Below are positions 1-64,000 of a stretch of DNA of 64,000 nucleotides, one piece after another; position 1 is the first letter of the stretch; every line of letters begins with the position of its first letter. This DNA is from a virus: positions 1-64,000 of the IMG/VR virus record IMGVR_UViG_3300042874_000422; one strand, written 5' to 3'. A program made the translations under genes and the position numbers. Under the pieces are notes generated by a model. It worked only from the letters and a program-made list of their open reading frames with translations, had not been told where the DNA came from and searched no databases.

Positions 1-56
1 CTGTTGTAGAACCCTTCACACACGTTCCCTCTGATCAGAGAAAAAGGAAAAAGGAA

Positions 57-575
57 ATGGCGAATCAGCAGCAAGCGGTCGATTTCGAAGTACAGATCAA
101 CACCGAAGGCGTTCAGGAATTCGGTGGCGACGGTGGTGGGGGCGCACCCGAGGTAGAGCCCGGTGAGTACGTCCTCGACTGCGTCGACATCATCCAGGAC
201 ACGAGCAAGAACCAGAATTCGATGCTCGTCGTCACGTTCGAAGTCGTCGAAGGCGAAGCCGCCGGCAAGCAGCTCAAGGGCTGGTACACGCTGACCGACA
301 AGGCGCTCGGCCGCATCAAGAAGCTGCAGATCGCGTGCGGCGCTCGTCTCGATGCGATCCGCTCGTCGGAGATCCGTGGCGCGCGCATCCGCGCGACCGT
401 CGTGCATCAGGAAGGCGAGCAGCGCAACCGCCCGGACGGCACGCCGTTCCCGGTTCGCGTGTTCGCGAAGGTCGTCAACGAGCGCCCGCTCGAAGACGTC
501 CAGCCCGAGCCCGTGGCGCCCCCGCCGCCGGTCACTCGCGGCAACAACAAGGCCGCGACGACTCGTCGCGCCTAG
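57..575 (+). CDS. DUF669-like phage single-stranded DNA-binding protein
   Basis: PGEY..(C)VDI..DTSKNQNSMLVVTFEVVEGEAAGKQL pattern; strong AAGGA Shine-Dalgarno; upstream of the DNA polymerase. Confidence 0.65.
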   Translation: MANQQQAVDFEVQINTEGVQEFGGDGGGGAPEVEPGEYVLDCVDIIQDTSKNQNSMLVVTFEVVEGEAAGKQLKGWYTLTDKALGRIKKLQIACGARLDAIRSSEIRGARIRATVVHQEGEQRNRPDGTPFPVRVFAKVVNERPLEDVQPEPVAPPPPVTRGNNKAATTRRA

Positions 576-584
576 TTGGTTCTG

Positions 585-760
585 CAACCCGGGACAAGTC
601 GGATGTACCGACATCGAAGCGGGCGTACAGCCCAGGACGATGCCGACGCCGGTCGAGCGAAAGCTCTTTGTTGCTTCCGAGTGGAACCGGCTCCCACGTA
701 GGACGGAAGTGGGCTCTGTGAGAGACGTTAGCAGCGACGGACTGTGCTCACGTGCTGCAT
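585..760 (+). ncRNA. candidate structured RNA (3' UTR or ncRNA)
   Basis: Consecutive nested hairpins (GTCGG/CCGAC, CATCG/CGATG around GGGC/GCCC, GCCGG/CCGGC around GAGC-GAAA-GCTC, CCCAC/GTGGG, GCAGC/GCTGC); no credible ORF. Confidence 0.35.
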
Positions 761-761
761 T

Positions 762-795
762 GAAGAGCGACCCGCAAGGGTCGCTCTTCTCTTTT
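762..795 (+). terminator. intrinsic terminator
   Basis: GAAGAGCGACCC-GCAA-GGGTCGCTCTTC 12-bp stem followed by TCTTTT. Confidence 0.85.
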
Positions 796-966
796 CGGGG
801 GTTGTACGTACGTGCGATCCCGTACGCAGACCTGTCCGGAGCGATCTCACTCAGAAAATTCGTCGGAAAAAACTTGCGACGTTCGATCTCGCTCCGCTAG
901 AAGGGACGAGGCGCGCGATAGCGCGTCCAACACAAACACGAATGACACGCCAGGGGGCTGGCCTGC

Positions 967-1437
967 ATGAAGACCGCGAACGCGACACGGCTGTGCCGTG
1001 ACGAAAACTGCGAGCGTTTCGAGGTTCACTACGAGCACGAGTGCGGCGTGGTGGACGACTCCGAGCAAGACGACGACACCGTCGACGTTTCGCTCTCCTA
1101 CTGGCCGACCTGGGTGAAAGCGCGCGAAGCTGTCACACGTCGCGCCGAGGCACCGTGGCGCAAGAGCGCGCCCAAGGCGCTGGACCATTCGATCGCGAAG
1201 TCGATATCCCGCACGTACCCCAAGCCGTTCCACGTGATCCTGCGTGACGTCGAGGAAGATTACGGCGAGGTCAACCCGCGCACCGCACAGCGGCGCCTGA
1301 AGAAACTCGTCGAGCGCGGGCACTTCCTGCGCATCGATCTCGGTCGCCGGCTCTACGCATACTTGCGGCCTGGCTCGACGCTCGTGCATGACACCGATCT
1401 CATGCGCGAGCAGCTCGATGACCTGGTGATGCAGTAG
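967..1437 (+). CDS. hypothetical protein, possible winged-helix DNA-binding domain
   Basis: C-terminal NPRTAQRRLKKLVERGHFLRI pattern; coupled to the polymerase gene. Confidence 0.5.
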   Translation: MKTANATRLCRDENCERFEVHYEHECGVVDDSEQDDDTVDVSLSYWPTWVKAREAVTRRAEAPWRKSAPKALDHSIAKSISRTYPKPFHVILRDVEEDYGEVNPRTAQRRLKKLVERGHFLRIDLGRRLYAYLRPGSTLVHDTDLMREQLDDLVMQ

Positions 1438-4400
1438 TGCCGCTGCTCCGTGGATCTCTCCACGGGGCGAAGTGCGAAGACTGCCCGCTATCGATCAACG
1501 GTCGACCGCTTCGTCCCGTGTTCTCCGAGCACCCCGAGAAACCTCTGTGGGTTCTCATCGGGGAAGGGCCGGGCCGTACCGAAGTGCAGGTGCAGCGCCC
1601 GTTCCAGGGGAGTCAGCAGATCGTCGAGAAGATGCTGACCAAGATCGGTCGGCGTCGCGACGAGCTTGCGCTCACGACCGCCGTGCTGTGTGGCGCACCG
1701 GTCGGCACTGTCCCCGAGGCGCTGCGCGACAAAGCCGTCGCAGCGTGCAGCGGACGGCTCCAGGCCGAGCTGGCGCAATGGCCCGGCATCCCGGTGCTCA
1801 CGATGGGCGCGGTCGCGGCGCGGGCGGTGATTCCCAAGGCGACGCTCGACGCGATCGATCCGCCAGACGTTCCCAAGACGAAGAAGAAGAGCCAGAAGGA
1901 GAAGCAGAAGGCCGAGGCCAAACTGCTCGTGAAGACCGCGAAGAAGGAGGCTCGCGACATCGCTAAGATCGCAGCCGCCCGGCTCAAGCACAAGGTCGCG
2001 GTCCGAAAAAAGCAGCTCTACGACGAGGCGATGCGACCGCTGCCATCGGAGCCGTTTCGTCGACGGAAAAAGCCGTCCCGCGACCTCGTCGAGCGGTGGC
2101 TCGCATCCGACACCCCGAAGATGAAGGCGAGAGCCGACGCCGAGGCGATCCAGGAGTACGAGCTGGGCTTCAAGGAGCGCGAGCTGGCAGCGCAGTACGA
2201 GATCGCGCACCCCAAGCCGAAGAAGCCGGCGAAGTCCAAGCCGATCAAGATCACCGACATCGTATCGACGTGCTTCGACGTCGACATCGACGGCTCGGGA
2301 CCACGCCCGGTCATCCCGACGATCCATCCGGTGACGCTGCTCAAGGGTGGTGGCGCGACGATCGGCGGTACGCACACGCCCGACCTCGCGTTCATCAACC
2401 TCTACTACGACGCCGGCAAGGTCGACGCGCTCGCACGTGGCGTCGATATCCGGCTCAAGTTGAACGTCGAGACCGAGATCGCGAGCATCGATCGCACGGT
2501 CCAGCTGCTCCGCGAGATCGTCTTCACGGCGATCGAAGAGGGCGAGGCCGCGATCGACCTTGAGACCTACGTCGAGGATCCGGAACGACATCACGCCCTG
2601 ATGGCGTACATGGCGAAGATCCGGACCATCGGCATCGCGACCGAACACCGGTCGATCTCGCTGATGTGGGACCTGATCCCAGGGTGGGCGCAGAGCTACG
2701 TGCAGATGCTGCTCGGGCACCACAAGGTCATCAAGACGTTCCACAACGGGCTCTACGATCGCACCGTGTTCCTCGCGAACGGCTTCAACCTCGAAGGCCC
2801 GTGGGAGGACACGCTGCTCGCGCACCACGCCGCGTTCCCGGGCTGCGCGCACAAGCTGCAGGTCGTCACGAGCCAGTTCTTCGCGGTGTCGCCGTGGAAG
2901 AGCGAATTCCGCAACGCCGAGGAAACGCCCGAAGGGCTCACCACGTACAACGCGAAGGACACCGGTGCCACACGGGCGCTACGACCGGCGCTGACGGTCT
3001 GGGTCAAGCGGACCGGGACCGAGAAGATCTACGCGCTCGATCGCAAGATGTCCGAGATCGCCAGCAAGATGCACCTGGCGGGCATGCCGGTGGACCGAGG
3101 GGTCAACACCGAGCTGCTCAACACGTTTTCCAAGAACGTGAAGGAGTCGCGGCAAGCCGTCGATGACGTCGCTGCGGACCCGAAGATCCGGGAACAGATG
3201 TTCCATCACCTCGCGTTGCAGCAGGCGCAGAAGGCGAGGAAGAACGACCCGTCCGAGTACGTCACGCCCGAGGGTGTGACCGTCCGCGAACTAGAAGCAC
3301 GCTACTACAGGCGTCTCGACGAGATCAAATACAACAGCAAGTGGAAGTGGAAGGTCGGCTCGGGCAAGCACATTGCCGCGCTCTTGCTCGCGCTCGGCGT
3401 CGGGCTCCACCAGACGACCGCTAGCGGTCAGATCTCGACGAAGAAGGACATCCTCGAAACGCTCACGAACGTCCCGGTCGTTCGCGACATCCTGACGTTT
3501 CGCGAGAACGACAAGCTGCTCTCGACGTTCATCTGGCAGATCTTCGATCGCTTCGACCGCGACGGAAACCTGATCCAGTACGGCTACGCCGACGGCGACG
3601 ATCGCATCCACCCGATCTGGGTCGTCCACAAGATCACCGGTCGCTGGGCGTCGAGCGAGCCCGTCGTCTCCAACGTCCCGAAGGACAAATACCGCAAGCT
3701 CGCCGACGGCACCAAGCAGATCGTCCGGCCCAATCTCCGTCGACAGATCGTCGCTCCACCCGGGCGTATCTTCGTCGGCTTCGACTTCGCGCAGCTCGAA
3801 GCACGCATCATCGCGCTGATCTCGGGCGACCCGTTCCTGTGCGACGTGTTCGCTCGCGGCATGGACATCCATCGCGAGTGCGCTCGTGTGGTGTTCCCGC
3901 AGTTCGACACGCTGCCCAAGGACGATCAGAAGCAGGCACGCGATCTGGTGAAACCGCTGGAGTACGGCGCGTTCTACGGCGGCGCTGTCGAGACCTTGTG
4001 GAAGGACCTCCTCAAAGAAGGCCGGCAGATCTCGCTCGCGAACGTCGCCAAGGCGGTCGCGACGTTGATGGCGAAGATGGCCGGCGTCGTTCGCTGGCAG
4101 CAGGAGACGGTGCGCAAGGCGAGCTTGCCGCCGTTCATGATCAAGGAATTCCTCTACGGTCGCTGCCGCACGTTCCCGCTCGGCCAGGTCGAGGCAACGG
4201 AGGCGATGAACTTCGGCGTTCAGGCAGCCGGCGCGAGCATCATGAACACCGGCATGGCAATCGCAGACGACGGTTTATCAGCCTACAAGGAGGCGTTCGC
4301 CATCGCGCAAATCCATGACGCTGCGGTCTTCGAGTGTTGGGAAGACGACGCACCACGGCTCGCGGAAGACGTCGACCGGTGGTTCACGCAAAGCTACGAG

Positions 4401-4466
4401 AGCGGTGGCCGTTCGATCCCGTTCACGGTTGATGTGAAGATTGCGAAATCGTGGGCTGACGTATGA
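1437..4466 (+). CDS. polA: family A DNA polymerase with N-terminal uracil-DNA-glycosylase-like domain and 3'-5' exonuclease
   Basis: UDG4-like CEDCPL, GEGPGRTE, HP; Exo DLET, FHNGLYD, YNAKD; polymerase TGRWASS, DFAQLEAR, RDLVKPLEYGAFYG, QIHD. Confidence 0.93.
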   Translation: MPLLRGSLHGAKCEDCPLSINGRPLRPVFSEHPEKPLWVLIGEGPGRTEVQVQRPFQGSQQIVEKMLTKIGRRRDELALTTAVLCGAPVGTVPEALRDKAVAACSGRLQAELAQWPGIPVLTMGAVAARAVIPKATLDAIDPPDVPKTKKKSQKEKQKAEAKLLVKTAKKEARDIAKIAAARLKHKVAVRKKQLYDEAMRPLPSEPFRRRKKPSRDLVERWLASDTPKMKARADAEAIQEYELGFKERELAAQYEIAHPKPKKPAKSKPIKITDIVSTCFDVDIDGSGPRPVIPTIHPVTLLKGGGATIGGTHTPDLAFINLYYDAGKVDALARGVDIRLKLNVETEIASIDRTVQLLREIVFTAIEEGEAAIDLETYVEDPERHHALMAYMAKIRTIGIATEHRSISLMWDLIPGWAQSYVQMLLGHHKVIKTFHNGLYDRTVFLANGFNLEGPWEDTLLAHHAAFPGCAHKLQVVTSQFFAVSPWKSEFRNAEETPEGLTTYNAKDTGATRALRPALTVWVKRTGTEKIYALDRKMSEIASKMHLAGMPVDRGVNTELLNTFSKNVKESRQAVDDVAADPKIREQMFHHLALQQAQKARKNDPSEYVTPEGVTVRELEARYYRRLDEIKYNSKWKWKVGSGKHIAALLLALGVGLHQTTASGQISTKKDILETLTNVPVVRDILTFRENDKLLSTFIWQIFDRFDRDGNLIQYGYADGDDRIHPIWVVHKITGRWASSEPVVSNVPKDKYRKLADGTKQIVRPNLRRQIVAPPGRIFVGFDFAQLEARIIALISGDPFLCDVFARGMDIHRECARVVFPQFDTLPKDDQKQARDLVKPLEYGAFYGGAVETLWKDLLKEGRQISLANVAKAVATLMAKMAGVVRWQQETVRKASLPPFMIKEFLYGRCRTFPLGQVEATEAMNFGVQAAGASIMNTGMAIADDGLSAYKEAFAIAQIHDAAVFECWEDDAPRLAEDVDRWFTQSYESGGRSIPFTVDVKIAKSWADV

Positions 4467-4575
4467 CTGAGATAGAGCGCTTCTGGTCGAAAACAAAGCA
4501 AGACGGGGCGTGTGTCGTCTGGACCGATAGCCTGTCCGCGCACGGACTGTCGGACCCTCCTGGTAGAACGCTGGG
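4463..4575 (+). pseudogene. N-terminal remnant of an HNH homing endonuclease
   Basis: MTEIERFWSKTKQDGACVVWT is a typical HNH_3 N-terminus; similarity is then lost and no HNH motif follows. Confidence 0.6.
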
Positions 4576-4899
4576 ATGTTCGAAATTGGCTCCGACCGAT
4601 GGCCGGGCATCTCGAAGCTCGTCGAGGAATGCGGCGAAACGCTGCAGGTCGCCGGCAAGCTGATGGGCACCAAGGGCGAGATCAAACACTGGGACATGGC
4701 GAATCGTGCGACAGCGCCCAACGCGACGGAGAACCTCACCGAACGGCTGCAGAACGAGCTGGCTGATCTGCAGGCAGCGATCATCTTCGTCACGCGGCAC
4801 TGCAACCTCGATCTTCTCGCGATCAGTGAACGATCATCCCGCAAGCTGGAGCGTTTCGAGATGTGGCACCGACAACAGACCGCCGAATCGATTCGGTGA
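4576..4899 (+). CDS. MazG-like nucleotide pyrophosphohydrolase
   Basis: KLVEECGE...NELADL (EExxE/ExxD). Confidence 0.75.
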   Translation: MFEIGSDRWPGISKLVEECGETLQVAGKLMGTKGEIKHWDMANRATAPNATENLTERLQNELADLQAAIIFVTRHCNLDLLAISERSSRKLERFEMWHRQQTAESIR

Positions 4900-5153
4900 T
4901 GTCGGCCACCAACGGGCACAATAGCAACGGCCACAACGGCCACAACGACCATGATCTCGACGCACAGCTTGATCTCGATTTGCTAGAAGACGATCCCGAA
5001 GTCGTGCGGCCTTGCAGCGAGCGCCTTGGTTACGGTTCGTGGTGCTTCCTGCCGGACGGGCACGATGGCAATCACGAAGGCGTCCCGCCCGTGTACGGGC
5101 CGGTTGAAGAGCGCCCGAGGCTGTGGCGCGAGCACAAGGGTTATACCCGATGA
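4899..5153 (+). CDS. hypothetical protein with NGH repeats
   Basis: Coupled on both sides; C..WC....H.G.H motif. Confidence 0.55.
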   Translation: MSATNGHNSNGHNGHNDHDLDAQLDLDLLEDDPEVVRPCSERLGYGSWCFLPDGHDGNHEGVPPVYGPVEERPRLWREHKGYTR

Positions 5154-5707
5154 GCAAGAAACTCCTCGACCAGTTCGGCAACCCGTACTCCGACAGCTAC
5201 TGCACACCGCCGTGGCTCACGCAGCGGCTGCCGATGGTCGATCTCGATCCGTGCAGCAACCCGCGCTCGACCGTCCGCGCTCGTCGACGGTACTCGCTGG
5301 AAATGCGGCTCGACGGGCTCAAACTGCCGTGGGTCGGCTCGGTGTTCCTCAACTGGCCATACAGCGATCCGCTGCCGTGGGCGATCAAACTGCGCGAGGA
5401 GCTGGCGTCCGGTCGCTGCACGCAGGCGATCGTGCTGTGCAAGCACGATTCGTCGACGGAATGGTGGCGTGAGCTGGTGAAGGGCGCGACACCAGATCAG
5501 TGGCAGTTCTTCTCGCGCATCCAGTTCGACGAGCCCAAGGAGCTTGTCGCCGATCGCGTTGCGAAGTTCGTCGCCGAGGGCAAATCCGCCAAGTCCGGCG
5601 AGAAATCGTCGAACAACTTCTGCTCGACGATCATCCATCACCGAGGACAAAACGCGCAGCTCGTGCTCGAAGACTTCGCCGATCGGTGGGTCCGGATCGC
5701 CGCGTAA
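5150..5707 (+). CDS. phage DNA N6-adenine methyltransferase (Dam-like)
   Basis: TPPW, DLDPC, DGL..PW, FLNWPYS (NPPY variant), STEWW. Confidence 0.85.
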   Translation: MSKKLLDQFGNPYSDSYCTPPWLTQRLPMVDLDPCSNPRSTVRARRRYSLEMRLDGLKLPWVGSVFLNWPYSDPLPWAIKLREELASGRCTQAIVLCKHDSSTEWWRELVKGATPDQWQFFSRIQFDEPKELVADRVAKFVAEGKSAKSGEKSSNNFCSTIIHHRGQNAQLVLEDFADRWVRIAA

Positions 5708-5789
5708 CCGTCAGCGTTCGGGGCTACGGCCGGATCCGCCTGGCAGTCGGACGCTTGACGCTAGTTTTGACGTGTGGGAACGTCAGTGC

Positions 5790-5909
5790 ATGGCAAAGCG
5801 CAAGCGTAAGTCCCTGGCAGCGAAGCGTGCAGGCAAGAAGTGCAAGAACGGGTTCCGCAAGGGCTCGGCTCGTTGCCTGAAGCGTCCGCGCAAGCGCCGC
5901 AGCAAGTAA
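5790..5909 (+). CDS. 39-aa protamine-like basic protein
   Basis: MAKRKRKSLAAKRAGKKCKNGFRKGSARCLKRPRKRRSK. Confidence 0.65.
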   Translation: MAKRKRKSLAAKRAGKKCKNGFRKGSARCLKRPRKRRSK

Positions 5910-5966
5910 GACCGTCGTCGTCTTCTGATCTGACGTCGCGTTCTACGCGGTAACCTGGGAGGCACG

Positions 5967-6275
5967 ATGCACTTGCTCACGCAATGGGAGCAATCTCCCA
6001 CGTACGACCCGTACAACCCGAACCAGATCATCCGAGAGCCGAACAACATCGGCATCCCGGGCGGCGCGTACGGTTCGTTCTACTTCAACAAGCAGCCGAA
6101 CACCGTCAGTCAGGTGCTCGGCGGCTTCAGCTTCGGCGGGCTTCCCCCGTGGGGCCAGGCGTTGATCGTCGGCACGCTCGCGGCCGGCATCGGCTTCTAC
6201 GGCCTGAAGTATGTCGGTCCCAAGGTCGGGCTTCGCGGTCTGGCCGGCCCTCGTCGTCGGCGTAGGCGAACCTGA
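5967..6275 (+). CDS. putative virion membrane protein (single TM, LRGLAG + poly-Arg tail)
   Basis: GGAGG SD; TM ALIVGTLAAGIGFYGL. Confidence 0.75.
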   Translation: MHLLTQWEQSPTYDPYNPNQIIREPNNIGIPGGAYGSFYFNKQPNTVSQVLGGFSFGGLPPWGQALIVGTLAAGIGFYGLKYVGPKVGLRGLAGPRRRRRRT

Positions 6276-6535
6276 TGTCGAACCTCCCCGGGTCCCCGAC
6301 GTACCGGCTGCGCCTTCACACCGGTCCGGTGAAGGAGGCGCGGCGCTCGGTCGCGCGCCAGCTCAAGCGGGCGAAGATCAAGGTCGCCGTCAGCGGCACC
6401 GAGCACGTCTACGCCGACGTCAAGGCGAACAGCTGCGAGGACGCTCAGATGCGGCTCGCCAAGGCGCTCCAGAAGAAAGGTCTGCGTCGGCTGTCGACGC
6501 AGGCATTCTCGACGAGCTGCACGCGGAGGCGCTGA
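6275..6535 (+). CDS. small basic protein
   Basis: TGATG coupling; K/R-rich with Cys pair. Confidence 0.7.
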   Translation: MSNLPGSPTYRLRLHTGPVKEARRSVARQLKRAKIKVAVSGTEHVYADVKANSCEDAQMRLAKALQKKGLRRLSTQAFSTSCTRRR

Positions 6536-6759
6536 TGGCCAAAGCGAAGTGCCACGTTGAATTCGTCACCGGGCGCGGCGGTCCTGCCGCTGTCCTGATG
6601 GACGATCGCGGTCGGTCACTCAACGTGATCAACTATCCCCGCGATCACCACCTCACGCCGAAGGCGAAAACGGCGGCTCGCCGTCGTCTGATGCGCGGGT
6701 GCCAGGAGCTGTCGCGCTCGCTCGGCGGTGCCAAGCGCAAGCGGAGACGCTCTCGCTGA
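6535..6759 (+). CDS. small basic protein (SLGG-AKRKRRRSR tail)
   Basis: TGATG coupling; MAKAKCHVEF start. Confidence 0.7.
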   Translation: MAKAKCHVEFVTGRGGPAAVLMDDRGRSLNVINYPRDHHLTPKAKTAARRRLMRGCQELSRSLGGAKRKRRRSR

Positions 6760-6880
6760 TCATCAAGGGCCGGGCACGCTGCTCTACTACTCGGGCTCGT
6801 GCGTCCGCAGCGACTACAAGACCGGCGATCCGCGCAAGACCGGCAGCCTCGCCGGCAAGCGACGCAAGCGCCGTCGTTGA
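6758..6880 (+). pseudogene. 3' remnant of a basic-protein gene with no good start
   Basis: Frame reads PGTLLYYSGSCVRSDYKTGDPRKTGSLAGKRRKRRR-stop, the same tail type as its neighbours. Confidence 0.55.
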
Positions 6881-6912
6881 TTCGATCTTGACAGCCCTGT
6901 ACGCTCGGGTGC

Positions 6913-7254
6913 ATGGCCAAGCGGATCGACGATAGCCACCAGCCGTTCAAGCGCACGGGCGCGATCGGCCCTGGCCCCAAGAAGCGCCCCAAGCTCCACC
7001 AGGAGCGCGACTGGGAGTGCCAGAAGGGCAAGAACACCAAGACCCACTACGTGCAGGTCTGCACGTACGTCGGCGACAACCGCAAGCGGCGCGGCAAGAA
7101 GGTCAAGGTGCTCCGCTCGAAGAAGTCGAAGAAGAGCTACAACAAGCTCTGGCGGAAGTGGGCCAAGCGCAACGCGCGCATCCAGGCGCTGCAGAACAAG
7201 GGCGCCAAGACCGGCTACCGCTGCCGCAAGACGCCCGCGTCCAGGTGCCGCTAA
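6913..7254 (+). CDS. Lys/Arg-rich basic protein
   Basis: TACGCT-N7-ATG leaderless start; 4 Cys. Confidence 0.75.
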   Translation: MAKRIDDSHQPFKRTGAIGPGPKKRPKLHQERDWECQKGKNTKTHYVQVCTYVGDNRKRRGKKVKVLRSKKSKKSYNKLWRKWAKRNARIQALQNKGAKTGYRCRKTPASRCR

Positions 7255-7577
7255 TGCCGGCGATCATGGCGCTCGAAGGCCCGAAGAACCTCGGCGCGGT
7301 TCGCGTCACGCTCGGTCCGCGTGGTCGCAACGTCGCCACGTCGACGCTCGGGCCGGTCGCGGGCCCGCTCGGGCTCGTCATGCGCGGTCGCGGCGGCGCG
7401 ACGCACACGCTGATGGGCGTCACCGACACGATCAAGGCGCATCCGTGGGCGATCGTCGCCGGCATCCTGTTCGGCGCGTACGCGCTGACCAAAGGCTGGT
7501 CGCCCGGCATGATCTGGGGCGGGCACCAGGCGGCGCACGCTCGCAACAAGTCGCTGCACGGTCGGAGGCGGCGCTGA
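7254..7577 (+). CDS. putative virion membrane protein (TM, SLHG-RRRR tail)
   Basis: TAATG coupling; TM WAIVAGILFGAYAL; repeated LG. Confidence 0.7.
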   Translation: MPAIMALEGPKNLGAVRVTLGPRGRNVATSTLGPVAGPLGLVMRGRGGATHTLMGVTDTIKAHPWAIVAGILFGAYALTKGWSPGMIWGGHQAAHARNKSLHGRRRR

Positions 7578-7897
7578 TGGCGCGGCGCGGGGCTCCAGTC
7601 CGGGCCACGCTGCTCTGCGCGATCAAGTTCTGGTCGATCGACGACGGCAAGACCGCCACGCTGCGTTCGGGCGTGCGCAGCGTCGTGCGCAAGCAGGGAT
7701 TCACACCGGCCGCGATCGATCGCGCCGAGCGTGAGCTGGCTCGCGAAGGCAAGATTCAAGTCGGCGGCACGCGGAGCGGCAAGACGCTCAAGCTGCTCGA
7801 CGACGTCAACTGCTCGACGGTAAAACTCGCGCCGTGGACGGATGACGGTTACCCCGGCGCGTCGCTCTCCGGGCGCCGCCGCAAGCGGAGGCACTGA
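7577..7897 (+). CDS. small basic protein (SLSG-RRRKRRH tail)
   Basis: TGATG coupling. Confidence 0.7.
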   Translation: MARRGAPVRATLLCAIKFWSIDDGKTATLRSGVRSVVRKQGFTPAAIDRAERELAREGKIQVGGTRSGKTLKLLDDVNCSTVKLAPWTDDGYPGASLSGRRRKRRH

Positions 7898-8274
7898 TGG
7901 CTCGTCGTCGGAAAAGCAAAGGGCTCAGAGGGCTCGGGTATCACTCGATCCAGCGGTTCACGATTACCGGTTGTACGCCCAAGCGGGTTTACACCAGTGT
8001 CGTTGACGTCTTACTCGCGGCCAAGCACCGCTCGAAGCGGACGAGCAAGACCTGTAAAGTCTCGCACGGGCTCCCCGGCGCCGAGCGTGAGATCGCGTCG
8101 TGCGCCGACCGCAAGTGCCGCACGGTCAGCGGCAAGGCGATCAGCATGCGCAAGCTCTACGAGATGGAGCAGGGCGCCAAGCCCGAAGCCAGCGGTCACG
8201 GCAAGCGCGGCAAGGCGGTGCGGAACATCCGCGCCAAGGGCGCCCGCAGGGTCAAAGGCAAGCGGGTGTTCTGA
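7897..8274 (+). CDS. basic protein with N-terminal MARRRKSKG-LRGLG leader
   Basis: TGATG coupling; 4 Cys. Confidence 0.7.
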   Translation: MARRRKSKGLRGLGYHSIQRFTITGCTPKRVYTSVVDVLLAAKHRSKRTSKTCKVSHGLPGAEREIASCADRKCRTVSGKAISMRKLYEMEQGAKPEASGHGKRGKAVRNIRAKGARRVKGKRVF

Positions 8275-8489
8275 TGGCCAAACGTAAGCGCAAGCAGCTC
8301 GCCGGGCTCGTCGACGATGTCCGCCATGGCTGCCGCGTCACGATCGTCACGCCGCAAGGTCAGCAGCGCACCGGTCGCGCGGTGATGCGCGGCCCTGCCG
8401 GCTGGGTGCTCAACATGGGCGGCAAGCACGGCACGCCGGGCATCGCGAGCGACAAGAACATCATCCGTGTTCACTGCAAGAGAGGCTGA
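8274..8489 (+). CDS. basic protein with MAKRKRKQ-LAG leader
   Basis: TGATG coupling. Confidence 0.7.
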   Translation: MAKRKRKQLAGLVDDVRHGCRVTIVTPQGQQRTGRAVMRGPAGWVLNMGGKHGTPGIASDKNIIRVHCKRG

Positions 8490-8490
8490 C

Positions 8491-8751
8491 ATGGCGAAAG
8501 CGGTTTGTATCGAACACAAAGGCGGCAAGTGCGTACGATGGCGCATCGGTGGCGCCACGGTCACGCTCGCCGGTCTCGGCGGTCCCCGAGCGTCTCGGAG
8601 AGCGCAGTCATGTGTCTCTCGCGAGATCGCCAAGCACTGCCGGAAGAAACGTGGCAAGGGCTGCAAGATTCCGTCGGTGAGCAAGCAGGCGCAGGCCATC
8701 GCTTACAGCATCTGCCGCCGCAAGGGCTTCCGCTCGATCGCAGCTCGCTAG
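8491..8751 (+). CDS. Cys-rich basic protein (LAGLGG)
   Basis: GAGG SD; QAQAIAYSICRRKG. Confidence 0.7.
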   Translation: MAKAVCIEHKGGKCVRWRIGGATVTLAGLGGPRASRRAQSCVSREIAKHCRKKRGKGCKIPSVSKQAQAIAYSICRRKGFRSIAAR

Positions 8752-9248
8752 CGGTACTGCGGGTGTTCCTGTAGGAACTTGCGACGCGCTGCTTTGGCGC
8801 CCTCGGTGTCGTTGTCGTTCTCGACGAGCGCCGGGTACGACGCGATCCGCTTGCCGGAATCCTCGTCGTAGAAGTCGCGACCGTCCTGGTAGAACTGGCC
8901 GGTCCCGAGGAGCCCGCCCGCACGCTTGCGCCGCGTCTTGAAGACGTAGACGCCACCACCGATGACGATGAGCGCGAGTGCGAGCCACAGCCACGGGAAC
9001 GGCTTGGCGACGACGGGCGCAGTGCCGGTGACGTTGATGATCTCACCCGTGTTGAGGCTCGCTAGGAGCGTCTGCACGGTGTCTGGATCGCCGCCGATCG
9101 CGATGGCCTTGTCGGCGACCTGGTTCAGCTCGGTGCCGGTGTACTTCGCCATCTCGGCGTACGCCTCTTCCCATGAGCCGCGTGACAGGGCGTCGACGAT
9201 GATCTGGGCGGAAGCGTACGTCGGCGACACGGCGGCGAGGGAGAGCAT
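8748..9248 (-). CDS. single-pass membrane protein
   Basis: TM FPWLWLALALIVIGGGVYVF followed by KTRRKR-AGGLLG; TAGCAT-N6-ATG. Confidence 0.75.
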   Translation of the reverse strand: MLSLAAVSPTYASAQIIVDALSRGSWEEAYAEMAKYTGTELNQVADKAIAIGGDPDTVQTLLASLNTGEIINVTGTAPVVAKPFPWLWLALALIVIGGGVYVFKTRRKRAGGLLGTGQFYQDGRDFYDEDSGKRIASYPALVENDNDTEGAKAARRKFLQEHPQYR

Positions 9249-9284
9249 GCCGCGATGCTACCACGGCTGATGTATCGTCACGGA
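9249..9284. promoter_or_regulatory. back-to-back leaderless -10 promoters
   Basis: minus: TGG-TAGCAT-N6-ATG; plus: TATCGT-N6-ATG. Confidence 0.6.
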
Positions 9285-10112
9285 ATGTCGCTCGCTGACG
9301 CCCCACCGTGGACCCTGCGGTTCCTCACCGACAATTGGGACACGATCGAACGCGGTAGCATGACCGAATGGATGCCTCGCGAGGTCTCCGGGTCAACGGC
9401 CCGAAAGCGGCGCGCCGACGCCTTGGGATGCGGCCACTACGGCTGCGTGTTTCTCACCAACACCCCGGGGCTGGTGATGAAGATCAGCTCGGACGCCTCG
9501 GAGGCGACGTTCATCAACGCGGCGCTCAAGCTCGGCGAGTGGCCCAGCGGAATCGTTCAGTACAAGGCGATCCTCGATCTGCCCGGCGCGCATCGCGGGC
9601 GCCCCGTGTTCATCATCTGGCGGGAAGAAGCCTTCGACGTCGGTAAGCCTGACCGCGAGCACTACGCCTACAAGGAATTCGAGCGGTACCACGAGGCGTA
9701 CATGCACGCGGCGCGGGTGATCCGCGAATCGTCGACGAAGGCGACTTGGCGCAAGCAGCTTGCCGACGCGCACCAGTACGAAGAGTGGGCGTGGAACAAC
9801 GTCATCTGGGAAGACGGCGCGCCTGTGCGTAAGGGCTACGGCATGACGTCGACGCCGCCGTTCCTGCGCTTTCGCGGCGGGCAGCGGCTCGCGGCGGCGT
9901 TCCGCATCGTGCAGATCTGTTTCGAGATGATGGAGAACACGGCGTACGCGCATGAGGTTGGCGCGGCGCTGACGTTCTACCTGGAGCACGGCATCTTGCT
10001 CGCCGACGTCCACCTGAACAACATCGGCAAGGTCACGCGGCACGATCCCGACTACGGCGATCAGACGTACACGGTGATCACCGATCCTGGCCATGCTGTG
10101 TTCTTCAAGTAG
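9285..10112 (+). CDS. protein kinase-like protein
   Basis: Gly-loop LGCGHYGCVF, VMKIS, catalytic LADVHLNNIG, VITDPG. Confidence 0.75.
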   Translation: MSLADAPPWTLRFLTDNWDTIERGSMTEWMPREVSGSTARKRRADALGCGHYGCVFLTNTPGLVMKISSDASEATFINAALKLGEWPSGIVQYKAILDLPGAHRGRPVFIIWREEAFDVGKPDREHYAYKEFERYHEAYMHAARVIRESSTKATWRKQLADAHQYEEWAWNNVIWEDGAPVRKGYGMTSTPPFLRFRGGQRLAAAFRIVQICFEMMENTAYAHEVGAALTFYLEHGILLADVHLNNIGKVTRHDPDYGDQTYTVITDPGHAVFFK

Positions 10113-10233
10113 CTCGTGCTACACCGCCCTCGGAGCGTCGGGTCGTAGAGCTAGGGTTACCTTGATAACGTATACCCCTGGTTCGTTTTTCATCCGCCAA
10201 TCCCGTGTCTGACCCTCGTGGTATCCACCACTG

Positions 10234-10383
10234 ATGGGACTCTTCAATTGGAAGAACACCGTGCGCGAGGTCGTCGGCGATCTCGAAAACGAAGCACGCA
10301 AGGCCGATCTCGAAGGCGATCAAGCGGTCTCCAAGATGCTGCGCATCGTCGCGCGCATCGTCATCGTACGTTTTCTGAGCTAG
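10234..10383 (+). CDS. 49-aa hypothetical protein
   Basis: MGLFNWKNTVREVVGDL...; CGTGGTATCCA-N6-ATG upstream. Confidence 0.45.
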   Translation: MGLFNWKNTVREVVGDLENEARKADLEGDQAVSKMLRIVARIVIVRFLS

Positions 10384-10907
10384 CGGAGTCGCTTGAACGC
10401 CGCTGCGTGCTCGCGCTCTTCCTTGCGCGCATGCACGAGGGCTTTTTTCAGCTTCGCGCTCTCGGTCTTCGCGAGCCGCTTGGTGTACGTGCTGACTGCC
10501 TGGCGTTCTTCCTTGTACGAGCGCCTGGCCATCTCGCGATCGAGTCGGACTCCGTCGAGATCGTCCTCGTCTTCGTCCGGCTGAGCTACGAACCGTTCGT
10601 GGCGTGCTCGAGAGCCGTGTATGCGCGCGTTCCGCGCCGCGAGAATCAGCGCGTGCATTTTCTTGGGCGAGACCTTCTTGAATCGAGCGAGCTTGGTCAT
10701 CGGCGGCGGGCTCGATTCGCCGCTGGCCCACGCTTCGGCTCTCCTCGCGTACTCCTCGGGGGTCCGGCTCTCGGCTGCGATTACCTTGAGCATGTCGAAC
10801 GCGCCGAGTGGGCGCGTCTTGGCGGTCTTCCAGACGAGCAGTCCGAACACACCGATCCCGGCGCCGACGGCGATCTTGAACCACGGGATCTTGGTCGTGT
10901 CGATCAC
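10380..10907 (-). CDS. N-terminally anchored basic membrane protein
   Basis: TM WFKIAVGAGIGVFGLLVW then PLG; K/R-rich. Confidence 0.65.
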   Translation of the reverse strand: MIDTTKIPWFKIAVGAGIGVFGLLVWKTAKTRPLGAFDMLKVIAAESRTPEEYARRAEAWASGESSPPPMTKLARFKKVSPKKMHALILAARNARIHGSRARHERFVAQPDEDEDDLDGVRLDREMARRSYKEERQAVSTYTKRLAKTESAKLKKALVHARKEEREHAAAFKRLR

Positions 10908-10952
10908 AGCTCACATTATCACCATGCAGGCTCTTGATGTAGGATGGCGATC

Positions 10953-12197
10953 GTGCCTTACGCCGTGATCGACCCCGACGGAAACGTTCGCGATGTCGTC
11001 CCCGGTGTTGATGCTGCCGTGCAAGTTGCGTCGCAGTTCTCGCCGATCGTCCAGGTCGAGAACGGACCTGCGCCGCAATCGGGTATCGGTGGTGCGCTCG
11101 GGGCGCTCAACCTCGATCGCCCGGCGCACGCGCTGAAGATGTGCGGCGTCCCACGTACGGCGCTTCCCGACGACAACGTGATGACGTTGGAGCAGGCGCA
11201 CGCGCTCCTGTTCCCGTACTTCCCGACGAAGCGATTCAACCGCACACGTGGCGGCGTCGAGGTCAACGAGTGGATCCCGGTCACCGCGTACGACTCGCCC
11301 GAGAAGATGTCCGATCGCCTGCTCGGGCAGAACTACAAGACCGCGAAGAAAGACCTCGGCATCGAGGAGAACACCGACGTGCAAGGTCTCTCACTCCTGC
11401 CGGCGCGCTCGCTCGCGAAGGAGCCGGGCTTCCAGAAGATCAACGCCTGTGTCGGCGCCTCGGCCGCGTGCATCGCGTCGTGCCTCGTGTACTCGGGCCG
11501 CAACACGATCGACCCGTACAACTCGATCGTCAAAGCCGCGCGCTACAAAGCGCTCGTCGGTCAGCCGGTGGCGTTTTTGCGCATGCTCTCGGAGAACATC
11601 CGCCGCCACAGCCGCATCCGCAACGCAGAGCCCTACGTCCGGCTCAACGTGTTCTCGGATCTGCCGTGGGAGCTGATCTGCCCCGAGCTGTTCACCGCGC
11701 ACTCGGGTGTTTCGTTCTACGACTACACCAAGGTCGAGAATCGCGAGCTGCCTCCGCACTACGACCTGACGTTCAGCTTCTCGGGCGACAACAAGCCACA
11801 GGTCGCGCACGAGCTGGAGCGCGGTCGCCGCGTCGCGGTCGTGTTCATCCCGCCGACGCGGATCCACGCCGAGGGTCGCGCTCGCGGCGCCGGCATGCCC
11901 GACCAGCTCGATACCGACGACGTGTTCGGCACCAAGTTCGGCGAGCCGCTCGAAGTCATCGACGGCGACGTCTCGGACGTCCGGCCGCGCGATCCCGGCC
12001 GCTCGATCGTCGGCCTGCGCTGGAAGATCCCGATGGGCCGCCAGAAAGAAGCGTTCGCGCAGGCGCAGGAAGCGGCGTTCGCGGTCCCGGTCGAGGACTA
12101 CGACGGTATTCTGATCGCAGCGACCAGCGCCCGCAACGAGCCCATCTTCGATACCGACGACGATGCGTTCGACGAGTACGATGAGGGCGAGGAGTAG
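10953..12197 (+). CDS. GP88-like protein with N-terminal extension
   Basis: C.GAS.AC...CL..SGR, VRLNVFSDLPW, FYDYTK, YDLTFS, DGDVSDVR; TAGGAT-N7-GTG start. Confidence 0.75.
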   Translation: MPYAVIDPDGNVRDVVPGVDAAVQVASQFSPIVQVENGPAPQSGIGGALGALNLDRPAHALKMCGVPRTALPDDNVMTLEQAHALLFPYFPTKRFNRTRGGVEVNEWIPVTAYDSPEKMSDRLLGQNYKTAKKDLGIEENTDVQGLSLLPARSLAKEPGFQKINACVGASAACIASCLVYSGRNTIDPYNSIVKAARYKALVGQPVAFLRMLSENIRRHSRIRNAEPYVRLNVFSDLPWELICPELFTAHSGVSFYDYTKVENRELPPHYDLTFSFSGDNKPQVAHELERGRRVAVVFIPPTRIHAEGRARGAGMPDQLDTDDVFGTKFGEPLEVIDGDVSDVRPRDPGRSIVGLRWKIPMGRQKEAFAQAQEAAFAVPVEDYDGILIAATSARNEPIFDTDDDAFDEYDEGEE

Positions 12198-12200
12198 CGC

Positions 12201-12413
12201 ATGGCCACCTGTCGAAAGCTGACGCTCAAGGAGATGATCGCCACCCGTGAACGCGAGGCAGGCGTCAAGCTCCCCAAGAGCGCCAAGATCGGGTTGGAGC
12301 TGCTTCCTCCGCAGTACGTCTGCACCGGAGAGGGTGTGGGCGGCTTGCGCGGAACTACCGTCGCAAAACGGCGGCAACCACGCCGGCGCCGATCACCACG
12401 GCGCCGATCGTAG
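12201..12413 (+). CDS. small protein with GLRG + protamine-like RRQPRRRRSPRRRS tail
   Basis: GAGGAG SD; Arg-rich tail. Confidence 0.65.
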   Translation: MATCRKLTLKEMIATREREAGVKLPKSAKIGLELLPPQYVCTGEGVGGLRGTTVAKRRQPRRRRSPRRRS

Positions 12414-13050
12414 CCCACTTCATCCACCGCTTGCGTTCGTCTTGAACGCTCCACTGCGGCACGTGGATCTCGTCCTCGGGTGCGGGTGGCGCGGGCTGCA
12501 CCTGCATGCCCGGCGATGGGCCGGTGCCGTCGTCCGGCGCCGCGACGATCGGGCACAAGGACGGATCCCCCACGCGCGTACCATCCGCGCAGACGTACAT
12601 CGTCATGACACCCTGTTCGTGCTCTACCGTTTGATCCTGTTCGTGCTCTACCGTTTGATCGGGCTGTTGCTCGGGTTGCTGTTCGAACGCCGCTTTTTGG
12701 TCGAGTGGTTGCTGTTCGAACACCTGCATCGCCGCTTTTTGGTCGAGTGGTTGGTGTTCGAAGCCTTTGGGTACGGCTTGGCGCAGGCACCACATCTGAT
12801 CGTACTCGGTGCTGTACGGCGGGCAGACGTAGTAGCTGTTCATCGCGGAATAGTTGGGGCCCGGCACCTTGGGCGTGATGCAGCCGAATTCCGACATCGC
12901 GTCGCCGGGGAGACAGCCGCCTGTTGAAGCCGTGGCGACTTCCGCGCGCGACGTCACGCGACTCGCGACCTGCTTGAGCCGGTCCATCATCGTCGTTGGT
13001 TCCCTTTCGACGAGCGAGAAGTCTTGTCCGAGCGCGGTGAACGTGAGCAT
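12355..13050 (-). CDS. Cys-containing tail-anchored membrane protein with internal repeats
   Basis: TACACT-N6-ATG; C-terminal TM + RR. Confidence 0.7.
   Translation of the reverse strand: MLTFTALGQDFSLVEREPTTMMDRLKQVASRVTSRAEVATASTGGCLPGDAMSEFGCITPKVPGPNYSAMNSYYVCPPYSTEYDQMWCLRQAVPKGFEHQPLDQKAAMQVFEQQPLDQKAAFEQQPEQQPDQTVEHEQDQTVEHEQGVMTMYVCADGTRVGDPSLCPIVAAPDDGTGPSPGMQVQPAPPAPEDEIHVPQWSVQDERKRWMKWATIGAVVIGAGVVAAVLRR
12612..12762. repeat. two intragenic tandem duplications
   Basis: DQTVEHEQ x2 and FE[HQ]QPLDQKAA x2, nearly identical at DNA level. Confidence 0.85.
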
Positions 13051-13062
13051 GCGTCGAGTGTA

Positions 13063-14340
13063 CTACGACGTCGGCTTTTTCTGGCCCAGAAGCACGACAC
13101 CTGCGACGACCGCGACCCCGCCGATGACGAGCGCCCACGGGAACGGCAGCTTGTTCTGCGTCGGCGGTCCGGGCGTTCCTTGCGGCGTCGGGTTCGGGAT
13201 GGGGCACTTGCCATCCATCAGAAGCTCGGTCGCGGCGCCGGCAGCGGTGCCGTACGGACCCCCTGCGTTCGCCGCCACCGTGAGTGCGCCCGGCGTCGCC
13301 GTCAGCGCGCACAGCCCCTCGGACAGTGCCTCGGCCACGTCCCACACCGCTTCGTAGAATTCCGCGACGACCTCGCCGATGTTGTCGGTGATCCAGTCCC
13401 ACGCATCCGACCACCAACCGGAGTCCGGGATCGGCGCGACCTTGAACTGCAGCTGGTTTGAGACCGTCTGATCGAGCGGCGTCGTCGCTCCGGTGTCCCA
13501 GACCGTCGACGTTGCCGGGATTAGCGGACCGACAGGCTGGATACGAACCCACAGACCGTAGTCCTTGCCCGACTCGGGATGCTTGAACCGCGCGAACGGC
13601 ATGTACCGATCGCTGAACCCGAAGTAACGATCGTCGAAACCAGGGTCGCCTTTGACGAAGCCGATCTTGCGCATCCAGCCGAAGTTGGTGAGCCAGCAGC
13701 CTGGACCCCTGCCGGCGACGCACGCACCCCAGCCCGGTGCCGCTGCGGGCCACCTGTCCGTCGCGCGGATCTTGCCTTCGTTGGTGAAGCGGTAGCTCGT
13801 GCTGCCGGGTTCGGCTGCGAAGCCCGCGTAACGATCCCACTTCTCGTTGAGATTGATCCAATTCGAATCGCCACGCCCGCTGATCTTCTTCATCACCTGC
13901 GTTTTGATCTGCGCGCCTTGCTCGGGCGTGAGCTTGTTGTATTCGTCCAAGCCCCAGATGTACGAGGCACCCGATCGCACGACCGGGATCGTGAACAGAC
14001 CGACGCGCATCACCTTCGTCGGCGACACGGACACGCCGCCCTGCGGGACGTAGTTCTCTGCGCCCGCCCGGTGATCGCGCACTTTTGGGCCGCTGCTGCC
14101 CGGCACGATGTTCGCCGGATCGCAGCTTTGTCCGACGCGCAGACGCGACCAGTGGCCCGCCACGGTCGCGGTCGCGGCGACCCAGATGAACTTGCCGTCG
14201 GCGGTGCAGGCGCCGTTGTTGGGCTGCGGTGTCGTGACGTTCACGACGGCTTCCCTCGGGACGAACGCCGCCGTGATCCGGTTCAGATCGATGATCTTGA
14301 TGGGAAAACCGTCGACGCCCTTGAGGGAGAATTGCAGCAC
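13063..14340 (-). CDS. 425-aa tail-anchored putative virion protein
   Basis: TATCAT-N6-GTG; MLQFSLKG leader; C-terminal TM FPWALVIGGVAVVAGVVLL + KK. Confidence 0.75.
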   Translation of the reverse strand: MLQFSLKGVDGFPIKIIDLNRITAAFVPREAVVNVTTPQPNNGACTADGKFIWVAATATVAGHWSRLRVGQSCDPANIVPGSSGPKVRDHRAGAENYVPQGGVSVSPTKVMRVGLFTIPVVRSGASYIWGLDEYNKLTPEQGAQIKTQVMKKISGRGDSNWINLNEKWDRYAGFAAEPGSTSYRFTNEGKIRATDRWPAAAPGWGACVAGRGPGCWLTNFGWMRKIGFVKGDPGFDDRYFGFSDRYMPFARFKHPESGKDYGLWVRIQPVGPLIPATSTVWDTGATTPLDQTVSNQLQFKVAPIPDSGWWSDAWDWITDNIGEVVAEFYEAVWDVAEALSEGLCALTATPGALTVAANAGGPYGTAAGAATELLMDGKCPIPNPTPQGTPGPPTQNKLPFPWALVIGGVAVVAGVVLLGQKKPTS

Positions 14341-14341
14341 G

Positions 14342-14644
14342 TCAAGATGATACCGCGCTTATCGGCCGAATCTCCAGCTTCCAGCCCTTGCCGAAATCCT
14401 GAACCCATTCGTCGGAGAGCCGGCCCAGGTTCACTTCGATCCTCGACGTCGGCCACGCTTCGTCGCCCGCATCGATCGACCAACCAGCGGTGATCAGGAG
14501 CTTGCCGGTCTTCTCACCTGTCATCTTTACGACGACTTCGTTGGGCATCCAGGCCACGCCTTTGCCGCACCGTTTCGTCTTGGTGGCGTAGAGCAGACTC
14601 TTGGTGACCTTCGGCTTCTTCGCCTTCGTCTTGGGTTTGTTCAT
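14342..14644 (-). CDS. hypothetical protein
   Basis: Coupled minus-strand operon. Confidence 0.55.
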   Translation of the reverse strand: MNKPKTKAKKPKVTKSLLYATKTKRCGKGVAWMPNEVVVKMTGEKTGKLLITAGWSIDAGDEAWPTSRIEVNLGRLSDEWVQDFGKGWKLEIRPISAVSS

Positions 14645-14871
14645 TGGATATCTCCGACTGCGAACACGAGATCTTCACCGGGGAAGTAGCGACCGACCGT
14701 CCCGAATTGCTCCTGCGCGAGCCACAGCATCCCGGGCATTCCCGGGTATGCCGCCGACGTCAGCTCCAGAATGCAGCGCAGGTCACCGCTATCGACACAC
14801 CGCTCGCAGTTCTCGATCGAGTATTCCTCGTCGGTGTCGAACCAAAACTCGCCGCAAGTCGGACACTTCAT
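14641..14871 (-). CDS. small Zn-finger protein
   Basis: CPTC...CERC; ATGA overlap. Confidence 0.55.
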   Translation of the reverse strand: MKCPTCGEFWFDTDEEYSIENCERCVDSGDLRCILELTSAAYPGMPGMLWLAQEQFGTVGRYFPGEDLVFAVGDIQ

Positions 14872-15071
14872 TGGAGCCTCGCTACCTGCATCAGCAGCAT
14901 CGCAAGCAACCGCGCGGCGCGCTTGTCGTCGATAGGCGCCCACTCCTTGGCGTCTGCGCCTTCGAGGTAGTTGGCATCCTCCTTGGGCACGAACTCGCAG
15001 ATGCGGAACGCCAGACTGTTCAGGGCTGCGAGCAGATCGCGAGCGTCGTCTTCTTCAGTGCGTCGGCTCAC
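14868..15071 (-). CDS. hypothetical protein
   Basis: Coupled ORF. Confidence 0.5.
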   Translation of the reverse strand: MSRRTEEDDARDLLAALNSLAFRICEFVPKEDANYLEGADAKEWAPIDDKRAARLLAMLLMQVARLQ

Positions 15072-15114
15072 TTACGTGCTCCTTGGGTGGTAACCGGATA
15101 AGCATGGAATGCAC

Positions 15115-15396
15115 TCATCGTTTCCTCGCGAACCGCTGACCTGCGAGCAGCGCATGATGCCGCGCTTGCACGGCGCACGTGGTGCGATTCAGCTTGTGCG
15201 CGATCAACGCCCACAGCTTCAGACCGCTCAGCTCCGCGTGCTTGGTGACCAGGCGAAGCAGCCGACGATCTTCGGCCAGCTTCCACGGCTCGCCGTGCCA
15301 GACGAGCGACGTCGGCGTCAGGCCGTACTTCTGCGCGATCATCTGCTCGGTGGCTACGCGCCAGCTATCGCGCCACAACGGGGCTCGGCCTCTCAC
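15115..15396 (-). CDS. Myb/SANT-like DNA-binding protein
   Basis: PWKLAEDRRLL...WALIAHKLNRTTCAVQAR. Confidence 0.6.
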   Translation of the reverse strand: MRGRAPLWRDSWRVATEQMIAQKYGLTPTSLVWHGEPWKLAEDRRLLRLVTKHAELSGLKLWALIAHKLNRTTCAVQARHHALLAGQRFARKR

Positions 15397-15513
15397 GTCA
15401 GCGCGGCTCGACGGGCTAGCTCTGCGATCCGGCGGCTGATGCGTTGTCCGAGCCGCCGCCGGTTCCGGGCTCGTCAGGGAGCGTGAGAAGCGGGAGGTCT
15501 TTGAACCACTCGA

Positions 15514-16458
15514 TCACGGCATCACCAGCTTCGAGAGCCAGCCCGGCGTCGAGCGGCGCGCCTCTTCGCCGAGGCGCGCTGGATCGATATACACGCCCAT
15601 GCCGGCGAGCCCTGGCAGGTTCGCCATCTTGTGACCGGTGATCGCGGCGATCTGGTAGGGCGTCAACCCCGCGACCATCCGCCACGTCACGAACGTGTTG
15701 CGGAAGATGTGCGGGTGCATGTGCTCCAGCCCGCACTTCTCGGCACGACGCTCGACGATCTTGTAGATCGACACGAGCGAGAGCCCCTCGCCGACGTTGT
15801 AGTCGAGCCGCCCCGTGCCGCGCGCGATCTTGCGATGCAGCGATCGGAACACCGAGCCGGTGGTGACCTTCTGCTTGCGCAGCCAGGCTCGCCATGGCGC
15901 GAGCGCGGCGACGGCGGTGTCGGAGAGCGGAACCGGGTAGAGCGTGTCGCCCGAGCCCTTGATCGGGACGGGCGCGACAGGGTAACCTTCTCGGGCGTTC
16001 TTGATCGTTTCGAGGGTCATGCCTTGGAGCGACATCCGACGCATGCCGGTCTCTAGGCCGACGACGAACATCGCCCGATCGCGCAGGTCGATCGGCGAGC
16101 CGGCGGCACAGGTCGCGAGCAGCGTGATGGCTTCGTCGTGGGTCAGGGCGCGGCGCGGCGCTTTGTCGTCGTCGGGCGCAGTCTGCACGACGGCGAAGTG
16201 AAGCTCGGGCTGGTTCTCCTTCTTCGCCCACCACGAGCTGGCGTGCGCGAGCGCCGCCATGATGCGGTTCGCGCTCTGCGGCTTCATGCGCTCCAGCAAG
16301 TGGTTGTAGAATTCCTGGGCTCGGTAGCGCGTCCACCCCGCTGGGTTCGTGCCGGCGAAGTCGATCCACAGGTCGATGTCGCGCAGGTAGTCGGTGCGGG
16401 TCTTCTTCGACAGCCGCAAGCTCGTCTTGACGATCTGGTGCAGGATGGTGTCGGCCAT
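15514..16458 (-). CDS. int: tyrosine recombinase/integrase
   Basis: RDRAM...TGMR, IKG, HPHIFR, TGH, C-terminal Y. Confidence 0.9.
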   Translation of the reverse strand: MADTILHQIVKTSLRLSKKTRTDYLRDIDLWIDFAGTNPAGWTRYRAQEFYNHLLERMKPQSANRIMAALAHASSWWAKKENQPELHFAVVQTAPDDDKAPRRALTHDEAITLLATCAAGSPIDLRDRAMFVVGLETGMRRMSLQGMTLETIKNAREGYPVAPVPIKGSGDTLYPVPLSDTAVAALAPWRAWLRKQKVTTGSVFRSLHRKIARGTGRLDYNVGEGLSLVSIYKIVERRAEKCGLEHMHPHIFRNTFVTWRMVAGLTPYQIAAITGHKMANLPGLAGMGVYIDPARLGEEARRSTPGWLSKLVMP

Positions 16459-16462
16459 GGGG

Positions 16463-17002
16463 CTACTTCCCTTTGGGGGAATCATCTTTCTCGATCGTTT
16501 TCTTGAGCAGCCACTGCGCGGCTGTGTGGAAGATGACGATCCCCTCGGGCTTCATGAAGCCCGGTGCGGCGACGCTTCCACCTTCTTTGAGCTTGTTGAT
16601 GATGTCGCTCGCGTTGAGCTGATCAAATGGGCCTTGCCACAAGATCGGTACGACACCGCAGCACGCGGGCCGTGTTGTCGCATCTGACCAACGATGCGTG
16701 TTGAACAGCGAGAAGCGCTTCTCTTTGAGATCGTATCGGCGCTGAATGCCGGTGCCCCACCACTCACCGAAGTGGCTACCAGGCCCGAGCTTGAGCAGCT
16801 CCTCCTTGTGCTCGGCGACCCATCGAGCAAAGCCAAAGTTGTCGCCATCGGGTCCGATCCATTGTGATCGCGAGCCCGCGAACACTTCGGTCATCGTGTC
16901 ATTGACGTAGACCTGGCCGTTGGTGCCGTCGATCTTCTCGGTGACGACGACCTCGCGCGAGTAGCGCGCGATCTTGGGAAATTCAACGAATGGTGGAAGC
17001 AT
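16463..17002 (-). CDS. RNA ligase (Rnl2-like nucleotidyltransferase)
   Basis: TEKIDGTN, FGEWWG.GIQ, EGIVI. Confidence 0.85.
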   Translation of the reverse strand: MLPPFVEFPKIARYSREVVVTEKIDGTNGQVYVNDTMTEVFAGSRSQWIGPDGDNFGFARWVAEHKEELLKLGPGSHFGEWWGTGIQRRYDLKEKRFSLFNTHRWSDATTRPACCGVVPILWQGPFDQLNASDIINKLKEGGSVAAPGFMKPEGIVIFHTAAQWLLKKTIEKDDSPKGK

Positions 17003-17027
17003 AGAATCCTTTTACAACGAGGGTCCG

Positions 17028-17204
17028 TCACTTGCCGCGATAGCGGCGAGCGGGGCGTACCGGCACCGGCTCGTGTCCGAGCGCAGGCGCGACGATTTGC
17101 TCGATGATGCTCGCGATCGAGACGTTGCGCGCCTTGGCGTACGCTCGCAGGTGCTCGTACAGCGGGCCGGGGATGCTGATGTGGCAGCGGTTCTTGTCGC
17201 TCAT
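17028..17204 (-). CDS. ribbon-helix-helix DNA-binding protein
   Basis: HISIPGPLYEHLRAYAKARNVSIASII. Confidence 0.65.
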   Translation of the reverse strand: MSDKNRCHISIPGPLYEHLRAYAKARNVSIASIIEQIVAPALGHEPVPVRPARRYRGK

Positions 17205-17494
17205 GGCTTCGTTTCGCGCTCTTTTGCTTTGGCAGGCGGTATGCGTGGCGCTCGAATCTGATGCACGCCGCGAATGACGAATCGGATCGCGTAGTAAAGC
17301 AGAACGAATACCCATAGCGGCCATGTGACCGCGTAGACGATCGCCCAGACCGCACGCCCCTCGACAGGCAACCCCGCAGCTCGGCGTCTGTAGCTCTTGA
17401 TCGGCACGAGGTAGCTATCCGCTGCGAGCAGTGCGGTGAAACCGATCGTGAACAACACGTAGACAGCGATGGCCGGTGCCAATTCTCTAACCAC
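17201..17494 (-). CDS. two-TM membrane protein
   Basis: Two hydrophobic segments; WP motif. Confidence 0.5.
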   Translation of the reverse strand: MVRELAPAIAVYVLFTIGFTALLAADSYLVPIKSYRRRAAGLPVEGRAVWAIVYAVTWPLWVFVLLYYAIRFVIRGVHQIRAPRIPPAKAKERETKP

Positions 17495-17906
17495 GGGCAA
17501 CCTCACGCTTGTAGAGCGCTTCGAGCAGCTCGATCGCGTCAGCGAAGTCGACGCCTCGGTTGGTTCCGTGGTTCGGATCTGCCGCGATGCTGGAGTGGAT
17601 GTTTCGCGAGCGCGCGTAGAGCACGTCGATGCAATCAAGCACGCCCTTCTGCCAGCCGGGCCCGCCGATCAACGTCATGTTGGTTGGATCGAGGTTGATC
17701 TGCCGCTGGCGCCACGTGCGGCGCTCGCGCCACAGGTGCGCGCTGACGACGCCGATGCCGACACCGAGCACCATCGCGACGATCGTCGGCCACGGCTCCA
17801 GCAGAACGCGGTCAGCCACGTATGCGATGGCGATGACGCTCAGCCACAGCGCGAGCTGCGTGATCACGTAGCGCGTGCGGGTCTTCGCGAACCAGGTGGG
17901 CGTCAT
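17487..17906 (-). CDS. two-TM membrane protein
   Basis: ATGA overlap; two TMs. Confidence 0.55.
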   Translation of the reverse strand: MTPTWFAKTRTRYVITQLALWLSVIAIAYVADRVLLEPWPTIVAMVLGVGIGVVSAHLWRERRTWRQRQINLDPTNMTLIGGPGWQKGVLDCIDVLYARSRNIHSSIAADPNHGTNRGVDFADAIELLEALYKREVARG

Positions 17907-18487
17907 GGCGTGTAGTTCCGGTAGGTGAGAGAGATCCGCGTCGTCATCGGACGATCGCCTTTGGGGATGCGGTGTTGGTGAGTGCGCTGCATGCCTGGCG
18001 GCATGACGAAGATCGAGCCGTGCTCCAAGAGCTGACGCTGTTCGTGCGGGATGACGCCGGTCTGCTCCTTCTCGCGCCACCAGATCTCGCGAGGCTGCCC
18101 GAACGAGACCACCGCGATCGGGTGCTCGTGGTTCATGCCGGGCGAATCGTCGGAATGCCAGCCCAGCTGCATCGCTGCGTTGTCGTAGCGGTTCAGGAAG
18201 CAGACGTTGTACGCGAACACGTCGCGCATCGCGCCGTCGAGCCCACCGATGTCGTCGCGGTTGAGCTGGTGCTGGATGTCGGCGACGATTGGCGAGTACG
18301 GGACCGGCGTGTACGTGCGAACGCCGCGACCTTCGCCGTAGGTGTACGTCTCGGTGCTCGCCGACATGAAGCACTCCAGCCGTGCGTCGGTCACCTGGAT
18401 CCACGGCGTGCTCGCGAGCACGTCTTCGAGCTTGATGTCGCGAAACCCAGGGCGGTAGTAGATCGGTTTTCTGATCAGGTAGTTCAT
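17903..18487 (-). CDS. alkB: AlkB-family 2OG-Fe(II) dioxygenase
   Basis: N.CFLNRY, GWHSDD, VSFG, HQHRIPK, RISLTYR. Confidence 0.9.
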   Translation of the reverse strand: MNYLIRKPIYYRPGFRDIKLEDVLASTPWIQVTDARLECFMSASTETYTYGEGRGVRTYTPVPYSPIVADIQHQLNRDDIGGLDGAMRDVFAYNVCFLNRYDNAAMQLGWHSDDSPGMNHEHPIAVVSFGQPREIWWREKEQTGVIPHEQRQLLEHGSIFVMPPGMQRTHQHRIPKGDRPMTTRISLTYRNYTP

Positions 18488-18792
18488 CGTTTGGCCCTCG
18501 CGACGATCTCGGCGACCTCTGCGATCGTGTAGAGCCGCTCGTTCTCGTCGGGTTCTGGGATTCGGAACGGCTCGATGCTGTTCTTGCCGTTGAAATAGGT
18601 CCACTTTCCGTCGCTGCTCACGCTCGCGAGCCTCGTTGCGAATGTGGAGCCCTCTAGGATGAAGTAGTCACCTTCGCGGATCTCATGCGTGCCGCAGTAG
18701 AACTGCTCCGCGACCGCATCGAGGCGCACGCGCTCGGCGAGATCGTTCAGGCGGTCTCGTAGCTCGGCGATCTCTTCTTCCAGCTTCGTCAT
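18484..18792 (-). CDS. hypothetical protein
   Basis: ATGA-coupled on both sides. Confidence 0.55.
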   Translation of the reverse strand: MTKLEEEIAELRDRLNDLAERVRLDAVAEQFYCGTHEIREGDYFILEGSTFATRLASVSSDGKWTYFNGKNSIEPFRIPEPDENERLYTIAEVAEIVARAKR

Positions 18793-19167
18793 GGCTTCGT
18801 TCTTTCGAGCGCGAGGAGGATGCGCTCGGCTTCTTTGATCGCGAATTCGCGCTCGGCGATCTGCGATTCGATCTGCACGGCGCCCTCGCGAATGAGCTGC
18901 TCGATGTGGCCACCGCTGAGGACTTCCTGTCGGACGCTGCGCGGTGCTTGCAGAAGCGCGGTCGTCTCGGTGCCGTTGCGCTTGCTGAGGATCAGCGCCC
19001 ACTGACCGCGATGCTTGCCGAACACCAGCTGCGTCTCGTCGTTGAACGCCGTATGCACCCGTCGAGAAGTGCAGGCGCAGGCCCGCCTCGATTTTCGAGA
19101 TGAAGTCGGCGAGTTGATCGTCGAGCGCGTCGAGCCGCCGACTGGCTTCGGAGATCTCAGTCTTCAT
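18789..19167 (-). pseudogene. probably one frameshifted gene
   Basis: MKTEISE...LHFST continues sensibly only in another frame (VHTAFNDETQLVFGKH...) near 19060. Confidence 0.5.
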
Positions 19168-19435
19168 ATGTCAGCCGCTCGTCGATGAACGTGAAGCGCG
19201 GGACCGGCTTGAAGCTGTTGGCCGTGAAGCGCGGGACCGGCTTGAAGTTGGCCACGATCTCGTGAAACTCTTCCTCGTCGCGGATGTTGATCACACCGTG
19301 CGCCAGGCTGACGTAGACGACATGCGGGCGATCTTCCGTGGGCCCGTTGGTCGACATGCGAGCGACGAACAGCACGCGGTACAGCCCGCCCTTGTAGTGA
19401 CGGTAGACGCCGGGCTTGGTGGGGACGGTGATCAT
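19157..19435 (-). CDS. DUF1653 family protein
   Basis: GVYRHYKGGLYRV, VVY, PRF; C-terminal FKPVPRFT duplicated. Confidence 0.85.
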   Translation of the reverse strand: MITVPTKPGVYRHYKGGLYRVLFVARMSTNGPTEDRPHVVYVSLAHGVINIRDEEEFHEIVANFKPVPRFTANSFKPVPRFTFIDERLTYED

Positions 19436-19839
19436 GTGAGCGCCTTCACTAGCTCCGCGACGACGGCGTCGCGATCGATGTTGTCGTCGAGGCAGCGGGC
19501 TTCGTGCTGAACGAGCACGTCGTGGATCTTGTCGCGCAGCGTCTGCTCGGTCGCGTGCCGCTCGTCGTGCGTGAGCACGGCGCCGCCGAACAGCTCGGTG
19601 ATGATCACGCTCGCGAGGTTCCACAGCCGGTTCGCATCGAGCGCCACGGTCGCGTTGAACCCGCTCGGCGAGTCGACTTCGATCAGGTTGTCGTCGTTGT
19701 CGCGCTCGTGAACGGTGATGCAGCCGCCATCGTCGCTTTCGATGCGGATTTTCCGCGTCATCTCGCCCGCCTTGGCGAACTTCGTCGTGATGACGGCCCA
19801 GACCTCGTCGCCGGGATCCTTGCGACGGTCGTTGTTCAC
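19432..19839 (-). CDS. hypothetical protein
   Basis: GTGA/ATGA coupling. Confidence 0.55.
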   Translation of the reverse strand: MNNDRRKDPGDEVWAVITTKFAKAGEMTRKIRIESDDGGCITVHERDNDDNLIEVDSPSGFNATVALDANRLWNLASVIITELFGGAVLTHDERHATEQTLRDKIHDVLVQHEARCLDDNIDRDAVVAELVKALT

Positions 19840-20195
19840 AGCTTGACCGACCCGCTGACCTCGGTCAGCTGGCGAACGGTGTACTCGACGGTGGTCTTGC
19901 CGTTCGCGTCGGTGACGAGCGAGAACTTCGCCAGCTCGGGGAGCTTGGCGCGCAGCATCTTTGAGACGACCTCCAGCTGCTTGGCGAGGTAGCTCGTGGC
20001 GCTCGATGCCTTGGGGCTCTTGCGCTTCTGCTTGGGCTTGCTCGCCGCCTTGACGTGCCGGTGGTACCACGTCGACACGGTCTGGCTCGGGATGCCCAGC
20101 TCGTCGGCGATGGCGGTCTGCGTCTTGATGCCGGCCTTGAGCATCGCGATGGCGCGGGCCTTGAGCTTCGGGTCGTGTTTCGAGGGGAACGGCAT
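19836..20195 (-). CDS. helix-turn-helix DNA-binding protein
   Basis: TQTAIADELGIPSQTVSTW. Confidence 0.75.
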   Translation of the reverse strand: MPFPSKHDPKLKARAIAMLKAGIKTQTAIADELGIPSQTVSTWYHRHVKAASKPKQKRKSPKASSATSYLAKQLEVVSKMLRAKLPELAKFSLVTDANGKTTVEYTVRQLTEVSGSVKL

Positions 20196-20235
20196 GGCTA
20201 CCACCGGTCTTTCTTGCGCGAGTCGCGACGACTCG

Positions 20236-20400
20236 TGCGGCATTTGCGGACGTCGCGGGCGACTCGTGATCGATCACGATCACCGCACAGGGAAAGTGCG
20301 CGGGCTTCTGTGTCACCGTTGCAATACCGGACTCGGGAAGCTCGGAGATTCGGTCGCAGGGCTGGAACGGGCCCTGGAATACCTACGTCGCCCTTGGGCC
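20236..20400 (+). pseudogene. recombination endonuclease VII-like (His-Me) fragment
   Basis: CGIC..LVIDHDHRTGKVRGLLCHRCNTGLG.LGD....LERALEYL; no own start; antisense to the surrounding operon. Confidence 0.75.
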
Positions 20401-20696
20401 ATCCCAGTGCATCAGGGCGCCCGAACCGAACCCAGCCGTCCCAGGAGCCATCAACCGGGGACGTCGACGTTGCAGGGCCCCGTACCGCCGTGCCTGATTT
20501 CGAGTACAGGGAAATGTATCCGATCGACCCCGTGCTCGACCCCCGATCGGATGTTGGATGGGTGCCCTCGTCGTAAGACAACCGCAAACGTCTGTAATGA
20601 TTAGGTAATTGACAGGATCGCCGATGTTCGTGTATCACATAGTATACGCGCATATCGACAAACCTAGGTTGTTGATACAGAACGTCGACGTCGGTG

Positions 20697-20957
20697 TCAA
20701 GGTTTCTGCAGCTCGGGTGTCAGATCCCCGGTCTTCCGTGCGTCATCCGAGTCATCCGAGTCGATCTCCGTCGGTGACTCGGAAGACTCGGATCGATGAG
20801 GGCAGCGCTCCTGACACCGTTCGCATAGCGAATCGAGCTGTTCCCGCAGACTGGAGGCAAGCGTTGCGAGCTCTTCGATGTACGCCTCAACGCAGCCCCT
20901 GCAGTCGAAGAACCGGGCTTTGTGGCCACGATCGCAATAGACCTTCGGTGTCGTCAT
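20697..20957 (-). CDS. hypothetical Cys-containing protein
   Basis: Coupled ORF. Confidence 0.5.
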   Translation of the reverse strand: MTTPKVYCDRGHKARFFDCRGCVEAYIEELATLASSLREQLDSLCERCQERCPHRSESSESPTEIDSDDSDDARKTGDLTPELQKP

Positions 20958-21103
20958 CGTTGGGCCTTTCGTGGTGGGTTGCGTGCGAGCGAGCGGGCGA
21001 TCAGATCCGAGTCGTCGGCCTTCTGGGCGTCGAACAGTACGAACGGATTGCCGCAGGCTTCGAGGTACTTCTGCAGATCCGCGAGCGTGGTGTTCTCTTT
21101 CAT
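20954..21103 (-). CDS. small hypothetical protein
   Basis: MKENTTLADLQKYLEACG; ATGA overlap. Confidence 0.4.
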   Translation of the reverse strand: MKENTTLADLQKYLEACGNPFVLFDAQKADDSDLIARSLARNPPRKAQR

Positions 21104-21215
21104 CTTCACTTCACGATCGGTAAAGGTGGTGGCGGCGGCAGACAACCGACGCACGTCGGAATGGCCCACGTGGTGCGACCGCCGATGATCGGCACGCCGC
21201 ACGCACAGCGGATGA

Positions 21216-21644
21216 TCATGTCTTCCTCTTCGCGTACTCGACAGCGTCGGCCCAGCCGTCGCGGTTACCAGGGAACCGCGCAGCTGGCGACGGCGCTTCG
21301 ATGACGGGATGGTTGGCGTTCGGGCCACGGAAGTGCGGATCGATGCTCTTCCAGCGCAGCGCGGAGATTGCCGACACGTTGAGAAACACCATCGTCTTGA
21401 CGCCGTCGAATTCGCGGTGCTCGCAGTGCGGGTACTTCACCAGCATCACGAGATGCTCGCCGACCTGATCAGCGCGCTCGACGATGTAGTCAGTCGTGCT
21501 GCGCGATGCCGCGAGCTTCGCGGTCTCGGTCGCACGAGCGAGCGCCTCGGCTGCACGCTCCTTTTCGAGCCGACCGTAATACTCGGCGCTGTTGGCGTCC
21601 GCACGCGCTTGGTGCTCGGCTTGTGTGGCGCAGCGGCACGTCAC
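21216..21644 (-). CDS. conserved-looking phage hypothetical protein
   Basis: LVKYPHC...F.G.K..VF, IDPHF, SPAARFP. Confidence 0.6.
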   Translation of the reverse strand: MTCRCATQAEHQARADANSAEYYGRLEKERAAEALARATETAKLAASRSTTDYIVERADQVGEHLVMLVKYPHCEHREFDGVKTMVFLNVSAISALRWKSIDPHFRGPNANHPVIEAPSPAARFPGNRDGWADAVEYAKRKT

Positions 21645-22111
21645 CAGAGCACCCGTGTCACGTAGGAGAGGTTGACCATCTCGATGCCGCGCGACTGCAT
21701 CAGCTCGACGATGTTGATCGCACCCGAGCGGGCGCTGTCGTACTGCGCGCCGTAGACGATGCGCTTGACGCCGGCCTGTGCTGCCATCTTCGCGCAATCG
21801 TAGCAGCAGCTCGCGGTGGTGTAGAGCGTGGAGCCGTCGAGCCCGCCGCCGTGCCGCGCAGCGGTCACGATCGCGTTCTCCTCGGCGTGAACCGTGCGGA
21901 CGCAGCTCTGGCGCCCGTTGATGTCGACCAGCTCGTGGCCGATCTCGTCGCAGCTCGGCCAGCCGCTTGGTGCGCCACCGTAGCCGGTCGACAAGATGCG
22001 CCGGTCGGGCGAGACGATCACCGCACCGATGCGGGCGCGGTCGCATGACATGCGCAGCGACACCGCGTCGGCGATGATCATGAAGTAGAGATCCCAGCCG
22101 GGGCGCGTCAC
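21641..22111 (-). CDS. dCMP deaminase
   Basis: WD.YF, C.R...GAVIV, TGY.G, HAEEN, CCYDC. Confidence 0.9.
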   Translation of the reverse strand: MTRPGWDLYFMIIADAVSLRMSCDRARIGAVIVSPDRRILSTGYGGAPSGWPSCDEIGHELVDINGRQSCVRTVHAEENAIVTAARHGGGLDGSTLYTTASCCYDCAKMAAQAGVKRIVYGAQYDSARSGAINIVELMQSRGIEMVNLSYVTRVLW

Positions 22112-22344
22112 TTGCCCCTCCGGTCGCGATCGTTGAGGTACTTCTCGACGGACTGGTAGCCCATCGCCTTGGCGACCTCCGCGTCGGGCGGGCGCGAGAT
22201 CACCTTGCAGGTGACCTCGTTGCCGTTGACGTGCGGGTAGGCCGCTTGCACCATCTCGTCGGCGCGACGATCGGTGAGATCGAAGCCGTCCTCGACCCAC
22301 GTCTCGTCCATCGTGACGGTGAGGGTCCACGTGTATTTCTTCAT
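22108..22344 (-). CDS. hypothetical protein
   Basis: WVEDGFDLT; coupled. Confidence 0.6.
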   Translation of the reverse strand: MKKYTWTLTVTMDETWVEDGFDLTDRRADEMVQAAYPHVNGNEVTCKVISRPPDAEVAKAMGYQSVEKYLNDRDRRGK

Positions 22345-22835
22345 GGCAGCTCCAGCACGAGAACTTGAAGGATGTTGCGAGCGATGGATTCGATGACGTG
22401 ATCGGCGTCGGCACCGAGCACGAGCGCGTAGTCGCCGTAGCCCGACGACAACTTGCTCTCACTGACGAGCGCGATGCCGGCGGTTTGCAGCTGGATCTTG
22501 ATCGTCCGCTTCATCGCTTCGACGCGAGCGGTGATCGCGGCTTGCCCGGCGACCCGATCGGCGAGCTGGCGCGCGACGATCAGCGCGCACCGCTCGCGGT
22601 TGGTGGTGGGCGACGTCTCGACGCAGCTCGTGCGATCGTGGTCGGGCACGAGCATCAGCAGAAACTGCCGGACGTCGGGCGAGCGGTGGATCAGATCGCT
22701 GATCGCCTGGTTGCGCTCAGCCCGCGCTAGCCGGCGCAGCTCCTTGCGGTGGGCGAGGACAGCGAGCAGATCGCGGTCGGTCAGATCACCGACGGTCTTG
22801 GCTTCGTGCTCGTGGGTTTGATCGTTCTTGGTCAT
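22341..22835 (-). CDS. hypothetical protein
   Basis: Coupled ORF. Confidence 0.55.
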   Translation of the reverse strand: MTKNDQTHEHEAKTVGDLTDRDLLAVLAHRKELRRLARAERNQAISDLIHRSPDVRQFLLMLVPDHDRTSCVETSPTTNRERCALIVARQLADRVAGQAAITARVEAMKRTIKIQLQTAGIALVSESKLSSGYGDYALVLGADADHVIESIARNILQVLVLELP

Positions 22836-22969
22836 GGTCTTGGACCTGGCATCTTCAGGACGAGTAGGTCAGCTCTCGCCGACGACGGAAGGGTAGTCAC
22901 CGTTGCTCCCGTCGTTTCGCCGCGCACCGAGGGGACACACCCCTGCGTAACCCCGGTGCGAGCGACGAA

Positions 22970-24079
22970 CTAGCTGCGGCGGCGGCGCCGGACCTTGAGG
23001 ATTTTGGAGACGAGCGTGGCCTTGCCGCCGGCCATCTTCGAAGCTCCGACGATCTTGAGATGCGCCGAGGCGTACTTGCGCAGATCTTCGATCGGCTGCT
23101 CCATCAGCATGGCCGGCGACATGCGGGCGAACTTCGCAGCCTTCGGGGCGGCGGGCTTGCCGGCGGGCTTGCCGGCGACGATGCGGGGCGCAGCTTTGAC
23201 CTCGGTCTTGGTCTTCGCGGGCTCGGGCGTCGCACCGTTGCTGAGCGCGTCGTAGTCGACGGCGGGCGTGTTGTCGTGCTCGTCCTGGTCCTCGCCCTCG
23301 ACATCGCCGCCCCACTCTTCGTCGTCCGCGTCGGACGTATCGACGTCCACCGACATCGTGGTGCTCGGCATGTACTCGCTGTCGCCCGCGCCGGTCCAGT
23401 TGCCGACGACAAGGTACTCGCAGACGCGCATCTTTTGGAACAAGTGATCGTTGGGCACGCACACGACGTGCTCGGGATCGATGCGGCAGATGATCACGCG
23501 CTCGCTGAAGTTGTGAGCGTACTGCAGCGCGCCCACGTGCAGCCCCTGGTGACACGCGGTCGCCGGGTTGTCAGAGATCAGGTTGCGCGCCATCTTCACG
23601 ACGCGACCGGGGCTGTTGTCGATCGTCCCCGAGTGAGCGTCCATGTAGTCGTGCTTGACGCCCTTGTACGCGAGGAACGTGCCGTCCGGCTCGATCGGCA
23701 CACCGACGTGCTGCAGGAAAGCGTGCAGCTGCGTGCGCGACTGGAACGAGGGATTCTTGTGGAGCCGCTCGTAGAACTTGAACAGCGGCTCCGGGCTCTC
23801 GCCAGCCGCCGCCATCGTGAAGATGCGGCGCGACAGCGAGTCCGGCAGCGGGACGCTGTCGTACGAGATCGTGCGACCGTCGACGACGAACTTGTCGCCC
23901 AGCCACTGCTGCAGCGAGCCGCTGAGCGTGACGAGCTTTTCGATGTCGCCCCACTGCTCGTCGAAGATCGCTCGCCGCAGCGTGTGGTACTGCGGCGTGC
24001 CGGCATGCACGGTGTGCGACTTGCCGGTGAGGAGGACGGTGATGCTCTCGTTGGTCATGGTGAACGGGATCGTTGACAT
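22970..24079 (-). CDS. rIIB: rIIB-like protein
   Basis: NPS, DG.FLAYK.V, D.HSG, C..GLHV, VVCVP.D, K.RVC.Y; follows rIIA. Confidence 0.88.
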   Translation of the reverse strand: MSTIPFTMTNESITVLLTGKSHTVHAGTPQYHTLRRAIFDEQWGDIEKLVTLSGSLQQWLGDKFVVDGRTISYDSVPLPDSLSRRIFTMAAAGESPEPLFKFYERLHKNPSFQSRTQLHAFLQHVGVPIEPDGTFLAYKGVKHDYMDAHSGTIDNSPGRVVKMARNLISDNPATACHQGLHVGALQYAHNFSERVIICRIDPEHVVCVPNDHLFQKMRVCEYLVVGNWTGAGDSEYMPSTTMSVDVDTSDADDEEWGGDVEGEDQDEHDNTPAVDYDALSNGATPEPAKTKTEVKAAPRIVAGKPAGKPAAPKAAKFARMSPAMLMEQPIEDLRKYASAHLKIVGASKMAGGKATLVSKILKVRRRRRS

Positions 24080-24204
24080 GGGGCGTGTCCTTTCGTGTTT
24101 GCTGTGGTTGCTGTGCTCGCCGCAGATGCGGCAGCGTGTCGTGAGTAGCTCGTCGGGAATGAAAGCGTGGGACCTGTACCGGGCCATTGGTGATTCGTCG
24201 TCCA

Positions 24205-26286
24205 TTACGGCACGCTCTTGAACTGGACGACGTTGGCCGGGCTCGGCGCGAGCGCGCTGTCGAAGATCTCGATGTAGCGCGCCCACTCCTCGCGGACCTC
24301 GCGGGCCTCAGCGTTGTACGGGTCGCACCACAGCTCGGAGAAACCGGTGCGACGGAGCAGCGGGTACCGCTTCTTGATGTCAGCGTACGCGACCTTCGCG
24401 GCGCTCTTGTCCCACGTGTTGCCGCTGCGCTCGGCGAGCGTGCCGATGGCGCCCGAAATCTCGGACTTGATCGCCTTCTGAGCGTCGACCCAGCCGGTGA
24501 GCCATTCAACGATCGGGTGGTTCTCACCGAGCCGCTCGGTGACCCACTTGCAGGCCTTCGCGCCCGGCACCGACATGCCGCCGTAGTAGCTGTGGCGATC
24601 GTCGCGCGGGTTGGCTCGCCAGTGCAGCGCGATCAGCTCGATGTTCTCGGGCGTGAGCAGATCTTCGAGGAACGCCTCGCGCCACTTCTCGTACGTGACG
24701 CCTTCGAGCGTGGCCTTGTCGACGGGCTTCTTCTCCGTCGTCTTGTAGCCGTAGACCGCTGGCATCGTGACGCCGAACGCATTCGCCAGCTGGCGATCGG
24801 ACGTGTAGTGCCGGAAGAAATCGCTGTGGTGCGGCTTGAAGCCCTCGATGATCACCCAGACGTCGTCGGCCGTCGGGATCCGCGTGACCGCGTTCCAGTT
24901 GTCGCTCCACGGCGCGCAGAACGAGGATTGCGTCGTGTCGAGCACGAACATGCGTGCGCGGTGCTTGGGGTTGGTCTTGCGCTTGGGCTCGACGTACGGC
25001 GCGTTCCAGTGCCGCGTCGACAGCAGCTCGATCTTGACGCCGACGAGCCCGCTGGCGACGAGCGCCGCGTCGAGCGAAGCTCGCAGCTCCTCGGGCGTCT
25101 TGGTCTGCGAGCGCACGACGTAGTCGTCGTGACCGAACATGTAACCGCCGAGATCCTTGCCGGTGTCGTCGATCAGGAGGACCGTCGAGTCGGTGACGAG
25201 CAGGCGCGTGCAGGCCGACTTGTTGTGGATGATCGAAAAGTCATCGTAGGTGTACGTGACCTTCGCGAACCCCTCGGCGTACGGCTTCCACTTCTCGGGC
25301 AGCGGCAGATCCATCTTCGCCAGCACCTGCACGCGGAGCCGCGTTTCCCAGCCGGTGAACACGCCGGCCTCCAGCTGCTTGAGCGCATGCGTGACGAATT
25401 CGTCGACGAGCAGCGTGAACTTGCTCGCGAGCGCGGCCTTGGTCGCGGGGTTGTACTTCAGCTCCTCGCGGGACGCCGACATCGCGACCTCGCCGATCCC
25501 AAACTTCAGCTGGCCCGACACCGAACGGAGGCACGCGGGGATCGTGCGCGGGTCGAGCGCGTCGAGAGAGATGCGGTACGGGACGCAGCCCATGATCGCG
25601 ATCCAGTCGCCGCCGCCGGGCGTGATGACGCCGGCCTCCAGCACCGTCTGCTCGTCGGGCAGCGCCGGCAGCTCGATGTTGATCGCGGGGCGCGGCGTGA
25701 AGTGACGGAACAGCCGCTTGGCGGTCCGCTGGAATTCGTAGATGTCGCTGTGGCGCACAGCGATCTGGATCTCGACACCGGTCTCGGTGGGCTCGCACGC
25801 GGTCTCGTCGAGCAGGTTGATCGCACCCTTTTCGCTCTCGTCGAGCACCGCAACGTACGTGCGCCGCATGCCGCCGTGCCACGAGACGATCGTGAAGCTG
25901 TCGGCGTACGCGAAACCGGACTTGCTGCCGATTCCCAGCTGGCCCACGACCTCGTTGCTGTCGCGCTTGGTGCTCTTGCCGTACTGCGTGTAGACGGAGA
26001 ACACGTCCTCGTGCGAGAGCCCGGGACCGAAGTCACGGATCCGCAGCGTGGCGTCGTCGTCGTCCGGCAGCGTGACGCTGATCGGCAGCTCGGGCTTGCC
26101 GATCGAACGGTGGGCGTCCCAGGCGTTCGCGCTGTACTCGCGGAGCACCGCGAGCACCTTGTCGGTGTACAGCGTGTCGCGGAGGATGCCCATGATGTGG
26201 GCGCTATCCTCGACGGAGATTTCGAAGCTAGCGGTCGCTTGAGCGCCGCCGATCAGCGTGGCGCGATTGTTCTGGTGAGGGATCAT
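24205..26286 (-). CDS. rIIA: rIIA-like protein (GHKL/HSP90-type ATPase)
   Basis: LREYSANAWDAH, IRDFGPGL, YGKSTKRDSN, GQLGIGSKS. Confidence 0.9.
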   Translation of the reverse strand: MIPHQNNRATLIGGAQATASFEISVEDSAHIMGILRDTLYTDKVLAVLREYSANAWDAHRSIGKPELPISVTLPDDDDATLRIRDFGPGLSHEDVFSVYTQYGKSTKRDSNEVVGQLGIGSKSGFAYADSFTIVSWHGGMRRTYVAVLDESEKGAINLLDETACEPTETGVEIQIAVRHSDIYEFQRTAKRLFRHFTPRPAINIELPALPDEQTVLEAGVITPGGGDWIAIMGCVPYRISLDALDPRTIPACLRSVSGQLKFGIGEVAMSASREELKYNPATKAALASKFTLLVDEFVTHALKQLEAGVFTGWETRLRVQVLAKMDLPLPEKWKPYAEGFAKVTYTYDDFSIIHNKSACTRLLVTDSTVLLIDDTGKDLGGYMFGHDDYVVRSQTKTPEELRASLDAALVASGLVGVKIELLSTRHWNAPYVEPKRKTNPKHRARMFVLDTTQSSFCAPWSDNWNAVTRIPTADDVWVIIEGFKPHHSDFFRHYTSDRQLANAFGVTMPAVYGYKTTEKKPVDKATLEGVTYEKWREAFLEDLLTPENIELIALHWRANPRDDRHSYYGGMSVPGAKACKWVTERLGENHPIVEWLTGWVDAQKAIKSEISGAIGTLAERSGNTWDKSAAKVAYADIKKRYPLLRRTGFSELWCDPYNAEAREVREEWARYIEIFDSALAPSPANVVQFKSVP

Positions 26287-26304
26287 GGGGTGTGTCCTTC
26301 AGAG
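26284..26304 (-). promoter_or_regulatory. conserved early-gene leader GAAGGACACACCCC-ATG (one of 8 copies)
   Basis: Variants precede starts at 24079, 26286, 28185, 29139, 29453, 30343, 32210 and 32788. Confidence 0.8.
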
Positions 26305-26325
26305 CGTGAGTGGTTGTGGTGGGAG

Positions 26326-26508
26326 TTACTTGGGGAGGACTTCGTACGTGTGCCCGTTGGTCCGGAACTTGGTGCCGGGCTGCAACGTCTGCGAGAACGC
26401 ATGCGACGACGCGGCGCCAGGCGTGAGGTACTGGTGACCTCGTGCGCCCGAGTGCCGGTCGTACGTGAGCGTGGTCTCGACGCCGTCGATGAGGACGCGG
26501 TACGTCAC
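26326..26508 (-). CDS. small hypothetical protein
   Basis: GTGA overlap. Confidence 0.5.
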   Translation of the reverse strand: MTYRVLIDGVETTLTYDRHSGARGHQYLTPGAASSHAFSQTLQPGTKFRTNGHTYEVLPK

Positions 26509-26933
26509 GGCGTGTGGTTGACGAGCGCGTGCTCGCTCCAGAACTTGGTCGACGCCTCGACGTCCTTGCAGCCGGGATCGGCCGGCTCCTGCGGCGTCGG
26601 CGGGCCACCGAACGCGGTGTAGAGCACGCACGGCTGGCCGTCGTGCGGACCGGCGATCACCGTGACCTTGCGCGTGGTGCGGATGCCGTTGCGCTGCACG
26701 ATGCGCGAGAACCACGCTCGCGTGCCACGGACGCCGTACGTGACTTCGTCCTCGGTGACCGGCGCGTCGCCCATGACCGGACCGAACAGCGCGCACAGCA
26801 CGGCGCCCAGGCTCTCGGGCAGCTCGATCGTCTCGATGAAAAACCCGGTGCGCCCGACGAACAGGGCGAACACGTGTTCGACCTGCGCGGGCGTGAGCCC
26901 GTGGTCGAGGTGACTGTCCTTGTGCTTGATCAT
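26505..26933 (-). CDS. hypothetical protein
   Basis: SHLDH, LYTAFGGP..PQEP.D, FWSEHAL. Confidence 0.65.
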   Translation of the reverse strand: MIKHKDSHLDHGLTPAQVEHVFALFVGRTGFFIETIELPESLGAVLCALFGPVMGDAPVTEDEVTYGVRGTRAWFSRIVQRNGIRTTRKVTVIAGPHDGQPCVLYTAFGGPPTPQEPADPGCKDVEASTKFWSEHALVNHTP

Positions 26934-27346
26934 GGTTGCTTGCTCGCTAGACGCCAGATGGTTTCGTTGCCGCTCGCCCGCCACCACAATCGGAGTGCGT
27001 CCTTCGCAGCCATGCTGAGCGTGCGGAAGTTGTACGCGACGGGTACGACAGTGATGCCGGTGACCTCGGTGACAGCCGCCGCGAACGTCGACTGCCAGCG
27101 TTGATCGTGCGCCGCCTCGATCGTCGCGGCGTGCGCAAGCTCGTGGATCAACGTGCCCAGCTCGTCGACGAACGAGACGCCCCGGTAGATCACGAGCCGC
27201 TGCTGCAGCGGCCAGCACGTGCCGAGGCGATCGGCGTGCTGCTTGTCGCTGATCTCGATCTTGGTCTCCGAGAGATCCCGCCGCCACGCGCGGAGCGTGA
27301 CCCAGCGGGACGCCCACGTGCGGAGCCCTTGTTCACGGGTGATCAC
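26930..27346 (-). CDS. SprT-like zinc metalloprotease
   Basis: LGTC, TLIHELAH, H...W. Confidence 0.7.
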   Translation of the reverse strand: MITREQGLRTWASRWVTLRAWRRDLSETKIEISDKQHADRLGTCWPLQQRLVIYRGVSFVDELGTLIHELAHAATIEAAHDQRWQSTFAAAVTEVTGITVVPVAYNFRTLSMAAKDALRLWWRASGNETIWRLASKQP

Positions 27347-28185
27347 GACTTGCCGCCCTTCAGCCGGCCACGTCCGGCGGGGAGTCCTGCGCGCTTGCCA
27401 CCGAGCGACACGCGGCCACCGGCCTCGCGGCCCGCGTCGTAGCCCGAGCGGTTCGACACCTGCCCGACGGACGCCACGGTCCCCCAGCCCTTGCTGTAGG
27501 TGGCGTACTCGCGATCGACCTCCTCGCGGTCGCGCTCGACGATCGCGAGAGCTTTGCTGCGGTCCACCGAGCCGCCGTCGCCGCTGCTCGCGCTCGCGTC
27601 ACCGGCCGGCTCGCGCTCGTCGTTGACGTGCGTGTGAACGGGCGCCGCTTCGCGGGCCTGCCGTTCGGTCCAGATGCGCTCCGCGATCCGCTGCGAGCAG
27701 CCGACGCGGAAAGCGTTGCGGTACGCGCGGGCGGTCGCCCACTGCGGGGCGCTCTCGGCCTCGGCCAGCTCGTCGATCTGGCGCCACAGGTACTGGCACG
27801 TGTAGCGCCAGGTCTGGATCGCACTCTCGCGGCCGAACCCACGCACGTCGCTGTACTTGCGCCCGCTCTTGTTCCAGTCGCGAGCGTGCGTCCAGTGCAT
27901 GCGGACGCCGAGATCCTTGGCGACAGCGAGCGCGATGGTCTCGCGCCACGCCACACGCTTGCGACCGACGAGCGGTTGGTCGGGCTCCAGGCGCGCCGAC
28001 TTCTCGATGGGCTCGGGCGGAAGGTCGGGCTGATCGACGCGCAGCTGCGCCTCGGTCAGCTGGTACTCGGCGATCAGCGCGGTCGCGCGACCGGCGGCGG
28101 CGGCAGCTTCGTGCTCGCTGCCGGCACCTTCGGACAGCGCGAGCAGTTTGCGCACGCGGTCGATGATTTTCTCGATGTTCGACAT
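27343..28185 (-). CDS. DUF2786-domain protein
   Basis: IIDRVRKLLALS..EHEAAAA; C-terminal GY.AG..AG. Confidence 0.8.
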   Translation of the reverse strand: MSNIEKIIDRVRKLLALSEGAGSEHEAAAAAGRATALIAEYQLTEAQLRVDQPDLPPEPIEKSARLEPDQPLVGRKRVAWRETIALAVAKDLGVRMHWTHARDWNKSGRKYSDVRGFGRESAIQTWRYTCQYLWRQIDELAEAESAPQWATARAYRNAFRVGCSQRIAERIWTERQAREAAPVHTHVNDEREPAGDASASSGDGGSVDRSKALAIVERDREEVDREYATYSKGWGTVASVGQVSNRSGYDAGREAGGRVSLGGKRAGLPAGRGRLKGGKS

Positions 28186-28455
28186 GGGGGTGTGTCTCGG
28201 GGTGTTGGGTGTGTCGTGTCGGCGGTTCGCGGCGAACCACGCGATCGGCTGCACGGGTATCAACCGTGCGCAGCTGCAGACTGCAGAGCGCGTGGCGCGC
28301 CGCCAGCCGTCGTCGGCGACGGGGCGAGGGTTAGTCGAGTGCTGCGATGCCCCACGCTGTCGCGCGGTGGAGCGTGAATCCGAGGCGGGTGATCACGGCG
28401 CACGACTTGCGACCGTTGAGCACGGTGTGAACGTGTTTGAGGCGGGCCATGGATG

Positions 28456-29139
28456 TCACTTCGGGTTGATGGTCAGCGACAGCGAAGAGTTGTTGTAGGC
28501 GCACGGCAGGAGAGTACGAGCGCGCAGCTCGCTTGCGCTCGGGAACCGCTGACACGCGAACGCGGTCTGCCGTAGCTGCACGGGCGGGCCGTCGTCGTCC
28601 CAGACGTACAGGCGGTACTGCAGACCGGCTGCAGTCAGCGTGACCTCGATCGGACCGGGGAACGTCACGGCGAGCCCGGTCACCGTCGGTGTCAAGCGGA
28701 CGAAGTCGTTCTGGTTGCCGAGGTAGAGATCCGGCGCGCTGCTGTCGGGATCCCACATGGCGCCCTGGTTCGTCGTCGAGATCGACACCACGACGTCGGT
28801 GATCACGTACGTGCGGGGGAACGCCGCGACGCAGGCGCCGCCGACGCAGAGCGTGTCGCCCGTGCAGGTGTCGTTCGCGGCGGTGCAGGCCGGCGCCCCG
28901 CAGTCGCTCGCGCAGTTGGCGGGCGACTCCGAGCCTTCGCACGTGCCGTCGCCGCAGACCGGGCCACCCGGCACGCAGTCGACGCCGCACGTATCGGGCG
29001 TCTCGGCATCGGCGCACGCGCCGTCGCCGCAGACGCCGCCGTCGATCGCAGCGTCGGTGCCGCCGTCGACGGTGTCGTCGTCGCCCGTGTTCGTGCCGCC
29101 GCATGCGGCGATGACTGCCAGCAAAATGATCCGCTTCAT
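28456..29139 (-). CDS. lipoprotein with myxobacterial-type Cys-rich repeats
   Basis: Lipobox IAAC; CGDGxC..E....C..DC x2. Confidence 0.8.
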   Translation of the reverse strand: MKRIILLAVIAACGGTNTGDDDTVDGGTDAAIDGGVCGDGACADAETPDTCGVDCVPGGPVCGDGTCEGSESPANCASDCGAPACTAANDTCTGDTLCVGGACVAAFPRTYVITDVVVSISTTNQGAMWDPDSSAPDLYLGNQNDFVRLTPTVTGLAVTFPGPIEVTLTAAGLQYRLYVWDDDGPPVQLRQTAFACQRFPSASELRARTLLPCAYNNSSLSLTINPK

Positions 29140-29156
29140 GGTCGTGTCCCCGTCCC

Positions 29157-29453
29157 CTAGTTGGTGTTGGTGTTGTCGGTTTCGACGGCGGGCCTGCAGT
29201 TGCTGCAGTCGCACATCGCGGCGATCTCGGCGCCCACGTTGGGGCTGCTCGCCAGCGAGTCGATGATCGTGAACGCCTCGGCGAGCACGCGGGCGTGCGC
29301 CGCGACCTTCAGCGCACGGTCCTCACGGGTCTCGCCCGGTTCGAACGCGGTGTAGAGCAGGCGCTCGATCTCGGCGCTCGCGCGCCGTGCGTTGTCCGTG
29401 GCCTGGACGAAAAGCCCGCCGGGCGACAGATCGGTGATGATGACAGTCGGCAT
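29157..29453 (-). CDS. hypothetical protein
   Basis: Conserved leader motif upstream. Confidence 0.6.
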   Translation of the reverse strand: MPTVIITDLSPGGLFVQATDNARRASAEIERLLYTAFEPGETREDRALKVAAHARVLAEAFTIIDSLASSPNVGAEIAAMCDCSNCRPAVETDNTNTN

Positions 29454-29517
29454 CGTGGGGTGTGTCCTTTCAGAGTGACAGACGCAGAGTAGGGGCAGGG
29501 TTTGACAGACAATCGTC

Positions 29518-29994
29518 TCAGATCGGGCAGTCGCCGTCGGCGTCGGCGCTGGCGCGGTCGTACTCGATCGAGCCCGACTCCTCGGGGTGGATCTCGCCTT
29601 CCGGGGCGCCGCCGCTGCTGGCCAGGAACCGGTCGTAGCTGTCGTTACGGTCAGAGAGCGCCGTGGACACCGGCTGCGCGAAGATCGCCGCGTCCCGTGC
29701 CGCGAGTAGCTCCTGCACGTGGGCGGCGAGCGCCAGCCGCACCGACTCGCTCGTGGCGAGCACCGTGCGCAGCTGGGCGATCACCGCGTCCTGTTCGCCG
29801 ATCCGCTTGCGCAGTGCCTGCGCGTCGGCCTGTGCCGCGTTGCGCTCCTGCTCGCAGCGCGAGATCAGCTCGCCGGCCAGCGTCGCCGTCGATTGCGCCG
29901 CCGGCTGCGTACCTCGCGCGGGCTCTTTGGTGCGGTCTCGCTTGTCGTCGGCTGCGGGCGTATCGGTAGCGGGTTCTTTGCTCTTCTTACTCAC
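29518..29994 (-). CDS. coiled-coil hypothetical protein
   Basis: GAGGG SD; heptad pattern. Confidence 0.55.
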   Translation of the reverse strand: MSKKSKEPATDTPAADDKRDRTKEPARGTQPAAQSTATLAGELISRCEQERNAAQADAQALRKRIGEQDAVIAQLRTVLATSESVRLALAAHVQELLAARDAAIFAQPVSTALSDRNDSYDRFLASSGGAPEGEIHPEESGSIEYDRASADADGDCPI

Positions 29995-30343
29995 GGTTAA
30001 AGCCCTCAAATTCGAGTGTGTTGTAGATAAAGGATGAGAGTGTGCCGCAATCTAGTCGCCCGGTTTCGCCGTCAAGTAGTGTATGAATGGCTCGCCCTAC
30101 CGCTTGCCAGCCTTCACCCATAACGTGGTCATCACTTACGCGTGACTCGTAGCGTCGCTTATGCTCGTCGGCGTACCTAGCCCAGCCTTCTAACATCTCA
30201 ACGATTGAGCGTTCGAAATCGCGCGGTACCTTCAGCGCGGCAATGTGGCGAGTCTGCCACCCCGAATCGTTTGGCATGACGAGACCGTCAGCGGGGTTAA
30301 TGAACGTCGGATTACGCAATGCATGTGAGTAGCTAGTCGACAT
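29987..30343 (-). CDS. hypothetical protein with lower GC than its flanks
   Basis: Conserved leader; many A/T third positions. Confidence 0.65.
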   Translation of the reverse strand: MSTSYSHALRNPTFINPADGLVMPNDSGWQTRHIAALKVPRDFERSIVEMLEGWARYADEHKRRYESRVSDDHVMGEGWQAVGRAIHTLLDGETGRLDCGTLSSFIYNTLEFEGFNRE

Positions 30344-30413
30344 GGGGTGTGTCCTTCGGGTCGAGTGTGTGAAAGGGGAGGGGCTCGCAGCCCCGGTGGG
30401 TTGTTGTCGTCGG

Positions 30414-32210
30414 CTACGCCTTCGGGGCGAGGACGTCCAGCTCCAGCAGCGACGCCCGGAGATCGCCGTCGCTGCACAGGCCGCGCAGCGATTCCATGGC
30501 GACCGCGATACCGTCGCGGACCTTCGCGGCGTACGTGCCGCCGAGGACCTCGGCGTGCTTGCTGGCGCGGGCGCCCAGCTCGGACAGCTGCGCGAGGAAC
30601 GCCGCAGCGCGGGCGGGCGTCAGCTGCGAACGCTTGGGCGACGCCTTGAGACCGGCTTGGTGCTCGGTCTCGATGTCCGCGAGCACCGCGTTGACCTCGT
30701 CGGCCAGCGACTTGGTGAGACCGGCGCGGAGCGCGTCACACGTCACCATCGGCATGGGCACGCGCCAGCGTCCCCACTTGCGCTCGACGGCGTCGTACAG
30801 CCGCTGCGCGGCGGCGGCGTGCTTGGCGGGGATGTACCAGCCGTAGTGCTTGATCCCGTGCCACTGGCCCGTGATGATCTCCTGCAGCCACGCCGTGACC
30901 TGGCCCGCTTCGTAGACTTCCTCGTCGCGGCGGCGGTTGTACTCGGTCTCGACGCGAGCCCGGATGTTCTCGTCACCCTCGACGGTGATCGAGCCGTCCA
31001 CCCAGACCGTCGCCGTGGCGAGAATGGTGCCGGCGTGCTCGCCGACTTCACCGTGCGACGGCTGCTGAATCGTCCACCGCGACAGGTACGAGCGCGGCAT
31101 GCCGTCGATCATCACGACGCGGTGCTTGCGCTGGCCCTTGACCATACGCTCGGGCTTGGCGATCAGACCGTGGCGGTTTTCGCCGGTCACGACGAGCCCG
31201 GCGAGCGCCTTGGGCGACGTCGGCGCCTTGACCCACGCCTCGGGCAGCTTGGCCTCGGCGAGCACCGCGAGCATTTCGCTGCGCTTGAATTCGCCCAGAC
31301 CGTCCCAGGCGATGGCGACGCCCGACGACACCGCGCCAGCGACCGCCATGATCTCGCCGCTGCGCATCGCATCGCGGACGCTGCGCATCGTCTCGGTCTC
31401 GCCGCTGACGATCGGCTTGGCCCAGTGCGCCTTGACCTCGGCGGGCGTCATCTGGTCCACCGACTTGCCGCTGGTCACGCGGTGAACGATGCCGGGACCG
31501 ACCGGCAGCGCCGCTGCCTCGGGGATGACCGTGACGACGAGCGCGGCGATCTGCGCCTCGGTGTAGCCGTACGAGCCGCGCAGCGTGCTCTTGTAGCTGT
31601 CGGCGGTCGCTTGCTTGACGCCGTTTGCGAGCGCCGTGACGTAGCCGGCAGCCGTCGAGAAACCGACGCCGCGCAGCTGTCCACCGGCCATGCTGCCGGC
31701 GCCCTGCACTGCCGCGTTGCTGCTCGCCTCATGGCCGATGCCCTGCAGCGTGTCGACGAGCGCGTCACCCGTCGGTGCCGGTACCGTGGTGTCGACCGCG
31801 ACCGGCGCGAGCGCGGGGCGCCGCACGAGCGACGGGCGCTCCTCGATCGCGTCGGCCAGCGTCGCCCAGATGCGGACCCAGAGCAGCGCGAACATGGCGA
31901 CGAACGCCTGGCGCTGCAGATCGGCGCGGCGCGTCTTGAACACGTCGCGGAGTGCCACGCGCGTCGGGTGGTCCTTGTCGGCCAGACCGTTCGCGAGGCA
32001 GAGCGCGGCGACCTTCTGCGCCGCAGCGTCGAGCGCCTCGATCGTGGTCGCGGCGCGGAGCATGTCGGTGCCGGTCGCGAGCGGCGAGACCGGCGCCGGG
32101 CGCGGCGTCACGACGGGAGCCGCCGCCTTGGGCGCGGTGGCGGGCTTGGTGTTGGGGACCGAGTCAAGCTCGATCATGCTGAAGCGGTCAGCGGTGTCGT
32201 CGGTGGCCAT
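30414..32210 (-). CDS. 598-aa early protein, C-terminal domain resembling DUF6744/DUF3150 phage proteins
   Basis: Conserved leader; G...W......R..........LP..W...P and GWYIP patterns. Confidence 0.6.
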   Translation of the reverse strand: MATDDTADRFSMIELDSVPNTKPATAPKAAAPVVTPRPAPVSPLATGTDMLRAATTIEALDAAAQKVAALCLANGLADKDHPTRVALRDVFKTRRADLQRQAFVAMFALLWVRIWATLADAIEERPSLVRRPALAPVAVDTTVPAPTGDALVDTLQGIGHEASSNAAVQGAGSMAGGQLRGVGFSTAAGYVTALANGVKQATADSYKSTLRGSYGYTEAQIAALVVTVIPEAAALPVGPGIVHRVTSGKSVDQMTPAEVKAHWAKPIVSGETETMRSVRDAMRSGEIMAVAGAVSSGVAIAWDGLGEFKRSEMLAVLAEAKLPEAWVKAPTSPKALAGLVVTGENRHGLIAKPERMVKGQRKHRVVMIDGMPRSYLSRWTIQQPSHGEVGEHAGTILATATVWVDGSITVEGDENIRARVETEYNRRRDEEVYEAGQVTAWLQEIITGQWHGIKHYGWYIPAKHAAAAQRLYDAVERKWGRWRVPMPMVTCDALRAGLTKSLADEVNAVLADIETEHQAGLKASPKRSQLTPARAAAFLAQLSELGARASKHAEVLGGTYAAKVRDGIAVAMESLRGLCSDGDLRASLLELDVLAPKA

Positions 32211-32788
32211 GGGGTGTGTCCTTCCGGGTGAGGGATCTTGAGTGTGGGGTGGATGGTAGGGGTGGGGTCTGACGTCAGGCTGGCGCGCGGTGGCCCCGTC
32301 GCGAGCGCGACCAGCGCCGCGTACAGCCGGCGGGCCGCGCGACACGCGGGGCACGCGGGGAACGTGGGGGCCGGCGTGGGGCGTGCCGCCGGGCGGGCTG
32401 CGAGCGCGGCACGGACGACCGTGCGGACAACCGTGCGCAGCGTCGCGCGGACCGTCGCCGCGACCTTGCGCGCCGTGCGGGCGAGCGCCGCTGCAGCGCG
32501 GGCACGGACGAGCGCCGCCGCCCGAGCGAACGCCCGAGCGAACACGCGGCCGATTTCGGCCAGCGCGAGCATGCCCTGGCGGGCGCGGTTGCGGGGCGTG
32601 CGGGGCAGCGCCGCCACGGGCAGCGGGAGCCCTGCTTCGACCATGCGGAGCCGGTGCAGCGCGCGGCCCGACGCAGCGGCCAGGCGCCATGCCCGGGGCT
32701 CCGTGGCGGCGTTTTCCTCGGCGCGGATGGCTGCCGCGTACTCGCGGGCCAGGCGCCGCAGGAGCCGGCTGTGTTGTTTCTGGGTCAT
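32174..32788 (-). CDS. Ala/Arg-rich protein, first gene of the leftward arm
   Basis: Conserved leader; low complexity. Confidence 0.5.
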   Translation of the reverse strand: MTQKQHSRLLRRLAREYAAAIRAEENAATEPRAWRLAAASGRALHRLRMVEAGLPLPVAALPRTPRNRARQGMLALAEIGRVFARAFARAAALVRARAAAALARTARKVAATVRATLRTVVRTVVRAALAARPAARPTPAPTFPACPACRAARRLYAALVALATGPPRASLTSDPTPTIHPTLKIPHPEGHTPWPPTTPLTASA

Positions 32789-32799
32789 GGGGGTGTGTC

Positions 32800-33150
32800 C
32801 GTCCCGAGGGGTTGCCCCGGTGAAAACGGTTGTATCGCGATGCCCAGAATGCAGATACAAGTATTTCGTAAGTGCGTGATATTTCAGGCGAAAAACAGGG
32901 TATTTTTCCTGTTCTGGGGGGTCTAAAAACGTATTACAGGGGCCCCGAAAAACGGCCGATCCCCGGGGATCTGACTCGGATCCCTATCCGAGTCGACTCG
33001 AATGAATCCAAGTAGTTAGCCCAACCCCTTCACTGAAGGCCGAAATCCGACCGGTTCCGATCGGATCCGACCCGCCGTGCGGGCCGGTTCCGAGCAGGTT
33101 CCGAGCGGGCGCGCGGGCGGGGGGCCGCAAGCTCGCAAAGCTTGAAAGGA
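32800..33150. promoter_or_regulatory. divergence region, AT-rich, candidate origin or control region
   Basis: TTGTATC..GATACAA inverted repeat, A/T tracts, GGTTCCGA x3, ATCCGA repeats. Confidence 0.45.
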
Positions 33151-33159
33151 CGTCCACGA

Positions 33160-33447
33160 ATGGCAGGTCCACTGTGTTTTCGACTACCCGCTGATCTCCA
33201 CGCTGCCGTCGAAGATCTCGCGCAACAGGCCGGCATCAGCACGTCGGAGTGGGTCCGTGATGTGCTGTTCCGGATCGTCTACGGCGAGCCGCCGGGGATC
33301 GATCAAGGCTACATGACCGGTCGCCAGCTGGGCTTCCGGATGATGCAGCTCGCATTCAAAGACGCCTGGGACATGACGCCGATGACCGCCGAGGAGGCGA
33401 CGGAGCGGCTCGGCGTGGGTAATCCCGGGAAAGGCTCCGGGGGCTAG
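33160..33447 (+). CDS. CopG/RHH-like transcriptional regulator
   Basis: LCFRLPADLHAAVEDLAQQAGISTSEWVR; GAAAGGA SD. Confidence 0.75.
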   Translation: MAGPLCFRLPADLHAAVEDLAQQAGISTSEWVRDVLFRIVYGEPPGIDQGYMTGRQLGFRMMQLAFKDAWDMTPMTAEEATERLGVGNPGKGSGG

Positions 33448-33449
33448 GC

Positions 33450-33836
33450 TTATGCGTTGTAGACGTCGGCTTCGCCGGGTCCGATCGCCGTCGCCGGGTT
33501 CCAGAACAGGATGTTGACGACGAGTCCGGCGAGCCCAGCGTTGTTGATCGTCACGAACACGGTGCCGGTGGCGGTGTTGAACCACGGCTCGCCGTGCGTG
33601 ATCGGCGTGGTCACCCAGATGTCGGTCGGCGCCAGCGGGATCACCATGACGCGCGACGGAGGCTCGGTGCCATCAGCGGGGGCCGCAGCACCCGCGATAC
33701 CGAGGTTCGGCTCGGCGACAGAGCTGAGTGCGAAGCCTTGGTTCACCTGCGTGAGCCCGGTGTTGATGCTGTTCGCGCCTGCCGCCAGCGTGATGCGCTG
33801 ACGATTCCAAAGAAGCTGCCCTGCGTTCGTGCTCAT
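33450..33836 (-). CDS. putative virion protein, MSTNAG family copy 1
   Basis: Paralog of 34355 and 50647; GGAGG SD. Confidence 0.75.
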   Translation of the reverse strand: MSTNAGQLLWNRQRITLAAGANSINTGLTQVNQGFALSSVAEPNLGIAGAAAPADGTEPPSRVMVIPLAPTDIWVTTPITHGEPWFNTATGTVFVTINNAGLAGLVVNILFWNPATAIGPGEADVYNA

Positions 33837-33890
33837 GTGGCCTCCAGGTCCGAAGATACGGGAACATCGGAGACCACGTCAAACACGGAG

Positions 33891-34358
33891 CTAGCGAGCT
33901 TCGAACGCGATCGTCACACGCGGCGAGCCACCGAAGCATGGCTCGACGTAATGCGGAACCTTCGACGGCGAGATCACGAGCAGCCCGACCTCGGGTGTGA
34001 CGCGCTCGATCCGGTCGGGGAATTCGAACACCGTGTCGCCTGAGCCTGACGTCACGTAGTAGATCCCGGTCCAGTCGCCGCTGTGCTTGTGGCGCTCGTG
34101 GTGACTGCCGTTGCGATTGACGATCGCCCACGCTTGCCACTTCTTGCGGCTGGTGTTCGCGATCTCGTCGAACGCGGCGCGCACGCGATCATGGAGCTGG
34201 CCGATCGCCGGCACGGGCCACATGAGCAAATCTTCGTCGGAGCGCCAGCCTCCCCGGTTGTAGCTCGGGTGGCTGGGCTCGTATTGAGCACGCAACAAAA
34301 TCGCGTCGTACAGCTCAAGATCGAGATGCGCGGTCGCGAGACGACGGCGATAGATCAC
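33891..34358 (-). CDS. 2OG-Fe(II) oxygenase (TIGR02466-like)
   Basis: GGW.S, WA.VN..G..H..H.H, GIYYV, HYV.P, RVTIAF. Confidence 0.8.
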   Translation of the reverse strand: MIYRRRLATAHLDLELYDAILLRAQYEPSHPSYNRGGWRSDEDLLMWPVPAIGQLHDRVRAAFDEIANTSRKKWQAWAIVNRNGSHHERHKHSGDWTGIYYVTSGSGDTVFEFPDRIERVTPEVGLLVISPSKVPHYVEPCFGGSPRVTIAFEAR

Positions 34359-34735
34359 GCGATCGGATGATACGTCTCGGCTTCGCCGGGGCCAATCGCC
34401 GTGTGCGGGTCCCAGAACAGGACGTTGATGGTCTCGCCACCACCGCCGGTGAACGTGACGAACACGGTGCCGGTCGCCGTGTTCACCCACGGCTCGCTGT
34501 GGTCCACGTTGGTCCACTGCGAGAGGGGCGCCATCGGGATCACCTGCACGCGCGAGGCGGGCAGCGTGCCGTCGCCCGGCGCCGCGATGCCCGGAATGCC
34601 GAGGTTCGGCTCGCCGACGCTGTTCGCCGCGAAGTTCTGGTTCACTTGGCGGATGCCGGTGTCGACGAGGGTGTCACCCGCTGCGAGGGTGATGCGCTGA
34701 CGGTTCCAGAGAAGCTGACCTGCGTTGGTGCTCAT
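34355..34735 (-). CDS. putative virion protein, MSTNAG family copy 2
   Basis: First 20 aa identical to copy 1. Confidence 0.75.
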   Translation of the reverse strand: MSTNAGQLLWNRQRITLAAGDTLVDTGIRQVNQNFAANSVGEPNLGIPGIAAPGDGTLPASRVQVIPMAPLSQWTNVDHSEPWVNTATGTVFVTFTGGGGETINVLFWDPHTAIGPGEAETYHPIA

Positions 34736-34785
34736 GGCCTCAGAAGATACCAGACGTGTCGGACCCTTGTGTTACGCACGTCAAC

Positions 34786-34995
34786 GTGGACGTGATTGTC
34801 AGGCCCAAAGCTCCTCCTGCGGCGCAGGTCGCCAACCCTCCAATCGCCCGAACCTTCGTGCTGATGTGCGCCGGAAAGTGCCGATCGCCGACGTCACACG
34901 GCTACGTCATTACACGTCGCGCGGGCATGATCGGCTTCGAGCACGTCTACGCTTGCTCGTGCTGTAAGACCGAACGGCGCTTCGGGCTCGTATAG
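34786..34995 (+). CDS. small Zn-ribbon protein
   Basis: CAGKC...H...YACSCC.TERR.G. Confidence 0.5.
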   Translation: MDVIVRPKAPPAAQVANPPIARTFVLMCAGKCRSPTSHGYVITRRAGMIGFEHVYACSCCKTERRFGLV

Positions 34996-35007
34996 TAGCA
35001 TCGGTGG

Positions 35008-35907
35008 ATGCAGCTCGGAATCGACTACGCATCCGTCGACGACAACGCCCCGCCGAACTGGGCCCTCGCGAAGCAGCCGAGCGCCGACGGCTCTCGCCTG
35101 ACGTTCGCGATCGTTCGCGGCGCGTACGGAAACTGGTCGGATACGACGTGCATCCGCGATTGGTCCGGGATCAAAGCCGCCGGGCTCGTGCGCGGTTCGT
35201 ATCTCTACCCACGCTACAAGAACGGCCAAGGCGAGCTGATGCCGATCATGTCGCAGGTCGCGGCGCTGCAACACGCGATCAAAGCGGGCGGCGGGCTCGA
35301 CGCCTACAAGGATTTGCCGCCCGCGATCGACATCGAATCAGGTGGCAGCCCGACGTCATTTGGTTGCACCGCTGAGCAGGCGCTCGTGTGGTACCGCGAG
35401 ATCTGGAACGAGATGCAGCTCGCGTTCGGTGTGCGCCCGCTCATCTACACGAGCGGTCGCGTGTGGCTGGAAGATCTCGACAACCAGATGGCGCCAGATC
35501 TTGCGACGAGCGCAGCGTGGCTCGCAAAGCCGTGGCCCTGGAAAGCCAAGACCACTGCGCATCGCGACATCACCAAGCCGTTTTCGAATGGCGCGTACGA
35601 TCCGCAGGTGCCGATCCCGTGGGGCGGCGGGAACTGGTGGATTCATCAGTACCAAGGCGACGCGGTGAACTTCCCGGGCTTCACGCACACCGTCGACATC
35701 AATCGCTTCAACTTGATGCGCATCGGCGAGAAAGGCGCTCGCGTGTCGTGGGTGCAACGCCGCGTCGGTACGAAGCCTGATGGCGACTTCGGCCCGAAGA
35801 CGGAGACAGCGGTCAAGACGTTCCAGAGCCAGCACAAGCTCACCGCTGATGGTGTGATCGGTCCGCTCACGTTCGCGCCACTCTGCTGGACGCCGCCGGT
35901 CTACTAG
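35008..35907 (+). CDS. endolysin: GH25 muramidase + peptidoglycan-binding domain
   Basis: GID, DIE, PLIYT, HQY, VD.N; DG.FGPKT..AVKTFQ..H.L.ADGVIGP.T. Confidence 0.9.
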   Translation: MQLGIDYASVDDNAPPNWALAKQPSADGSRLTFAIVRGAYGNWSDTTCIRDWSGIKAAGLVRGSYLYPRYKNGQGELMPIMSQVAALQHAIKAGGGLDAYKDLPPAIDIESGGSPTSFGCTAEQALVWYREIWNEMQLAFGVRPLIYTSGRVWLEDLDNQMAPDLATSAAWLAKPWPWKAKTTAHRDITKPFSNGAYDPQVPIPWGGGNWWIHQYQGDAVNFPGFTHTVDINRFNLMRIGEKGARVSWVQRRVGTKPDGDFGPKTETAVKTFQSQHKLTADGVIGPLTFAPLCWTPPVY

Positions 35908-35927
35908 CGCGTGTTACCCTTCGCGGC

Positions 35928-36302
35928 ATGAAGCTCATCGCCGCGCTCTTGCTTCTCGTGGGTCTCAACGTCGGCTGTCCGGGCACCGGCCCCGTGCCGG
36001 CCGTCACCGCGATCGTCGATTGCACGATCCAGAACAAGGATCAGCTCGGTGCGCTCGTCGCCGAGTTTCGGACAATCCTCTCCGGGCAAGCACCGGATTG
36101 GTCGGCGGTCTACCAGCGCGCGAAGAACGCCGGCAAGGCGATCGGCGGCTGCGCGCTCGCGACGATCGTGCAGGAGTACCTCGGCAACCGCGCCGCGCCG
36201 CCCGCGCAGGCGGATGGCTGGGCCGCGTACAACACGTTGGAGCGGTTCCGTCGCGAGGAAGCCGCCAACGCGACCTTCCGGACTGCAGCCGGGGATCTCT
36301 AG
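35928..36302 (+). CDS. lipoprotein next to the endolysin (spanin-like role possible)
   Basis: Signal peptide with NVGC lipobox; TACCCT-N7-ATG. Confidence 0.6.
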   Translation: MKLIAALLLLVGLNVGCPGTGPVPAVTAIVDCTIQNKDQLGALVAEFRTILSGQAPDWSAVYQRAKNAGKAIGGCALATIVQEYLGNRAAPPAQADGWAAYNTLERFRREEAANATFRTAAGDL

Positions 36303-37066
36303 TGGAGCACGGCAGGCTCGGGCGCTCTGCGCCCTCACGCCGCGACCTGCGCACGCTGTGGTTTTCTAGGTACGCGGCAGGGCCCGGCTTCTCGGCGCCG
36401 CCGCCGATGGACGACTGGACCGGACCGCAGACCGACTACACGTGGCTCGGCAACGATCGCGTCGGCTGCTGCACGCGCACCTGTTACGGCCACATCGTGC
36501 AACAACGGTGTGCGCTGATCGGCGCTCGTTGCGAGCTGACCGCCGACGACGTCCTGAAATCGTACAAGGACGGCACGAGCTGGGACGGTGTGCCGGGATC
36601 TGCGTCCGATCGCGGAGATCAGATCCTCAACGCGCTCGTGCAGATGCGCAACGTCGGGATCGGTCCGTACAAGATCGCCGCGTTCGGCCGCGTGAACCAC
36701 AACGACACGCTGGAAATGCGCGCCGCGTTGCACCTGTTCGGGTCGCTCATTGTCGGCGCGAGCTTGCCCAAGGCGATCTTCCGTCAGGGCGTCGACTGGG
36801 ACGTCAGCGAGCCCGGCCACCGGCAACCGGATGAAGCGGTGGGCTCTGCCGGTGGGCACGCCTTCATCCTGACCGGTCACCAGCGCGGCCGGTGGACGGG
36901 CATGCCGTGGGTCCGCAAGGCGACGATGACGTACGCCTGGGACGATCTCTACATCGACGAGGCGTGGTTCGTGATCGACGGGCTATGGGCTCATCAGAAC
37001 CGAGCGGCCCCCAACGGCTTCGACCTCGCGCGCCTCGAAGCGGAGGCTGCTGCGATCACGGCGTAG
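36302..37066 (+). CDS. papain-fold cysteine peptidase-like protein
   Basis: LGND.VGCC, D.G, GGHA, W, YIDEAW. Confidence 0.65.
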   Translation: MEHGRLGRSAPSRRDLRTLWFSRYAAGPGFSAPPPMDDWTGPQTDYTWLGNDRVGCCTRTCYGHIVQQRCALIGARCELTADDVLKSYKDGTSWDGVPGSASDRGDQILNALVQMRNVGIGPYKIAAFGRVNHNDTLEMRAALHLFGSLIVGASLPKAIFRQGVDWDVSEPGHRQPDEAVGSAGGHAFILTGHQRGRWTGMPWVRKATMTYAWDDLYIDEAWFVIDGLWAHQNRAAPNGFDLARLEAEAAAITA

Positions 37067-37313
37067 GCGGTGCGGGCGGGATCAGAGCAGGCGGAACTTC
37101 CGCCGGCTTGGCGGCAGCGCCCTTGGTGGCGATCAGCGCGACCGACGTCGTCACGGTCTTGCCGCCGACGAAGATGCCGAAGATCGTCATCGAGAAGTCC
37201 TGCCACTGCGTCACCGTCATCAGGCTCAGCGCCGCGAGCACGGTCGCGGCGATGACGAGGACGATCGCGAACAGGCCACGCTCACTTGCGAACAGGTCTT
37301 TGATGGCTCCCAT
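37056..37313 (-). CDS. holin-like two-TM protein
   Basis: Two TMs in the lysis cluster; TAGTGT-N6-ATG. Confidence 0.6.
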   Translation of the reverse strand: MGAIKDLFASERGLFAIVLVIAATVLAALSLMTVTQWQDFSMTIFGIFVGGKTVTTSVALIATKGAAAKPAEVPPALIPPAPPTP

Positions 37314-37322
37314 CCGTCCACA

Positions 37323-37358
37323 CTATCACGAGGGTTCGCTGACACGCCCTCGTGATAG
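37323..37358. promoter_or_regulatory. 12-bp inverted repeat forming two divergent leaderless promoters
   Basis: CTATCACGAGGG-N12-CCCTCGTGATAG; each arm gives TGA-TAGNGT-N6-ATG. Confidence 0.75.
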
Positions 37359-37367
37359 GGTCAGGCC

Positions 37368-37937
37368 ATGGCCGAGGATCGGCGGTACGAAGGGTTCAGC
37401 TTGCTTGCCGGATTCGTGATCGGCTCGCTCACGATCGGTTTGCTGGCGTACCTCCTCGCCAAAACCTTCGCGGCTCTGCGCGGTACATCCGGTGGTCAAC
37501 TCGGTAACGGTAGCCCGCCAATCAACATCTACAACAATCACGGTCACGTGTTACCGCAGCCTGTTCCGACGACGGAGTGGGGCACGCGCGATCGGACCGA
37601 CGCGATGGCGCTGCCCGATGGCATCTCGCTCGCGTCGAAGATGGAGACGTACACGCTGAGCCCGTTGCGATCGGCGCGGGTGTTCACCGCACCACGCAAG
37701 GGTCCGATGTGGCGCGTCCGCATTCAAGTGGTCGGCCCGGCTGGCGGCTTCGGTGTGTTCGCGATCGATTCGCCGATCTCGGACACCACACCGATCGGCT
37801 CGCCACAGGGCATCGTCGTACCGTCGAACGGCTTCAGCGAGATTCGCCTTGGGCCTCGTCAGATCCTCTACGGTCGCGCCGCCGGTACCGAGGAAGACGT
37901 ACAGGTGAGCATCACGGCGTCGGCTGAGATCGTCTAG
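37368..37937 (+). CDS. membrane-anchored beta-sandwich protein
   Basis: N-terminal TM, LRG/QLG, C-terminal domain resembling 52140..52463. Confidence 0.65.
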   Translation: MAEDRRYEGFSLLAGFVIGSLTIGLLAYLLAKTFAALRGTSGGQLGNGSPPINIYNNHGHVLPQPVPTTEWGTRDRTDAMALPDGISLASKMETYTLSPLRSARVFTAPRKGPMWRVRIQVVGPAGGFGVFAIDSPISDTTPIGSPQGIVVPSNGFSEIRLGPRQILYGRAAGTEEDVQVSITASAEIV

Positions 37938-37939
37938 CA

Positions 37940-38341
37940 ATGGCGAAGAAAGGCCCCATCACTGGGGCGGCGGTTCGCGACGACCCGCCGGACCTCGATG
38001 ATTGGGGGCTTGTCGTACGCCCGATCTTCGCCGGTCCGGTCATCGTCATCGCGACGATCGCGGGTCCTACCGTCGGCGTCACGACGACGATCGCAGCGTC
38101 TGTGGTGCCAGCGGTGTATCTTGCCGTGAACGCTGCGCGACTCGGCGCGACGATCAACAACGACTCGGCAGGCCGCTTTCTCTACATCAAGCTCGGCGCG
38201 GGCGTGAGCGGTGTCAGCTACTCGGTTCGTCTGGGGCCACACAGCTATTACGAGCTGCCGTTCCCCGCGTACACGGGCGTGATCGAAGGTGTCTGGACCG
38301 CAGGCGTCGGCGGCTTCGCGACCGTGACCGAATTGACGTAG
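37940..38341 (+). CDS. beta-rich spike/vertex-like protein A1
   Basis: SYYELPFPAYTGVIEG, paralogous to 39615. Confidence 0.7.
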   Translation: MAKKGPITGAAVRDDPPDLDDWGLVVRPIFAGPVIVIATIAGPTVGVTTTIAASVVPAVYLAVNAARLGATINNDSAGRFLYIKLGAGVSGVSYSVRLGPHSYYELPFPAYTGVIEGVWTAGVGGFATVTELT

Positions 38342-38350
38342 GATGGGCGC

Positions 38351-38626
38351 ATGCCCGCTCAAGCGTTGATTCGTAACCTGAACCGTCAGCAGGTCGAAAA
38401 GGCCATCGCCGACTCCAAGCAGAAACTGTCGATTCATGACAGCAACGGGCAGATGCTCGTTGTCGTCGACGGATCGGCCGAAGGCACGGACCCGGTCGCG
38501 CTCAAGGCGTTGCAGGGCATCGCGGACGCCGACTCCGCGATCACGCTGAAGAACCAGGCTGACGCGAAAACGAAGGCAAAGACAGAAGCCGATGCTGCGA
38601 AGGCGAAAGCAGCGGCGAAGCCCTAA
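38351..38626 (+). CDS. hypothetical protein with Ala/Lys tail
   Basis: TAGGAT-N6-ATG. Confidence 0.65.
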   Translation: MPAQALIRNLNRQQVEKAIADSKQKLSIHDSNGQMLVVVDGSAEGTDPVALKALQGIADADSAITLKNQADAKTKAKTEADAAKAKAAAKP

Positions 38627-39528
38627 CGACGCTTCGCCTTCGTCACCGAGCGCACGGGCTTACCCTTGCGCTTGGCTGCCGCGACTTTCTTGATGAGGCT
38701 CGACGGGTTCTCAGGCAGCGGCGCGGGCGGCGGTGGCGGATTCGCATTGTACCGTGCGAGTGCGATGATCTGCTGCACCGTCACGATCAGCGGCTTGGGT
38801 GGGTGCTCAGCGTCGTACCAGTCCACGCTCTCCCACATCGGATCGAGCGGTACCGGCACGCCCTCGATGTACTGCACCGACATCACCAGCGAGATGAAAT
38901 GCTGTCCGGCTTTCTCGACGAACGTCGAGACGTAAGGTGCGTGCTTGGACACTGAGACCGCGCCGACGTCGAGGCCGGTCGAGATCTTCACCGCGCGGCG
39001 GATCGCACTCTCGTTCGACTCGCCGACTTCTAGCTCGCCTTCGGGGAGCACGTAGTGCCCACTCTTCTTGAGCTTGCCGAGGAGGACTTTGCCTTGGTGC
39101 AAAATCAGCGCGGCGACCGCGACGCGGACGACGGGCTTGTCGGTCGCATCGATCTCGCCGATCTTGTAGTGCGGCGAGACAGCGCCCGGATCAGCGGGAT
39201 CCGTCGGCCACTTTGTGATGGAGTAGTGCTCGGCGTCTGAGCGATAGAAAAACGTCGCGACCGGCTCCTGGCTCTCGGGCGGTGAAAACACACCGTGAAC
39301 GCGGCGACCGCCGATTGCCAGCTCGGGCGGTTTCGAGCCTATCGTGATGTAGACAGGCTTTCCATCCCCGCCTTTGCCGAGCACGAGCAGCGCGTCATCG
39401 CCTAGTTCTGCGCGGCGTTGCGCATAGGCTTCCGACAGCATGTTGATCGCGAGCGATGGTAGTTTTTCCTGGGCGATTCGCTCAGGTGTGTCGACAGCGT
39501 GCGGGCTGATGCGAATGATCGTCTTCAC
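38623..39528 (-). CDS. Nudix-domain protein
   Basis: LPEGELEVGES.ESAIRRAVKISTGL, a Nudix box with the catalytic Glu residues replaced. Confidence 0.7.
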   Translation of the reverse strand: MKTIIRISPHAVDTPERIAQEKLPSLAINMLSEAYAQRRAELGDDALLVLGKGGDGKPVYITIGSKPPELAIGGRRVHGVFSPPESQEPVATFFYRSDAEHYSITKWPTDPADPGAVSPHYKIGEIDATDKPVVRVAVAALILHQGKVLLGKLKKSGHYVLPEGELEVGESNESAIRRAVKISTGLDVGAVSVSKHAPYVSTFVEKAGQHFISLVMSVQYIEGVPVPLDPMWESVDWYDAEHPPKPLIVTVQQIIALARYNANPPPPPAPLPENPSSLIKKVAAAKRKGKPVRSVTKAKRR

Positions 39529-39614
39529 CGGTCGGCACGCTAACACGCACGTCCGACAGCGGTTGGAGTAGACTCGGTGGGACGATCGCAGTTCGCGGTC
39601 GCTAGGGAGCACAG

Positions 39615-40166
39615 ATGTCGCTGACGAACGCCTACACGGTCCTCTACGATTCTGCTGACGTCGAAGTCGGTACCGCCACCAACCCGCTCCGCGTGGATCC
39701 CACCGGTACGACGCCGCAGCCGGTCACCGGTACGGTCACGGCGAATCAAGGCACAGCGGCAGTCGTCGCGAGCGCGTGGCCGATCCTCGTCACCGACGGC
39801 GTTGATACCGCTGAGATCGTGAACGCCGCACCGGGCGCGGGCGCGTTCGGTCTCGTCGTTCGTATCGCAGGCACCATCTCGACCACGATCGCGCAGCCAG
39901 CCACGTCGACCGTCACTTCGGTTGTTGTGGCAGTTGCGACGACGGTGATCCTCGCTGCCAACGCGAACCGCCTGGGCGCGATGCTCTACAACGTCGACGG
40001 CACGACGTACGTCAAGCTCGCGACCGCCGCATCAAACACGAGTTTTACGGTTCGCCTCACGGCCAACTCGTACTACGAGCTGCCGTTCCCGGTGTACACG
40101 GGCGTGATCGAGGGTTCGGCCGGCGCGGGCACCAACACCGTTCTCGCCACCGAGCTGACGCCGTAA
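39615..40166 (+). CDS. beta-rich spike/vertex-like protein A2
   Basis: SYYELPFPVYTGVIEG; Thr/Ala/Val-rich shaft. Confidence 0.75.
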   Translation: MSLTNAYTVLYDSADVEVGTATNPLRVDPTGTTPQPVTGTVTANQGTAAVVASAWPILVTDGVDTAEIVNAAPGAGAFGLVVRIAGTISTTIAQPATSTVTSVVVAVATTVILAANANRLGAMLYNVDGTTYVKLATAASNTSFTVRLTANSYYELPFPVYTGVIEGSAGAGTNTVLATELTP

Positions 40167-40180
40167 GCTAAGCTCGGCGC

Positions 40181-41404
40181 GTGCCGGTCGACCTCAACGA
40201 AGAACATGTACTGCTCTTCGACTCCGCTGGAGTCGAGATGGCAGTACAGAACGGCGTTGCGATCCCGGTCAGCACGCGCGGGTATCTAGCGGCGGGATCC
40301 GACGGCGCCAACGCGCGCTTTCTGATCACGGACACGACCGGTCGGCAGATCGCCGTCGGCGCCGCAGCAGCGGGTGCCGCTCCGACGGGCAACCCGCTGC
40401 TGGTCTCCGGATCCGACGGCGCCGCTGTTCGTGCGCTGCTGACTGACGTCGGCGGGCGCCAGATCGCCGTCGGTGCCGCTGCTGCGGCGGCGGCGCCCAT
40501 CGGCAACCCCGTGCTTGTCGGCGGCTCCGACGGTGTGGCGGTGCGCACGCGACTGCTCGACACGTCGGGGCGTGGCATCGCCGTCGGTGCCGGCGCAACG
40601 GGTGCAGCGGTGACGGGCAACCCCGTCTTGATGGCCGGCAGCGACGGCGCGAACGCGCGCACGTTGCTCACCGACGCGTTCGGGCGGCTGGCTATTACAA
40701 CAACGGCTGGGACACCGGACAGCATCATGGGCGAAGTCAGTACCAACGCGCAGACGCGCACCGCGATCAACGCGACCGTGTACACAAACCAGAGCACGAA
40801 CGCACAGCGGTCGGTATCGAGCACGAGTGCAAACGACACCGCAGCAGGTACAGGCGCACGGACGATTCGGATCACGTACTACTCGATCGCGGCCGGTGTC
40901 GTTACGGGACCGTTCACCGAGACGATCACGATGAACGGCGTCGCCGCCGTGAACACAGTCTCAACGACGATCGCGTTCGTCGAGAAGATCGAGGTCATGA
41001 CTGCCGGCTCGGGCGGCGTCCCGGCCGGCGTGATTTCAATCTTCGTCACAACCGGTGGCGGCGGTGGTGCGTTCGGGACGCTGGGCTCTGGTAGTAACGT
41101 CACGCGATGGTCACAGCACTGGGTTCCGTCGGGCAAGACCTGTTCGATCTACAGCGTGTACACCCAGAATACGGCGGCGTCGGGCAACAACCCTCGAATT
41201 ACCATCGACGTGTTCGATGTCGCGACAGTAAACGCCGCCGAACGTACGATCGCAACGTACCGCATCGATGGCCGAACCAACATGGCGCTCGGCGCAACCA
41301 CGCCCATCAACGTCGTCGGTCCAGCGCGTATCCGTGCGTATGTGACACCTGCGAACAACCCCGTGCAGATCACGACCTTCGAGGCGCGGTACATCGAGGC
41401 CTGA
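40181..41404 (+). CDS. fibre/spike protein with 38-aa repeats and head domain B1
   Basis: GSDG..TD..GR.IAVG..GNP repeats; SANDTAAGTGARTIRI. Confidence 0.75.
   Translation: MPVDLNEEHVLLFDSAGVEMAVQNGVAIPVSTRGYLAAGSDGANARFLITDTTGRQIAVGAAAAGAAPTGNPLLVSGSDGAAVRALLTDVGGRQIAVGAAAAAAAPIGNPVLVGGSDGVAVRTRLLDTSGRGIAVGAGATGAAVTGNPVLMAGSDGANARTLLTDAFGRLAITTTAGTPDSIMGEVSTNAQTRTAINATVYTNQSTNAQRSVSSTSANDTAAGTGARTIRITYYSIAAGVVTGPFTETITMNGVAAVNTVSTTIAFVEKIEVMTAGSGGVPAGVISIFVTTGGGGGAFGTLGSGSNVTRWSQHWVPSGKTCSIYSVYTQNTAASGNNPRITIDVFDVATVNAAERTIATYRIDGRTNMALGATTPINVVGPARIRAYVTPANNPVQITTFEARYIEA
40295..40690 (+). repeat. about 3.5 copies of a 114-bp (38-aa) tandem repeat
   Basis: GSDGANARFLITDTTGRQIAVGAAAAGAAPTGNPLLVS unit. 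Confidence 0.9.
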
Positions 41405-41405
41405 C

Positions 41406-42104
41406 ATGACGCTGCAATCATCGATCAATCGATCCGGCTACGTCGGCACGTCGAATCAGGTTACGACGGCGATCCGCGCGTCCGATTACACAGAGCAAAG
41501 CGCGAACGCGCAGCGGTCGATCGCGTCGGCGAGTGCGAACGACAGTGCAGCAGGAACCGGTGCCCGCAAGGTACGCATCCGTTATCTCGACAGCACGTTG
41601 ACGGCGCTCAAGGAAGAAGTCGTCACGCTCAACGGCGCGACACCTGTGAACACCGTCGCTACTGATATCTGTTTCATCGAGAGCATGGTCATCGAAGACG
41701 TCGGCGCGGTCGGCGGTAACGTTGGCAACATCACGCTGTTCGTCGGGCTCGCAGGCGCAGGCGGTGCGATCGGTGTGATCCTCGCAGGCGACAACCAAAC
41801 CAACTGGTGTCAGCACTACGTCGCGCAGGGCTACACGGCTTACGTGACAGTGATCCAGGCGGACACCAAGGGCGCGAGCAGCGGGCTCGTGTCGATCCGT
41901 GCGACGCCGCTCACGGCGCCTGCGAAAGCGGAGCTGACGATCGCGGTGCAACTCCGTGTCCCTGCCGGGGACGAGTCAGCACTCGGGTTCAGCGACGTTC
42001 CGCTTGCGGTGGTGGGTCCGGCCCGCATCACGCTCTACGTGAAACAAGATGCGCCTGGCGGCGTCAACACTTGGTATGCCGGCTTCGGCTACTACGAGAA
42101 CTGA
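41406..42104 (+). CDS. spike head paralog B2
   Basis: QSANAQRSIASASANDSAAGTGARKVRI, VGPARI. Confidence 0.75.
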   Translation: MTLQSSINRSGYVGTSNQVTTAIRASDYTEQSANAQRSIASASANDSAAGTGARKVRIRYLDSTLTALKEEVVTLNGATPVNTVATDICFIESMVIEDVGAVGGNVGNITLFVGLAGAGGAIGVILAGDNQTNWCQHYVAQGYTAYVTVIQADTKGASSGLVSIRATPLTAPAKAELTIAVQLRVPAGDESALGFSDVPLAVVGPARITLYVKQDAPGGVNTWYAGFGYYEN

Positions 42105-42106
42105 TC

Positions 42107-42898
42107 ATGCTGACCAACCGTCCTGCGCGTAACGCAGTCAGTTTCAATCCAGGCTTGCTGATCAACGCAGGGCTCGACGAGGGCGCCGCAGGGCACGTAG
42201 TCGCGTACGCCGCTGCAACCGCTGCTCCGACGACCGTCGTCCGCGCGACAGCATACGTCGAGCCTGCCGCAGCCGCGCAGCTCGAAGTCGTGTCGAGCAA
42301 CGCCAACGACGATGGCGCCCCGGCAGGTACCGGAACGCGGACTGTTCGTATCGTCTACTACGATGGCAGTTGCAACGGTCCGTTCACGACGGATGTCGTG
42401 ATGAACGGTGTGACGGCTGTGCCGACGACACCGACGGACCTACGCTTCATCGAAAGCATCTGCAGTCTCACCGTCGGCAGCAACGGGACCAACGTTGGGA
42501 CGATCACCCTTCGTGGGCTCGGCGGCGGTGCACTGGTCGGGACGATCGCAGCAAGTGACGGTCGAACGTACTGGGGCCACCACTACATTGCGACGGGCCG
42601 CATCGGGCAAATCCTCGACGTGAACGGCGCGTTCACGCTCGCCAAAGGATCGCTCTTTCTACGATCGATCGATGTCCTGACCGCCAACGCTTTCGAGCTG
42701 CAAATCACGCCGCAGCTTCGACTCACCCCCGGCGCGGTTGGTGCGGCAGCGAACCCTGCACCGTTTCAGCCAACGTTGGTGTTCCCGTTCGGGGGCTTGT
42801 ACGTCGCCGGCCCCGCGCGCGTGACTGCATACGTAGACCCGGACACAGCCGTCGCGAACAATGTCGCGTTCGTGGGGTTCAGCTACCTTGATGTTTGA
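42107..42898 (+). CDS. spike head paralog B3
   Basis: SSNAND..AGTGTRTVRI, AGPARV. Confidence 0.75.
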   Translation: MLTNRPARNAVSFNPGLLINAGLDEGAAGHVVAYAAATAAPTTVVRATAYVEPAAAAQLEVVSSNANDDGAPAGTGTRTVRIVYYDGSCNGPFTTDVVMNGVTAVPTTPTDLRFIESICSLTVGSNGTNVGTITLRGLGGGALVGTIAASDGRTYWGHHYIATGRIGQILDVNGAFTLAKGSLFLRSIDVLTANAFELQITPQLRLTPGAVGAAANPAPFQPTLVFPFGGLYVAGPARVTAYVDPDTAVANNVAFVGFSYLDV

Positions 42899-42919
42899 AA
42901 AACTCTGCCGTTTTTTCAA

Positions 42920-43138
42920 TCAGGCAGCCTCGATGAGTTCCGGTCCGGCGGGACCGACGTACGTGAGCTGTTCAACCTGATCGTCGATGCCGTCGTCTTC
43001 GAGCTGATCCCAGGCGAGGTCTCGCAGTTTTCGTGTGTTCTTGAAGGTCACGCCGGGCGGTACCTCGACGAATAGATCGGCCGCGCCGCCTTCGGTAAAG
43101 ACAGCCACGAACCGTACGTAGCGCTTCCGTCGAGACAT
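42920..43138 (-). CDS. hypothetical protein
   Basis: MSRRKRYVRF start. Confidence 0.55.
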   Translation of the reverse strand: MSRRKRYVRFVAVFTEGGAADLFVEVPPGVTFKNTRKLRDLAWDQLEDDGIDDQVEQLTYVGPAGPELIEAA

Positions 43139-43140
43139 CG

Positions 43141-43353
43141 TTACACCCTGCAGCGGTGCTGACGCAGCACCTTGGTGGTATCCCGAATTTGCTTCTCGGC
43201 GAGGTGGCGCCTGACCTTGCTGCGGACGCGCTTCAGATCCTTCTGGGCGCGTTCCAGATAGACCTCGGCTTCGATGCAATTCCCCGCACGCGCCTCACGC
43301 CGCGCATGATGAGTGAACTGCGCGATGTAGCTGAGCATCGACCGACGCGGCAT
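43141..43353 (-). CDS. small basic protein
   Basis: GGAG SD; Arg-rich with 2 Cys. Confidence 0.55.
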   Translation of the reverse strand: MPRRSMLSYIAQFTHHARREARAGNCIEAEVYLERAQKDLKRVRSKVRRHLAEKQIRDTTKVLRQHRCRV

Positions 43354-43355
43354 GA

Positions 43356-43487
43356 CTAGATCTCCTCGAAGTCTTCATCGAAGATCGCCGTCACTTCACC
43401 GTTCACCTGGTTAGCGACCTGTTGAGCTGCTGCTTCGGCCTGTGCCAGCGTGCCGTGGAAGTCGAAACGGACTTTGGGTGTCGGCAT
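43356..43487 (-). CDS. 43-aa hypothetical protein
   Basis: MPTPKVRFDFHGTLAQAEAAAQQVANQVNGEVTAIFDEDFEEI; GAGG SD. Confidence 0.5.
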   Translation of the reverse strand: MPTPKVRFDFHGTLAQAEAAAQQVANQVNGEVTAIFDEDFEEI

Positions 43488-43495
43488 CCTGAACC

Positions 43496-44122
43496 TCACC
43501 GAGAAGTTATCACGAAACCGGCAATAATTTTGCCACGATCCAGCGCCCGCTCGATGCTGCCGTAGGTGTCGAAAAGGACCAAGCGGCCGGACCCGTCAGC
43601 GTACGGCTTGGTGTTCTGGCCCGAGGGCACGACGAACTGGCGCATCTTATCGCGCTCTGCTAGGATTTCTTCGTTCACGGGTTGCTCCGTGAAACCGGCG
43701 GGCCCGTGGCTGGGCGCCGCCGGATTTCTTAGCGAGCGATGCGCTTCTTGGCCATCGGTCAGCACGGCGCCGACATAGGTGTCGGTCGGATTCGCGACCT
43801 CGACCCCGTAGTGATGCAGCAGGCACTGCGTGTCGAACGCGAGGTTGTGGCCGATCTTCGACGACGGCCCTTCGAGGATCGCGCGCAGCGCATCCGGCAT
43901 GCAACCGAGCTGGCCGAGATCGAAGATGGTCGCGGCCTCGGCGGTCCCGAGCTGCAGGAGACGCACCTTGTTGCGAAATGGATCGAGCGCAGCCTTGCCG
44001 TCGGTATTCGGGCCTGCCGCGAACGTCTCGATGTCGAGCCCGAGGTGAGGCCGTTCCGCGAGGGCGCTGCAGGCGGCCACCGCTTGGTCGAGAGTCACGG
44101 CGACCTTGTACGCAGGCGTCAT
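43496..44122 (-). pseudogene. truncated PolA-type 3'-5' exonuclease fused to an unrelated C-terminus
   Basis: GLDIET, LDP...VRLLQLG, KIGHNLAFD, DT; ExoIII absent. Confidence 0.7.
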
Positions 44123-44404
44123 CGCGACCCCGCCCGTGATCGTCGGGCCCGGTTGCTCTGGTGGGCTTGGTGGGCAAGCATCGGATCGCGCAGAGGCGGG
44201 ATCCGAGACTCGAATCGCTGACCTCGTATGGGGTAGAGGGTGGAGACCCACCAGACCCACCAGACCCACCGGGCTCGTGGCGACCCGGCTTGCATTGCTC
44301 GACACGCCACCTCGCCACGCCCGCTCGACCCGGCTGGATCGCGAGGACCCTCTCAGCGGACACGCGCATCAGCGCCGCAGAACGTCGGCTATCCCGTTAC
44401 TGCG

Positions 44405-44581
44405 CTACTGCCGCGTCCGGATCGCGTTGCAGATTGATGGCTCGTTCCAAACGCCGGCTCGCTGCGCATCCTCTTCGGTGAGCGTGTGCAAGAGACGGAT
44501 GTCGAGCGTCTCGACGCGCAGGAACAGGCCCGCGCGCTCGCGCGGCATCGGCTCGAAACGTTCGATCATCCGTTCGGGCAC
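44405..44581 (-). pseudogene. fragment of an ASCH-like phage protein
   Basis: MPRERAGLFLRVETLDIRLLHTLTEEDAQRAG, then an early stop. Confidence 0.45.
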
Positions 44582-44583
44582 GG

Positions 44584-45045
44584 CTAACCTCGCTTCTTTC
44601 GGCCACGGATCAAGAGGAACATGCTCAGCACGAACGCCGCGCCGCCTCCGTAGACGGCCCAGTTCGGTAGCCCGAGCCCGAGCAGCCCGGCGCCGATCGC
44701 GTTCTGGTTCTTGAGGATGTTGACCGGGTTGAGCGAGGCGCCTGGCTTTGGCGTGACCGTGATCGCCACCGTTGGCGGGGGCAGCGCGCCTTCGTCGGCG
44801 GCTTGCCCGAGGAACACCGCGAGCCCGGCGGCGCCTGATTTGATCGCCGCGATGTCGATCGCGCCGCTGTCCGTGACGAGCGCGACCGAGAGGCCTGACG
44901 CCGTGTCCGAGCCGATCGCCGCGAGCGCCTTGAACAGCGCCGCTGCCGTGGCCGATCCGATGTTGCCGTCGACGCCGATCGACGTGAAGCCAGCGGACGC
45001 TGCGAAGCGATTGATCGTGGCCTGCAGATCAGTGGCGGCTGACAT
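44584..45045 (-). CDS. peptidoglycan-binding-like protein with C-terminal TM
   Basis: LQATIN...VDGNIGSAT..A; TM + RGRKKRG; TAGCGT-N6-ATG. Confidence 0.7.
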   Translation of the reverse strand: MSAATDLQATINRFAASAGFTSIGVDGNIGSATAAALFKALAAIGSDTASGLSVALVTDSGAIDIAAIKSGAAGLAVFLGQAADEGALPPPTVAITVTPKPGASLNPVNILKNQNAIGAGLLGLGLPNWAVYGGGAAFVLSMFLLIRGRKKRG

Positions 45046-45091
45046 GACCTGACGCTATCACGGGGCCCCAAGGCTGCGGTAATCTGCCCAT

Positions 45092-45754
45092 ATGGCCTTC
45101 AGCCCGTCCGTCGAGAAATGGCGCCCGCTCGCGGAGCTATTCATCGCGGACGCGCCGACGAACTACCTGCTCGATTGGATTCGCGGCGAGTCTGGCGGCA
45201 ACCGCTGCAACGTGACGACGAGCGCCGGCTTCCCCGAGATCGGCCTGTTCCAGCTCGACCCTGGCAACGCACGGCTCGGCGGCATCGAGCAGGATGCTCT
45301 ACGTGTCGGCTGTTCTGGTTCGTCCGAAATCGACGACTCGCCCGCGTTGCAGCTGCTCGCGATGTCGAGCGGTGTCGAGTACATCAAGGCGCTAAAGACG
45401 CTCGCCCACAAGCGACTGCAAGCCGTCGGCACGGATTGGTCGGAGACCGACCCCGGATTCTGGGCGTTCGTGCGCTACCACTTCTCGGCGGGCTCGGGCG
45501 CGGCGCAGTCCGCACTATCGCGCGCGACGACCGCGCTCGGTCGTGCGCCGACGAGCTGGGGCGAGATCGTCGCGAACGGATCACCGTCGCAGCACTGGGC
45601 CGAGGTCTCGACCGCGAACGGGCTGTACGCGCTCGGCTGGGCGCCGGGTGGTGGGACGCTGTCGCGAGGCGAGTGGGCTCTGATGGCGCTCGCTGGGATC
45701 CTGGGTGTCGCCGCTGCGATGCGGTTCGATCAGTGGCTGGCCAAGCCCGTGTAA
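45092..45754 (+). CDS. lytic transglycosylase/lysozyme-like protein with C-terminal TM
   Basis: V.KWRPL, I.GESGGN, GLFQL; TAATCT-N6-ATG. Confidence 0.75.
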   Translation: MAFSPSVEKWRPLAELFIADAPTNYLLDWIRGESGGNRCNVTTSAGFPEIGLFQLDPGNARLGGIEQDALRVGCSGSSEIDDSPALQLLAMSSGVEYIKALKTLAHKRLQAVGTDWSETDPGFWAFVRYHFSAGSGAAQSALSRATTALGRAPTSWGEIVANGSPSQHWAEVSTANGLYALGWAPGGGTLSRGEWALMALAGILGVAAAMRFDQWLAKPV

Positions 45755-46003
45755 GGGCTTTGTCGTCGACGGGAGCCCCAGTCCCCGGTGTGTCGCCATC
45801 TGCCGAGGTCACCTGAAGCAGAAGGGCCGTAAGAGCGCACAAGCTCCGCAAGAGCACTGGTCCTTCGGGCTGTGATACCGTAGGCAGCATCATGAACGTC
45901 AACGTACAGAAGCCCAAGCAGGCACCGGCCAGCGCCGGTTGCTGCACGCGCCCCGTTCGTCCCATCAAGCCGATCAAGCCGATCAAGCGCTAGGATTACG
46001 ACC

Positions 46004-46264
46004 ATGGCCAAAGCAAAGACCGCATCGTCCACGAAGTCCGCGAAGAAGAAGGCCGGCTGCCGTGGCGCGACGATTTCGTTCAAGACCAAGCGCGGCAAGA
46101 CGATCGAATTCAAGGGCCGCGCCGGCAAGGCGTGCGGTCCTCGTCGCAAGCCGACGCCGCCGCCCAAGCACTTCCGCACCGAGTTTGCCCGTCAGGCGAA
46201 AGCCTGCAAGGGCGGAACGCGCGGCGTGTTCCTGAAGTGCATGAAGCGCCTGCAGTACAGCTAG
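46004..46264 (+). CDS. Lys-rich basic protein
   Basis: TAGGAT-N7-ATG; 4 Cys. Confidence 0.7.
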   Translation: MAKAKTASSTKSAKKKAGCRGATISFKTKRGKTIEFKGRAGKACGPRRKPTPPPKHFRTEFARQAKACKGGTRGVFLKCMKRLQYS

Positions 46265-46271
46265 CCCTGCG

Positions 46272-46826
46272 ATGGCGCGCTGGCCGACCGCCCCGTACAC
46301 GACGCATCGCACCGGTTGCTATCGATGCCGTCGGATGACGTCGGCCGACGGCGGGTGCGGTGTGAAGGGCTACCCCTGCACGCACTGGGGTGTCGACACA
46401 TTCACGATCGACGGCAGCCGCGATGTGTGGGCGCCAGAGGCCGGCACCGTCGTCGCGGTCGCCAACGGCAGCTCGCCACCATTTTCAGGCTACGGCCCCG
46501 GTATCGTGCTGATGCTGGGCGCGAGCGGCGTCTACCATCTGCTTGCGCATCTCGACTACTCGACGATCGACGTTCGCGAAGGTCAGCAGCTCGCCGAAGG
46601 TGAGCCGATCGCGATGTTCAGCGAGGCATACGGCCACTGCCACTACGAGATTCGTCTGGCGCCGACGGGCCCGTCCGACGTGAACACAGTCGACCCGGTC
46701 GCGTGGCACGCGGGAGCCACCGGCATCACCACCGGCGAGATCGCGCTCATGTTCGTCGCGGGCGTCGTCGGGCTCGCGGGTGCGATCATGCTCGACCGCT
46801 GGCTTGCTGGCGAGCCCGTTGGTTGA
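46272..46826 (+). CDS. M23 peptidase with C-terminal TM
   Basis: HWGVD, AP..G.V, AHL, V..GQ, HCHYE. Confidence 0.85.
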   Translation: MARWPTAPYTTHRTGCYRCRRMTSADGGCGVKGYPCTHWGVDTFTIDGSRDVWAPEAGTVVAVANGSSPPFSGYGPGIVLMLGASGVYHLLAHLDYSTIDVREGQQLAEGEPIAMFSEAYGHCHYEIRLAPTGPSDVNTVDPVAWHAGATGITTGEIALMFVAGVVGLAGAIMLDRWLAGEPVG

Positions 46827-47109
46827 TCGCGACGAGATCGCCGAACACCTTCGACTCGCGGATCCGACGCAGATGCCCGACGAACGTACGGGCGTCGCAC
46901 TCGATCGCGCCGGCCGCGACCGCGAGCGCCCGCTTGCCCTTCGCGATGTCGTAGTGCCAGAAGCTCGCCTTGGGTGGGACCTGATACCAACGACGAGCGA
47001 CGCCAATGCGATCGGCCATCGCGTGTAACTCGTCCGGCGTGTCCGCGATCATGTGGCACATCACCATCTGACCGAGCGGATGGATCGAGCTGTCGACGTA
47101 CACGCTCAT
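46786..47109 (-). CDS. DUF4031 family protein
   Basis: VYVD, CHMIADT.DELHAMA..IG, HYDI. Confidence 0.85.
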   Translation of the reverse strand: MSVYVDSSIHPLGQMVMCHMIADTPDELHAMADRIGVARRWYQVPPKASFWHYDIAKGKRALAVAAGAIECDARTFVGHLRRIRESKVFGDLVAINQRARQQASGRA

Positions 47110-47438
47110 TTCGAGGCGTTCTCGATCGCTCGGTTCAGGTACCACGCGGCTTTTTTGAGGTCTTCGACGAGCTTCGCGGGATCCTTCTTGCCGGCGCGAC
47201 TGATGTACTTCACCGCGTTGCCGAGCGCGAAATCGAGCTGCCACGCTTCGATCACCTTGATCGCTTCGTAGGTCGTGTCGCCACCGTAGTGGTTCGGGTG
47301 ATTCACCGCCTCGGGTTTGGCATCGGGATGCGGACGACACGGACCCTCATGTTGATCAGGCAACGTGCATTTTCGGCCGGACTTGCACCACGGCAGCCCG
47401 CTGATAACCGACTCACCGATTTCACTTCCCGCTGGCAT
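47106..47438 (-). CDS. DUF3310 family protein
   Basis: VNHPNHY, EAI..IE, F.LGNAVKYISRAGKK, DLKKAAWYL. Confidence 0.9.
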   Translation of the reverse strand: MPAGSEIGESVISGLPWCKSGRKCTLPDQHEGPCRPHPDAKPEAVNHPNHYGGDTTYEAIKVIEAWQLDFALGNAVKYISRAGKKDPAKLVEDLKKAAWYLNRAIENASK

Positions 47439-48108
47439 TGGCTTTCTCCCAGCTGGCGATGATGGTCGGATAAATCGGTCGGAGCAGAGCCAGCATCGCG
47501 TCGGCATACACCCGGACCTCGTATTGCGCGTGCGGATCGCGCCGCAGGCTCAGCAGGTGAAGCGTATTGTGGAGGTCGCACTGCCAATACCACTCCGTGT
47601 ACGTCCCGACGGGAAGAACGGAGCGGGCTAGCTCGGGCGCGAGGCCCATTTCGAGTAGCTGCTCGTAAGCGTCAAACGCCTTGTGGCCGATGTCGACCAT
47701 GATGCGGTTGCACGCAAGCGGATCGTCGACGATCTCAGAAGAGCTGCCCTGCTTGTTCGTCTCGGCCTTGCGCTGCATCCGGTCGCCCGTCGGGACGTAG
47801 AATTCACGAGCGGCTTTGACGTAGCGGTAACTGACTTCGTTGATGCTCGCGGTTCGATGGCGAACGAGCTGCCGCGCGACGAAGATCGGCATCTTCATGT
47901 AGAAGAGCACCTGACAGAATTCGAGCGGCGTCGTGTGACGATTGCGCACGAGGTAGTCGGTCAGCTTCGCGTCTTCGTCGGGCGTCCGCTCCTTGCGGTT
48001 ACGGAAGCTGGTGCGCGCGGTCGATGCTGGCGTGCGATCGGTGCCCATCGTGTCGACGAGCGCGACGAAGCCATGATCGAGGAGCAGAACTTCGTTGAGT
48101 CGTTCCAT
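47422..48108 (-). CDS. thyX: FAD-dependent thymidylate synthase
   Basis: H.TPLE, PIFVARQLVRHRTASINEVSYRY, ELARSVLP, HAQYE.R. Confidence 0.95.
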   Translation of the reverse strand: MERLNEVLLLDHGFVALVDTMGTDRTPASTARTSFRNRKERTPDEDAKLTDYLVRNRHTTPLEFCQVLFYMKMPIFVARQLVRHRTASINEVSYRYVKAAREFYVPTGDRMQRKAETNKQGSSSEIVDDPLACNRIMVDIGHKAFDAYEQLLEMGLAPELARSVLPVGTYTEWYWQCDLHNTLHLLSLRRDPHAQYEVRVYADAMLALLRPIYPTIIASWEKANASGK

Positions 48109-48145
48109 TCGTATGCTTTGTCGGTACCACGAGGGTCCGACAGCT

Positions 48146-48349
48146 CTACGGATCGCGACGTCCTGCATGAAGCCCGGCACGTCGACGTTCTTTCGCCGCT
48201 TCGATCTTCTTCTGCGATCGGAGCTGGCTCGCGGCGGTGAGCTTAGGTCCGCGTTTATTTCGCGGCGCCATCCTCTTCCCGTTCGCCCGTCGCGAGCCGA
48301 CCTTCATCACGTCACCGTTGATGACCCACCACGACGAGCGAATTTCCAT
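48146..48349 (-). CDS. small basic hypothetical protein
   Basis: K/R-rich ORF within the operon. Confidence 0.45.
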   Translation of the reverse strand: MEIRSSWWVINGDVMKVGSRRANGKRMAPRNKRGPKLTAASQLRSQKKIEAAKERRRAGLHAGRRDP

Positions 48350-48371
48350 TCAGACGATCCTACATCGAGGG

Positions 48372-48656
48372 TCAGACACCCGGCAGCGGGGCCCTTGGTG
48401 GCCAGCTCCACGTGCCGGGGTGCTTGTTCTCGTAGGCGCGTTCGCTGATGCCGAGCCGGTAATTGTCGAACAAGGCGCAGCTGGTGCCCAAGCCGTGCTC
48501 TGCGTCGGTGGGTTCGAAGAACACGTGCAGGTTCACCCGGCCATCGACGAGGATCGACGTGATCAGCGCGGGGCGCGACACGATCGGCTGCGTCGGATCA
48601 GAGACGAAGTGATACAGGACGAGGCGGCAGGGCGAGGGCAACATCTGCACGAGCAT
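48372..48656 (-). CDS. hypothetical phage protein
   Basis: PS..R.V.Y, PALIT, VNLHVF, GTWSWPPR. Confidence 0.7.
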   Translation of the reverse strand: MLVQMLPSPCRLVLYHFVSDPTQPIVSRPALITSILVDGRVNLHVFFEPTDAEHGLGTSCALFDNYRLGISERAYENKHPGTWSWPPRAPLPGV

Positions 48657-48673
48657 AGCCCGCCCCTCTGACG

Positions 48674-48940
48674 TTACCGCTTGGTACCTGCGCGAGCGGG
48701 CGCCGTACGAACGGGCGCCGACGCGATCACACGCTCGACCGCGATCACCATCGAGTCCTCTTCGCTCAGCTCTGTCGTCGGGATGCCGTGCGGCGAAGTG
48801 ACCTCGTCCAGCTCTTCAGAGAGTCGCGTCGCGACGCGACGAAGGCGTGTGTACGATTCGAGGGCGCGAGCGCCGGCTGCTTGTACACGTGGGTTCAACG
48901 TGGTGATCGAACCGCCAGGTGTCATCGTGGGCTTGATCAT
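48674..48940 (-). CDS. hypothetical protein
   Basis: ORF within the operon. Confidence 0.5.
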   Translation of the reverse strand: MIKPTMTPGGSITTLNPRVQAAGARALESYTRLRRVATRLSEELDEVTSPHGIPTTELSEEDSMVIAVERVIASAPVRTAPARAGTKR

Positions 48941-48961
48941 ACTCGTACGAGGGTGCAAGAA

Positions 48962-49387
48962 CTAGCGCCGCCTCGGGCCGACCAGGCGATCGTAGAACTT
49001 CTGGAGCATGTCGACGAGCGCTGCCGACGACTTGCTCGCCTCCGACGAGACTTGCTCCATCAGCTCCGCGAATTCTTTGCGGACGAGGTCTTCGTGCGTG
49101 CGGTTTTCTGCGCGCTCGTCCCGCGCAATGCGCGCGTACGTCTCAGCAAGTTGCAGGTGCTTGTGCTCGTAGTCGGCGCGGATCGACTCTCGCTCGGTCG
49201 CCCAGCTCTCCCGCTCCACCGCCCAGTCGGAGCGCTCCTTTTCGCGAGCAGCGTCGGACGCCCGGATGCTCGCTTGATCGGCCCTAAGAGCCTTGAACAA
49301 ATGAATAATCGCATACCCGAAAACGAGCGCGACAACGCCTAGAACGCCGTACTGCCAGGCGGTAGGTGCGATGGAGCTTGATTCCAC
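48962..49387 (-). CDS. TM + coiled-coil protein (holin-like possible)
   Basis: QYGVLGVVALVFGYAI; TAATAT-N6-GTG. Confidence 0.6.
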   Translation of the reverse strand: MESSSIAPTAWQYGVLGVVALVFGYAIIHLFKALRADQASIRASDAAREKERSDWAVERESWATERESIRADYEHKHLQLAETYARIARDERAENRTHEDLVRKEFAELMEQVSSEASKSSAALVDMLQKFYDRLVGPRRR

Positions 49388-49444
49388 CCTGCAATATTAC
49401 ATGGAGGCTCTGACGCCAGACTGCCGCAAAATGTTGCGATTGGC

Positions 49445-49801
49445 CTATTGGTTGGCGTTTAGGGCATCCACGAGCAGTTTGTCGATGTCGCCCGGCGGGA
49501 TCGCACCCTCGACCTTCGTCGTGCCGCGCTTGGTCATGACGCACGTGGTTGGCGTGGCCGTGACGCCGAGCTTGTCGGCGAATGCCTGCAGCTCTTCGTT
49601 CTCGGCGGCGGCGTCGTAGAACATCACCGGGATCTGGCCGGGCTCCAGTACGTCACCGGGCTGGTAGATGTGAAGCGGCGCTCCACGCTTCTTGAGGGCG
49701 TTCACCCGCTTGGTGAATTCCGGCAGGTACTGATCGCACGCGCCGCAGCCGGGCATGGCCCAGACGACGATGAGCACGCTCGTGTTGCGAAGATCGACCA
49801 T
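49445..49801 (-). CDS. thioredoxin-fold protein
   Basis: WAMPGCGAC, GV.ATPT, EG. Confidence 0.8.
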   Translation of the reverse strand: MVDLRNTSVLIVVWAMPGCGACDQYLPEFTKRVNALKKRGAPLHIYQPGDVLEPGQIPVMFYDAAAENEELQAFADKLGVTATPTTCVMTKRGTTKVEGAIPPGDIDKLLVDALNANQ

Positions 49802-49916
49802 CAGTCAGGAAGCTGCCACGCCTCGGGTAGCTTTGGAAGAAACGAGCCGCGCTCGACCTTGCGTAATCCGGGACGCCTGCTCGTTCATGTCGGCCATGAG
49901 GGTTACTGTACCTCTG

Positions 49917-49936
49917 CTTGCAACTGAGCTTCAACT
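49917..49936 (-). promoter_or_regulatory. duplicated promoter element (second copy at 51035-51054)
   Basis: CTTGCAAC[T/C]GAGCTTCAACT, 19 of 20 identical; on the minus strand TTGAAG-N17/18-TANAGT-N7-ATG. Confidence 0.7.
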
Positions 49937-49952
49937 TCGGACCGTCTACGTA

Positions 49953-50717
49953 ATGTACCCCCGAGCCATCGGCTTACTCGCGACGAGGAACCGCCACGAA
50001 CTGGCGCACCAGGCCGCGCACGCCTTTTTGGACCAGCAGTACGCGGGCGATAAGACGTTGCTCATCTATGACGACAGCCAAACGCCATTCGCCCTCTGCG
50101 ACGAATTGCGACAGTTCGATGTCGTCGTGAAGAACATCGCGCCTACGAGGCTTCCGGTGAAACGGAACCAAATGATGCGATTGGCCATCGAGCGCGATCC
50201 CGAAGCGATCTACTTCGTCTGGGATGACGACGATTACATCAGCCCGCATCGCGTGCGGCGCCAGATCGAAGCGCTGCTCGCCAACCCAAACGCCGACGGT
50301 TGCATCCTGTGCCCGTACCTGACGTACGACGTCACTACGCGAGAGGTCGCGCAGCTCGGCAAGGCGAACATCACCGGGCTACGGCTTCGCGTGTTCGCCG
50401 ACGCCACGCTCGCGTTCCGACGACGATTGTGGGAACGGCTGCCGTGGGACGAGACCCGCGATCCGAACGCTTGTTGGCGCTGGATGCGTGAACCCGTCGA
50501 CCGCATCGTCGACATCCCAGGCGATGACGACTACATCGTGATCCGTCACCCGACGAATCACACGGTAGGCATGCTCCCCAAGACGTTTCACCCTCAGCTA
50601 CGCACGCTGGACGTCCGGCTCTCGGCCGACGACGTCGAGCGGCGAATCACGGCGCGTTGTACGTGTCCGCGTCGCCAGGGCCCGCCAGCGTGTGGGGATC
50701 CCAGAACAGCACGTTGA
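49953..50717 (+). CDS. glycosyltransferase family 2
   Basis: TRNR, Q.Y, LIYDD, KRN, VWDDDDY.SP.R. Confidence 0.8.
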   Translation: MYPRAIGLLATRNRHELAHQAAHAFLDQQYAGDKTLLIYDDSQTPFALCDELRQFDVVVKNIAPTRLPVKRNQMMRLAIERDPEAIYFVWDDDDYISPHRVRRQIEALLANPNADGCILCPYLTYDVTTREVAQLGKANITGLRLRVFADATLAFRRRLWERLPWDETRDPNACWRWMREPVDRIVDIPGDDDYIVIRHPTNHTVGMLPKTFHPQLRTLDVRLSADDVERRITARCTCPRRQGPPACGDPRTAR

Positions 50718-51015
50718 TCTCGGCGTCAGCGGCGTTGTCGTTGCTGAAGATGACGTGGATGGTGTTCGTCACGGCGCTGAGCGTGGGCTCGCCGTGCGTG
50801 ATGAACGTCCACGCCGAGATCGGCGACATCGGCATCACCTGGACGCGCGACGGGTCCGTGAAACCCGGCTCGGCGACCGAGTTAGCGACGAAGTTCTGAT
50901 TCACCTGACGAAGTCCGGTGTCGATGTCTAGGACGCCAGGGGCGCCGCCGTTGACGCCTGCCGGAATCGTGGCCCGGATACGGTTCCAAAGGAGATTGCC
51001 CGCGTTGGTGCTCAT
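50647..51015 (-). CDS. putative virion protein, MSTNAG family copy 3
   Basis: MSTNAGNLLWNR, NVLFWDPHT..GPG.A.TY. Confidence 0.75.
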   Translation of the reverse strand: MSTNAGNLLWNRIRATIPAGVNGGAPGVLDIDTGLRQVNQNFVANSVAEPGFTDPSRVQVMPMSPISAWTFITHGEPTLSAVTNTIHVIFSNDNAADAEINVLFWDPHTLAGPGDADTYNAP

Positions 51016-51137
51016 GACCCACACTCTACCCCCGCTTGCAACCGAGCTTCAACTCGTGCGATACGGGCCGGATCGTGGGGTGGACAGACGACGAGAGGAT
51101 CGAGCGAGCCCTGTGCGAGCTAGCCGACCACTGGTGG

Positions 51138-52127
51138 CTAATCTTCGGCGACGATCGTCCACGCGCCGCCGGCGGGGCCGACGTTGCCGTTGGTGATGTG
51201 GACCGAGAGATAGTCCGCACACGGGTTGGTGAGCTGAACGTTGACGGGAACGTCTGCGGGGGCGGCGAGCTGTTCGAACGCCTTGACCTCGAAGACAGGC
51301 GTGAACGAACCAACTGGATGCTCGTTGATGTTGCGAATGAGGCCAACGCGGTAATCAACGATCTGCGCCGGAATACCGTCGAAATTGTGCGAGAGGAGCG
51401 AGATGCCGATGCTCTTACGTCCGTAGATCGGAATCATCGCGAAGTAACCCGAGTTACCAGCGCCGAGCCCCCAAAGCCCCTCGCGCGCCATCGCAGCACG
51501 CTTGGTGGGTGGCGAGAACGCGGGCAGCTTGGCGTAGAACTGGAGATGTAAAAACGGCGCTTCTGTCGGCGTGAACGCACCCGTTACGCCGAACATGTTC
51601 GTGAACTGCTGACCTGCGTAGTAGCCGGTCGTCGTTCCGAACTGACCGCCGTGCCCATTCGCACCGACACCCTGGGCCAGATCGTTGTTGGACGGCTTGG
51701 GGCCCCACGGAAACACGTAGGCGGTCCCGGCCTGCATCGCGTCCCACCACGACTGGTTCGCGGTGCCCAGCGTGGGCTCCTTCTGCGTCGCTTGCGAGAA
51801 CAGCAGCGGCGCTTCGCGCGTGATGATGCGCGGGAGACTGACGACCAGCTCGGGGAGCATGACATCAGCCGGCGGGATGTTGAGCGTCTTCAGCCGATCC
51901 CACGTGTACCAGCAACGATCGATCGTGCTGCGCGGGCCGATCGCGACCGCCGCCACCGACGACGGCACTGGACGGCTGCCGGGCGGTGGCCACTGCAGGT
52001 TGATCTCGGGTGTGACAGCGCCCGGCGTATCTGACCGAACGCCCCAGTCCGTGAATTCAAGCTCGAAGACGTCGTTGCTACGCGCGAGCGCGTCTTCGAA
52101 CGGGAAGCTGTGCAGGGATTGAGGCAT
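51138..52127 (-). CDS. putative minor capsid/vertex protein
   Basis: Beta-rich C-terminus; downstream of the capsid candidates; GGAGAG SD. Confidence 0.55.
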   Translation of the reverse strand: MPQSLHSFPFEDALARSNDVFELEFTDWGVRSDTPGAVTPEINLQWPPPGSRPVPSSVAAVAIGPRSTIDRCWYTWDRLKTLNIPPADVMLPELVVSLPRIITREAPLLFSQATQKEPTLGTANQSWWDAMQAGTAYVFPWGPKPSNNDLAQGVGANGHGGQFGTTTGYYAGQQFTNMFGVTGAFTPTEAPFLHLQFYAKLPAFSPPTKRAAMAREGLWGLGAGNSGYFAMIPIYGRKSIGISLLSHNFDGIPAQIVDYRVGLIRNINEHPVGSFTPVFEVKAFEQLAAPADVPVNVQLTNPCADYLSVHITNGNVGPAGGAWTIVAED

Positions 52128-52139
52128 GGTCTCTCCGCG

Positions 52140-52463
52140 TTAAACGACGTCGCTGTTGGGCTTGACCGGGATTGCCTCGGACGCAGCCACCGAAATGATG
52201 ACGCCGGTGCCGATGCCGACGGCGTAGAGCGCCTGACCCGGCGCGAGGACGAACGTGTCCTCTTTGTTGATCGGAATGATCCAGGCGTTCGCGAACACAG
52301 GGATGTTCGACAGCGTGCCGACGTCATGCGCGAGCAGCGCATTGTTCGGTCCGAAGTTGCGAACGACCACACGAAGCGGCACGCCAGCGGCCTTCATCAA
52401 GGTCGCAGGATTCTGCGTGCCCTGAATCGGGAGAACGAGGCTGTTCAGCTGTGAAGGCTGCAT
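52140..52463 (-). CDS. small beta-sandwich (penton-like) protein
   Basis: GGAGG SD; VVVRN.G, FVLAPGQALYA. Confidence 0.55.
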   Translation of the reverse strand: MQPSQLNSLVLPIQGTQNPATLMKAAGVPLRVVVRNFGPNNALLAHDVGTLSNIPVFANAWIIPINKEDTFVLAPGQALYAVGIGTGVIISVAASEAIPVKPNSDVV

Positions 52464-52483
52464 GTCGGACCCTCCGAGTAGAA

Positions 52484-53014
52484 CTAGCGCGTGTTCGACG
52501 GCGGTGCGACTTGCAGGAGAAACCCTTGAAAGCCCACTTCGATGCGGAGCGAGACGAGCGGATCGACGGGAACCGCCGTCGGGATCTGCGCGCCATCCCA
52601 CGTCGGCAGCGCGAGCGTGTCAACCACGACCTGGAAGCCCTCGGAGCGGATCAGGTAGTACGGCTCGGCCCACTCCCACGTCCGCTCGCTGCTGCCCTTG
52701 GTGAGCAGGTTTATCAGCGTCGGATTCTTCGTCATGATGACGTTCTTGCCGAAGTCGTTGATGCGCAGGCGCACCAATTCAGCAAGCATGTCTTGCGACG
52801 GCTGGTTCGGCAGCACGCCGTTCGCGTCGTCGAGCGCGGTGATGCGCGGGATCATGCGGTGGCACTCGAAGGGCATGTCGATGTTGTTGGTGAACACCGC
52901 GTCGGGGAACTGCGTGCCCGACTGACTGCCCTGCATGATGATTTCACCTGGCATCTCGTACGGGATGCGCATGGTGATTTCGCGATTGGCCCACGTGCTC
53001 GGAAGACGACCCAT
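52484..53014 (-). CDS. candidate small single jelly-roll major capsid protein (176 aa)
   Basis: AAGGAG SD; alternating beta pattern PFECHRMI, VRLRIND, PYYL, FQVVV, IEVGFQG. Confidence 0.5.
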   Translation of the reverse strand: MGRLPSTWANREITMRIPYEMPGEIIMQGSQSGTQFPDAVFTNNIDMPFECHRMIPRITALDDANGVLPNQPSQDMLAELVRLRINDFGKNVIMTKNPTLINLLTKGSSERTWEWAEPYYLIRSEGFQVVVDTLALPTWDGAQIPTAVPVDPLVSLRIEVGFQGFLLQVAPPSNTR

Positions 53015-53087
53015 GTCAGCAGCTCCTTGTCGACGTTTTAACTTGATGTCGACGTCCAAACCCTATCACGGTGCCGACCCGTTGGTC

Positions 53088-53399
53088 ATGTTCAAGGCTC
53101 CGACCATCGGTCCGCACATGTACCTGGTCGTGGCGACGATCTCGACGTGGCCCGAGGCGTTCGACCGTAAGACCGCCGACAAGGCGCTCGCGGCGTTCGT
53201 CGAACCACTCGATATGGACACGATACTGTCGACGTTCGACACGAACGTTCAGCTCGAAGAGCGAGCCCTCAACTGGGCCGACGTCATCGGTTTCCTCGCT
53301 CGCATCACCCAGCGAACGAATGACCTGGTACCGACGAACGTCGGCGTCGCGTTCTGGGCGCACTACCTACTTTGGGAAAACCAACAAGGAACGAATTGA
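53088..53399 (+). CDS. hypothetical protein
   Basis: ORF 1 bp upstream of the next gene. Confidence 0.5.
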   Translation: MFKAPTIGPHMYLVVATISTWPEAFDRKTADKALAAFVEPLDMDTILSTFDTNVQLEERALNWADVIGFLARITQRTNDLVPTNVGVAFWAHYLLWENQQGTN

Positions 53400-53400
53400 G

Positions 53401-53919
53401 ATGAAGATTTACGTCGCAGCGGCATCCAGCGAGATCGAGCGCGCAGAGAAGCGCATGGCGCAGCTTAAGGAGATCGGCTTCGACGTCGTCTCGACGTGGC
53501 CAGAGGTCATCCGCAAGGTCGGCTCCGCGAACCCAATAGAGGCGTCGCGCGAGGACCGCGCGACGTGGGCTGCCGAGGATCTATCCCAAGTCGCGACGGC
53601 GGAAGTGCTCTGGTACCTGATCCCCGAGAGCGCGCCGACGGACGGCGCTAACGTCGAATTCGGCTACGCCTTGATGCTCGGCGTGATGTCGCAGGAAGCC
53701 CGCGCCGCCGGGATCAACGCCCCCGTCTATCGCTTGCTCACGTCGGGCAAAGAGCGGTCGATCTTCACGGCGCTCGCGATCCATTACAAGACCGACGAAG
53801 AGGCGCTCACGGCGCTCAGGGTTCAGCTTGGCTTCCACCAGATGCTGGCCGGAAAAACGAAAAGCCCCGGAGCTTCCTCCGGGGCCGGACTCGACGGGCC
53901 GTCGAGCGAAGGTGGTTAG
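53401..53919 (+). CDS. nucleoside 2-deoxyribosyltransferase-like protein
   Basis: MKIYVAA, V.STW, DL..V, G..VEFGYA. Confidence 0.7.
   Translation: MKIYVAAASSEIERAEKRMAQLKEIGFDVVSTWPEVIRKVGSANPIEASREDRATWAAEDLSQVATAEVLWYLIPESAPTDGANVEFGYALMLGVMSQEARAAGINAPVYRLLTSGKERSIFTALAIHYKTDEEALTALRVQLGFHQMLAGKTKSPGASSGAGLDGPSSEGG
53853..53885 (-). terminator. intrinsic terminator (minus strand)
   Basis: GCCCCGGAG-GAAG-CTCCGGGGC then TTTTCGTTTTT. Confidence 0.7.
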
Positions 53920-54225
53920 GGCGTCCAGCGAGTGCGATCTCGGCACGGCCCAAACCCGGGCGGCGTGCCCAGCGCCTCACCAATCTCCCAGCCGTAACGC
54001 TGGACCCGACGAGCAACCAATTCGTAGCGGACGTTAGCCAGCTCAGCCCATTCGCTGATGGTCCGCGATTGGCCGTTCAGCTCGTACCGGCGCGTAGTGC
54101 GTTGGTTCCGGTTCTGCTCGGTGGGTGTCGCCCACCTGATGTTGCCGGGCTCGTAATGCCCGTCATTATCGATGCGATCCAACGAGAACAATCGCTCCGA
54201 TCCGTGGTCACGCGGCGGCCTCGAT
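53916..54225 (-). pseudogene. C-terminal half of an HNH homing endonuclease
   Basis: SLDRIDNDGHYEPGNIRWAT..EQNRN, NG...TISEWAE. Confidence 0.85.
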
Positions 54226-54247
54226 GCGAACGAGGGCCGCCGCAAAC

Positions 54248-54463
54248 TTATCGAGGGTTGCGGCGACGACCGCCGCCACCGGCTGTGTCGAGCGCATCTA
54301 CATCTGCGACGTCGACGGTGGTCCTCCCGTACACGCGGCGCGTGTGTAGGTCACCGCGAGCAATGGCTCGCCAAATGGTCGACGCGCTGACACCACGTCG
54401 AGCGGCAGCGGCTTCGATCGTGACCTGCCGGGCCAGATCGACGATGCGAGAGAGTGATTTCAT
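54248..54463 (-). CDS. small excisionase-like HTH protein
   Basis: TIEAAAARRGVSASTIWRAIARGDL. Confidence 0.7.
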   Translation of the reverse strand: MKSLSRIVDLARQVTIEAAAARRGVSASTIWRAIARGDLHTRRVYGRTTVDVADVDALDTAGGGGRRRNPR

Positions 54464-54536
54464 GTGAGTCATGCGATGCTTTCTGTCGCATGCCTCGCCG
54501 TGGTCCATGGCGAGCATTACTAGTGACACCGATGTC

Positions 54537-54779
54537 ATGCCTGGCCCTCGTCGAACGAGACCCAAGAAAGCGCCTCGCACCGCCAAGAAGCTGGCGAAGC
54601 GCAAGCGCAAGCGCACGACCGCGCGGAAGCCGCGTGACGTGGAGGTCACCCGCCGTTCACTAGCGATCGCGTCCTGTGACAATGCGACCCGCGCTCGATG
54701 CGCGGGAGGGACACGGCGTGCCCGCCTTGGCAGGATGTGTCCACCCGACACGTGTGGGCGCACACTGCGTGCATTGTGA
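54537..54779 (+). CDS. small basic Cys-containing protein
   Basis: MPGPRRTRPKKAPRTAKKLAKRKRKR... Confidence 0.5.
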   Translation: MPGPRRTRPKKAPRTAKKLAKRKRKRTTARKPRDVEVTRRSLAIASCDNATRARCAGGTRRARLGRMCPPDTCGRTLRAL

Positions 54780-54963
54780 TGCCGCGACCGCCGTAGTCCG
54801 GGTACGGCTCGCTGCGCTTGTTGAAGCACCGCGTCTTGATGCTCGACCAGGCACGGTAGAGGGCGTTCACGGTTGTGCCGGTGGCGCGCGTGCCTCTGGC
54901 CGCACCGTGCTTGGCGCTAGCGATATTCCGCGCGACGAGATCTGGTCGAGGTCCAACACCCAT
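54770..54963 (-). pseudogene. N-terminal half of the same HNH endonuclease
   Basis: KHG..LYRAWSSIKTRCFN....YPDYGGRGITM. Confidence 0.85.
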
Positions 54964-54994
54964 GACCGACCGTCGCACGCAGGTCAGACAAACG

Positions 54995-55020
54995 AAAAGC
55001 CGCCCACGTTGGGCGGCTTT
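54995..55020 (-). terminator. intrinsic terminator after the capsid candidate
   Basis: AAAGCCGCCC-AACGT-GGGCGGCTTTT. Confidence 0.85.
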
Positions 55021-55059
55021 GGTTGCCGAAGCAGCTACGCCTAAATAGGCGTAATTGCT

Positions 55060-55770
55060 TTAGACAACGCTCCTCTTGATGAGGCCGTAGAGGTACGTCT
55101 TGACGTCCGCGAACGTCAGAGCCGCACCGTTGTCAGCAGCCGCCTGGCTGATGACGATCGGCGCCTCGGGCTGGAACGACATCTTGAAGCCGAGGTTCTC
55201 GCGGAGGTCGATCGGCAGGACCATCGCGTTGCGATCACGGGGCGACGGGACGCCGTTCTGCGCCAGCTCGAATGAGCTGGTCGTGGCGAACACGTAGTAG
55301 CCGTGACCCTGCGGGTAGTCCTGCATCACGCCGTACGTGTAGACCTTCCCGTTGTACGAGAATTCCAGGTACGTCACGCGATCGAACTGGAACAGCGTGT
55401 TGAGGATCGGCGGGGCCGAGAGCGCGCCCGAGCCGTCCGCGAGGACAGGCTGCGTCGGGTTCGCCGTCGGGCCGCGCATGACGCGGACCATCTTCACGCC
55501 GATGCCGTACACGTACATCTCCCACGACTGCGGCAGACCGGAGTCGCCGTTACGGGGGACGTTGGTGTCGACGCGCGTCGAGGCGCGCGTGCCGCCCGGG
55601 ATGGGCTGCGAGCGGCCAGCCGTGAACGCCTCGACCGGCGAGGTCTGGGTGTTCGTGATCTGGACGGTGCTGTAGAGCTTGTCGTCGATCCAGTCGCTGA
55701 TCGCGACCGTCTGCCCGTTGGGCAGGGTGAGGGTCGTGGTTCCGGGTGCTACGCCAACAGTTCCAGCCAT
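55060..55770 (-). CDS. candidate large single jelly-roll major capsid protein (236 aa)
   Basis: AGGAG SD, own terminator, strong codon bias, all-beta pattern (LYST, DTN, GLP, MYVYGIGV, LEFSYNGK, P.G.G, NGVP, LPI.L, YLYG..R.V). Confidence 0.6.
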   Translation of the reverse strand: MAGTVGVAPGTTTLTLPNGQTVAISDWIDDKLYSTVQITNTQTSPVEAFTAGRSQPIPGGTRASTRVDTNVPRNGDSGLPQSWEMYVYGIGVKMVRVMRGPTANPTQPVLADGSGALSAPPILNTLFQFDRVTYLEFSYNGKVYTYGVMQDYPQGHGYYVFATTSSFELAQNGVPSPRDRNAMVLPIDLRENLGFKMSFQPEAPIVISQAAADNGAALTFADVKTYLYGLIKRSVV

Positions 55771-55779
55771 GTCACGTTC

Positions 55780-55975
55780 TCCTGAGAAGAGGGTCTAGGA
55801 AGCCCGAACGTCGGGGGACGTCCCCCTGGGTTCGGTAGGCCGCGAAACACGCGGCTTGGCCGGCTTAAACGGGGTCGAACCGTCTCCTCCCTCGGGCCTT
55901 GAACCTTCGGGTGCTCTCACCGGAGAGCTTGTCAGCCGTCGACACGGGTTGCCCCGTGCGAGCGAGTTGTCAGGG
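55780..55975 (-). ncRNA. structured intergenic leader of the capsid gene
   Basis: Stems CACGGG-GCAA-CCCGTG, GCTCTC/GAGAGC, ACGG-TTCGACC-CCGT, GCCGCG/CGCGGC, GGGGG-ACGT-CCCCC. Confidence 0.5.
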
Positions 55976-55977
55976 AA

Positions 55978-56670
55978 CTAGCGGCTGCCGCCGAGCAAGG
56001 TCGCGCCGTACGCAGCCGACAGACCGTGGATCTGCGGACCGCCGAGGAGCGAGACCTGGCTCGACCGCGAGCTGGGCTGGCCGAGCAAGCTCACGGGAGC
56101 CGAGCGACCGAGTGACGTACCGGCGAAGCCGGGACCCGCAACGCCCGGGATCGTGCCGACCGACTGCGGCTGTGGCGCGATCGACGGGATGCCAAGGCCA
56201 TTCAGGTAATTCATCTTCGGGATGCCGAGACCGTTCAGGTACGTCCCATCAGCCTGACGACGCATACCGAGGCCGTTGAGCGCGTTCACCTGCGCGATAC
56301 CGAGGCCGGCCATCGCGCCCGGCTCCTTCTCGACGGCGGTCTGCACGGCGGCACTCGCCACCGCGACCGGGAACAGGAGCTTCTCGATGTACGAGAGGCC
56401 CGCTGCGAGGAACGAACCAACGACGGAGCCGAGCGCCATCGGGCGCGTCGAGCGCATCGCTGCGAGGAGACCGGAGGTGCCGAGGCCCGCGAGCAGGCCG
56501 TACAGCTCGCGGTTCTTCGCGTTCTTGCCGCCCTGGACGTGAGCGAGCGCCATCGACGTCACGCCTGCGACGCCACCGCCGATGAGCGTGCCGTAAAAGC
56601 TCAGCGGACCAGCGCTGAGACCGAGGCCGAGCAGGTTGACTTCTCCGAGTAGCTTCGCGCGACGGGCCAT
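55978..56670 (-). CDS. multi-TM protein with repeated [LM]xGLG motifs
   Basis: AAGGAG SD; 3 hydrophobic segments; MAGLG, LNGLG x3, LLG x4. Confidence 0.8.
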   Translation of the reverse strand: MARRAKLLGEVNLLGLGLSAGPLSFYGTLIGGGVAGVTSMALAHVQGGKNAKNRELYGLLAGLGTSGLLAAMRSTRPMALGSVVGSFLAAGLSYIEKLLFPVAVASAAVQTAVEKEPGAMAGLGIAQVNALNGLGMRRQADGTYLNGLGIPKMNYLNGLGIPSIAPQPQSVGTIPGVAGPGFAGTSLGRSAPVSLLGQPSSRSSQVSLLGGPQIHGLSAAYGATLLGGSR

Positions 56671-56684
56671 TGACGTTCTCCTTG

Positions 56685-56867
56685 TTATCGAGTCGGGTTG
56701 GAGCAGCTACCGGTGAACACCAGCCCGCTGCGATGCTTCTTGCTCTTGGGGACTCTGCAGATCTCGACGCCGCGCTTCGTTCGCTTGTTGAACACGCAGC
56801 GACAGTCGGTGCGCTGAACCGGACGTTCCCCGACGCCGGCCAACGTCATGACGTGATTCTTCGCCAC
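56685..56867 (-). CDS. small basic Cys-rich protein (LAGVG leader)
   Basis: TAGTG overlap; 4 Cys. Confidence 0.6.
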   Translation of the reverse strand: MAKNHVMTLAGVGERPVQRTDCRCVFNKRTKRGVEICRVPKSKKHRSGLVFTGSCSNPTR

Positions 56868-57352
56868 TAACCGTTCCACCAACGGTTGGTCCACTGGTGC
56901 CAGCTCGTCTCGGCCTGCGAGCGAGCGTAAGCGTTCGGCAGACCACCACCCTTGAGGAGATGGGCGACCATCTGCTCCTTGGCGATCATCTGCGGCGCGA
57001 TCTCCTCGCCGACCTGCGGGTAGCCCGCGCCCCAGCCGGGCTGGATCATGCCGCCGGCGCCGATCGCGTGCATCCGCTCCATCGGAAGCGCCTGGAGGAC
57101 CTGCTTCTTCGCCTGCTTCTTCGCGCGCCACGCGGCGAATTGCAGACGAATGCGATCGATGACGCCGACACCGCGAAGACCGCCGAGACCGTTGGTCTGG
57201 AGATCCATCGGGTACTGCGTGAACGACGCCGCCACCGACTGGACGTCGGCATTCGGGTCGTAGCCGATCGCCGGCTGGAGGACGCTCGTGCGGTAGACCC
57301 TATCGGGCCTGACGTAGTGCGAGGTGCCCCCATGCCGCGTGATGATCTGCAT
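56867..57352 (-). CDS. putative virion protein (NGLGGLRGVG)
   Basis: TACACA-N6-ATG; first gene of the capsid operon. Confidence 0.7.
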   Translation of the reverse strand: MQIITRHGGTSHYVRPDRVYRTSVLQPAIGYDPNADVQSVAASFTQYPMDLQTNGLGGLRGVGVIDRIRLQFAAWRAKKQAKKQVLQALPMERMHAIGAGGMIQPGWGAGYPQVGEEIAPQMIAKEQMVAHLLKGGGLPNAYARSQAETSWHQWTNRWWNG

Positions 57353-57514
57353 GGTTCATGTGTACCGACGTAGACGTAACTAAGCAATATTGTTAAAGAA
57401 CTTAGAACAGCAGATCACATGAGGCTTCATAACACCCTGAAAGATCGTTCCAAGCGCCCGCGCTTGATCAATTCTTTGATCTGTCGTTCGGAAGGTGCGA
57501 CAGAACGTAGACAC

Positions 57515-58054
57515 GTGCGAACCGTGTATTTCCTGTCGAACAGCGATCTCTCGCGCGTGAAGATCGGCAAAGCGACACGAACTTCGACACGGGTTCGCGC
57601 CGTTCAGGCTGGGTCTGCCGAGCAACTCTTACTCGTGGCCGAGGTCGACGGCTACACACACGTCGAACGCTGGTTTCACGATCGCTTCGCGACACGCCGA
57701 ATCCACAACGAGTGGTTCGTAGTCGACGACGAGCTTGGAAAAACAATCGCAGAGATCCAGCGCGCAGGGCGCGGCGCGAGCAGACATCTTTGCCCTGATG
57801 CTTTTGCGAAAGATCTGCCGCCACAGATCAACGCGCACACGAAACTGACACCCGAGATCGTCGAAGAAGCACGCTGTCGCTACGATCGCGGAGAATCGAT
57901 CACGGCGCTGATTCACCGCTTCTCGGCGATCAAGCCGCTCGATCTCAGTCGGGCGGTGTTCGGGCTCACCTGGCAACAACTGGCGCCGACGACGCGAAAA
58001 CCACCTGACGATCTGCGTCGGTTGCTTCAGGGCAAGTATCGTAGAGTCTCGTAG
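57515..58054 (+). CDS. GIY-YIG (T5orf172-like) nuclease with C-terminal HTH
   Basis: VYF, VKIG, R...Q.GS, E..FH.RF, EWF; start uncertain. Confidence 0.8.
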   Translation: MRTVYFLSNSDLSRVKIGKATRTSTRVRAVQAGSAEQLLLVAEVDGYTHVERWFHDRFATRRIHNEWFVVDDELGKTIAEIQRAGRGASRHLCPDAFAKDLPPQINAHTKLTPEIVEEARCRYDRGESITALIHRFSAIKPLDLSRAVFGLTWQQLAPTTRKPPDDLRRLLQGKYRRVS

Positions 58055-58056
58055 CC

Positions 58057-58593
58057 ATGATGATCCTCAATCCGACGACCGCTGCTGCCGTGGTGCTGCA
58101 CGCGAGCGATGGGGTGTGGATCATGTTCCTGCAGTCGACGGCGCCCTGTGATCCGTACGGCCCAATCATGATCGAGAGCACGATGCGGGAACGGCTCGCG
58201 GCTCGTTTGACAGATCTCAACGAGGACAACGCCTACGGTCTCCGATTGATCGGTCTGATGCCGGTGAACGACCCCAAGAATGTCGACACCGTCTTGGAGG
58301 CGTTCGACGCCTACCGGCTGCACGATGCGTGGTTCGCACCGAACGCCGAGCTTTTGGCGTTCATCGCCGAGAACGCCCAAGACGCGATCTCGTTGCTCCT
58401 GGCGCAAACGCGGCCCGGCGCGCTCCCTGACGCACCGATCATGATCAACGAAATGGCTGACATCCTCGGGGTCTCGGTACCGACGGTGCGGCGCATGATC
58501 AAGCTGGAGGAGATCCCGTTCCTGAAGTTCGGCCGAGTCTACCGTTTCATCGCCGCCGATGTTCTCGCGAGCCTAGAACGACGCCAGCGGTAA
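58057..58593 (+). CDS. degenerate T5orf172-like domain fused to an excisionase-type HTH
   Basis: F...RL..AWF; EMADILGVSVPTVRRMI..EIP..KFGR.YRF. Confidence 0.7.
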   Translation: MMILNPTTAAAVVLHASDGVWIMFLQSTAPCDPYGPIMIESTMRERLAARLTDLNEDNAYGLRLIGLMPVNDPKNVDTVLEAFDAYRLHDAWFAPNAELLAFIAENAQDAISLLLAQTRPGALPDAPIMINEMADILGVSVPTVRRMIKLEEIPFLKFGRVYRFIAADVLASLERRQR

Positions 58594-58619
58594 CCGCACT
58601 GCCGCGCTGCCGGATCCTA

Positions 58620-58892
58620 CTACTTCAGAATCGCCGCGAGCCCGCCGAGAACGCCGAGACCGAGCGCGGCCACGGTGCCGACGACAATCCACTTGCGATT
58701 CTTCCACCACCATGAATCGAACATCGCGTTAGCGGCGTCGATCGGGGCGTCCATTGTACCGCCGAGGTAAGGGCCGACCGGCTGCGCCGTCGACTGCGTC
58801 ATGCCCGGCGGGAACCGCATGTCGGTGACCTGCGGATTCATCGCGGGATCCATGTTGAACTGCCACGCTGGGATGAACCCGAGGTTGTTCAT
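58620..58892 (-). CDS. tail-anchored membrane protein
   Basis: TAAGCT-N6-ATG; MNNLGFIPA; C-terminal TM. Confidence 0.7.
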   Translation of the reverse strand: MNNLGFIPAWQFNMDPAMNPQVTDMRFPPGMTQSTAQPVGPYLGGTMDAPIDAANAMFDSWWWKNRKWIVVGTVAALGLGVLGGLAAILK

Positions 58893-58906
58893 GGCGTCAG
58901 CTTACA

Positions 58907-59221
58907 TCACTTCGGTTTCGCGAAGCCGGGCTTGCGAGCGATGGCCACGATCGGCGTGAACACCGGGAAGAGCCCACCCATGAGGAACCACCACACACCC
59001 CAGCCAATGCTGCCGTGGTTGCGCTTGATCCCGTGGTAACCACTCGCGCCTGCTGACGCGAGCGCAAGGAGCCCCCAGATCGTGTTCTTTGTGATCTTCG
59101 ACGAGTCGACGATCGGCGGTGCGTCGGTGACGACAGGTTCAGCACTGAGGTGACCGAGCCCGTTCAGCCCGTACAGCCCATGTACACCGGTCATCCCGCG
59201 CAACGCTTGCAGATTCAACAT
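58907..59221 (-). CDS. membrane protein with an xxG-repeat leader
   Basis: LRGMTGVHGLYGLNGLG; YHG.KRN.GS.GW. Confidence 0.75.
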   Translation of the reverse strand: MLNLQALRGMTGVHGLYGLNGLGHLSAEPVVTDAPPIVDSSKITKNTIWGLLALASAGASGYHGIKRNHGSIGWGVWWFLMGGLFPVFTPIVAIARKPGFAKPK

Positions 59222-59239
59222 GCGTCGATGATGCCGCTG

Positions 59240-59932
59240 CTACGCGGGGAAGTCGAGAGCCTCGGCGTAAGGGACCTCGACCGCGTACTTGTTGCGGCCG
59301 GGTAGCGTCGTGTCGAGCGCGACCCACTTCGACGGGCCGTTCTTCGGCAACCCTGCGAGCGGGAAGATGTGCGACCAGTCGTCGCTCTTGCTCTCTTTCA
59401 TCACGCGAAGGCGCGGCGTGATGCCATTGAGCGCGAGCAAGGTCGCGATCAGCACGCTCTGGTCGTCGCAATCACCGCCGCCGAATTCCAGCGTGCGCCG
59501 CGCGCTCTGATAAAGGTCGATACCCTCGACGTCGCCGTTCGGGAACTTGATCGGCGCGACATCGCCCGTGTACCGGACGTTGTCCTTGACGAAGTTGTAC
59601 ACCGCACGCGCCTCGCACTCACCATCGCGCTCGGGGCACTGCGACGTGATCTTGAGTGCGAGCTTGCGCATCTCCGGATCTTGCACCGACTTGTGGACGA
59701 GTTTCTGGATCGACGCGAGGCGCTCTTCGATCGGCATTCCTTCGCTGGCGCGAAGCGTCGTTCGCATGTTGCCGTCGGAGTAGCCGTCGATCGCCGGCGC
59801 CTCTTCGTACCGCTTCGACATGAAACGTACACGTCCGAGGCTCGCCGTCTTGCGCTGACGGTAAATGAAGTACCCGCCAAGGAGAGCGACACCGAGACCA
59901 ACGAGGCCCCATTGCTTGCGTGACAGCGCCAT
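59240..59932 (-). CDS. membrane-anchored transglutaminase-like cysteine protease
   Basis: VYNFVK.NVRY..D, GDCDD, SHIF, W.ALDTT (Cys-His-Asp); N-terminal TM. Confidence 0.85.
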   Translation of the reverse strand: MALSRKQWGLVGLGVALLGGYFIYRQRKTASLGRVRFMSKRYEEAPAIDGYSDGNMRTTLRASEGMPIEERLASIQKLVHKSVQDPEMRKLALKITSQCPERDGECEARAVYNFVKDNVRYTGDVAPIKFPNGDVEGIDLYQSARRTLEFGGGDCDDQSVLIATLLALNGITPRLRVMKESKSDDWSHIFPLAGLPKNGPSKWVALDTTLPGRNKYAVEVPYAEALDFPA

Positions 59933-59971
59933 TGGTCCTGACGGTATCACGCTCTATGTTAGGCTCGCGAT

Positions 59972-60370
59972 ATGCTCCAGTTCTCCCCTCTTGGCTCCGT
60001 GTCCGATGACTACGTGGATTGCTTGGCCGAGGGTGGAGATGCGGACGTCTGCCGAGAGCTGCATCCGCCGACACCTGGCGCGCCCACGACCTCGCCGATC
60101 ATGACGGCGGAAGAACAGCAGATCGCTTCGAGCCATGCGTGCGACGTCTGCGACCCGAACACGCAGTGGTGTGACGGCACGACGTGTATCCCGTTTACCG
60201 TCGAAGAACAGGCTAAGTGGGCTGCTGTCGGAAAGCCGCCCGAGCAGATCGTCGTTCGGGCGAGCCCGACCCGATCGCTCATCCCCGGTGTTTCCAACAC
60301 GACGCTCGCGATCGGCGCGGCCTTGCTCGGGCTGGGTGTCATCGCCTACAAGCGCACGCGCCGAGCGTGA
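59972..60370 (+). CDS. Cys-rich tail-anchored membrane protein
   Basis: TAGGCT-N6-ATG; MLQFSPLG leader; TM + KRTRR. Confidence 0.75.
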   Translation: MLQFSPLGSVSDDYVDCLAEGGDADVCRELHPPTPGAPTTSPIMTAEEQQIASSHACDVCDPNTQWCDGTTCIPFTVEEQAKWAAVGKPPEQIVVRASPTRSLIPGVSNTTLAIGAALLGLGVIAYKRTRRA

Positions 60371-60401
60371 TAGCCTACGTTCCAAGGAAGGTGAAGAAGA
60401 C

Positions 60402-60764
60402 ATGATTACGATGAACGGACTCGGAGCAGGCGGCGATAACTGCGACCCAGCAACGTCGTGGTACCAGTCCGACCCGAACATGGCGTACTACGGGAGCTGC
60501 ATCCCGTTCGCCGGCCTTCCCGGCTCAAGCTCGACCGGCCCCGCGCCGACGACGCAGACGACGGCAGCGTCTCCGTGGTGGGGCTCGCTCCTCACCAGCC
60601 TCACGTCGGGCGTGGTCAAGGGCATCGTCGGCAACGACGGTCAGCCCGCGACTCCGACGATGCCGCCGCCCAGGATGCCGCCCACGCCGTGGTACGCAAC
60701 GCCGACCGGCATGATCGGCATCGGTGTCGGTGCGGTCGCGCTGATCTTCCTGCTGAGGAAGTAA
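60402..60764 (+). CDS. tail-anchored membrane protein (MNGLG leader)
   Basis: TM + RK. Confidence 0.7.
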   Translation: MITMNGLGAGGDNCDPATSWYQSDPNMAYYGSCIPFAGLPGSSSTGPAPTTQTTAASPWWGSLLTSLTSGVVKGIVGNDGQPATPTMPPPRMPPTPWYATPTGMIGIGVGAVALIFLLRK

Positions 60765-61018
60765 TGCTGGCGGTCTCACCAGCAAAGCAACCGCTCGCCG
60801 GGATTCTCGATAACTTCATCGACTCAGTCACCGGTAGAGCCGTCTCCAGCGCGACCACCGCCGCACAACCGCTGCTCGACGACGTCGAGCGACGAGTCAA
60901 GGCGCTCATTCTGCCTGTGGTCTTCTTCACCGCCGGTAGCTTCTTGATCGGGCTACTCACGTACCGCGAAGTGGCCAAGCGATCGAAACCGGTCGCGGGA
61001 CTCCGAGGGCGCCGATGA
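60764..61018 (+). CDS. membrane protein (LAG; VAGLRGRR tail)
   Basis: TAATG coupling; TM. Confidence 0.7.
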   Translation: MLAVSPAKQPLAGILDNFIDSVTGRAVSSATTAAQPLLDDVERRVKALILPVVFFTAGSFLIGLLTYREVAKRSKPVAGLRGRR

Positions 61019-61314
61019 TTCTCCTGAACCCGAACGTTGGCGTTGCGCCAGGCACCACGACCATGCAGCTCGGCGAAGCGTGCGCGCCGGATCCGATCGA
61101 GCCCGAGTCGCCGTTCACGCAGATGGTCACGACGTACGCGCCGTCGTCGACGACACTCGACACCGGCGTGGAGCTGTGGATCCCGTACCAAGACACCGTT
61201 CGCTTACGTGGGCTCGGTGAGATTGCGCCGCCGCGCTGGGGGCTCGTGCTGCTCGCCGGACTCACCGCGTTCGGCATCGTGCTCGGATTGCGACGTTGGC
61301 GCGCCAAGCGTTGA
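61015..61314 (+). CDS. tail-anchored membrane protein (LRGLG before the TM)
   Basis: ATGA overlap; VGVAPGTTT shared with the capsid candidate. Confidence 0.75.
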   Translation: MILLNPNVGVAPGTTTMQLGEACAPDPIEPESPFTQMVTTYAPSSTTLDTGVELWIPYQDTVRLRGLGEIAPPRWGLVLLAGLTAFGIVLGLRRWRAKR

Positions 61315-61332
61315 GCGTGATACCGTAGCCGC

Positions 61333-61776
61333 ATGCTCGGTTTCATTCCCGCGCCGATGGGCCAGAAGGTCCCCGGGCAGTACCCGAATCAGATCCAGTA
61401 CAGCTACGGCGGCGACGGTCACTACCTCTGTCCCCCGGATCCGCGGTTCAACCAGCACGGCGAGATCGGGATGTACTACGACACGCCGCTCGGTGGCCCA
61501 CAGATCCCGACGGACGCAGAGCTGGCGACCGTCTACGGCCGGACACCGGTCGCGAGCGCGTGGATCACCGCCAAGGAAGGCTACTTCCCGTCGCCGTGGC
61601 GACCGCCGGGCGGCTGGAACCCCGCTGGCGCATGGGGCCCGCAGCCGAGCTTGGGCGCTGCGCCCATGATCTTCTACAAGTTCGGCATGTCGCCGCTACT
61701 GTGGGGGCTCGTCGCGGGCGCGGGCGGGCTCCTCTGGTGGATGACGCACAAGACCAAGCCGCGTCGGAGGCGTTAG
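61333..61776 (+). CDS. Pro/Gly/Tyr-rich tail-anchored membrane protein
   Basis: TACCGT-N6-ATG; SLG before the TM; RRRR tail. Confidence 0.75.
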   Translation: MLGFIPAPMGQKVPGQYPNQIQYSYGGDGHYLCPPDPRFNQHGEIGMYYDTPLGGPQIPTDAELATVYGRTPVASAWITAKEGYFPSPWRPPGGWNPAGAWGPQPSLGAAPMIFYKFGMSPLLWGLVAGAGGLLWWMTHKTKPRRRR

Positions 61777-62016
61777 ATGCTGACGCTCGGGCTCGGTGAT
61801 CCCGTCGATCTGACGTTGCCAGAAACGGCGACGGCGACCGAGACACAGGCTGTGATCGCCGCGCTCAACGCGCACAACGATCGTGTTTTCAAGGTCACGC
61901 TGATCTCGACGATCGTTGTCGGGCTCGCAGCGGCGCTCAACACGCTGCGCACGTTCCGCACCCTTCAGCGCGAGGAAGCGCGCGAGATGGCTCTCTTAAA
62001 AAGGCTCAAGAAATAA
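61777..62016 (+). CDS. membrane protein (MLTLGLG leader)
   Basis: Single TM. Confidence 0.7.
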   Translation: MLTLGLGDPVDLTLPETATATETQAVIAALNAHNDRVFKVTLISTIVVGLAAALNTLRTFRTLQREEAREMALLKRLKK

Positions 62017-62330
62017 TGGCGAAGCAAGCGGCTCTCCCGACGTACCGCACTGCCGCTCGCGTTCTTGAGGGCGAAAAGGGTTCGGGCATTCGCCTCGCCG
62101 GCTGGACAGTCGCCCGCACGCTCATGATCGCACCGCCGATGATGATCGTCGGTGTTCCGATCCGGCAGGCGTTCACAGGCGCGGCGCTCTCGTCAGCGCT
62201 GATCAGTCTGTTCACGGTGATCCGCCTCTTCGATGCACGGCAGACCGGCATGGCCGGGCTCGACTATGGCAAGCAGATGGCCGGGCTCACTCGTCGACGG
62301 CCGGTTCGCCGGCGCTCTTACGCAAGGTAA
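62016..62330 (+). CDS. membrane protein (MAGL x2 + Arg-rich tail)
   Basis: TAATG coupling. Confidence 0.7.
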   Translation: MAKQAALPTYRTAARVLEGEKGSGIRLAGWTVARTLMIAPPMMIVGVPIRQAFTGAALSSALISLFTVIRLFDARQTGMAGLDYGKQMAGLTRRRPVRRRSYAR

Positions 62331-62574
62331 GAATCAGCGGGATCGACGGCCAGATCACGCCGAACACGATCGACGAGCCCGTGATCAGGAGCAGCTCTTG
62401 GATGTCGAGCGGTTCGTCGATCACGTGACGCCGGGCCGCTTCGTAGAGCAGCACGACACTGGTCATCGTCACAAGGATCGCGACGGCGACGTACGTTGGC
62501 CCGACGAATACCGCGACAGCGCCCGAGATGAACAGCGCGAAGACAATCTGACCAAGTGCGGTGAGGAACTGCAC
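62287..62574 (-). CDS. three-TM membrane protein
   Basis: Three hydrophobic segments. Confidence 0.55.
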   Translation of the reverse strand: MQFLTALGQIVFALFISGAVAVFVGPTYVAVAILVTMTSVVLLYEAARRHVIDEPLDIQELLLITGSSIVFGVIWPSIPLILTLRKSAGEPAVDE

Positions 62575-62614
62575 CCCCTCTATCTACACGAGGGGTACGT
62601 CATCGCGCGAAATT

Positions 62615-64000
62615 TCACGCTCGCGCGCGCCCGTTCGCGGGCTTGGCGGGCTTGACAGGCGGCTGAACCTCGACTGCGTTGTCGTCACCGGTCTCGTCAC
62701 CTTCGTCTTCCTCGTCCTCATCTTCGTCGTCATCGGTGTTGCCCGACAGCTCGTTGAGAACGATCTGTGCGGCCTCGTCGCGGAACTGCTGCGAAGCATC
62801 CGGCAGGAGGACGTCCATGAAGTCGGCGACACGACCCTGACCGAGCAGCTCGGTCATCGCGAGGATTTGGATCTGCTGCTGCATCACGATCATCGCGGCC
62901 TGCAAGATCACACTCGCCGCCTGTTCTGGCTCGACACCGTCGACGGTGCTGTCCTTCTTGAGACGCGGCGGCGACATCTTCAGCGACTCGTGGAAATGCG
63001 CGACACCGACACGAAGCTCTTCGACCTTCGGCAGAATCGGACCGAACCATTCAAGATCGGTGCGCCCATGGATACGCCTGACCTGTGCGCCCTCGACGAC
63101 AGCGGGAACCGGGCCCGTCGTCCATTGTGCGTTCGGATCCTTGCCGTTGCCGTTCGAGGCTCGCACCGACGACGTCTGCGAGACTTGCGTGTCACCGGCG
63201 GGGCCCGCGCTCGCGGGAACCTGTGGGCCGTTCAGACCGCCAGCTTGCTGACGCGCCTGCATCTGCGCCTGCACCGTCATCGCCTGCGCCTGTGCCTGCA
63301 TCGCGGCGGCGTTCGCCTGCGCGAGTGACGCCTGCGATTGCTGTGTCGCTACGGCTTCCTTGGTCTTGCCGCCGAGATACCGCTCGGCCATCGACGACGC
63401 GCGCTCCAGTCCCTTCTCGATCAGCTGGATGGTCTCGCTACCACCGCCGCTGTTGAGCTGCAGGATTTGCTCGACGGCGTTGCGCTGCATTTCGAGGATC
63501 GACTGGTACGTCGACGTGATCGAGCGCGTCGCCTGATCGAGCCCGTTGCTTGACTCCTTGGCCATCGCCATCACGTCGCGCGGGTTCATCATGTACGACT
63601 GCATCTGCGCCATCTGTGCGGTCTGGTTGCGGGCTTGCTCCTTCACCGCTTCGACCTGCTGGCGTGCGTTCTCCTGTAGGAACATCAGCATCGGGTCCGG
63701 GCCCTTGTTCGCTGACGCTGCGGCGAGCGCAGCGGTCTGTGCCGCAGCTTGCTGTTGTGCCACGACCGACGCCTGCATCGCTTCCATCTGGCGACGGCTC
63801 TCCTCGGCCTGACGCTGGATCATCTCCTTCATCTCGCGCTCGCGGCGTTCAGCTTCGCGCTCGCGGCGCTCATCGGCGGCTTGCTGCGCGAGCACGCGGT
63901 TCTGTTCCTTCAACGCCTCGATCGCGGGGTCGGTCGTCGGGCGCTGCGTCGCCGCCGTGGCGAGGGCCGCGATCATCTGCTCCAGCTTCGAGAACTTCTC
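62615..64000 (-). CDS. large Gln/Ala/Met-rich coiled-coil protein (5' end outside the window)
   Basis: Frame open to the window edge; acidic C-terminus. Confidence 0.75.
   Translation of the reverse strand, partial: EKFSKLEQMIAALATAATQRPTTDPAIEALKEQNRVLAQQAADERREREAERREREMKEMIQRQAEESRRQMEAMQASVVAQQQAAAQTAALAAASANKGPDPMLMFLQENARQQVEAVKEQARNQTAQMAQMQSYMMNPRDVMAMAKESSNGLDQATRSITSTYQSILEMQRNAVEQILQLNSGGGSETIQLIEKGLERASSMAERYLGGKTKEAVATQQSQASLAQANAAAMQAQAQAMTVQAQMQARQQAGGLNGPQVPASAGPAGDTQVSQTSSVRASNGNGKDPNAQWTTGPVPAVVEGAQVRRIHGRTDLEWFGPILPKVEELRVGVAHFHESLKMSPPRLKKDSTVDGVEPEQAASVILQAAMIVMQQQIQILAMTELLGQGRVADFMDVLLPDASQQFRDEAAQIVLNELSGNTDDDEDEDEEDEGDETGDDNAVEVQPPVKPAKPANGRARA

What the first reader, a model, noticed from the sequence alone, without database searches (positions are those of the whole stretch)
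5790..8751. Largely translationally coupled array of about 11 different protamine-like, Cys-paired proteins
Seen: consecutive 39-125 aa genes, mostly joined by TGATG/TAATG. All have strongly K/R-rich segments and most have an even number of Cys, yet they are not obviously homologous. More such genes lie at 12201, 43141, 46004, 54537 and 56685. Inference: a multi-component DNA-condensing nucleoprotein core, reminiscent of adenovirus VII/mu and unusual for bacterial viruses.
Basis: partly seen in the sequence, partly recalled or inferred. Interest (0 to 1): 0.78.

Follow-up and report, generated by a model that had tools for sequence, protein, structure and literature searches.

The report
Tagged basic-protein array in a virus
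An uncultured 77-kb bacterial virus carries a conserved row of eleven unrelated small, very basic proteins that share an arginine-rich end tag and paired cysteines. They are most likely DNA-bound internal parts of the virus particle, which would be rare among bacterial viruses, but nothing has been tested at the bench.

Summary
Window 5790-8751 carries 11 consecutive + strand genes of 39-125 aa, all with pI 10.4-12.0. Six of the 10 junctions are TGATG or TAATG. A run of 11 basic genes never arose in 200,000 gene-order shuffles.

They are real genes. GC3 is 0.75-0.97. Nine of the 11 have homologues in related viral contigs, and a tenth (gene 8) has 47 in the protein database. dN/dS is 0.22-0.60 for six of the seven tested.

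They are not paralogues and match no Pfam or PHROG family. They are also not uniformly protamine-like. One is a 51% Lys/Arg peptide, two carry a hydrophobic helix, and one is a winged-helix protein.

Two traits unite them:
- a terminal tag, LxG followed by 4-7 Lys/Arg at the C-terminus, or MA(K/R)5-6..LxG at the N-terminus;
- conserved, co-varying cysteine pairs.

In distant relatives the gene-6 family sits inside the module that holds the virus's transglutaminase-like cysteine enzyme and membrane proteins.

Best reading (about 0.45): DNA-bound virion-internal proteins. The closest analogues are T4 internal proteins and the adenovirus core. Virion location, DNA condensation and tag cleavage are untested.

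The parts
5790..5909 (+). Gene 1: a 39-aa peptide, 51% Lys/Arg, net +20, with two Cys 10 residues apart. It is the first gene of the array in every relative.
   Evidence: Orthologues of 30-36 aa keep both Cys in L007, L008, L009, L014/L037 and L023. dN/dS is 0.53 against L007.
5967..6275 (+). Gene 2: a conserved N-terminal domain, a hydrophobic helix (ALIVGTLAAGIGFYGL), and then GLRGLAGPRRRRRRT. It is a probable tail-anchored membrane protein with a polybasic tail.
   Evidence: Maximum Kyte-Doolittle 19-residue score 1.48. Its profile finds 57 clusters among 1.8e9 representatives; 23 end in at least 4 K/R, and 13 of those have LxG just before the run. Homologues are present in 19 loci.
6275..6535 (+). 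Gene 3: 86 aa, net +15, with two conserved Cys. It ends in TRRR.
   Evidence: 81% identical in L007 and 78% in L022/L023. dN/dS is 0.22. It is fused behind a gene-10 domain in L023.
6535..6759 (+). Gene 4: 74 aa, two Cys, with the C-terminal tag SLGGAKRKRRRSR.
   Evidence: L024 holds a homologue, 63% identical by blastp (64% by tblastn), that ends in GLSGRRRRR and keeps both Cys.
6728..6880 (+). Gene 5: up to 50 aa with an uncertain start (GTG at 6728, overlapping gene 4 by 32 nt). It ends in SLAGKRRKRRR.
   Evidence: Codon score is low and no homologue was found. The family-typical tag at its end is the main argument that it is translated.
6913..7254 (+). Gene 6: 113 aa, 33% Lys/Arg, net +31, with four invariant Cys. 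It is the best-conserved soluble member. TACGCT lies 7 nt before its ATG and there is no Shine-Dalgarno sequence.
   Evidence: 50 homologues, all unnamed. C36, C50, C104 and C112 are invariant in 47 sequences. The AF2 model has pLDDT 80, with three strands and two helices. There is no fold match; the best Z is 3.7. Synteny is shown and the upstream motif.
7254..7577 (+). Gene 7: 107 aa, no Cys, with a hydrophobic helix (WAIVAGILFGAYAL) followed by NKSLHGRRRR. It is a probable tail-anchored membrane protein.
   Evidence: Maximum Kyte-Doolittle score 1.34. Homologues in L007, L023, L024, L033, L021, L008 and L009 mostly end in (A/S)L(S/H)G(A)RRRR.
7577..7897 (+). Gene 8: 106 aa, a winged-helix domain, then the conserved PWTDDGYPGAxLxG motif, then a disordered tail RRRKRRH. 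It has two invariant Cys.
   Evidence: 47 homologues and their alignment. The AF2 model has pLDDT 76 and the order H-b-H-H-b-b, with the tail below pLDDT 50. Nearly all top Foldseek rows are winged-helix DNA binders, the best being SSV1 F-93 at E = 8e-3.
7897..8274 (+). Gene 9: 125 aa, net +27, four Cys, with the N-terminal leader MARRRKSKGLRGLG.
   Evidence: Homologues in L023 (55%), L033 and L007 keep the HG(L/Y)PG.E...C....C motif. dN/dS is about 1 against L007, on a saturated alignment of 33% identity.
8274..8489 (+). Gene 10: 71 aa, a widespread small domain to which a leader (MAKRKRKQLAG), a Cys pair and a basic end have been added.
   Evidence: At least 308 homologues. Among the best 120, both Cys are present in 22, both are absent in 95, and one is present in 3. 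The pair goes with a polybasic leader (20 of 22 against 8 of 98). dN/dS is 0.27 against L008.
8491..8751 (+). Gene 11: 86 aa, net +20, six Cys. It is the last gene of the array.
   Evidence: L033 holds a homologue on the opposite strand, 53% identical by tblastn (56% by blastp).
8748..9248 (-). A neighbouring tail-anchored membrane protein. Its homologue lies inside the array, on the array strand, in L014/L037.
   Evidence: 39% identity to L014 6160-6534.
12201..12413 (+). A satellite gene of the same kind: 70 aa, two Cys, ending in GGLRGTTVAKRRQPRRRRSPRRRS.
   Evidence: Homologues follow the GP88-family gene in L033 (52%) and L008 (33%).
46004..46264 (+). A satellite basic gene: 86 aa, net +24, four Cys, starting with MAK.
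56685..56867 (-). A satellite basic gene: 60 aa, pI 10.9, four Cys, starting with MAK. It lies inside the membrane-protein module.
59240..59932 (-). A transglutaminase-like (papain-fold) Cys enzyme with an N-terminal anchor. It is a candidate, not shown, for cutting at the LxG hinge.
   Evidence: Pfam Transglut_core, E = 7e-7. Its homologue lies 2-5 kb from the gene-6 homologue in L013, L016 and L027.

Best explanation
The array encodes abundant, DNA-bound, virion-internal proteins of a probably tailless, membrane-containing bacterial virus.

The proteins come from unrelated families. All have been given the same two adaptations:
- A terminal polybasic tag set off by an L-x-G hinge. The tag binds the phosphate backbone without sequence preference. 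It loads the protein onto replicated viral DNA, so the protein enters the particle together with the genome.
- One or two cysteine pairs, which lock the small fold once the particle is in an oxidising medium.

The conserved core probably neutralises and compacts the DNA and ties it to the inner membrane. That core is the gene-1 peptide, the two hydrophobic-helix proteins 2 and 7, and gene 6. The variable members (3, 4, 5, 8, 9, 10, 11) are DNA-riding cargo, possibly delivered with the genome. The L-x-G hinge may be cut by the virus's transglutaminase-like Cys enzyme during maturation.

Shown here: the genes are real, conserved and unrelated to each other; the tag and the Cys pairs are non-random; gene 8 has a winged-helix fold; and gene 6 is syntenic with the membrane and enzyme module in relatives.

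Inferred only: DNA binding in vivo, presence in the virion, condensation, disulfide formation and cleavage.
For: 1. Real and selected genes. GC3 is 0.75-0.97. dN/dS is 0.22-0.60 for genes 1, 2, 3, 6, 7 and 10, against 0.32 for the Dam control. The families have 47 to over 300 members.

2. Tag. Nine proteins of the genome end in at least 4 K/R. In five of them, all in the array, LxG lies 0-2 residues before the run, against a background rate of 0.023 (binomial 7.5e-7). The same tag occurs on non-homologous proteins in L008, L009, L013, L015, L016, L021, L024, L027 and L033. In the gene-8 family the hinge is conserved while the tail varies in length and in K/R order. The tail is predicted to be disordered. 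KRRR-type tetrapeptides bind DNA at about 200 nM regardless of order (PMC4797294).

3. Cysteines. Four are invariant in gene 6 and two in gene 8. In gene 10 the pair is all-or-none (22 both, 95 neither, 3 single), and it co-occurs with the polybasic leader (Fisher 2e-14, not corrected for phylogeny).

4. Signals of high expression. MA(K/R) starts occur in 7 of 11 array genes against 6 of 122 others (p = 4e-6). A repeated GGAGG-CNC-TGATG-GC coupling cassette sits at three junctions.

5. Context. In L013, L016 and L027 the gene-6 homologue lies among homologues of window genes 58907, 59240 (transglutaminase-like), 61333, 62016 and 62615. In L014/L037 it is followed by homologues of 37368 and 37940. 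Hydrophobic-helix proteins with basic tails are interleaved with the array.

6. No terminase, portal, HK97 capsid or tail family was found in 103 proteins scanned. The single 'portal' PHROG hit also rings in all 14 control genomes.

7. Domain fusions. Gene 10 is fused to gene 3 in L023, and to another tagged domain in L021. Both linkers read K(R/K)GPLG.
Against: There is no direct evidence of expression or of virion location. No RNA run was listed, and there are no proteomics for an uncultured virus.

In this genome the array is co-directional with the polymerase, MazG-like and Dam block and lies immediately after it. That position would fit early or middle expression.

The promoter-like motifs near genes 1 and 6 also occur before replication genes, so they do not date expression.

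Part of the terminal Arg, and the Met-Ala start, is explained by the coupling cassette, in which the Shine-Dalgarno sequence lies in CGG AGG codons. Basic residues after a membrane helix are expected from the positive-inside rule.

Cysteine pairs could bind metal in dimers instead of forming disulfides.

The 534-aa protein at genome 71837-73441 has a weak FtsK-like Walker A (E = 0.012). A packaging motor, and therefore packaging of naked DNA, is not excluded.

The gene-6 model has no DNA-binding fold match.
Confidence: 0.45

Rival explanations
1. The proteins are non-structural, intracellular nucleic-acid binders made with the replication genes. Their role would be to compact or shut off the host nucleoid, to organise replicating viral DNA, or to regulate transcription. 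They would not be packaged.
For: The array lies at the 3' end of the + strand block of helicase, exonuclease, Sak4-like protein, PolA and Dam. The same placement after a methylase or replication block recurs in L007, L014/L037, L023, L008 and L009. Gene 8 is a winged-helix protein, the commonest regulator fold. The accessory members turn over quickly between relatives, as early host-takeover genes usually do.
Against: Conserved, co-varying Cys pairs without CxxC spacing are unusual for proteins that stay in a reducing cytoplasm. In distant relatives gene 6 lies inside the membrane and enzyme module. Hydrophobic-helix proteins of the same kind as those in the 59-62 kb module are part of the array. 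The same tag sits on larger proteins of that module in relatives.
Confidence: 0.28
2. There is no common function. The shared features would be by-products. Arg-rich ends and Met-Ala starts would come from the translational-coupling cassette, basic tails after helices from the positive-inside rule, and high pI from GC-rich codon bias. The genes would be a mixed bag of orphan accessory genes.
For: GGAGG lies in the last codons of the upstream gene at junctions 3>4, 7>8 and 8>9, followed by TGATGGC. The genome is 64% GC. Genes 2 and 7 fit the positive-inside rule.
Against: The cassette needs only about two Arg codons, whereas the tails have 4-7 K/R and use varied codons. Tags also end genes that are not followed by a coupled gene, namely gene 5 and 12201. 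The LxG hinge is not explained by coupling. Only 23 of 133 proteins are this basic, and 11 of them are contiguous. In the gene-10 family the leader and the Cys pair were gained together.
Confidence: 0.12
3. The proteins are RNA-binding or ribosome-associated. The operon is organised like a ribosomal-protein operon and the proteins carry arginine-rich motifs. Their role would be to redirect translation or to protect viral RNA.
For: The proteins are small, very basic, mutually unrelated, translationally coupled and start with MAK/MAR, as in ribosomal-protein operons. Arginine-rich motifs bind RNA as well as DNA (established knowledge).
Against: There is no hit to any ribosomal or RNA-binding family in Pfam or PHROGs at E <= 1. 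Gene 8 is a winged helix. Two members have hydrophobic helices. Gene 6 is syntenic with membrane and enzyme genes in relatives.
Confidence: 0.06
4. The ORFs are chance open frames in GC-rich DNA.
For: High-GC DNA yields many long spurious frames, and 69 ORFs of at least 30 aa overlap 4500-10000. Gene 5 is weak.
Against: GC3 is 0.75-0.97 in the named frames. Homologues are recovered at the protein level with dN/dS below 1, and the families have tens to hundreds of members.
Confidence: 0.01

Closest known systems
[quoted passage not shown]
   Same: These are several small, basic, mutually dissimilar proteins, present at about 300 copies each per head, that bind DNA at low salt. They share only a short terminal targeting peptide, which a viral protease removes. 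The locus is poorly conserved between relatives, and other basic proteins carrying the same tag substitute. At least some are delivered with the DNA.
   Different: The T4 tag is an N-terminal 10-residue propeptide that binds the scaffolding core. It is not polybasic and not a DNA binder. T4 is a tailed phage with a portal and terminase and packages naked DNA. No homology was found. Here the tag is polybasic, sits at either end of the protein, and is accompanied by Cys pairs.
Adenovirus core and precursor proteins (VII, V, mu/pX, and pVI with its pVIc peptide) and the protease AVP (PMC12090768, PMC4246237, PMC4797294)
   Same: Small, positively charged virus-coded proteins coat the genome and enter the particle with it. 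Precursors are cut by a viral Cys protease at short Gly-containing motifs; the review names Met-Arg-Gly-Gly as one consensus sequence. The C-terminal peptide pVIc carries KRRR, which is its DNA-binding core. Some tags here read LGG or LxGG directly before the basic run.
   Different: There is no sequence homology. The host is bacterial, with Shine-Dalgarno sites and coupled genes. There are eleven or more families instead of three. Most hinges (LSG, LAG, LHG) do not fit the adenain consensus as I recall it from memory, (M/I/L)XGG|X or (M/I/L)XGX|G. The candidate enzyme has a transglutaminase-like fold, not the adenain fold. Cleavage is not shown.
Chlorovirus PBCV-1 virion DNA-binding proteins (PMC3281028)
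   Same: This is an internal-membrane icosahedral virus whose particle holds several different high-pI proteins that stay bound to the released DNA and are thought to neutralise it.
   Different: It is a eukaryotic giant virus. The proteins are larger (up to about 70 kDa). No shared terminal tag or gene array has been described.
Portogloboviridae (SPV1) nucleoprotein core formed by VP1 (PMC8459092)
   Same: This is a prokaryotic, tailless, membrane-containing virus with single jelly-roll shell proteins, in which the DNA is wound up with a viral protein into a core.
   Different: It is archaeal, has a 20-kb circular genome, and uses one nucleocapsid protein that forms a regular filament. I did not run a targeted comparison with VP1.
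Tripartite C-terminal sorting signals (LPXTG/sortase, PEP-CTERM/exosortase and kin; from established knowledge)
   Same: A short motif near the C-terminus is followed by an Arg/Lys cluster, and it is shared by unrelated proteins.
   Different: Those signals place a membrane helix between the motif and the basic cluster, and they need a signal peptide and a sortase-type enzyme. Here the basic run follows LxG directly and the proteins have no signal peptide.

Membership tests
Adenovirus core proteins VII / V / mu | Sequence membership in the Pfam adenovirus core-protein families | tested here: not met
   No such family was reported for 10 of the 11 proteins at E <= 1. Gene 1 (39 aa) was not scanned.
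Adenovirus core proteins VII / V / mu | Small, Arg/Lys-rich proteins encoded by the virus | tested here: met
   pI is 10.4-12.0. K/R content is 51% in gene 1, 33% in gene 6 and 27% in genes 4 and 9.
Adenovirus core proteins VII / V / mu | Located in the virion core, bound to the genome | not testable with these tools
   The virus is uncultured and there are no proteomics.
Adenovirus core proteins VII / V / mu | Precursors cut by the viral protease at (M/I/L)XGG|X or (M/I/L)XGX|G (consensus recalled from memory) | tested here: inconclusive
   An LxG hinge precedes the basic run in 5 of 9 C-terminal runs. A few hinges read LGG or LxGG, but most read LSG, LAG or LHG. Cleavage itself is not testable here.
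T4-type internal proteins with a capsid-targeting sequence | Unrelated small basic proteins that share one short terminal tag | tested here: met
   There is no paralogy and the tag is shared.
T4-type internal proteins with a capsid-targeting sequence | The tag is an N-terminal propeptide with affinity for the scaffold core, removed by a prohead serine protease of a tailed phage | tested here: not met
   The tag is polybasic and mostly C-terminal. No prohead protease, scaffold, portal or HK97 capsid family was found in the genome.
Winged-helix DNA-binding domain (gene 8 only) | H-b-H-H-b-b topology that superposes on solved winged-helix proteins | tested here: met
   The AF2 model has H8-19, H30-39, H44-57, E60-63 and E70-73. 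Nearly all top Foldseek rows are winged helices with probabilities of 0.95-1.0, but the best E-value is only 8e-3. The profile against PDB sequences gives only MarR at E = 0.13.
Ribosomal proteins | Match to a ribosomal-protein family model | tested here: not met
   No Pfam or PHROG hit at E <= 1.
Sortase / exosortase-type C-terminal sorting signals | Motif, then a transmembrane helix, then a basic cluster, on proteins that have a signal peptide | tested here: not met
   The basic run follows LxG within 0-2 residues and there is no N-terminal signal peptide.
Portogloboviridae VP1 nucleocapsid protein | Homology to SPV1 VP1 | not tested
   No targeted comparison was run. PDB sequence searches with genes 8 and 10 and with the gene 6 and gene 8 profiles gave nothing significant.

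The most novel reading that the evidence does not exclude
A bacterial virus packs its 77-kb genome as a multi-protein nucleoprotein core. Ten or more unrelated protein families have each been recruited by adding one portable, possibly cleavable polybasic 'DNA address tag' (LxG plus Arg4-7) and a disulfide pair. Some members tie the DNA to the inner membrane. This would put an adenovirus/NCLDV-style core and maturation logic in the bacterial virosphere, and it hints at assembly around condensed DNA instead of motor-driven packaging of naked DNA.
Probability: 0.3. Interest if true: 0.85.

Novelty: new variant of a known kind. Interest (0 to 1): 0.66.

Why it matters
The standing view is that phage DNA is neutralised by cations and polyamines, not by basic proteins (PMC3281028). 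A review of membrane-containing phages does not contain the words 'condens', 'nucleoprotein' or 'DNA-binding' at all (PMC6356626).

If the array proteins are virion-internal, four things follow:
- It would be the first protein-rich DNA core described in a bacterial virus of this build.
- It would link bacterial tailless viruses to the core-and-maturation logic of adenoviruses and giant viruses.
- It would make concurrent assembly testable in a prokaryotic system.
- It would define a portable tag for loading arbitrary proteins onto packaged DNA.

Even if the proteins are not packaged, the result stands as at least nine new conserved protein families. Unrelated folds have convergently acquired the same polybasic tag and a co-varying Cys pair, and that pattern needs an explanation.

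Tried and rejected
- Pfam and PHROG scans of 10 array proteins found nothing at E <= 1 beyond noise.
- blastn of the region against GenBank phages gave no match. The polymerase has only distant hits there, at most 28% identity.
- PDB sequence searches with genes 8 and 10 and with the gene-6 and gene-8 profiles gave nothing significant.
- The gene-6 model was searched against PDB by Foldseek, against 48,161 chains by VIA-align, and against BFVD. No match stood out: best E = 0.24-0.45 and best Z = 3.7.
- The ESM Atlas gave only weak leads: DsrD-like for gene 8 (score 0.89) and DUF2188-like for gene 9 (TM about 0.4).
- The sigma-70 and terminator scan of 4400-9400 found no promoter, and terminator-like sites were at chance level.
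- No tRNA was found.
- The DNA repeat search shows only short, imperfect codon-level similarities and the junction cassette, so the tag is not a DNA repeat.
- No RNA holder was listed for the region. The only full holder is a cave metagenome that may be the source itself.
- The genome-contig scan found one 1.6-kb MAG contig labelled Reyranella, which is too short to name a host.
The 76-93 kb contigs that hold the closest homologues could therefore not be fetched.
- I first took the L013 and L016 proteins ending in SISGxRRRRR for capsid homologues of 55060-55770. BLAST links them only to 61333, a membrane protein, so I dropped that claim.
- The 'portal' PHROG hit at 38803-39123 was rejected because the model also rings in all 14 control genomes.
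- FtsK and Pox_A32 ATPase searches gave only a 10.6-bit Walker-A hit in genome 71837-73441.

Full report
**What is there.** The window is the first 64 kb of a single 77,539-bp virus record with direct terminal repeats. GC content is about 64%. Between 5790 and 8751 the + strand carries eleven ORFs of 39-125 aa. Their pI runs from 10.36 to 12.0 and their net charge from +7 to +31, together +180 over 959 residues. Six of the ten junctions are one-base overlaps of the TGATG or TAATG type. One junction has a 1-nt spacer, one is a 32-nt overlap (gene 5, GTG start), and two are gaps of 57 and 32 nt. My codon-usage gene call gives 133 genes for the genome. Of these, 23 have pI >= 10.3, and a run of eleven such genes never arose in 200,000 shuffles of gene order.

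**Are they genes?** GC3 in the named frames is 0.75-0.97, as in the long genes of this genome. No Pfam or PHROG family matches. Homologues nevertheless exist.
- Gene 6 has 50 homologues in the 5.8-billion-protein collection. All are unnamed, and several lie on contigs of 76-88 kb.
- Gene 8 has 47 homologues.
- Gene 10 has at least 308 homologues.
- A profile of gene 2 finds 57 clusters among 1.8 billion representatives.
- Across 43 fetched loci, genes 1, 2, 3, 4, 6, 7, 9, 10 and 11 have homologues, while genes 5 and 8 have none there. Gene 8 is covered.

Nei-Gojobori dN/dS against the nearest available relatives is 0.22 (gene 3), 0.27 (gene 10), 0.44 (gene 2), 0.49 (gene 7), 0.53 (gene 1) and 0.60 (gene 6). 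The Dam control next door gives 0.32. Gene 9 gives about 1 on a saturated alignment of 33% identity. Only gene 5 stays doubtful, with a low codon score, an uncertain start and no homologue.

**They are not one kind of protein.** All-against-all blastp shows no paralogy inside any genome apart from the basic ends.
- Gene 1 is a true polybasic peptide with 51% K/R and two Cys. It opens the array in every relative.
- Genes 2 and 7 have no Cys. Each carries a Gly/Ala-rich hydrophobic helix (Kyte-Doolittle 1.48 and 1.34) followed by a poly-Arg tail. This is the same build as the small proteins of the 59.9-62.3 kb block.
- Gene 8 folds as a winged helix (pLDDT 76) with a disordered basic tail. Nearly all top Foldseek rows are winged-helix DNA binders, including SSV1 F-93, STIV F93, CodY, PadR, MarR and ORC, although the best E-value is only 8e-3.
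- Gene 6 gives a confident model (pLDDT 80) of three strands and two helices with no recognisable relative.
- Gene 10 is a widespread small domain.

**The shared tag.** Nine proteins of the genome end in a run of at least four K/R. In five of them, all in the array (genes 2, 4, 5, 7, 8), the run is preceded within 0-2 residues by L-x-G. The background rate for that is 0.023 (binomial 7.5e-7). Genes 9 and 10 carry the mirror image at the N-terminus (MARRRKSKGLRGLG, MAKRKRKQLAG), and gene 1 has basic runs at both ends.

The tag recurs on non-homologous proteins in the relatives, with endings such as GLSGARRRRR, GLRGARRRRRK, SLAGRRRR, GLGGYRRRRRR, ALSGRRRR, SISGFRRRRRR, VAGLRRRRR and AMSGAKRRRRRK. 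Some of these proteins are larger proteins of the membrane module. In the gene-2 family, 23 of 57 cluster representatives end in at least four K/R, and 13 of these have LxG in front. In the gene-8 family the hinge region PWTDDGYPGAxLxG is nearly invariant, while the tail varies in length (4-9 residues) and in K/R order. That pattern points to an electrostatic function, not a structural one.

The tag is not a DNA repeat, because codons vary. Only the junction cassette GGAGG-CNC-TGATG-GC recurs. This cassette places the next gene's Shine-Dalgarno sequence in CGG AGG codons. It explains about two of the terminal Arg residues and the Met-Ala start, but neither the longer runs nor the hinge. Published single-molecule work shows that any four K/R residues, whatever their order, bind duplex DNA at roughly 200 nM and slide on it (PMC4797294).

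**Cysteines.** Counts are 2, 0, 2, 2, 1, 4, 0, 2, 4, 2, 6. Eight of the nine Cys-bearing proteins have an even number, against 11 of 28 among other small proteins (p = 0.019). More telling is conservation:
- All four Cys of gene 6 are invariant in 47 sequences.
- Both Cys of gene 8 are invariant in 39 sequences.
- In the best 120 gene-10 homologues, both Cys are present in 22, both are absent in 95, and only 3 have one.

The Cys-pair form of gene 10 is also the form with the polybasic leader (20 of 22 against 8 of 98, Fisher 2e-14, not corrected for shared ancestry). A pre-existing domain therefore gained the leader, the Cys pair and a basic end together. The spacings are not CxxC. Two-Cys proteins cannot make a zinc site alone, so intramolecular disulfides are the simplest reading. 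That in turn suggests the proteins end up outside the reducing cytoplasm. This step is inference. The genome also encodes a thioredoxin-fold protein with a CGAC motif at 49445-49801.

**Context.** Upstream on the same strand lie a UDG-PolA fusion (1518-4466), a small 4576-4899 gene and a Dam methylase (5150-5707). At the right end of the genome the same strand holds an SNF2 helicase, a PD-(D/E)XK exonuclease and a Sak4-like protein. In this genome, then, the array closes the replication block.

Scans of 103 proteins found thymidylate synthase, dCMP deaminase, endonuclease VII, RNA ligase, rIIA/rIIB, an integrase, lysis enzymes and a transglutaminase-like protein (59240-59932). They found no terminase, portal, HK97 capsid or tail family. 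The one 'portal' PHROG hit also rings in all control genomes. This agrees with earlier unchecked notes of this scan that call the virus tailless and membrane-containing. I did not test the capsid fold myself.

The array is conserved in relatives, but its content is fluid:
- L007: genes 1, 2, 3, 6, 7, 9.
- L023: genes 1, 2, 10-3 fusion, two others, 6, 7, 9.
- L024: genes 2, 4, 6, 7.
- L033: genes 1, 2, 6, 7, a 484-aa acidic anchored protein, 9, with 11 on the other strand.
- L008: 16 consecutive basic ORFs.
- L009: about nine basic ORFs.

In the more distant L013, L016 and L027 (85-126 kb contigs), the gene-6 homologue is not next to replication genes. It lies among homologues of window genes 58907, 59240, 61333, 62016 and 62615. 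In L014/L037 it is followed by homologues of 37368 and 37940. In L045 the gene-8 homologue sits beside homologues of 35928 and 36407. Association with the membrane and enzyme module in several independent arrangements is the main reason I favour a particle role.

**Expression hints.** Seven of the eleven genes start with MA(K/R), against 6 of 122 elsewhere (p = 4e-6). Of those six, five are basic proteins (pI 10.4-11.9); the exception is 37940 (pI 5.6). This start is typical of highly translated genes (established knowledge). Gene 6 has TACGCT seven bases before its ATG and no Shine-Dalgarno sequence. The motif TANNNT placed 5-8 nt before the start occurs at 26 of 133 genes, against a random rate of 0.007. 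Since it also precedes replication genes, it does not date expression. No RNA data exist.

**Mechanism proposed.** The tag loads otherwise unrelated proteins onto replicated viral DNA. The conserved members (1, 2, 6, 7) neutralise and compact the DNA and tie it to the inner membrane through their hydrophobic helices. The variable members ride along as cargo. The Cys pairs lock the small folds after release. The LxG hinge may be a cutting site for the transglutaminase-like Cys enzyme. The fusions in L023 and L021, whose linkers read K(R/K)GPLG, fit a processed precursor but do not prove it.

A charge count shows feasibility only. One copy of each protein offers +180 against about 155,000 phosphates, so some hundreds of copies of each would be needed. 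That is the order reported for the T4 internal proteins, about 300 copies each (PMC9026906).

**Rivals.**
- Early or middle intracellular DNA binders. The position after the replication block and the fast turnover of members fit this. The Cys pairs, the membrane-type members and the synteny in distant relatives do not.
- By-products of coupling, topology rules and GC bias. This explains parts of the pattern, but not the hinge, the long runs, the joint gain in gene 10 or the clustering.
- RNA or ribosome binders. There is no family support.
- Chance ORFs. This is excluded for ten of the eleven.

**Comparison with what is known.** The nearest bacterial precedent is the T4 internal-protein locus. 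There, unrelated basic proteins share a short, protease-removed targeting peptide, the locus is poorly conserved, and the proteins are delivered with the DNA (PMC9026906). The logic is the same, but the tag chemistry, the targeting partner and the virus architecture differ.

The adenovirus core (mu, V, VII) and pVI/pVIc share three features with this array: coating of the DNA by basic proteins, a KRRR-type DNA-riding peptide, and cleavage next to Gly by a Cys protease (PMC12090768, PMC4246237, PMC4797294). There is no homology, most hinges do not fit the adenain consensus, and the candidate enzyme has another fold.

PBCV-1 (several high-pI virion DNA-binding proteins, PMC3281028) and SPV1 (VP1 nucleoprotein core, PMC8459092) are architectural analogues. 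The array is therefore not a member of any of these families. It would work like them.

Noticed in passing
whole genome; examples at window 9285, 35008, 37313, 37368, 45045, 45092, 59972, 61333: TANNNT ending 5-8 nt before the start codon, often as cgTGaTAnnnT, occurs at 26 of 133 genes against a random rate of 0.007. This suggests many leaderless transcripts from extended -10 promoters. The class includes both replication genes (genome 73508, 75100) and genes of the 35-62 kb region.
   Followed up: partly
upstream of window 4576, 10234, 16463, 38623, 47422, 48146 and genome 71189, 71837, 73508, 75100: A second recurrent upstream motif, (T)GTC(G/T)GAC followed by 8 nt and then TAnnn(T), is visible in the printed upstream sequences. 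Gene 1 of the array has a near copy with 9-nt spacing, at 5744-5771.
   Followed up: no
L007 4110-8048; L009 81-4979; L004, L005 and L006 polymerase matches: The UDG-PolA gene of relatives is much longer (1312 and 1632 aa against 982 aa here). The tblastn matches are split by in-frame insertions of about 0.8-1.1 kb, which may be inteins or other mobile insertions.
   Followed up: no
window 53916-54829 (- strand): An HNH endonuclease-like ORF (53916-54245) lies next to an HTH_17/excisionase-like ORF. My codon-based caller left this stretch uncalled, which hints at a foreign mobile insert.
   Followed up: partly
window 49445-49801 (- strand): A virus-encoded thioredoxin-fold protein (Pfam Thioredoxin_2, 39 bits) with a CGAC active-site-like motif. 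It could relate to nucleotide metabolism or to the thiol chemistry of the Cys-paired proteins.
   Followed up: partly
L023 1251-1724; L021 571-1062: The gene-10 domain is fused in frame to gene 3 in L023 and to another tagged domain in L021. Both linkers read K(R/K)GPLG, which could mark a polyprotein boundary.
   Followed up: partly
genome 71837-73441 (- strand; L010 9837-11441): A conserved 534-aa protein, 52-56% identical in relatives, with no family hit except a 10.6-bit FtsK-like Walker A. It is a candidate packaging or replication ATPase.
   Followed up: partly
window 22970-26286 (- strand): rIIA- and rIIB-like genes (PHROG E = 6e-90 and 8e-59) occur in a virus that has no recognisable tailed-phage structural genes.
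   Followed up: no
window 55978-56670 (- strand): A 230-aa basic protein holds many LxGLG repeats (MAGLG, LNGLG three times, LLGLG). It is the same motif class as the hinge of the array tags.
   Followed up: no
L033 5647-7101; L024 1453-2958: In two close relatives a 484-501 aa acidic protein (pI 4.6-4.7) with a C-terminal hydrophobic anchor is inserted in the middle of the basic array, between genes 7 and 9. blastp at E <= 1e-4 against the proteins called in this genome gave no hit for it.
   Followed up: no

Follow-up and report, generated by a model that had tools for sequence, protein, structure and literature searches.

Adenain, the adenovirus protease (MEROPS C5, clan CE), cuts at (M/I/L)XGX-G and (M/I/L)XGG-X sites in pIIIa, pVI, pVII, pVIII, pX, and pTP. 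Double-glycine leaders, which are 15-30 residues long and follow the pattern LSxxELxxIxGG, are removed during export by the C39 papain-like peptidase domains of ABC exporters, while the cargo-loading peptides of encapsulins (e.g., of the LTVGSL type) are left uncut, are usually C-terminal, and bind HK97-fold shells. Among bacterial viruses, the prohead protease gp21 of T4 cuts after L/I-x-E, and those of phiKZ, 201phi2-1, and SPN3US (gp245) cut after A-x-E; these systems include capsid-targeting propeptides, the protease also cleaves itself, and N-terminal propeptides can be short or long, with several motifs in a single one (PMC10052503). The bacterial transglutaminase-like cysteine proteinases (BTLCP) LapG and DvhG cut Ala-Ala in LapA and DvhA, and DvhG is predicted to be TM-anchored (PMC10990149). 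SSIP-1, a tail-less phage with an internal membrane and two types of capsid protein, encodes gp34, which is annotated as a structural protein (PMC6356626).

We analyzed a 64,000-nucleotide stretch (the window) of an uncultured, apparently tail-less bacterial virus of 77 kb, in which an earlier note had described [LM]xG[LV]G as a genome-wide, adenovirus-like maturation-cleavage code on many otherwise unrelated proteins. All instances listed in that note (genes 7897, 8491, 55978, 56685, 56867, 58907, 60402, and 61015) are present, and further matches occur in 30414, 42107, 44584, 51138, 59240, 60101, and 67280, as do LLGLG and LAGLG in 55978. The total comes to 20 matches in 15 proteins, compared with approximately 3 expected from whole-protein or local shuffles. 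The first gene model of 130 genes yielded 18 matches in 13 proteins versus 2.6 ± 1.6 in per-protein shuffles (maximum 8 in 400), and two small ORFs (8491-8751 and 56685-56864) added later raised the count to 20. When shuffling was confined to chunks of 10-30 residues, 3.0-3.7 matches were expected (3.7 for 10-residue chunks), and none of 500 shuffles reached 20. Among all gapped four-residue patterns in the proteome, L.GLG ranked first (14 observed, 1.12 expected, Poisson p 2e-11) and GL.GL second (11 observed, 1.12 expected, 10 proteins), the latter indicating a longer form of the motif, G-L-x-G-L-G. Where L/M was missing at -2, G[LV]G was depleted (12 observed, 21.5 expected), (M/L/I)xGG was not enriched (26 observed, 23.8 expected), and (M/L/I)xGxG was enriched solely through its G[LV]G subset. 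Since the CTC codon bias of the motif leucines is common to Leu-Gly contexts generally, there is no DNA motif, and [LM]xG[LV]G is a protein-level signal. Pairwise comparison of the 15 carriers, which are unrelated proteins, detected no significant similarity, and by this comparison the excess is not due to paralogy.

The distribution of the motif is narrower than the earlier note had held. Rather than being genome-wide, 13 of the 20 matches and 8 of the 15 carrier genes fall within a 6.5-kb block (55.9-62.4 kb) that represents 8% of the proteome and also holds a jelly-roll-like capsid candidate and a transglutaminase-fold Cys-His-Asp enzyme (Table 1). Looser variants that had been counted with the motif did not hold up: SLxG, SLGG, and SL[SHA]G occur at chance frequency, and GLRG and MAGL are mere echoes of the core. 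Nor do the sites usually lie at a boundary with a basic peptide, as had been claimed: only a minority adjoin one. The N-terminal bias is only about twofold, and tags occur at N-termini, in linkers, and in stretches before TM helices. The claimed absence from replication enzymes stands (no match in nine enzymes). TM-containing proteins as a class show no enrichment. Three to four matches lie in or at TM helices; the majority of the conserved tag sites are in hydrophilic linkers and leaders (LRGLG, LNGLG).

Table 1. Tagged genes and associated features (genes named by first coordinate; tag positions in nt).
Gene	Coordinates	Strand	Length (aa)	Description	Tags and sites
7897	7897..8274	+	125	very basic protein	start MARRRKSKG-LRGLG, tag 7924-7938
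8491	8491..8751	+	86	basic Cys-rich protein	LAGLG at residue 26, 8566-8580
30414	30414..32210	-	598	protein	LRGVG 31662-31676
42107	42107..42898	+	263	protein	LRGLG 42509-42523, within conserved stretch
44584	44584..45045	-	153	protein	LLGLG 44671-44685
51138	51138..52127	-	329	beta-rich protein	LWGLG 51462-51476
55060	55060..55770	-	236	all-beta protein, capsid-protein candidate	no tag
55978	55978..56670	-	230	multi-pass membrane protein	six: LLGLG 56620-56634; LAGLG 56479-56493; MAGLG 56299-56313; LNGLG 56266-56280, 56224-56238, 56191-56205
56685	56685..56864	-	59	basic Cys-containing protein	N-terminus ...MTLAGVG, tag 56829-56843
56867	56867..57352	-	161	protein with NGLGGLRGVG	LRGVG 57164-57178, in variable linker
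58907	58907..59194	-	95	protein with C-terminal TM helix	LNGLG at residue 10, 59153-59167
59240	59240..59932	-	230	membrane-anchored transglutaminase-fold Cys-His-Asp enzyme (Pfam Transglut_core)	LVGLG at TM-helix start 59891-59905; TASLG in juxtamembrane linker 59834-59848; predicted catalytic C155 59468-59470, H188 59369-59371, D207 59312-59314
60101	60101..60370	+	89	Cys-rich protein, end LLGLG-VIAY-KRTRRA	tag 60323-60337
60402	60402..60764	+	120	Cys-containing, C-terminally anchored protein	MNGLG at residue 4, 60411-60425
61015	61015..61314	+	99	protein	LRGLG 61204-61218
67280				motif match beyond the 64,000-nt window	

Within the block, the last four tags of 55978 form tandem units of about 11 residues, LNGLG[IM]Pxx[RN]A; 10 of 11 homologues in one subgroup keep two to four of these units, and a second subgroup has G-F-G at the same places. 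Homologues of 56867 carry L[AS]GLG, LQGLG, or LRGLG at the aligned site between flanks of varying length. Two of its orthologues have an extra N-terminal leader, one ending in LLGLG (relative L011) and the other in a degenerate LLGD (L012), and some orthologues without the leader start level with the residues just past the tag. The M-[TS]-L-x-G start of 56685 is kept in seven homologues from relatives, six of which continue with x-G to give L-x-G-x-G, and leads into a basic Cys-containing core, which in most of them reads CKCV.N.RTK. The tag of 58907 is kept in L005, and most other members of its family have L-x-(G)-L-G in the first 10-25 residues. In 61015, LRGLG lies 7 residues ahead of a C-terminal TM helix and an RRWRAKR tail; it is kept in L012, and L011 has LNGL..LRGL plus an extra LNGLGGLG. 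The N-terminus of the same protein, VGVAPGTTT, copies the N-terminal arm of 55060, a gene better conserved than any other in the block (60-81% identity, 18 relatives). The AF2 model of 55060 is poor (pLDDT 51), and its match lists are weak (Foldseek E >= 0.06; VIA Z <= 6.4) but led and dominated by viral jelly-roll capsid proteins, which makes it a jelly-roll-like capsid candidate. The tag of 60101 is situated inside its C-terminal TM helix. Outside the block, LLGLG of 44584 immediately precedes a C-terminal TM helix and an RGRKKRG tail and is partly kept in L007, as LFGLN, and a search of five related genomes, complete or nearly so, yielded no homologue of 7897. LRGLG of 42107 is probably part of a fold, its stretch GTITLRGLGGG being unchanged in L016, and LWGLG of 51138, kept in none of six homologues, is probably a chance match.

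Alignments with 15 related viral contigs show the motif retained at corresponding positions, at sites in variable linkers or leaders of five or more families, and its enrichment recurs in 11 of the 15 related loci. In L011, L.GLG is again the top pattern (9 observed, 0.38 expected, 8 proteins). In the subgroup L009, L010, L015, and L016, G-F-G replaces the G-L-G of the other relatives in the 55978 family, and GFG is enriched in each of these four, with the largest excess in L010 and L016 (10-12 observed, about 2 expected). Such a parallel change in several proteins points to one shared reader, and the alignments support the notion that the motif behaves as a trans-recognised code. The enrichment over shuffled controls and the positional conservation bear out the earlier note in part: the motif is conserved, recurrent, changed in parallel, and seemingly read in trans, but it is confined to one module, and the adenain consensus itself is not enriched.

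Given that the note had postulated a virus-encoded protease, the enzyme 59240 is of particular relevance. It matches Pfam Transglut_core (E 7e-7, 29.9 bits, cut-off 23) and no other Pfam family. Among 119 homologues, C99, C106, C155, H188, and D207 are invariant, and the low-confidence, otherwise variable linker retains G31 in 66%, L32 in 86%, and G33 in 93%. An intein in L008 sits exactly at the catalytic Cys, marking the site as functionally essential. With the AF2 model (pLDDT 84), Foldseek returned the putative Cys proteases 3isr and 3kd4 on top, followed by TglA, PNGase, LapG, CPR-C4, and PeiP. The protein is thus a candidate protease with an intact triad, encoded in all 15 related loci. 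Three homologues carry the automatic JGI annotation 'LPXTG-motif cell wall-anchored protein'. The sole homologue in the phage collection is SSIP-1 gp34 (24% identity, E 3e-9; profile E 1.6e-17), which, unlike 59240, has neither the N-terminal TM helix nor the G-L-G linker; the SSIP-1 proteome has no motif match, and SSIP-1 has no other gene in common with this virus. No adenain/Ulp1 (C5, C48) homologue was detected in any frame of the genome, so that an adenain-type (clan CE) protease is not supported; the order Cys-His-Asp in 59240 is of the transglutaminase/papain type. What remains of the postulated protease is a conserved, catalytically intact cysteine-protease-fold enzyme that lies amid the tagged genes and is itself tagged, though not one of clan CE.

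Tag and enzyme together look like a new particle-maturation or particle-loading signal. Our leading but tentative reading, held with somewhat less than even confidence, is that Phi-x-G-[L/V/F]-G is a cut-site code read by 59240, adenovirus-like in logic and not in ancestry. The signal would be short and linear, mostly L-x-G-L-G and often G-L-x-G-L-G, and specific to a family of large uncultured, apparently tail-less viruses; its carriers would be proteins of the virion module, namely small ones that are either membrane-anchored or basic and Cys-rich, plus a single multi-pass membrane protein. As its reader, the likeliest candidate is the membrane-anchored Cys155-His188-Asp207 enzyme, for which we infer protease activity, motif reading, and cutting, and hence a role as maturation protease. 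It may free itself at the G-L-G of its own linker and, during particle assembly, trim its neighbours at short N-terminal leaders, juxtamembrane linkers, and tandem LNGLG units. The bond cut may be L-x-G-L|G, which is the register of adenain type 1, or G-L-G|x, in which case Leu/Phe would occupy a papain-type S2 pocket. In keeping with this reading, the fold neighbours of 59240 include the site-specific transglutaminase-like Cys proteases LapG and DvhG, and the annotation of SSIP-1 gp34 is that of a virion structural protein.

Compared with adenovirus, the resemblance lies in the recurrence of a single short code (hydrophobic P4, Gly at P2) across many unrelated virion proteins, some of them small and basic; L-x-G-L-G formally fits the type-1 pattern, and the 56685 family keeps L-x-G-x-G near the N-terminus, like pVII and pX. 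By contrast, (M/I/L)XGG is not enriched here, P1 is limited to L/V/F, and cleavage is something we infer; moreover, the enzyme belongs to another clan, so any resemblance to adenovirus maturation would be convergent. Double-glycine leaders are likewise short and N-terminal, with small-residue ends, a hydrophobic residue at -4, and a papain-type Cys protease, but the motif here is also internal and tandem, and no C39/ABC protein is present in this genome. Prohead proteases share the motif-directed trimming of many head proteins, here proposed, and such extensive trimming in T4, phiKZ, and SPN3US runs counter to the note's view that a system of this scale was new to bacterial viruses (PMC10052503). 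They differ in belonging to tailed phages with HK97-fold capsids, in being serine proteases of another fold, and in a motif ending in Glu; searches including Pfam detected no portal, terminase, or prohead-protease family in this genome, and most carriers here are membrane proteins. LapG and DvhG share the fold class and triad with 59240, and DvhG the predicted membrane anchor, a likeness confined to the fold (Foldseek E 4e-4 to 2e-3, 14-19% identity); they are cellular, calcium-dependent, and directed at a single substrate with another motif.

The main rival, which explains most of the same data but which we consider rather unlikely, is that L-x-G-L-G remains uncut and that all tags dock into one and the same pocket, located on the capsid shell, a scaffold, or a membrane organiser. 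Such docking would bring membrane and core proteins into the particle or tether them there, as encapsulin peptides do inside their shells or the T4 capsid-targeting sequence does before trimming, and 59240 would be merely another tagged virion component, e.g., an entry lysin. Encapsulin peptides, too, are short Gly/hydrophobic sequences at the termini of unrelated proteins; here the binding partner and its pocket are hypothetical, the model of the capsid candidate being too poor for a pocket search. The tandem LNGLG[IM]P units, evenly spaced and conserved as whole 11-residue units, resemble a multivalent binding array more closely than a set of cut sites, and VGVAPGTTT, found on the capsid candidate as well as in the 61015 family, shows that the virus reuses short peptides, apparently for docking. 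Docking would also accommodate a tag found alike at N-termini, in linkers, and before TM helices, and the GLG-to-GFG switch suits any shared reader. Further points weigh against cutting: the weak N-terminal bias; tags that fall within TM helices or where these begin (59240 site 1, 60101, and 55978 site 2), which are beyond the reach of a soluble active site; and the positive-inside rule, which may place the enzyme domain on one face of the membrane and some tagged ectodomains on the other. SSIP-1 gp34 is structural in a phage that lacks the motif, so enzyme and motif are not obligatorily linked, and because the transglutaminase fold includes wall hydrolases (PeiP) and amidases (PNGase), a virion entry lysin would be an equally ordinary role for 59240. 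On the other hand, a small-residue motif whose P2 or P4 is hydrophobic is a classic type of cysteine-protease site, the enzyme carries the tag in its own linker, and tagged leaders are optional among orthologues, as expected of removable propeptides.

That the motif has no common reader, its excess arising from Gly/Leu-rich membrane-protein composition, small-residue helix-packing motifs, and a few chance matches, is very unlikely. The matches in or at TM helices fit such an origin, as do at least one unconserved match (51138) and one buried in a conserved domain (42107), but the pattern scan, the local shuffles down to 10-residue chunks, and the recurrence of the top pattern in the independent genome L011 largely refute it; the conserved sites, moreover, are mostly hydrophilic, and the TM-protein class is not enriched. 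Transglutaminase-fold enzymes use thioester intermediates and acyl transfer, and we give still slighter credence to a sortase/exosortase-like tripartite signal of motif, hydrophobic helix, and basic cluster, whereby 59240 would cleave its substrates at G-L-G via an acyl-enzyme and pass them on to an amine (such as a capsid lysine or membrane phosphatidylethanolamine). Three proteins (44584, 60101, and 61015) end in motif, TM helix, and basic tail, the N-terminus of 59240 reads GLxGLG, hydrophobic stretch, RQRK, and the JGI label would agree; however, a TM helix and basic tail come after only a minority of the tags, the motif has no accompanying Gln/Lys pattern, Pfam searches of 115 proteins found no sortase, exosortase, or rhombosortase family, and the scheme is conjecture throughout. 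Slightest of all is the chance that another protease does the cutting, either a host enzyme, since host proteases sometimes process phage proteins, or the viral Peptidase_M23 protein (46335-46826; also given as 46383-46658), a member of a Gly-specific metallopeptidase family. The core motif contains neither of the bonds that M23 enzymes cut, Gly-Gly and Gly-Ala, and an M23 homologue lies within ±10 kb of the module in none of 15 relatives, compared with a transglutaminase-fold gene in all 15; the parallel GLG-to-GFG switch likewise argues for a virus-encoded reader.

The [LM]xG[LV]G tag, mostly in the form L-x-G-L-G, which an earlier note had proposed as an adenovirus-like maturation-cleavage code, occurs 20 times in 15 proteins, and every instance named in that note is present in the sequence (genes are named here by their start coordinates). 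Genes were predicted by a codon-usage model, which gave 130, and two small ORFs used in the earlier note were added. In the 130-gene model, 18 matches stood against 2.6 ± 1.6 obtained by per-protein shuffling (maximum of 8 in 400 shuffles), and shuffles within chunks of 10-30 residues, which preserve local composition such as that of transmembrane (TM) segments, gave 3.0-3.7 expected matches, with none of 500 reaching 20. The global and local shuffles thus ruled out a composition artefact as the source of the motif, and the claimed over-representation stands, at 20 matches versus about three expected. We scored every gapped pattern of four fixed residues, so that the motif was not judged post hoc. 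L.GLG ranked first among the patterns of the proteome (14 observed versus 1.12 expected, p 2e-11), and the second rank of GL.GL (11 versus 1.12, in 10 proteins) points to a fuller form of the motif, G-L-x-G-L-G. G[LV]G lacking L or M at position -2 was rarer than chance (12 versus 21.5). The looser variants that had been counted with the motif (SLxG, SLGG, SL[SHA]G, also L.G[LV]A and L.[SA]LG) occur at chance level, as does the adenain consensus (M/L/I)xGG (26 versus 23.8). For (M/L/I)xGxG an excess was found (38-40 versus 24), but all of it belongs to the narrower L-x-G-[LV]-G subset.

A motif at the DNA level was also rejected: Leu before Gly is usually encoded by CTC (76% in x-L-G contexts of any kind), and GGNCTCGG does not occur independently of frame. 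Given that the CTC bias is general to Leu-Gly contexts, the signal lies in the protein rather than in the DNA. Paralogy of the 15 carriers was ruled out by the lack of any detectable relationship among them. The observation is confirmed with a scope narrower than the genome-wide one first claimed, since 13 of the 20 matches are confined to a block at 55.9-62.4 kb that contains 8% of the residues, where they fall in 8 of its 15 genes. The motif shows an approximately 2-fold N-terminal bias. Its proposed position at the boundary with basic peptides holds for some sites only; other sites have no such border, and three or four copies lie in or at TM helices. At least two matches (51138 and 42107) look like chance or fold-internal occurrences.

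The same block encodes a protein of 230 residues that has a TM helix at its N-terminus and contains a Transglut_core domain (Pfam PF01841, residues 91-207; 29.9 bits versus a curated cut-off of 23, E 7e-7). Its AF2 model (pLDDT 84) confirmed the predicted transglutaminase-like, clan CA fold, with 3isr, 3kd4, TglA, PNGase, LapG, CPR-C4 and PeiP, a set of transglutaminase-like Cys proteases and their relatives, as the nearest solved structures in Foldseek. The gene is present in all 15 related viral loci, and C155, H188 and D207, in Cys-His-Asp order, are invariant in these 15 and in 119 aligned homologues, among which C99 and C106 are invariant as well. In one locus an intein of about 330 residues interrupts the gene precisely at its catalytic Cys (GGD|C). 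The homologue alignment shows G-L-x-G-L-G kept at the start of the TM helix. Behind the TM helix and an RxRK cluster, in a linker that varies otherwise, the 119 homologues have G in 66%, L in 86% (F in 8%) and G in 93%. We found no residues of the catalytic domain co-varying with L or F at this linker site. A complex prediction for enzyme residues 38-230 and the LNGLG repeats of 55978 (residues 112-172) scored 0.00, which gives no verdict either way.

Of the structural neighbours, LapG, like DvhG, is a site-specific protease with its cut at an Ala-Ala motif, and for DvhG a membrane anchor is predicted (PMC10990149). LapG is a neighbour in fold only: hmmscan at E ≤ 0.05 returned Transglut_core alone and not the BTLCP profile, and BTLCP substrates carry a di-alanine (T/P)AAG whereas the recurrent motif here is L-x-G-L-G. 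[quoted passage not shown] Annotated as a structural protein, gp34 is all that SSIP-1 shares with this genome, and a search of SSIP-1 found neither the motif nor another enriched analogue.

A search with the capsid candidate, an all-beta protein of 236 residues encoded by the most conserved gene of the block, recovered 15 contigs from IMG/VR at 60-80% identity, plus three from MAGs; three of the related viral records, 85, 86 and 138 kb long, are complete and bear terminal repeats. The motif is kept at aligned positions in the related viral contigs. The 55978 family retains two to four tandem LNGLG[IM]Pxx[RN]A units, the 56867 family has L[AS]GLG conserved in a linker whose length varies, and most members of the small, basic 56685 family have L-x-G-x-G near the N-terminus, while the 61015 and 58907 families keep the motif in part. 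Two orthologues of 56867 have an extra N-terminal leader before the conserved start, ending in LLGLG in one (L011) and in a degenerate LLGD in the other (L012). In several families missing from the window, Phi-x-G-L-G closes a leader that is short and variable and begins 'ML...'. A Met-Leu start followed by a short variable leader (MLLSTP, MLTFG, MLFTQHNG) is common among module proteins of the 15 loci and occurs in 17 of 100 genes in a four-member subgroup; such leaders may act as a further N-terminal signal or reflect the start context. The motif is enriched in 11 of the 15 loci (5-9 observed versus about one expected), and L.GLG was again the top pattern in L011. Four loci that form a sub-lineage (L009, L010, L015 and L016) are without L-x-G-L-G and have G-F-G at the homologous places; each of them shows an excess of GFG, and L010 and L016 the strongest (10-12 versus about two). 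A search of five related genomes found no homologue of the basic protein 7897, which carries LRGLG. One relative is part of a Gemmatimonadota MAG chromosome of 4.7 Mb, in which it is probably integrated; the genome under study also has an integrase. Other hits (L017, L018 and P0003) belong to bins assigned to Actinomycetes, Polyangiales and Tepidisphaeraceae, so that no single host is indicated. The virus family is abundant in metagenomes; a large protein collection yielded 420 homologues of the enzyme. The family's genomes span 77 to 138 kb and have terminal repeats.

The whole record, of which the window is the first 64 kb, is 77,539 bp long with 64% G+C, and its exact direct terminal repeat of 127 bp indicates a complete genome of about 77.4 kb. 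CheckV put completeness at 73% despite the repeat. Neither Pfam searches of 115 proteins nor the strongest PHROG hits revealed a family of the terminase, portal, HK97 capsid, tail, prohead-protease or adenain kind, and megablast of stretches 1437-4466 and 55000-62400 against known phages gave no match. The single PHROG 'portal' hit (phrog_15528) was dismissed as a partial match to a profile that also matches 14 of 14 control cellular genomes. For the capsid candidate, which modelled too poorly for a firm fold assignment (AF2 pLDDT 51), viral jelly-roll capsid proteins lead and dominate the weak lists of structural matches (Foldseek E ≥ 0.06, VIA Z ≤ 6.4). A tail-less, membrane-containing particle is plausible when these lists are taken with the homology to gp34, the number of small TM proteins and the absence of tailed-phage genes from a genome that is complete. 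If these viruses are such phages, 77-138 kb is very large for them.

The capsid candidate and the 61015 family, whose members are small and C-terminally anchored, share a second peptide, VGVAPGTTT, at their N-termini. The arm of the capsid candidate, MAGTVGVAPGTTT.TLP, is nearly invariant and is copied on the 61015-family N-terminus in 10 of the 15 related loci; judged from these sequences, the copy looks like mimicry of the capsid arm that would tether membrane to shell. Three small, very basic, Cys-containing proteins (56685, 8491 and 7897) are possible DNA-condensing core proteins. The 56685 family, found in eight genomes, has a conserved basic Cys-containing core (CKCV.N.RTK in most), and its gene lies between genes for tagged membrane proteins. 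The numerous small ectodomains with paired Cys suggest that assembly involves disulfide chemistry.

Coordinates of the features discussed, in the virus record unless another record is named
Feature	Position (strand)	Remark
Direct terminal repeat	1-127 and 77413-77539	
Small basic Cys-containing protein	7897-8274 (+)	tagged
Small basic Cys-containing protein	8491-8751 (+)	tagged
rIIA-/rIIB-like genes	22970-26286 (-)	PHROG E 6e-90 and 7e-58
Gene with partial 'portal' match	38623-39528	rejected
Peptidase_M23	46335-46826	
Capsid candidate	55060-55770 (-)	
Shared N-terminal arm peptide	55743-55770 (-) and 61015-61080 (+)	L002-L016 (related viral loci) ~10001 and elsewhere
Small basic Cys-containing protein	56685-56864 (-)	tagged
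Transglutaminase-fold enzyme	59240-59932 (-)	
Walker A protein	71837-73405 (-)	
Intein-bearing enzyme gene	L008:3617-5290 (+)	related viral locus
Relative in Gemmatimonadota MAG	CP070815.1, 3,705,222-3,725,920	L019

The pairing would be a variant of a kind of system already known, in which a peptide code common to many proteins directs virion maturation or loading: motif-directed trimming of many virion proteins has been described in T4 and giant phages (PMC10052503). We tentatively read the tag as a maturation-cleavage code, a reading with a substantial chance of being right, in which the transglutaminase-fold enzyme would recognize L-x-G-L-G and cut the tagged proteins as a candidate maturation protease, and would release itself by a cut at its own linker. 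The earlier interpretation is partly supported: a virus-encoded candidate protease exists, but it is a Cys enzyme of another clan than the adenovirus one, with which it shares only the logic. No clan-CE protease (C5, C48/Ulp1-like) was found among the 115 proteins at E ≤ 0.01, and in six frames PF00770 and PF02902 matched nothing at E ≤ 1. Nor did Pfam in these proteins or the strongest PHROG hits show a prohead protease of the tailed-phage types (S77, S78, U35, ClpP-like). Whereas tailed phages use serine maturation proteases, and adenoviruses, poxviruses and giant viruses clan-CE enzymes, the candidate here has a transglutaminase fold. The main rival, that the tag is an uncut docking tag, draws on the tandem repeat array in 55978 and on the peptide shared by the capsid candidate and the 61015 family; we regard it as rather unlikely.

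Among the lesser rivals, a sortase-like sorting or ligation signal fits the arrangement of motif, TM helix and basic C-terminal end in 44584, 60101 and 61015, but the 12 other carriers differ from sortase, exosortase and rhombosortase signals, and no Pfam family of sortase type occurs in the 115 proteins. That the tagged proteins have no common reader runs against the parallel GLG/GFG change in several of them, a pattern that suggests a single reader for all. That reader could be a different protease, for example the Peptidase_M23 protein, but its gene is not conserved near the module in relatives. It is very improbable that the enzyme is a sortase-like transpeptidase of a membrane-containing virus and not a simple hydrolase; it would then cut at G-L-G and join the new C-terminal Gly of membrane and core proteins to capsid Lys or to membrane phosphatidylethanolamine, so that shell, membrane and core would be covalently stitched together, and the virus would encode a system for sorting or ligating proteins that has a signal code of its own. 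If the tag is a cut site, as we tentatively propose, it would represent the first such maturation-protease code reported from bacterial viruses of a tail-less, membrane-containing type, and a convergent solution to a common assembly problem; a literature search found no paper on the virus group or on the pairing of tag and enzyme. An uncut docking signal would be useful too, as a portable particle-loading peptide. From sequence only, the tag allows the likely virion components of these genomes to be listed, and it defines a simple peptide substrate for the enzyme.

Elsewhere in the genome, Pfam and PHROG searches of the 115 proteins identified genes of replication and nucleotide metabolism: a PolA-UDG fusion, SNF2 helicase, Sak4, PD-(D/E)XK exonuclease and endonuclease VII; ThyX, dCMP deaminase, RNA ligase and Dam methylase; and rIIA, rIIB, the integrase and wall hydrolases (GH25 with PG_binding_1, and Peptidase_M23). 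The rIIA- and rIIB-like genes, classically those of T4-like tailed phages, here occur in a genome with no detectable tail, portal or terminase genes. No Pfam family for an FtsK/HerA-type packaging ATPase was reported. A protein of 522 residues with a Walker A motif (GTQGSGKT), outside any Pfam or PHROG family, is a possible packaging ATPase or primase-helicase. The genome also encodes an EncFtn-like (encapsulated-ferritin-like) domain protein in the left half of the window (E 8e-10) and a Thioredoxin_2 protein within 37-72 kb (E 5e-10).
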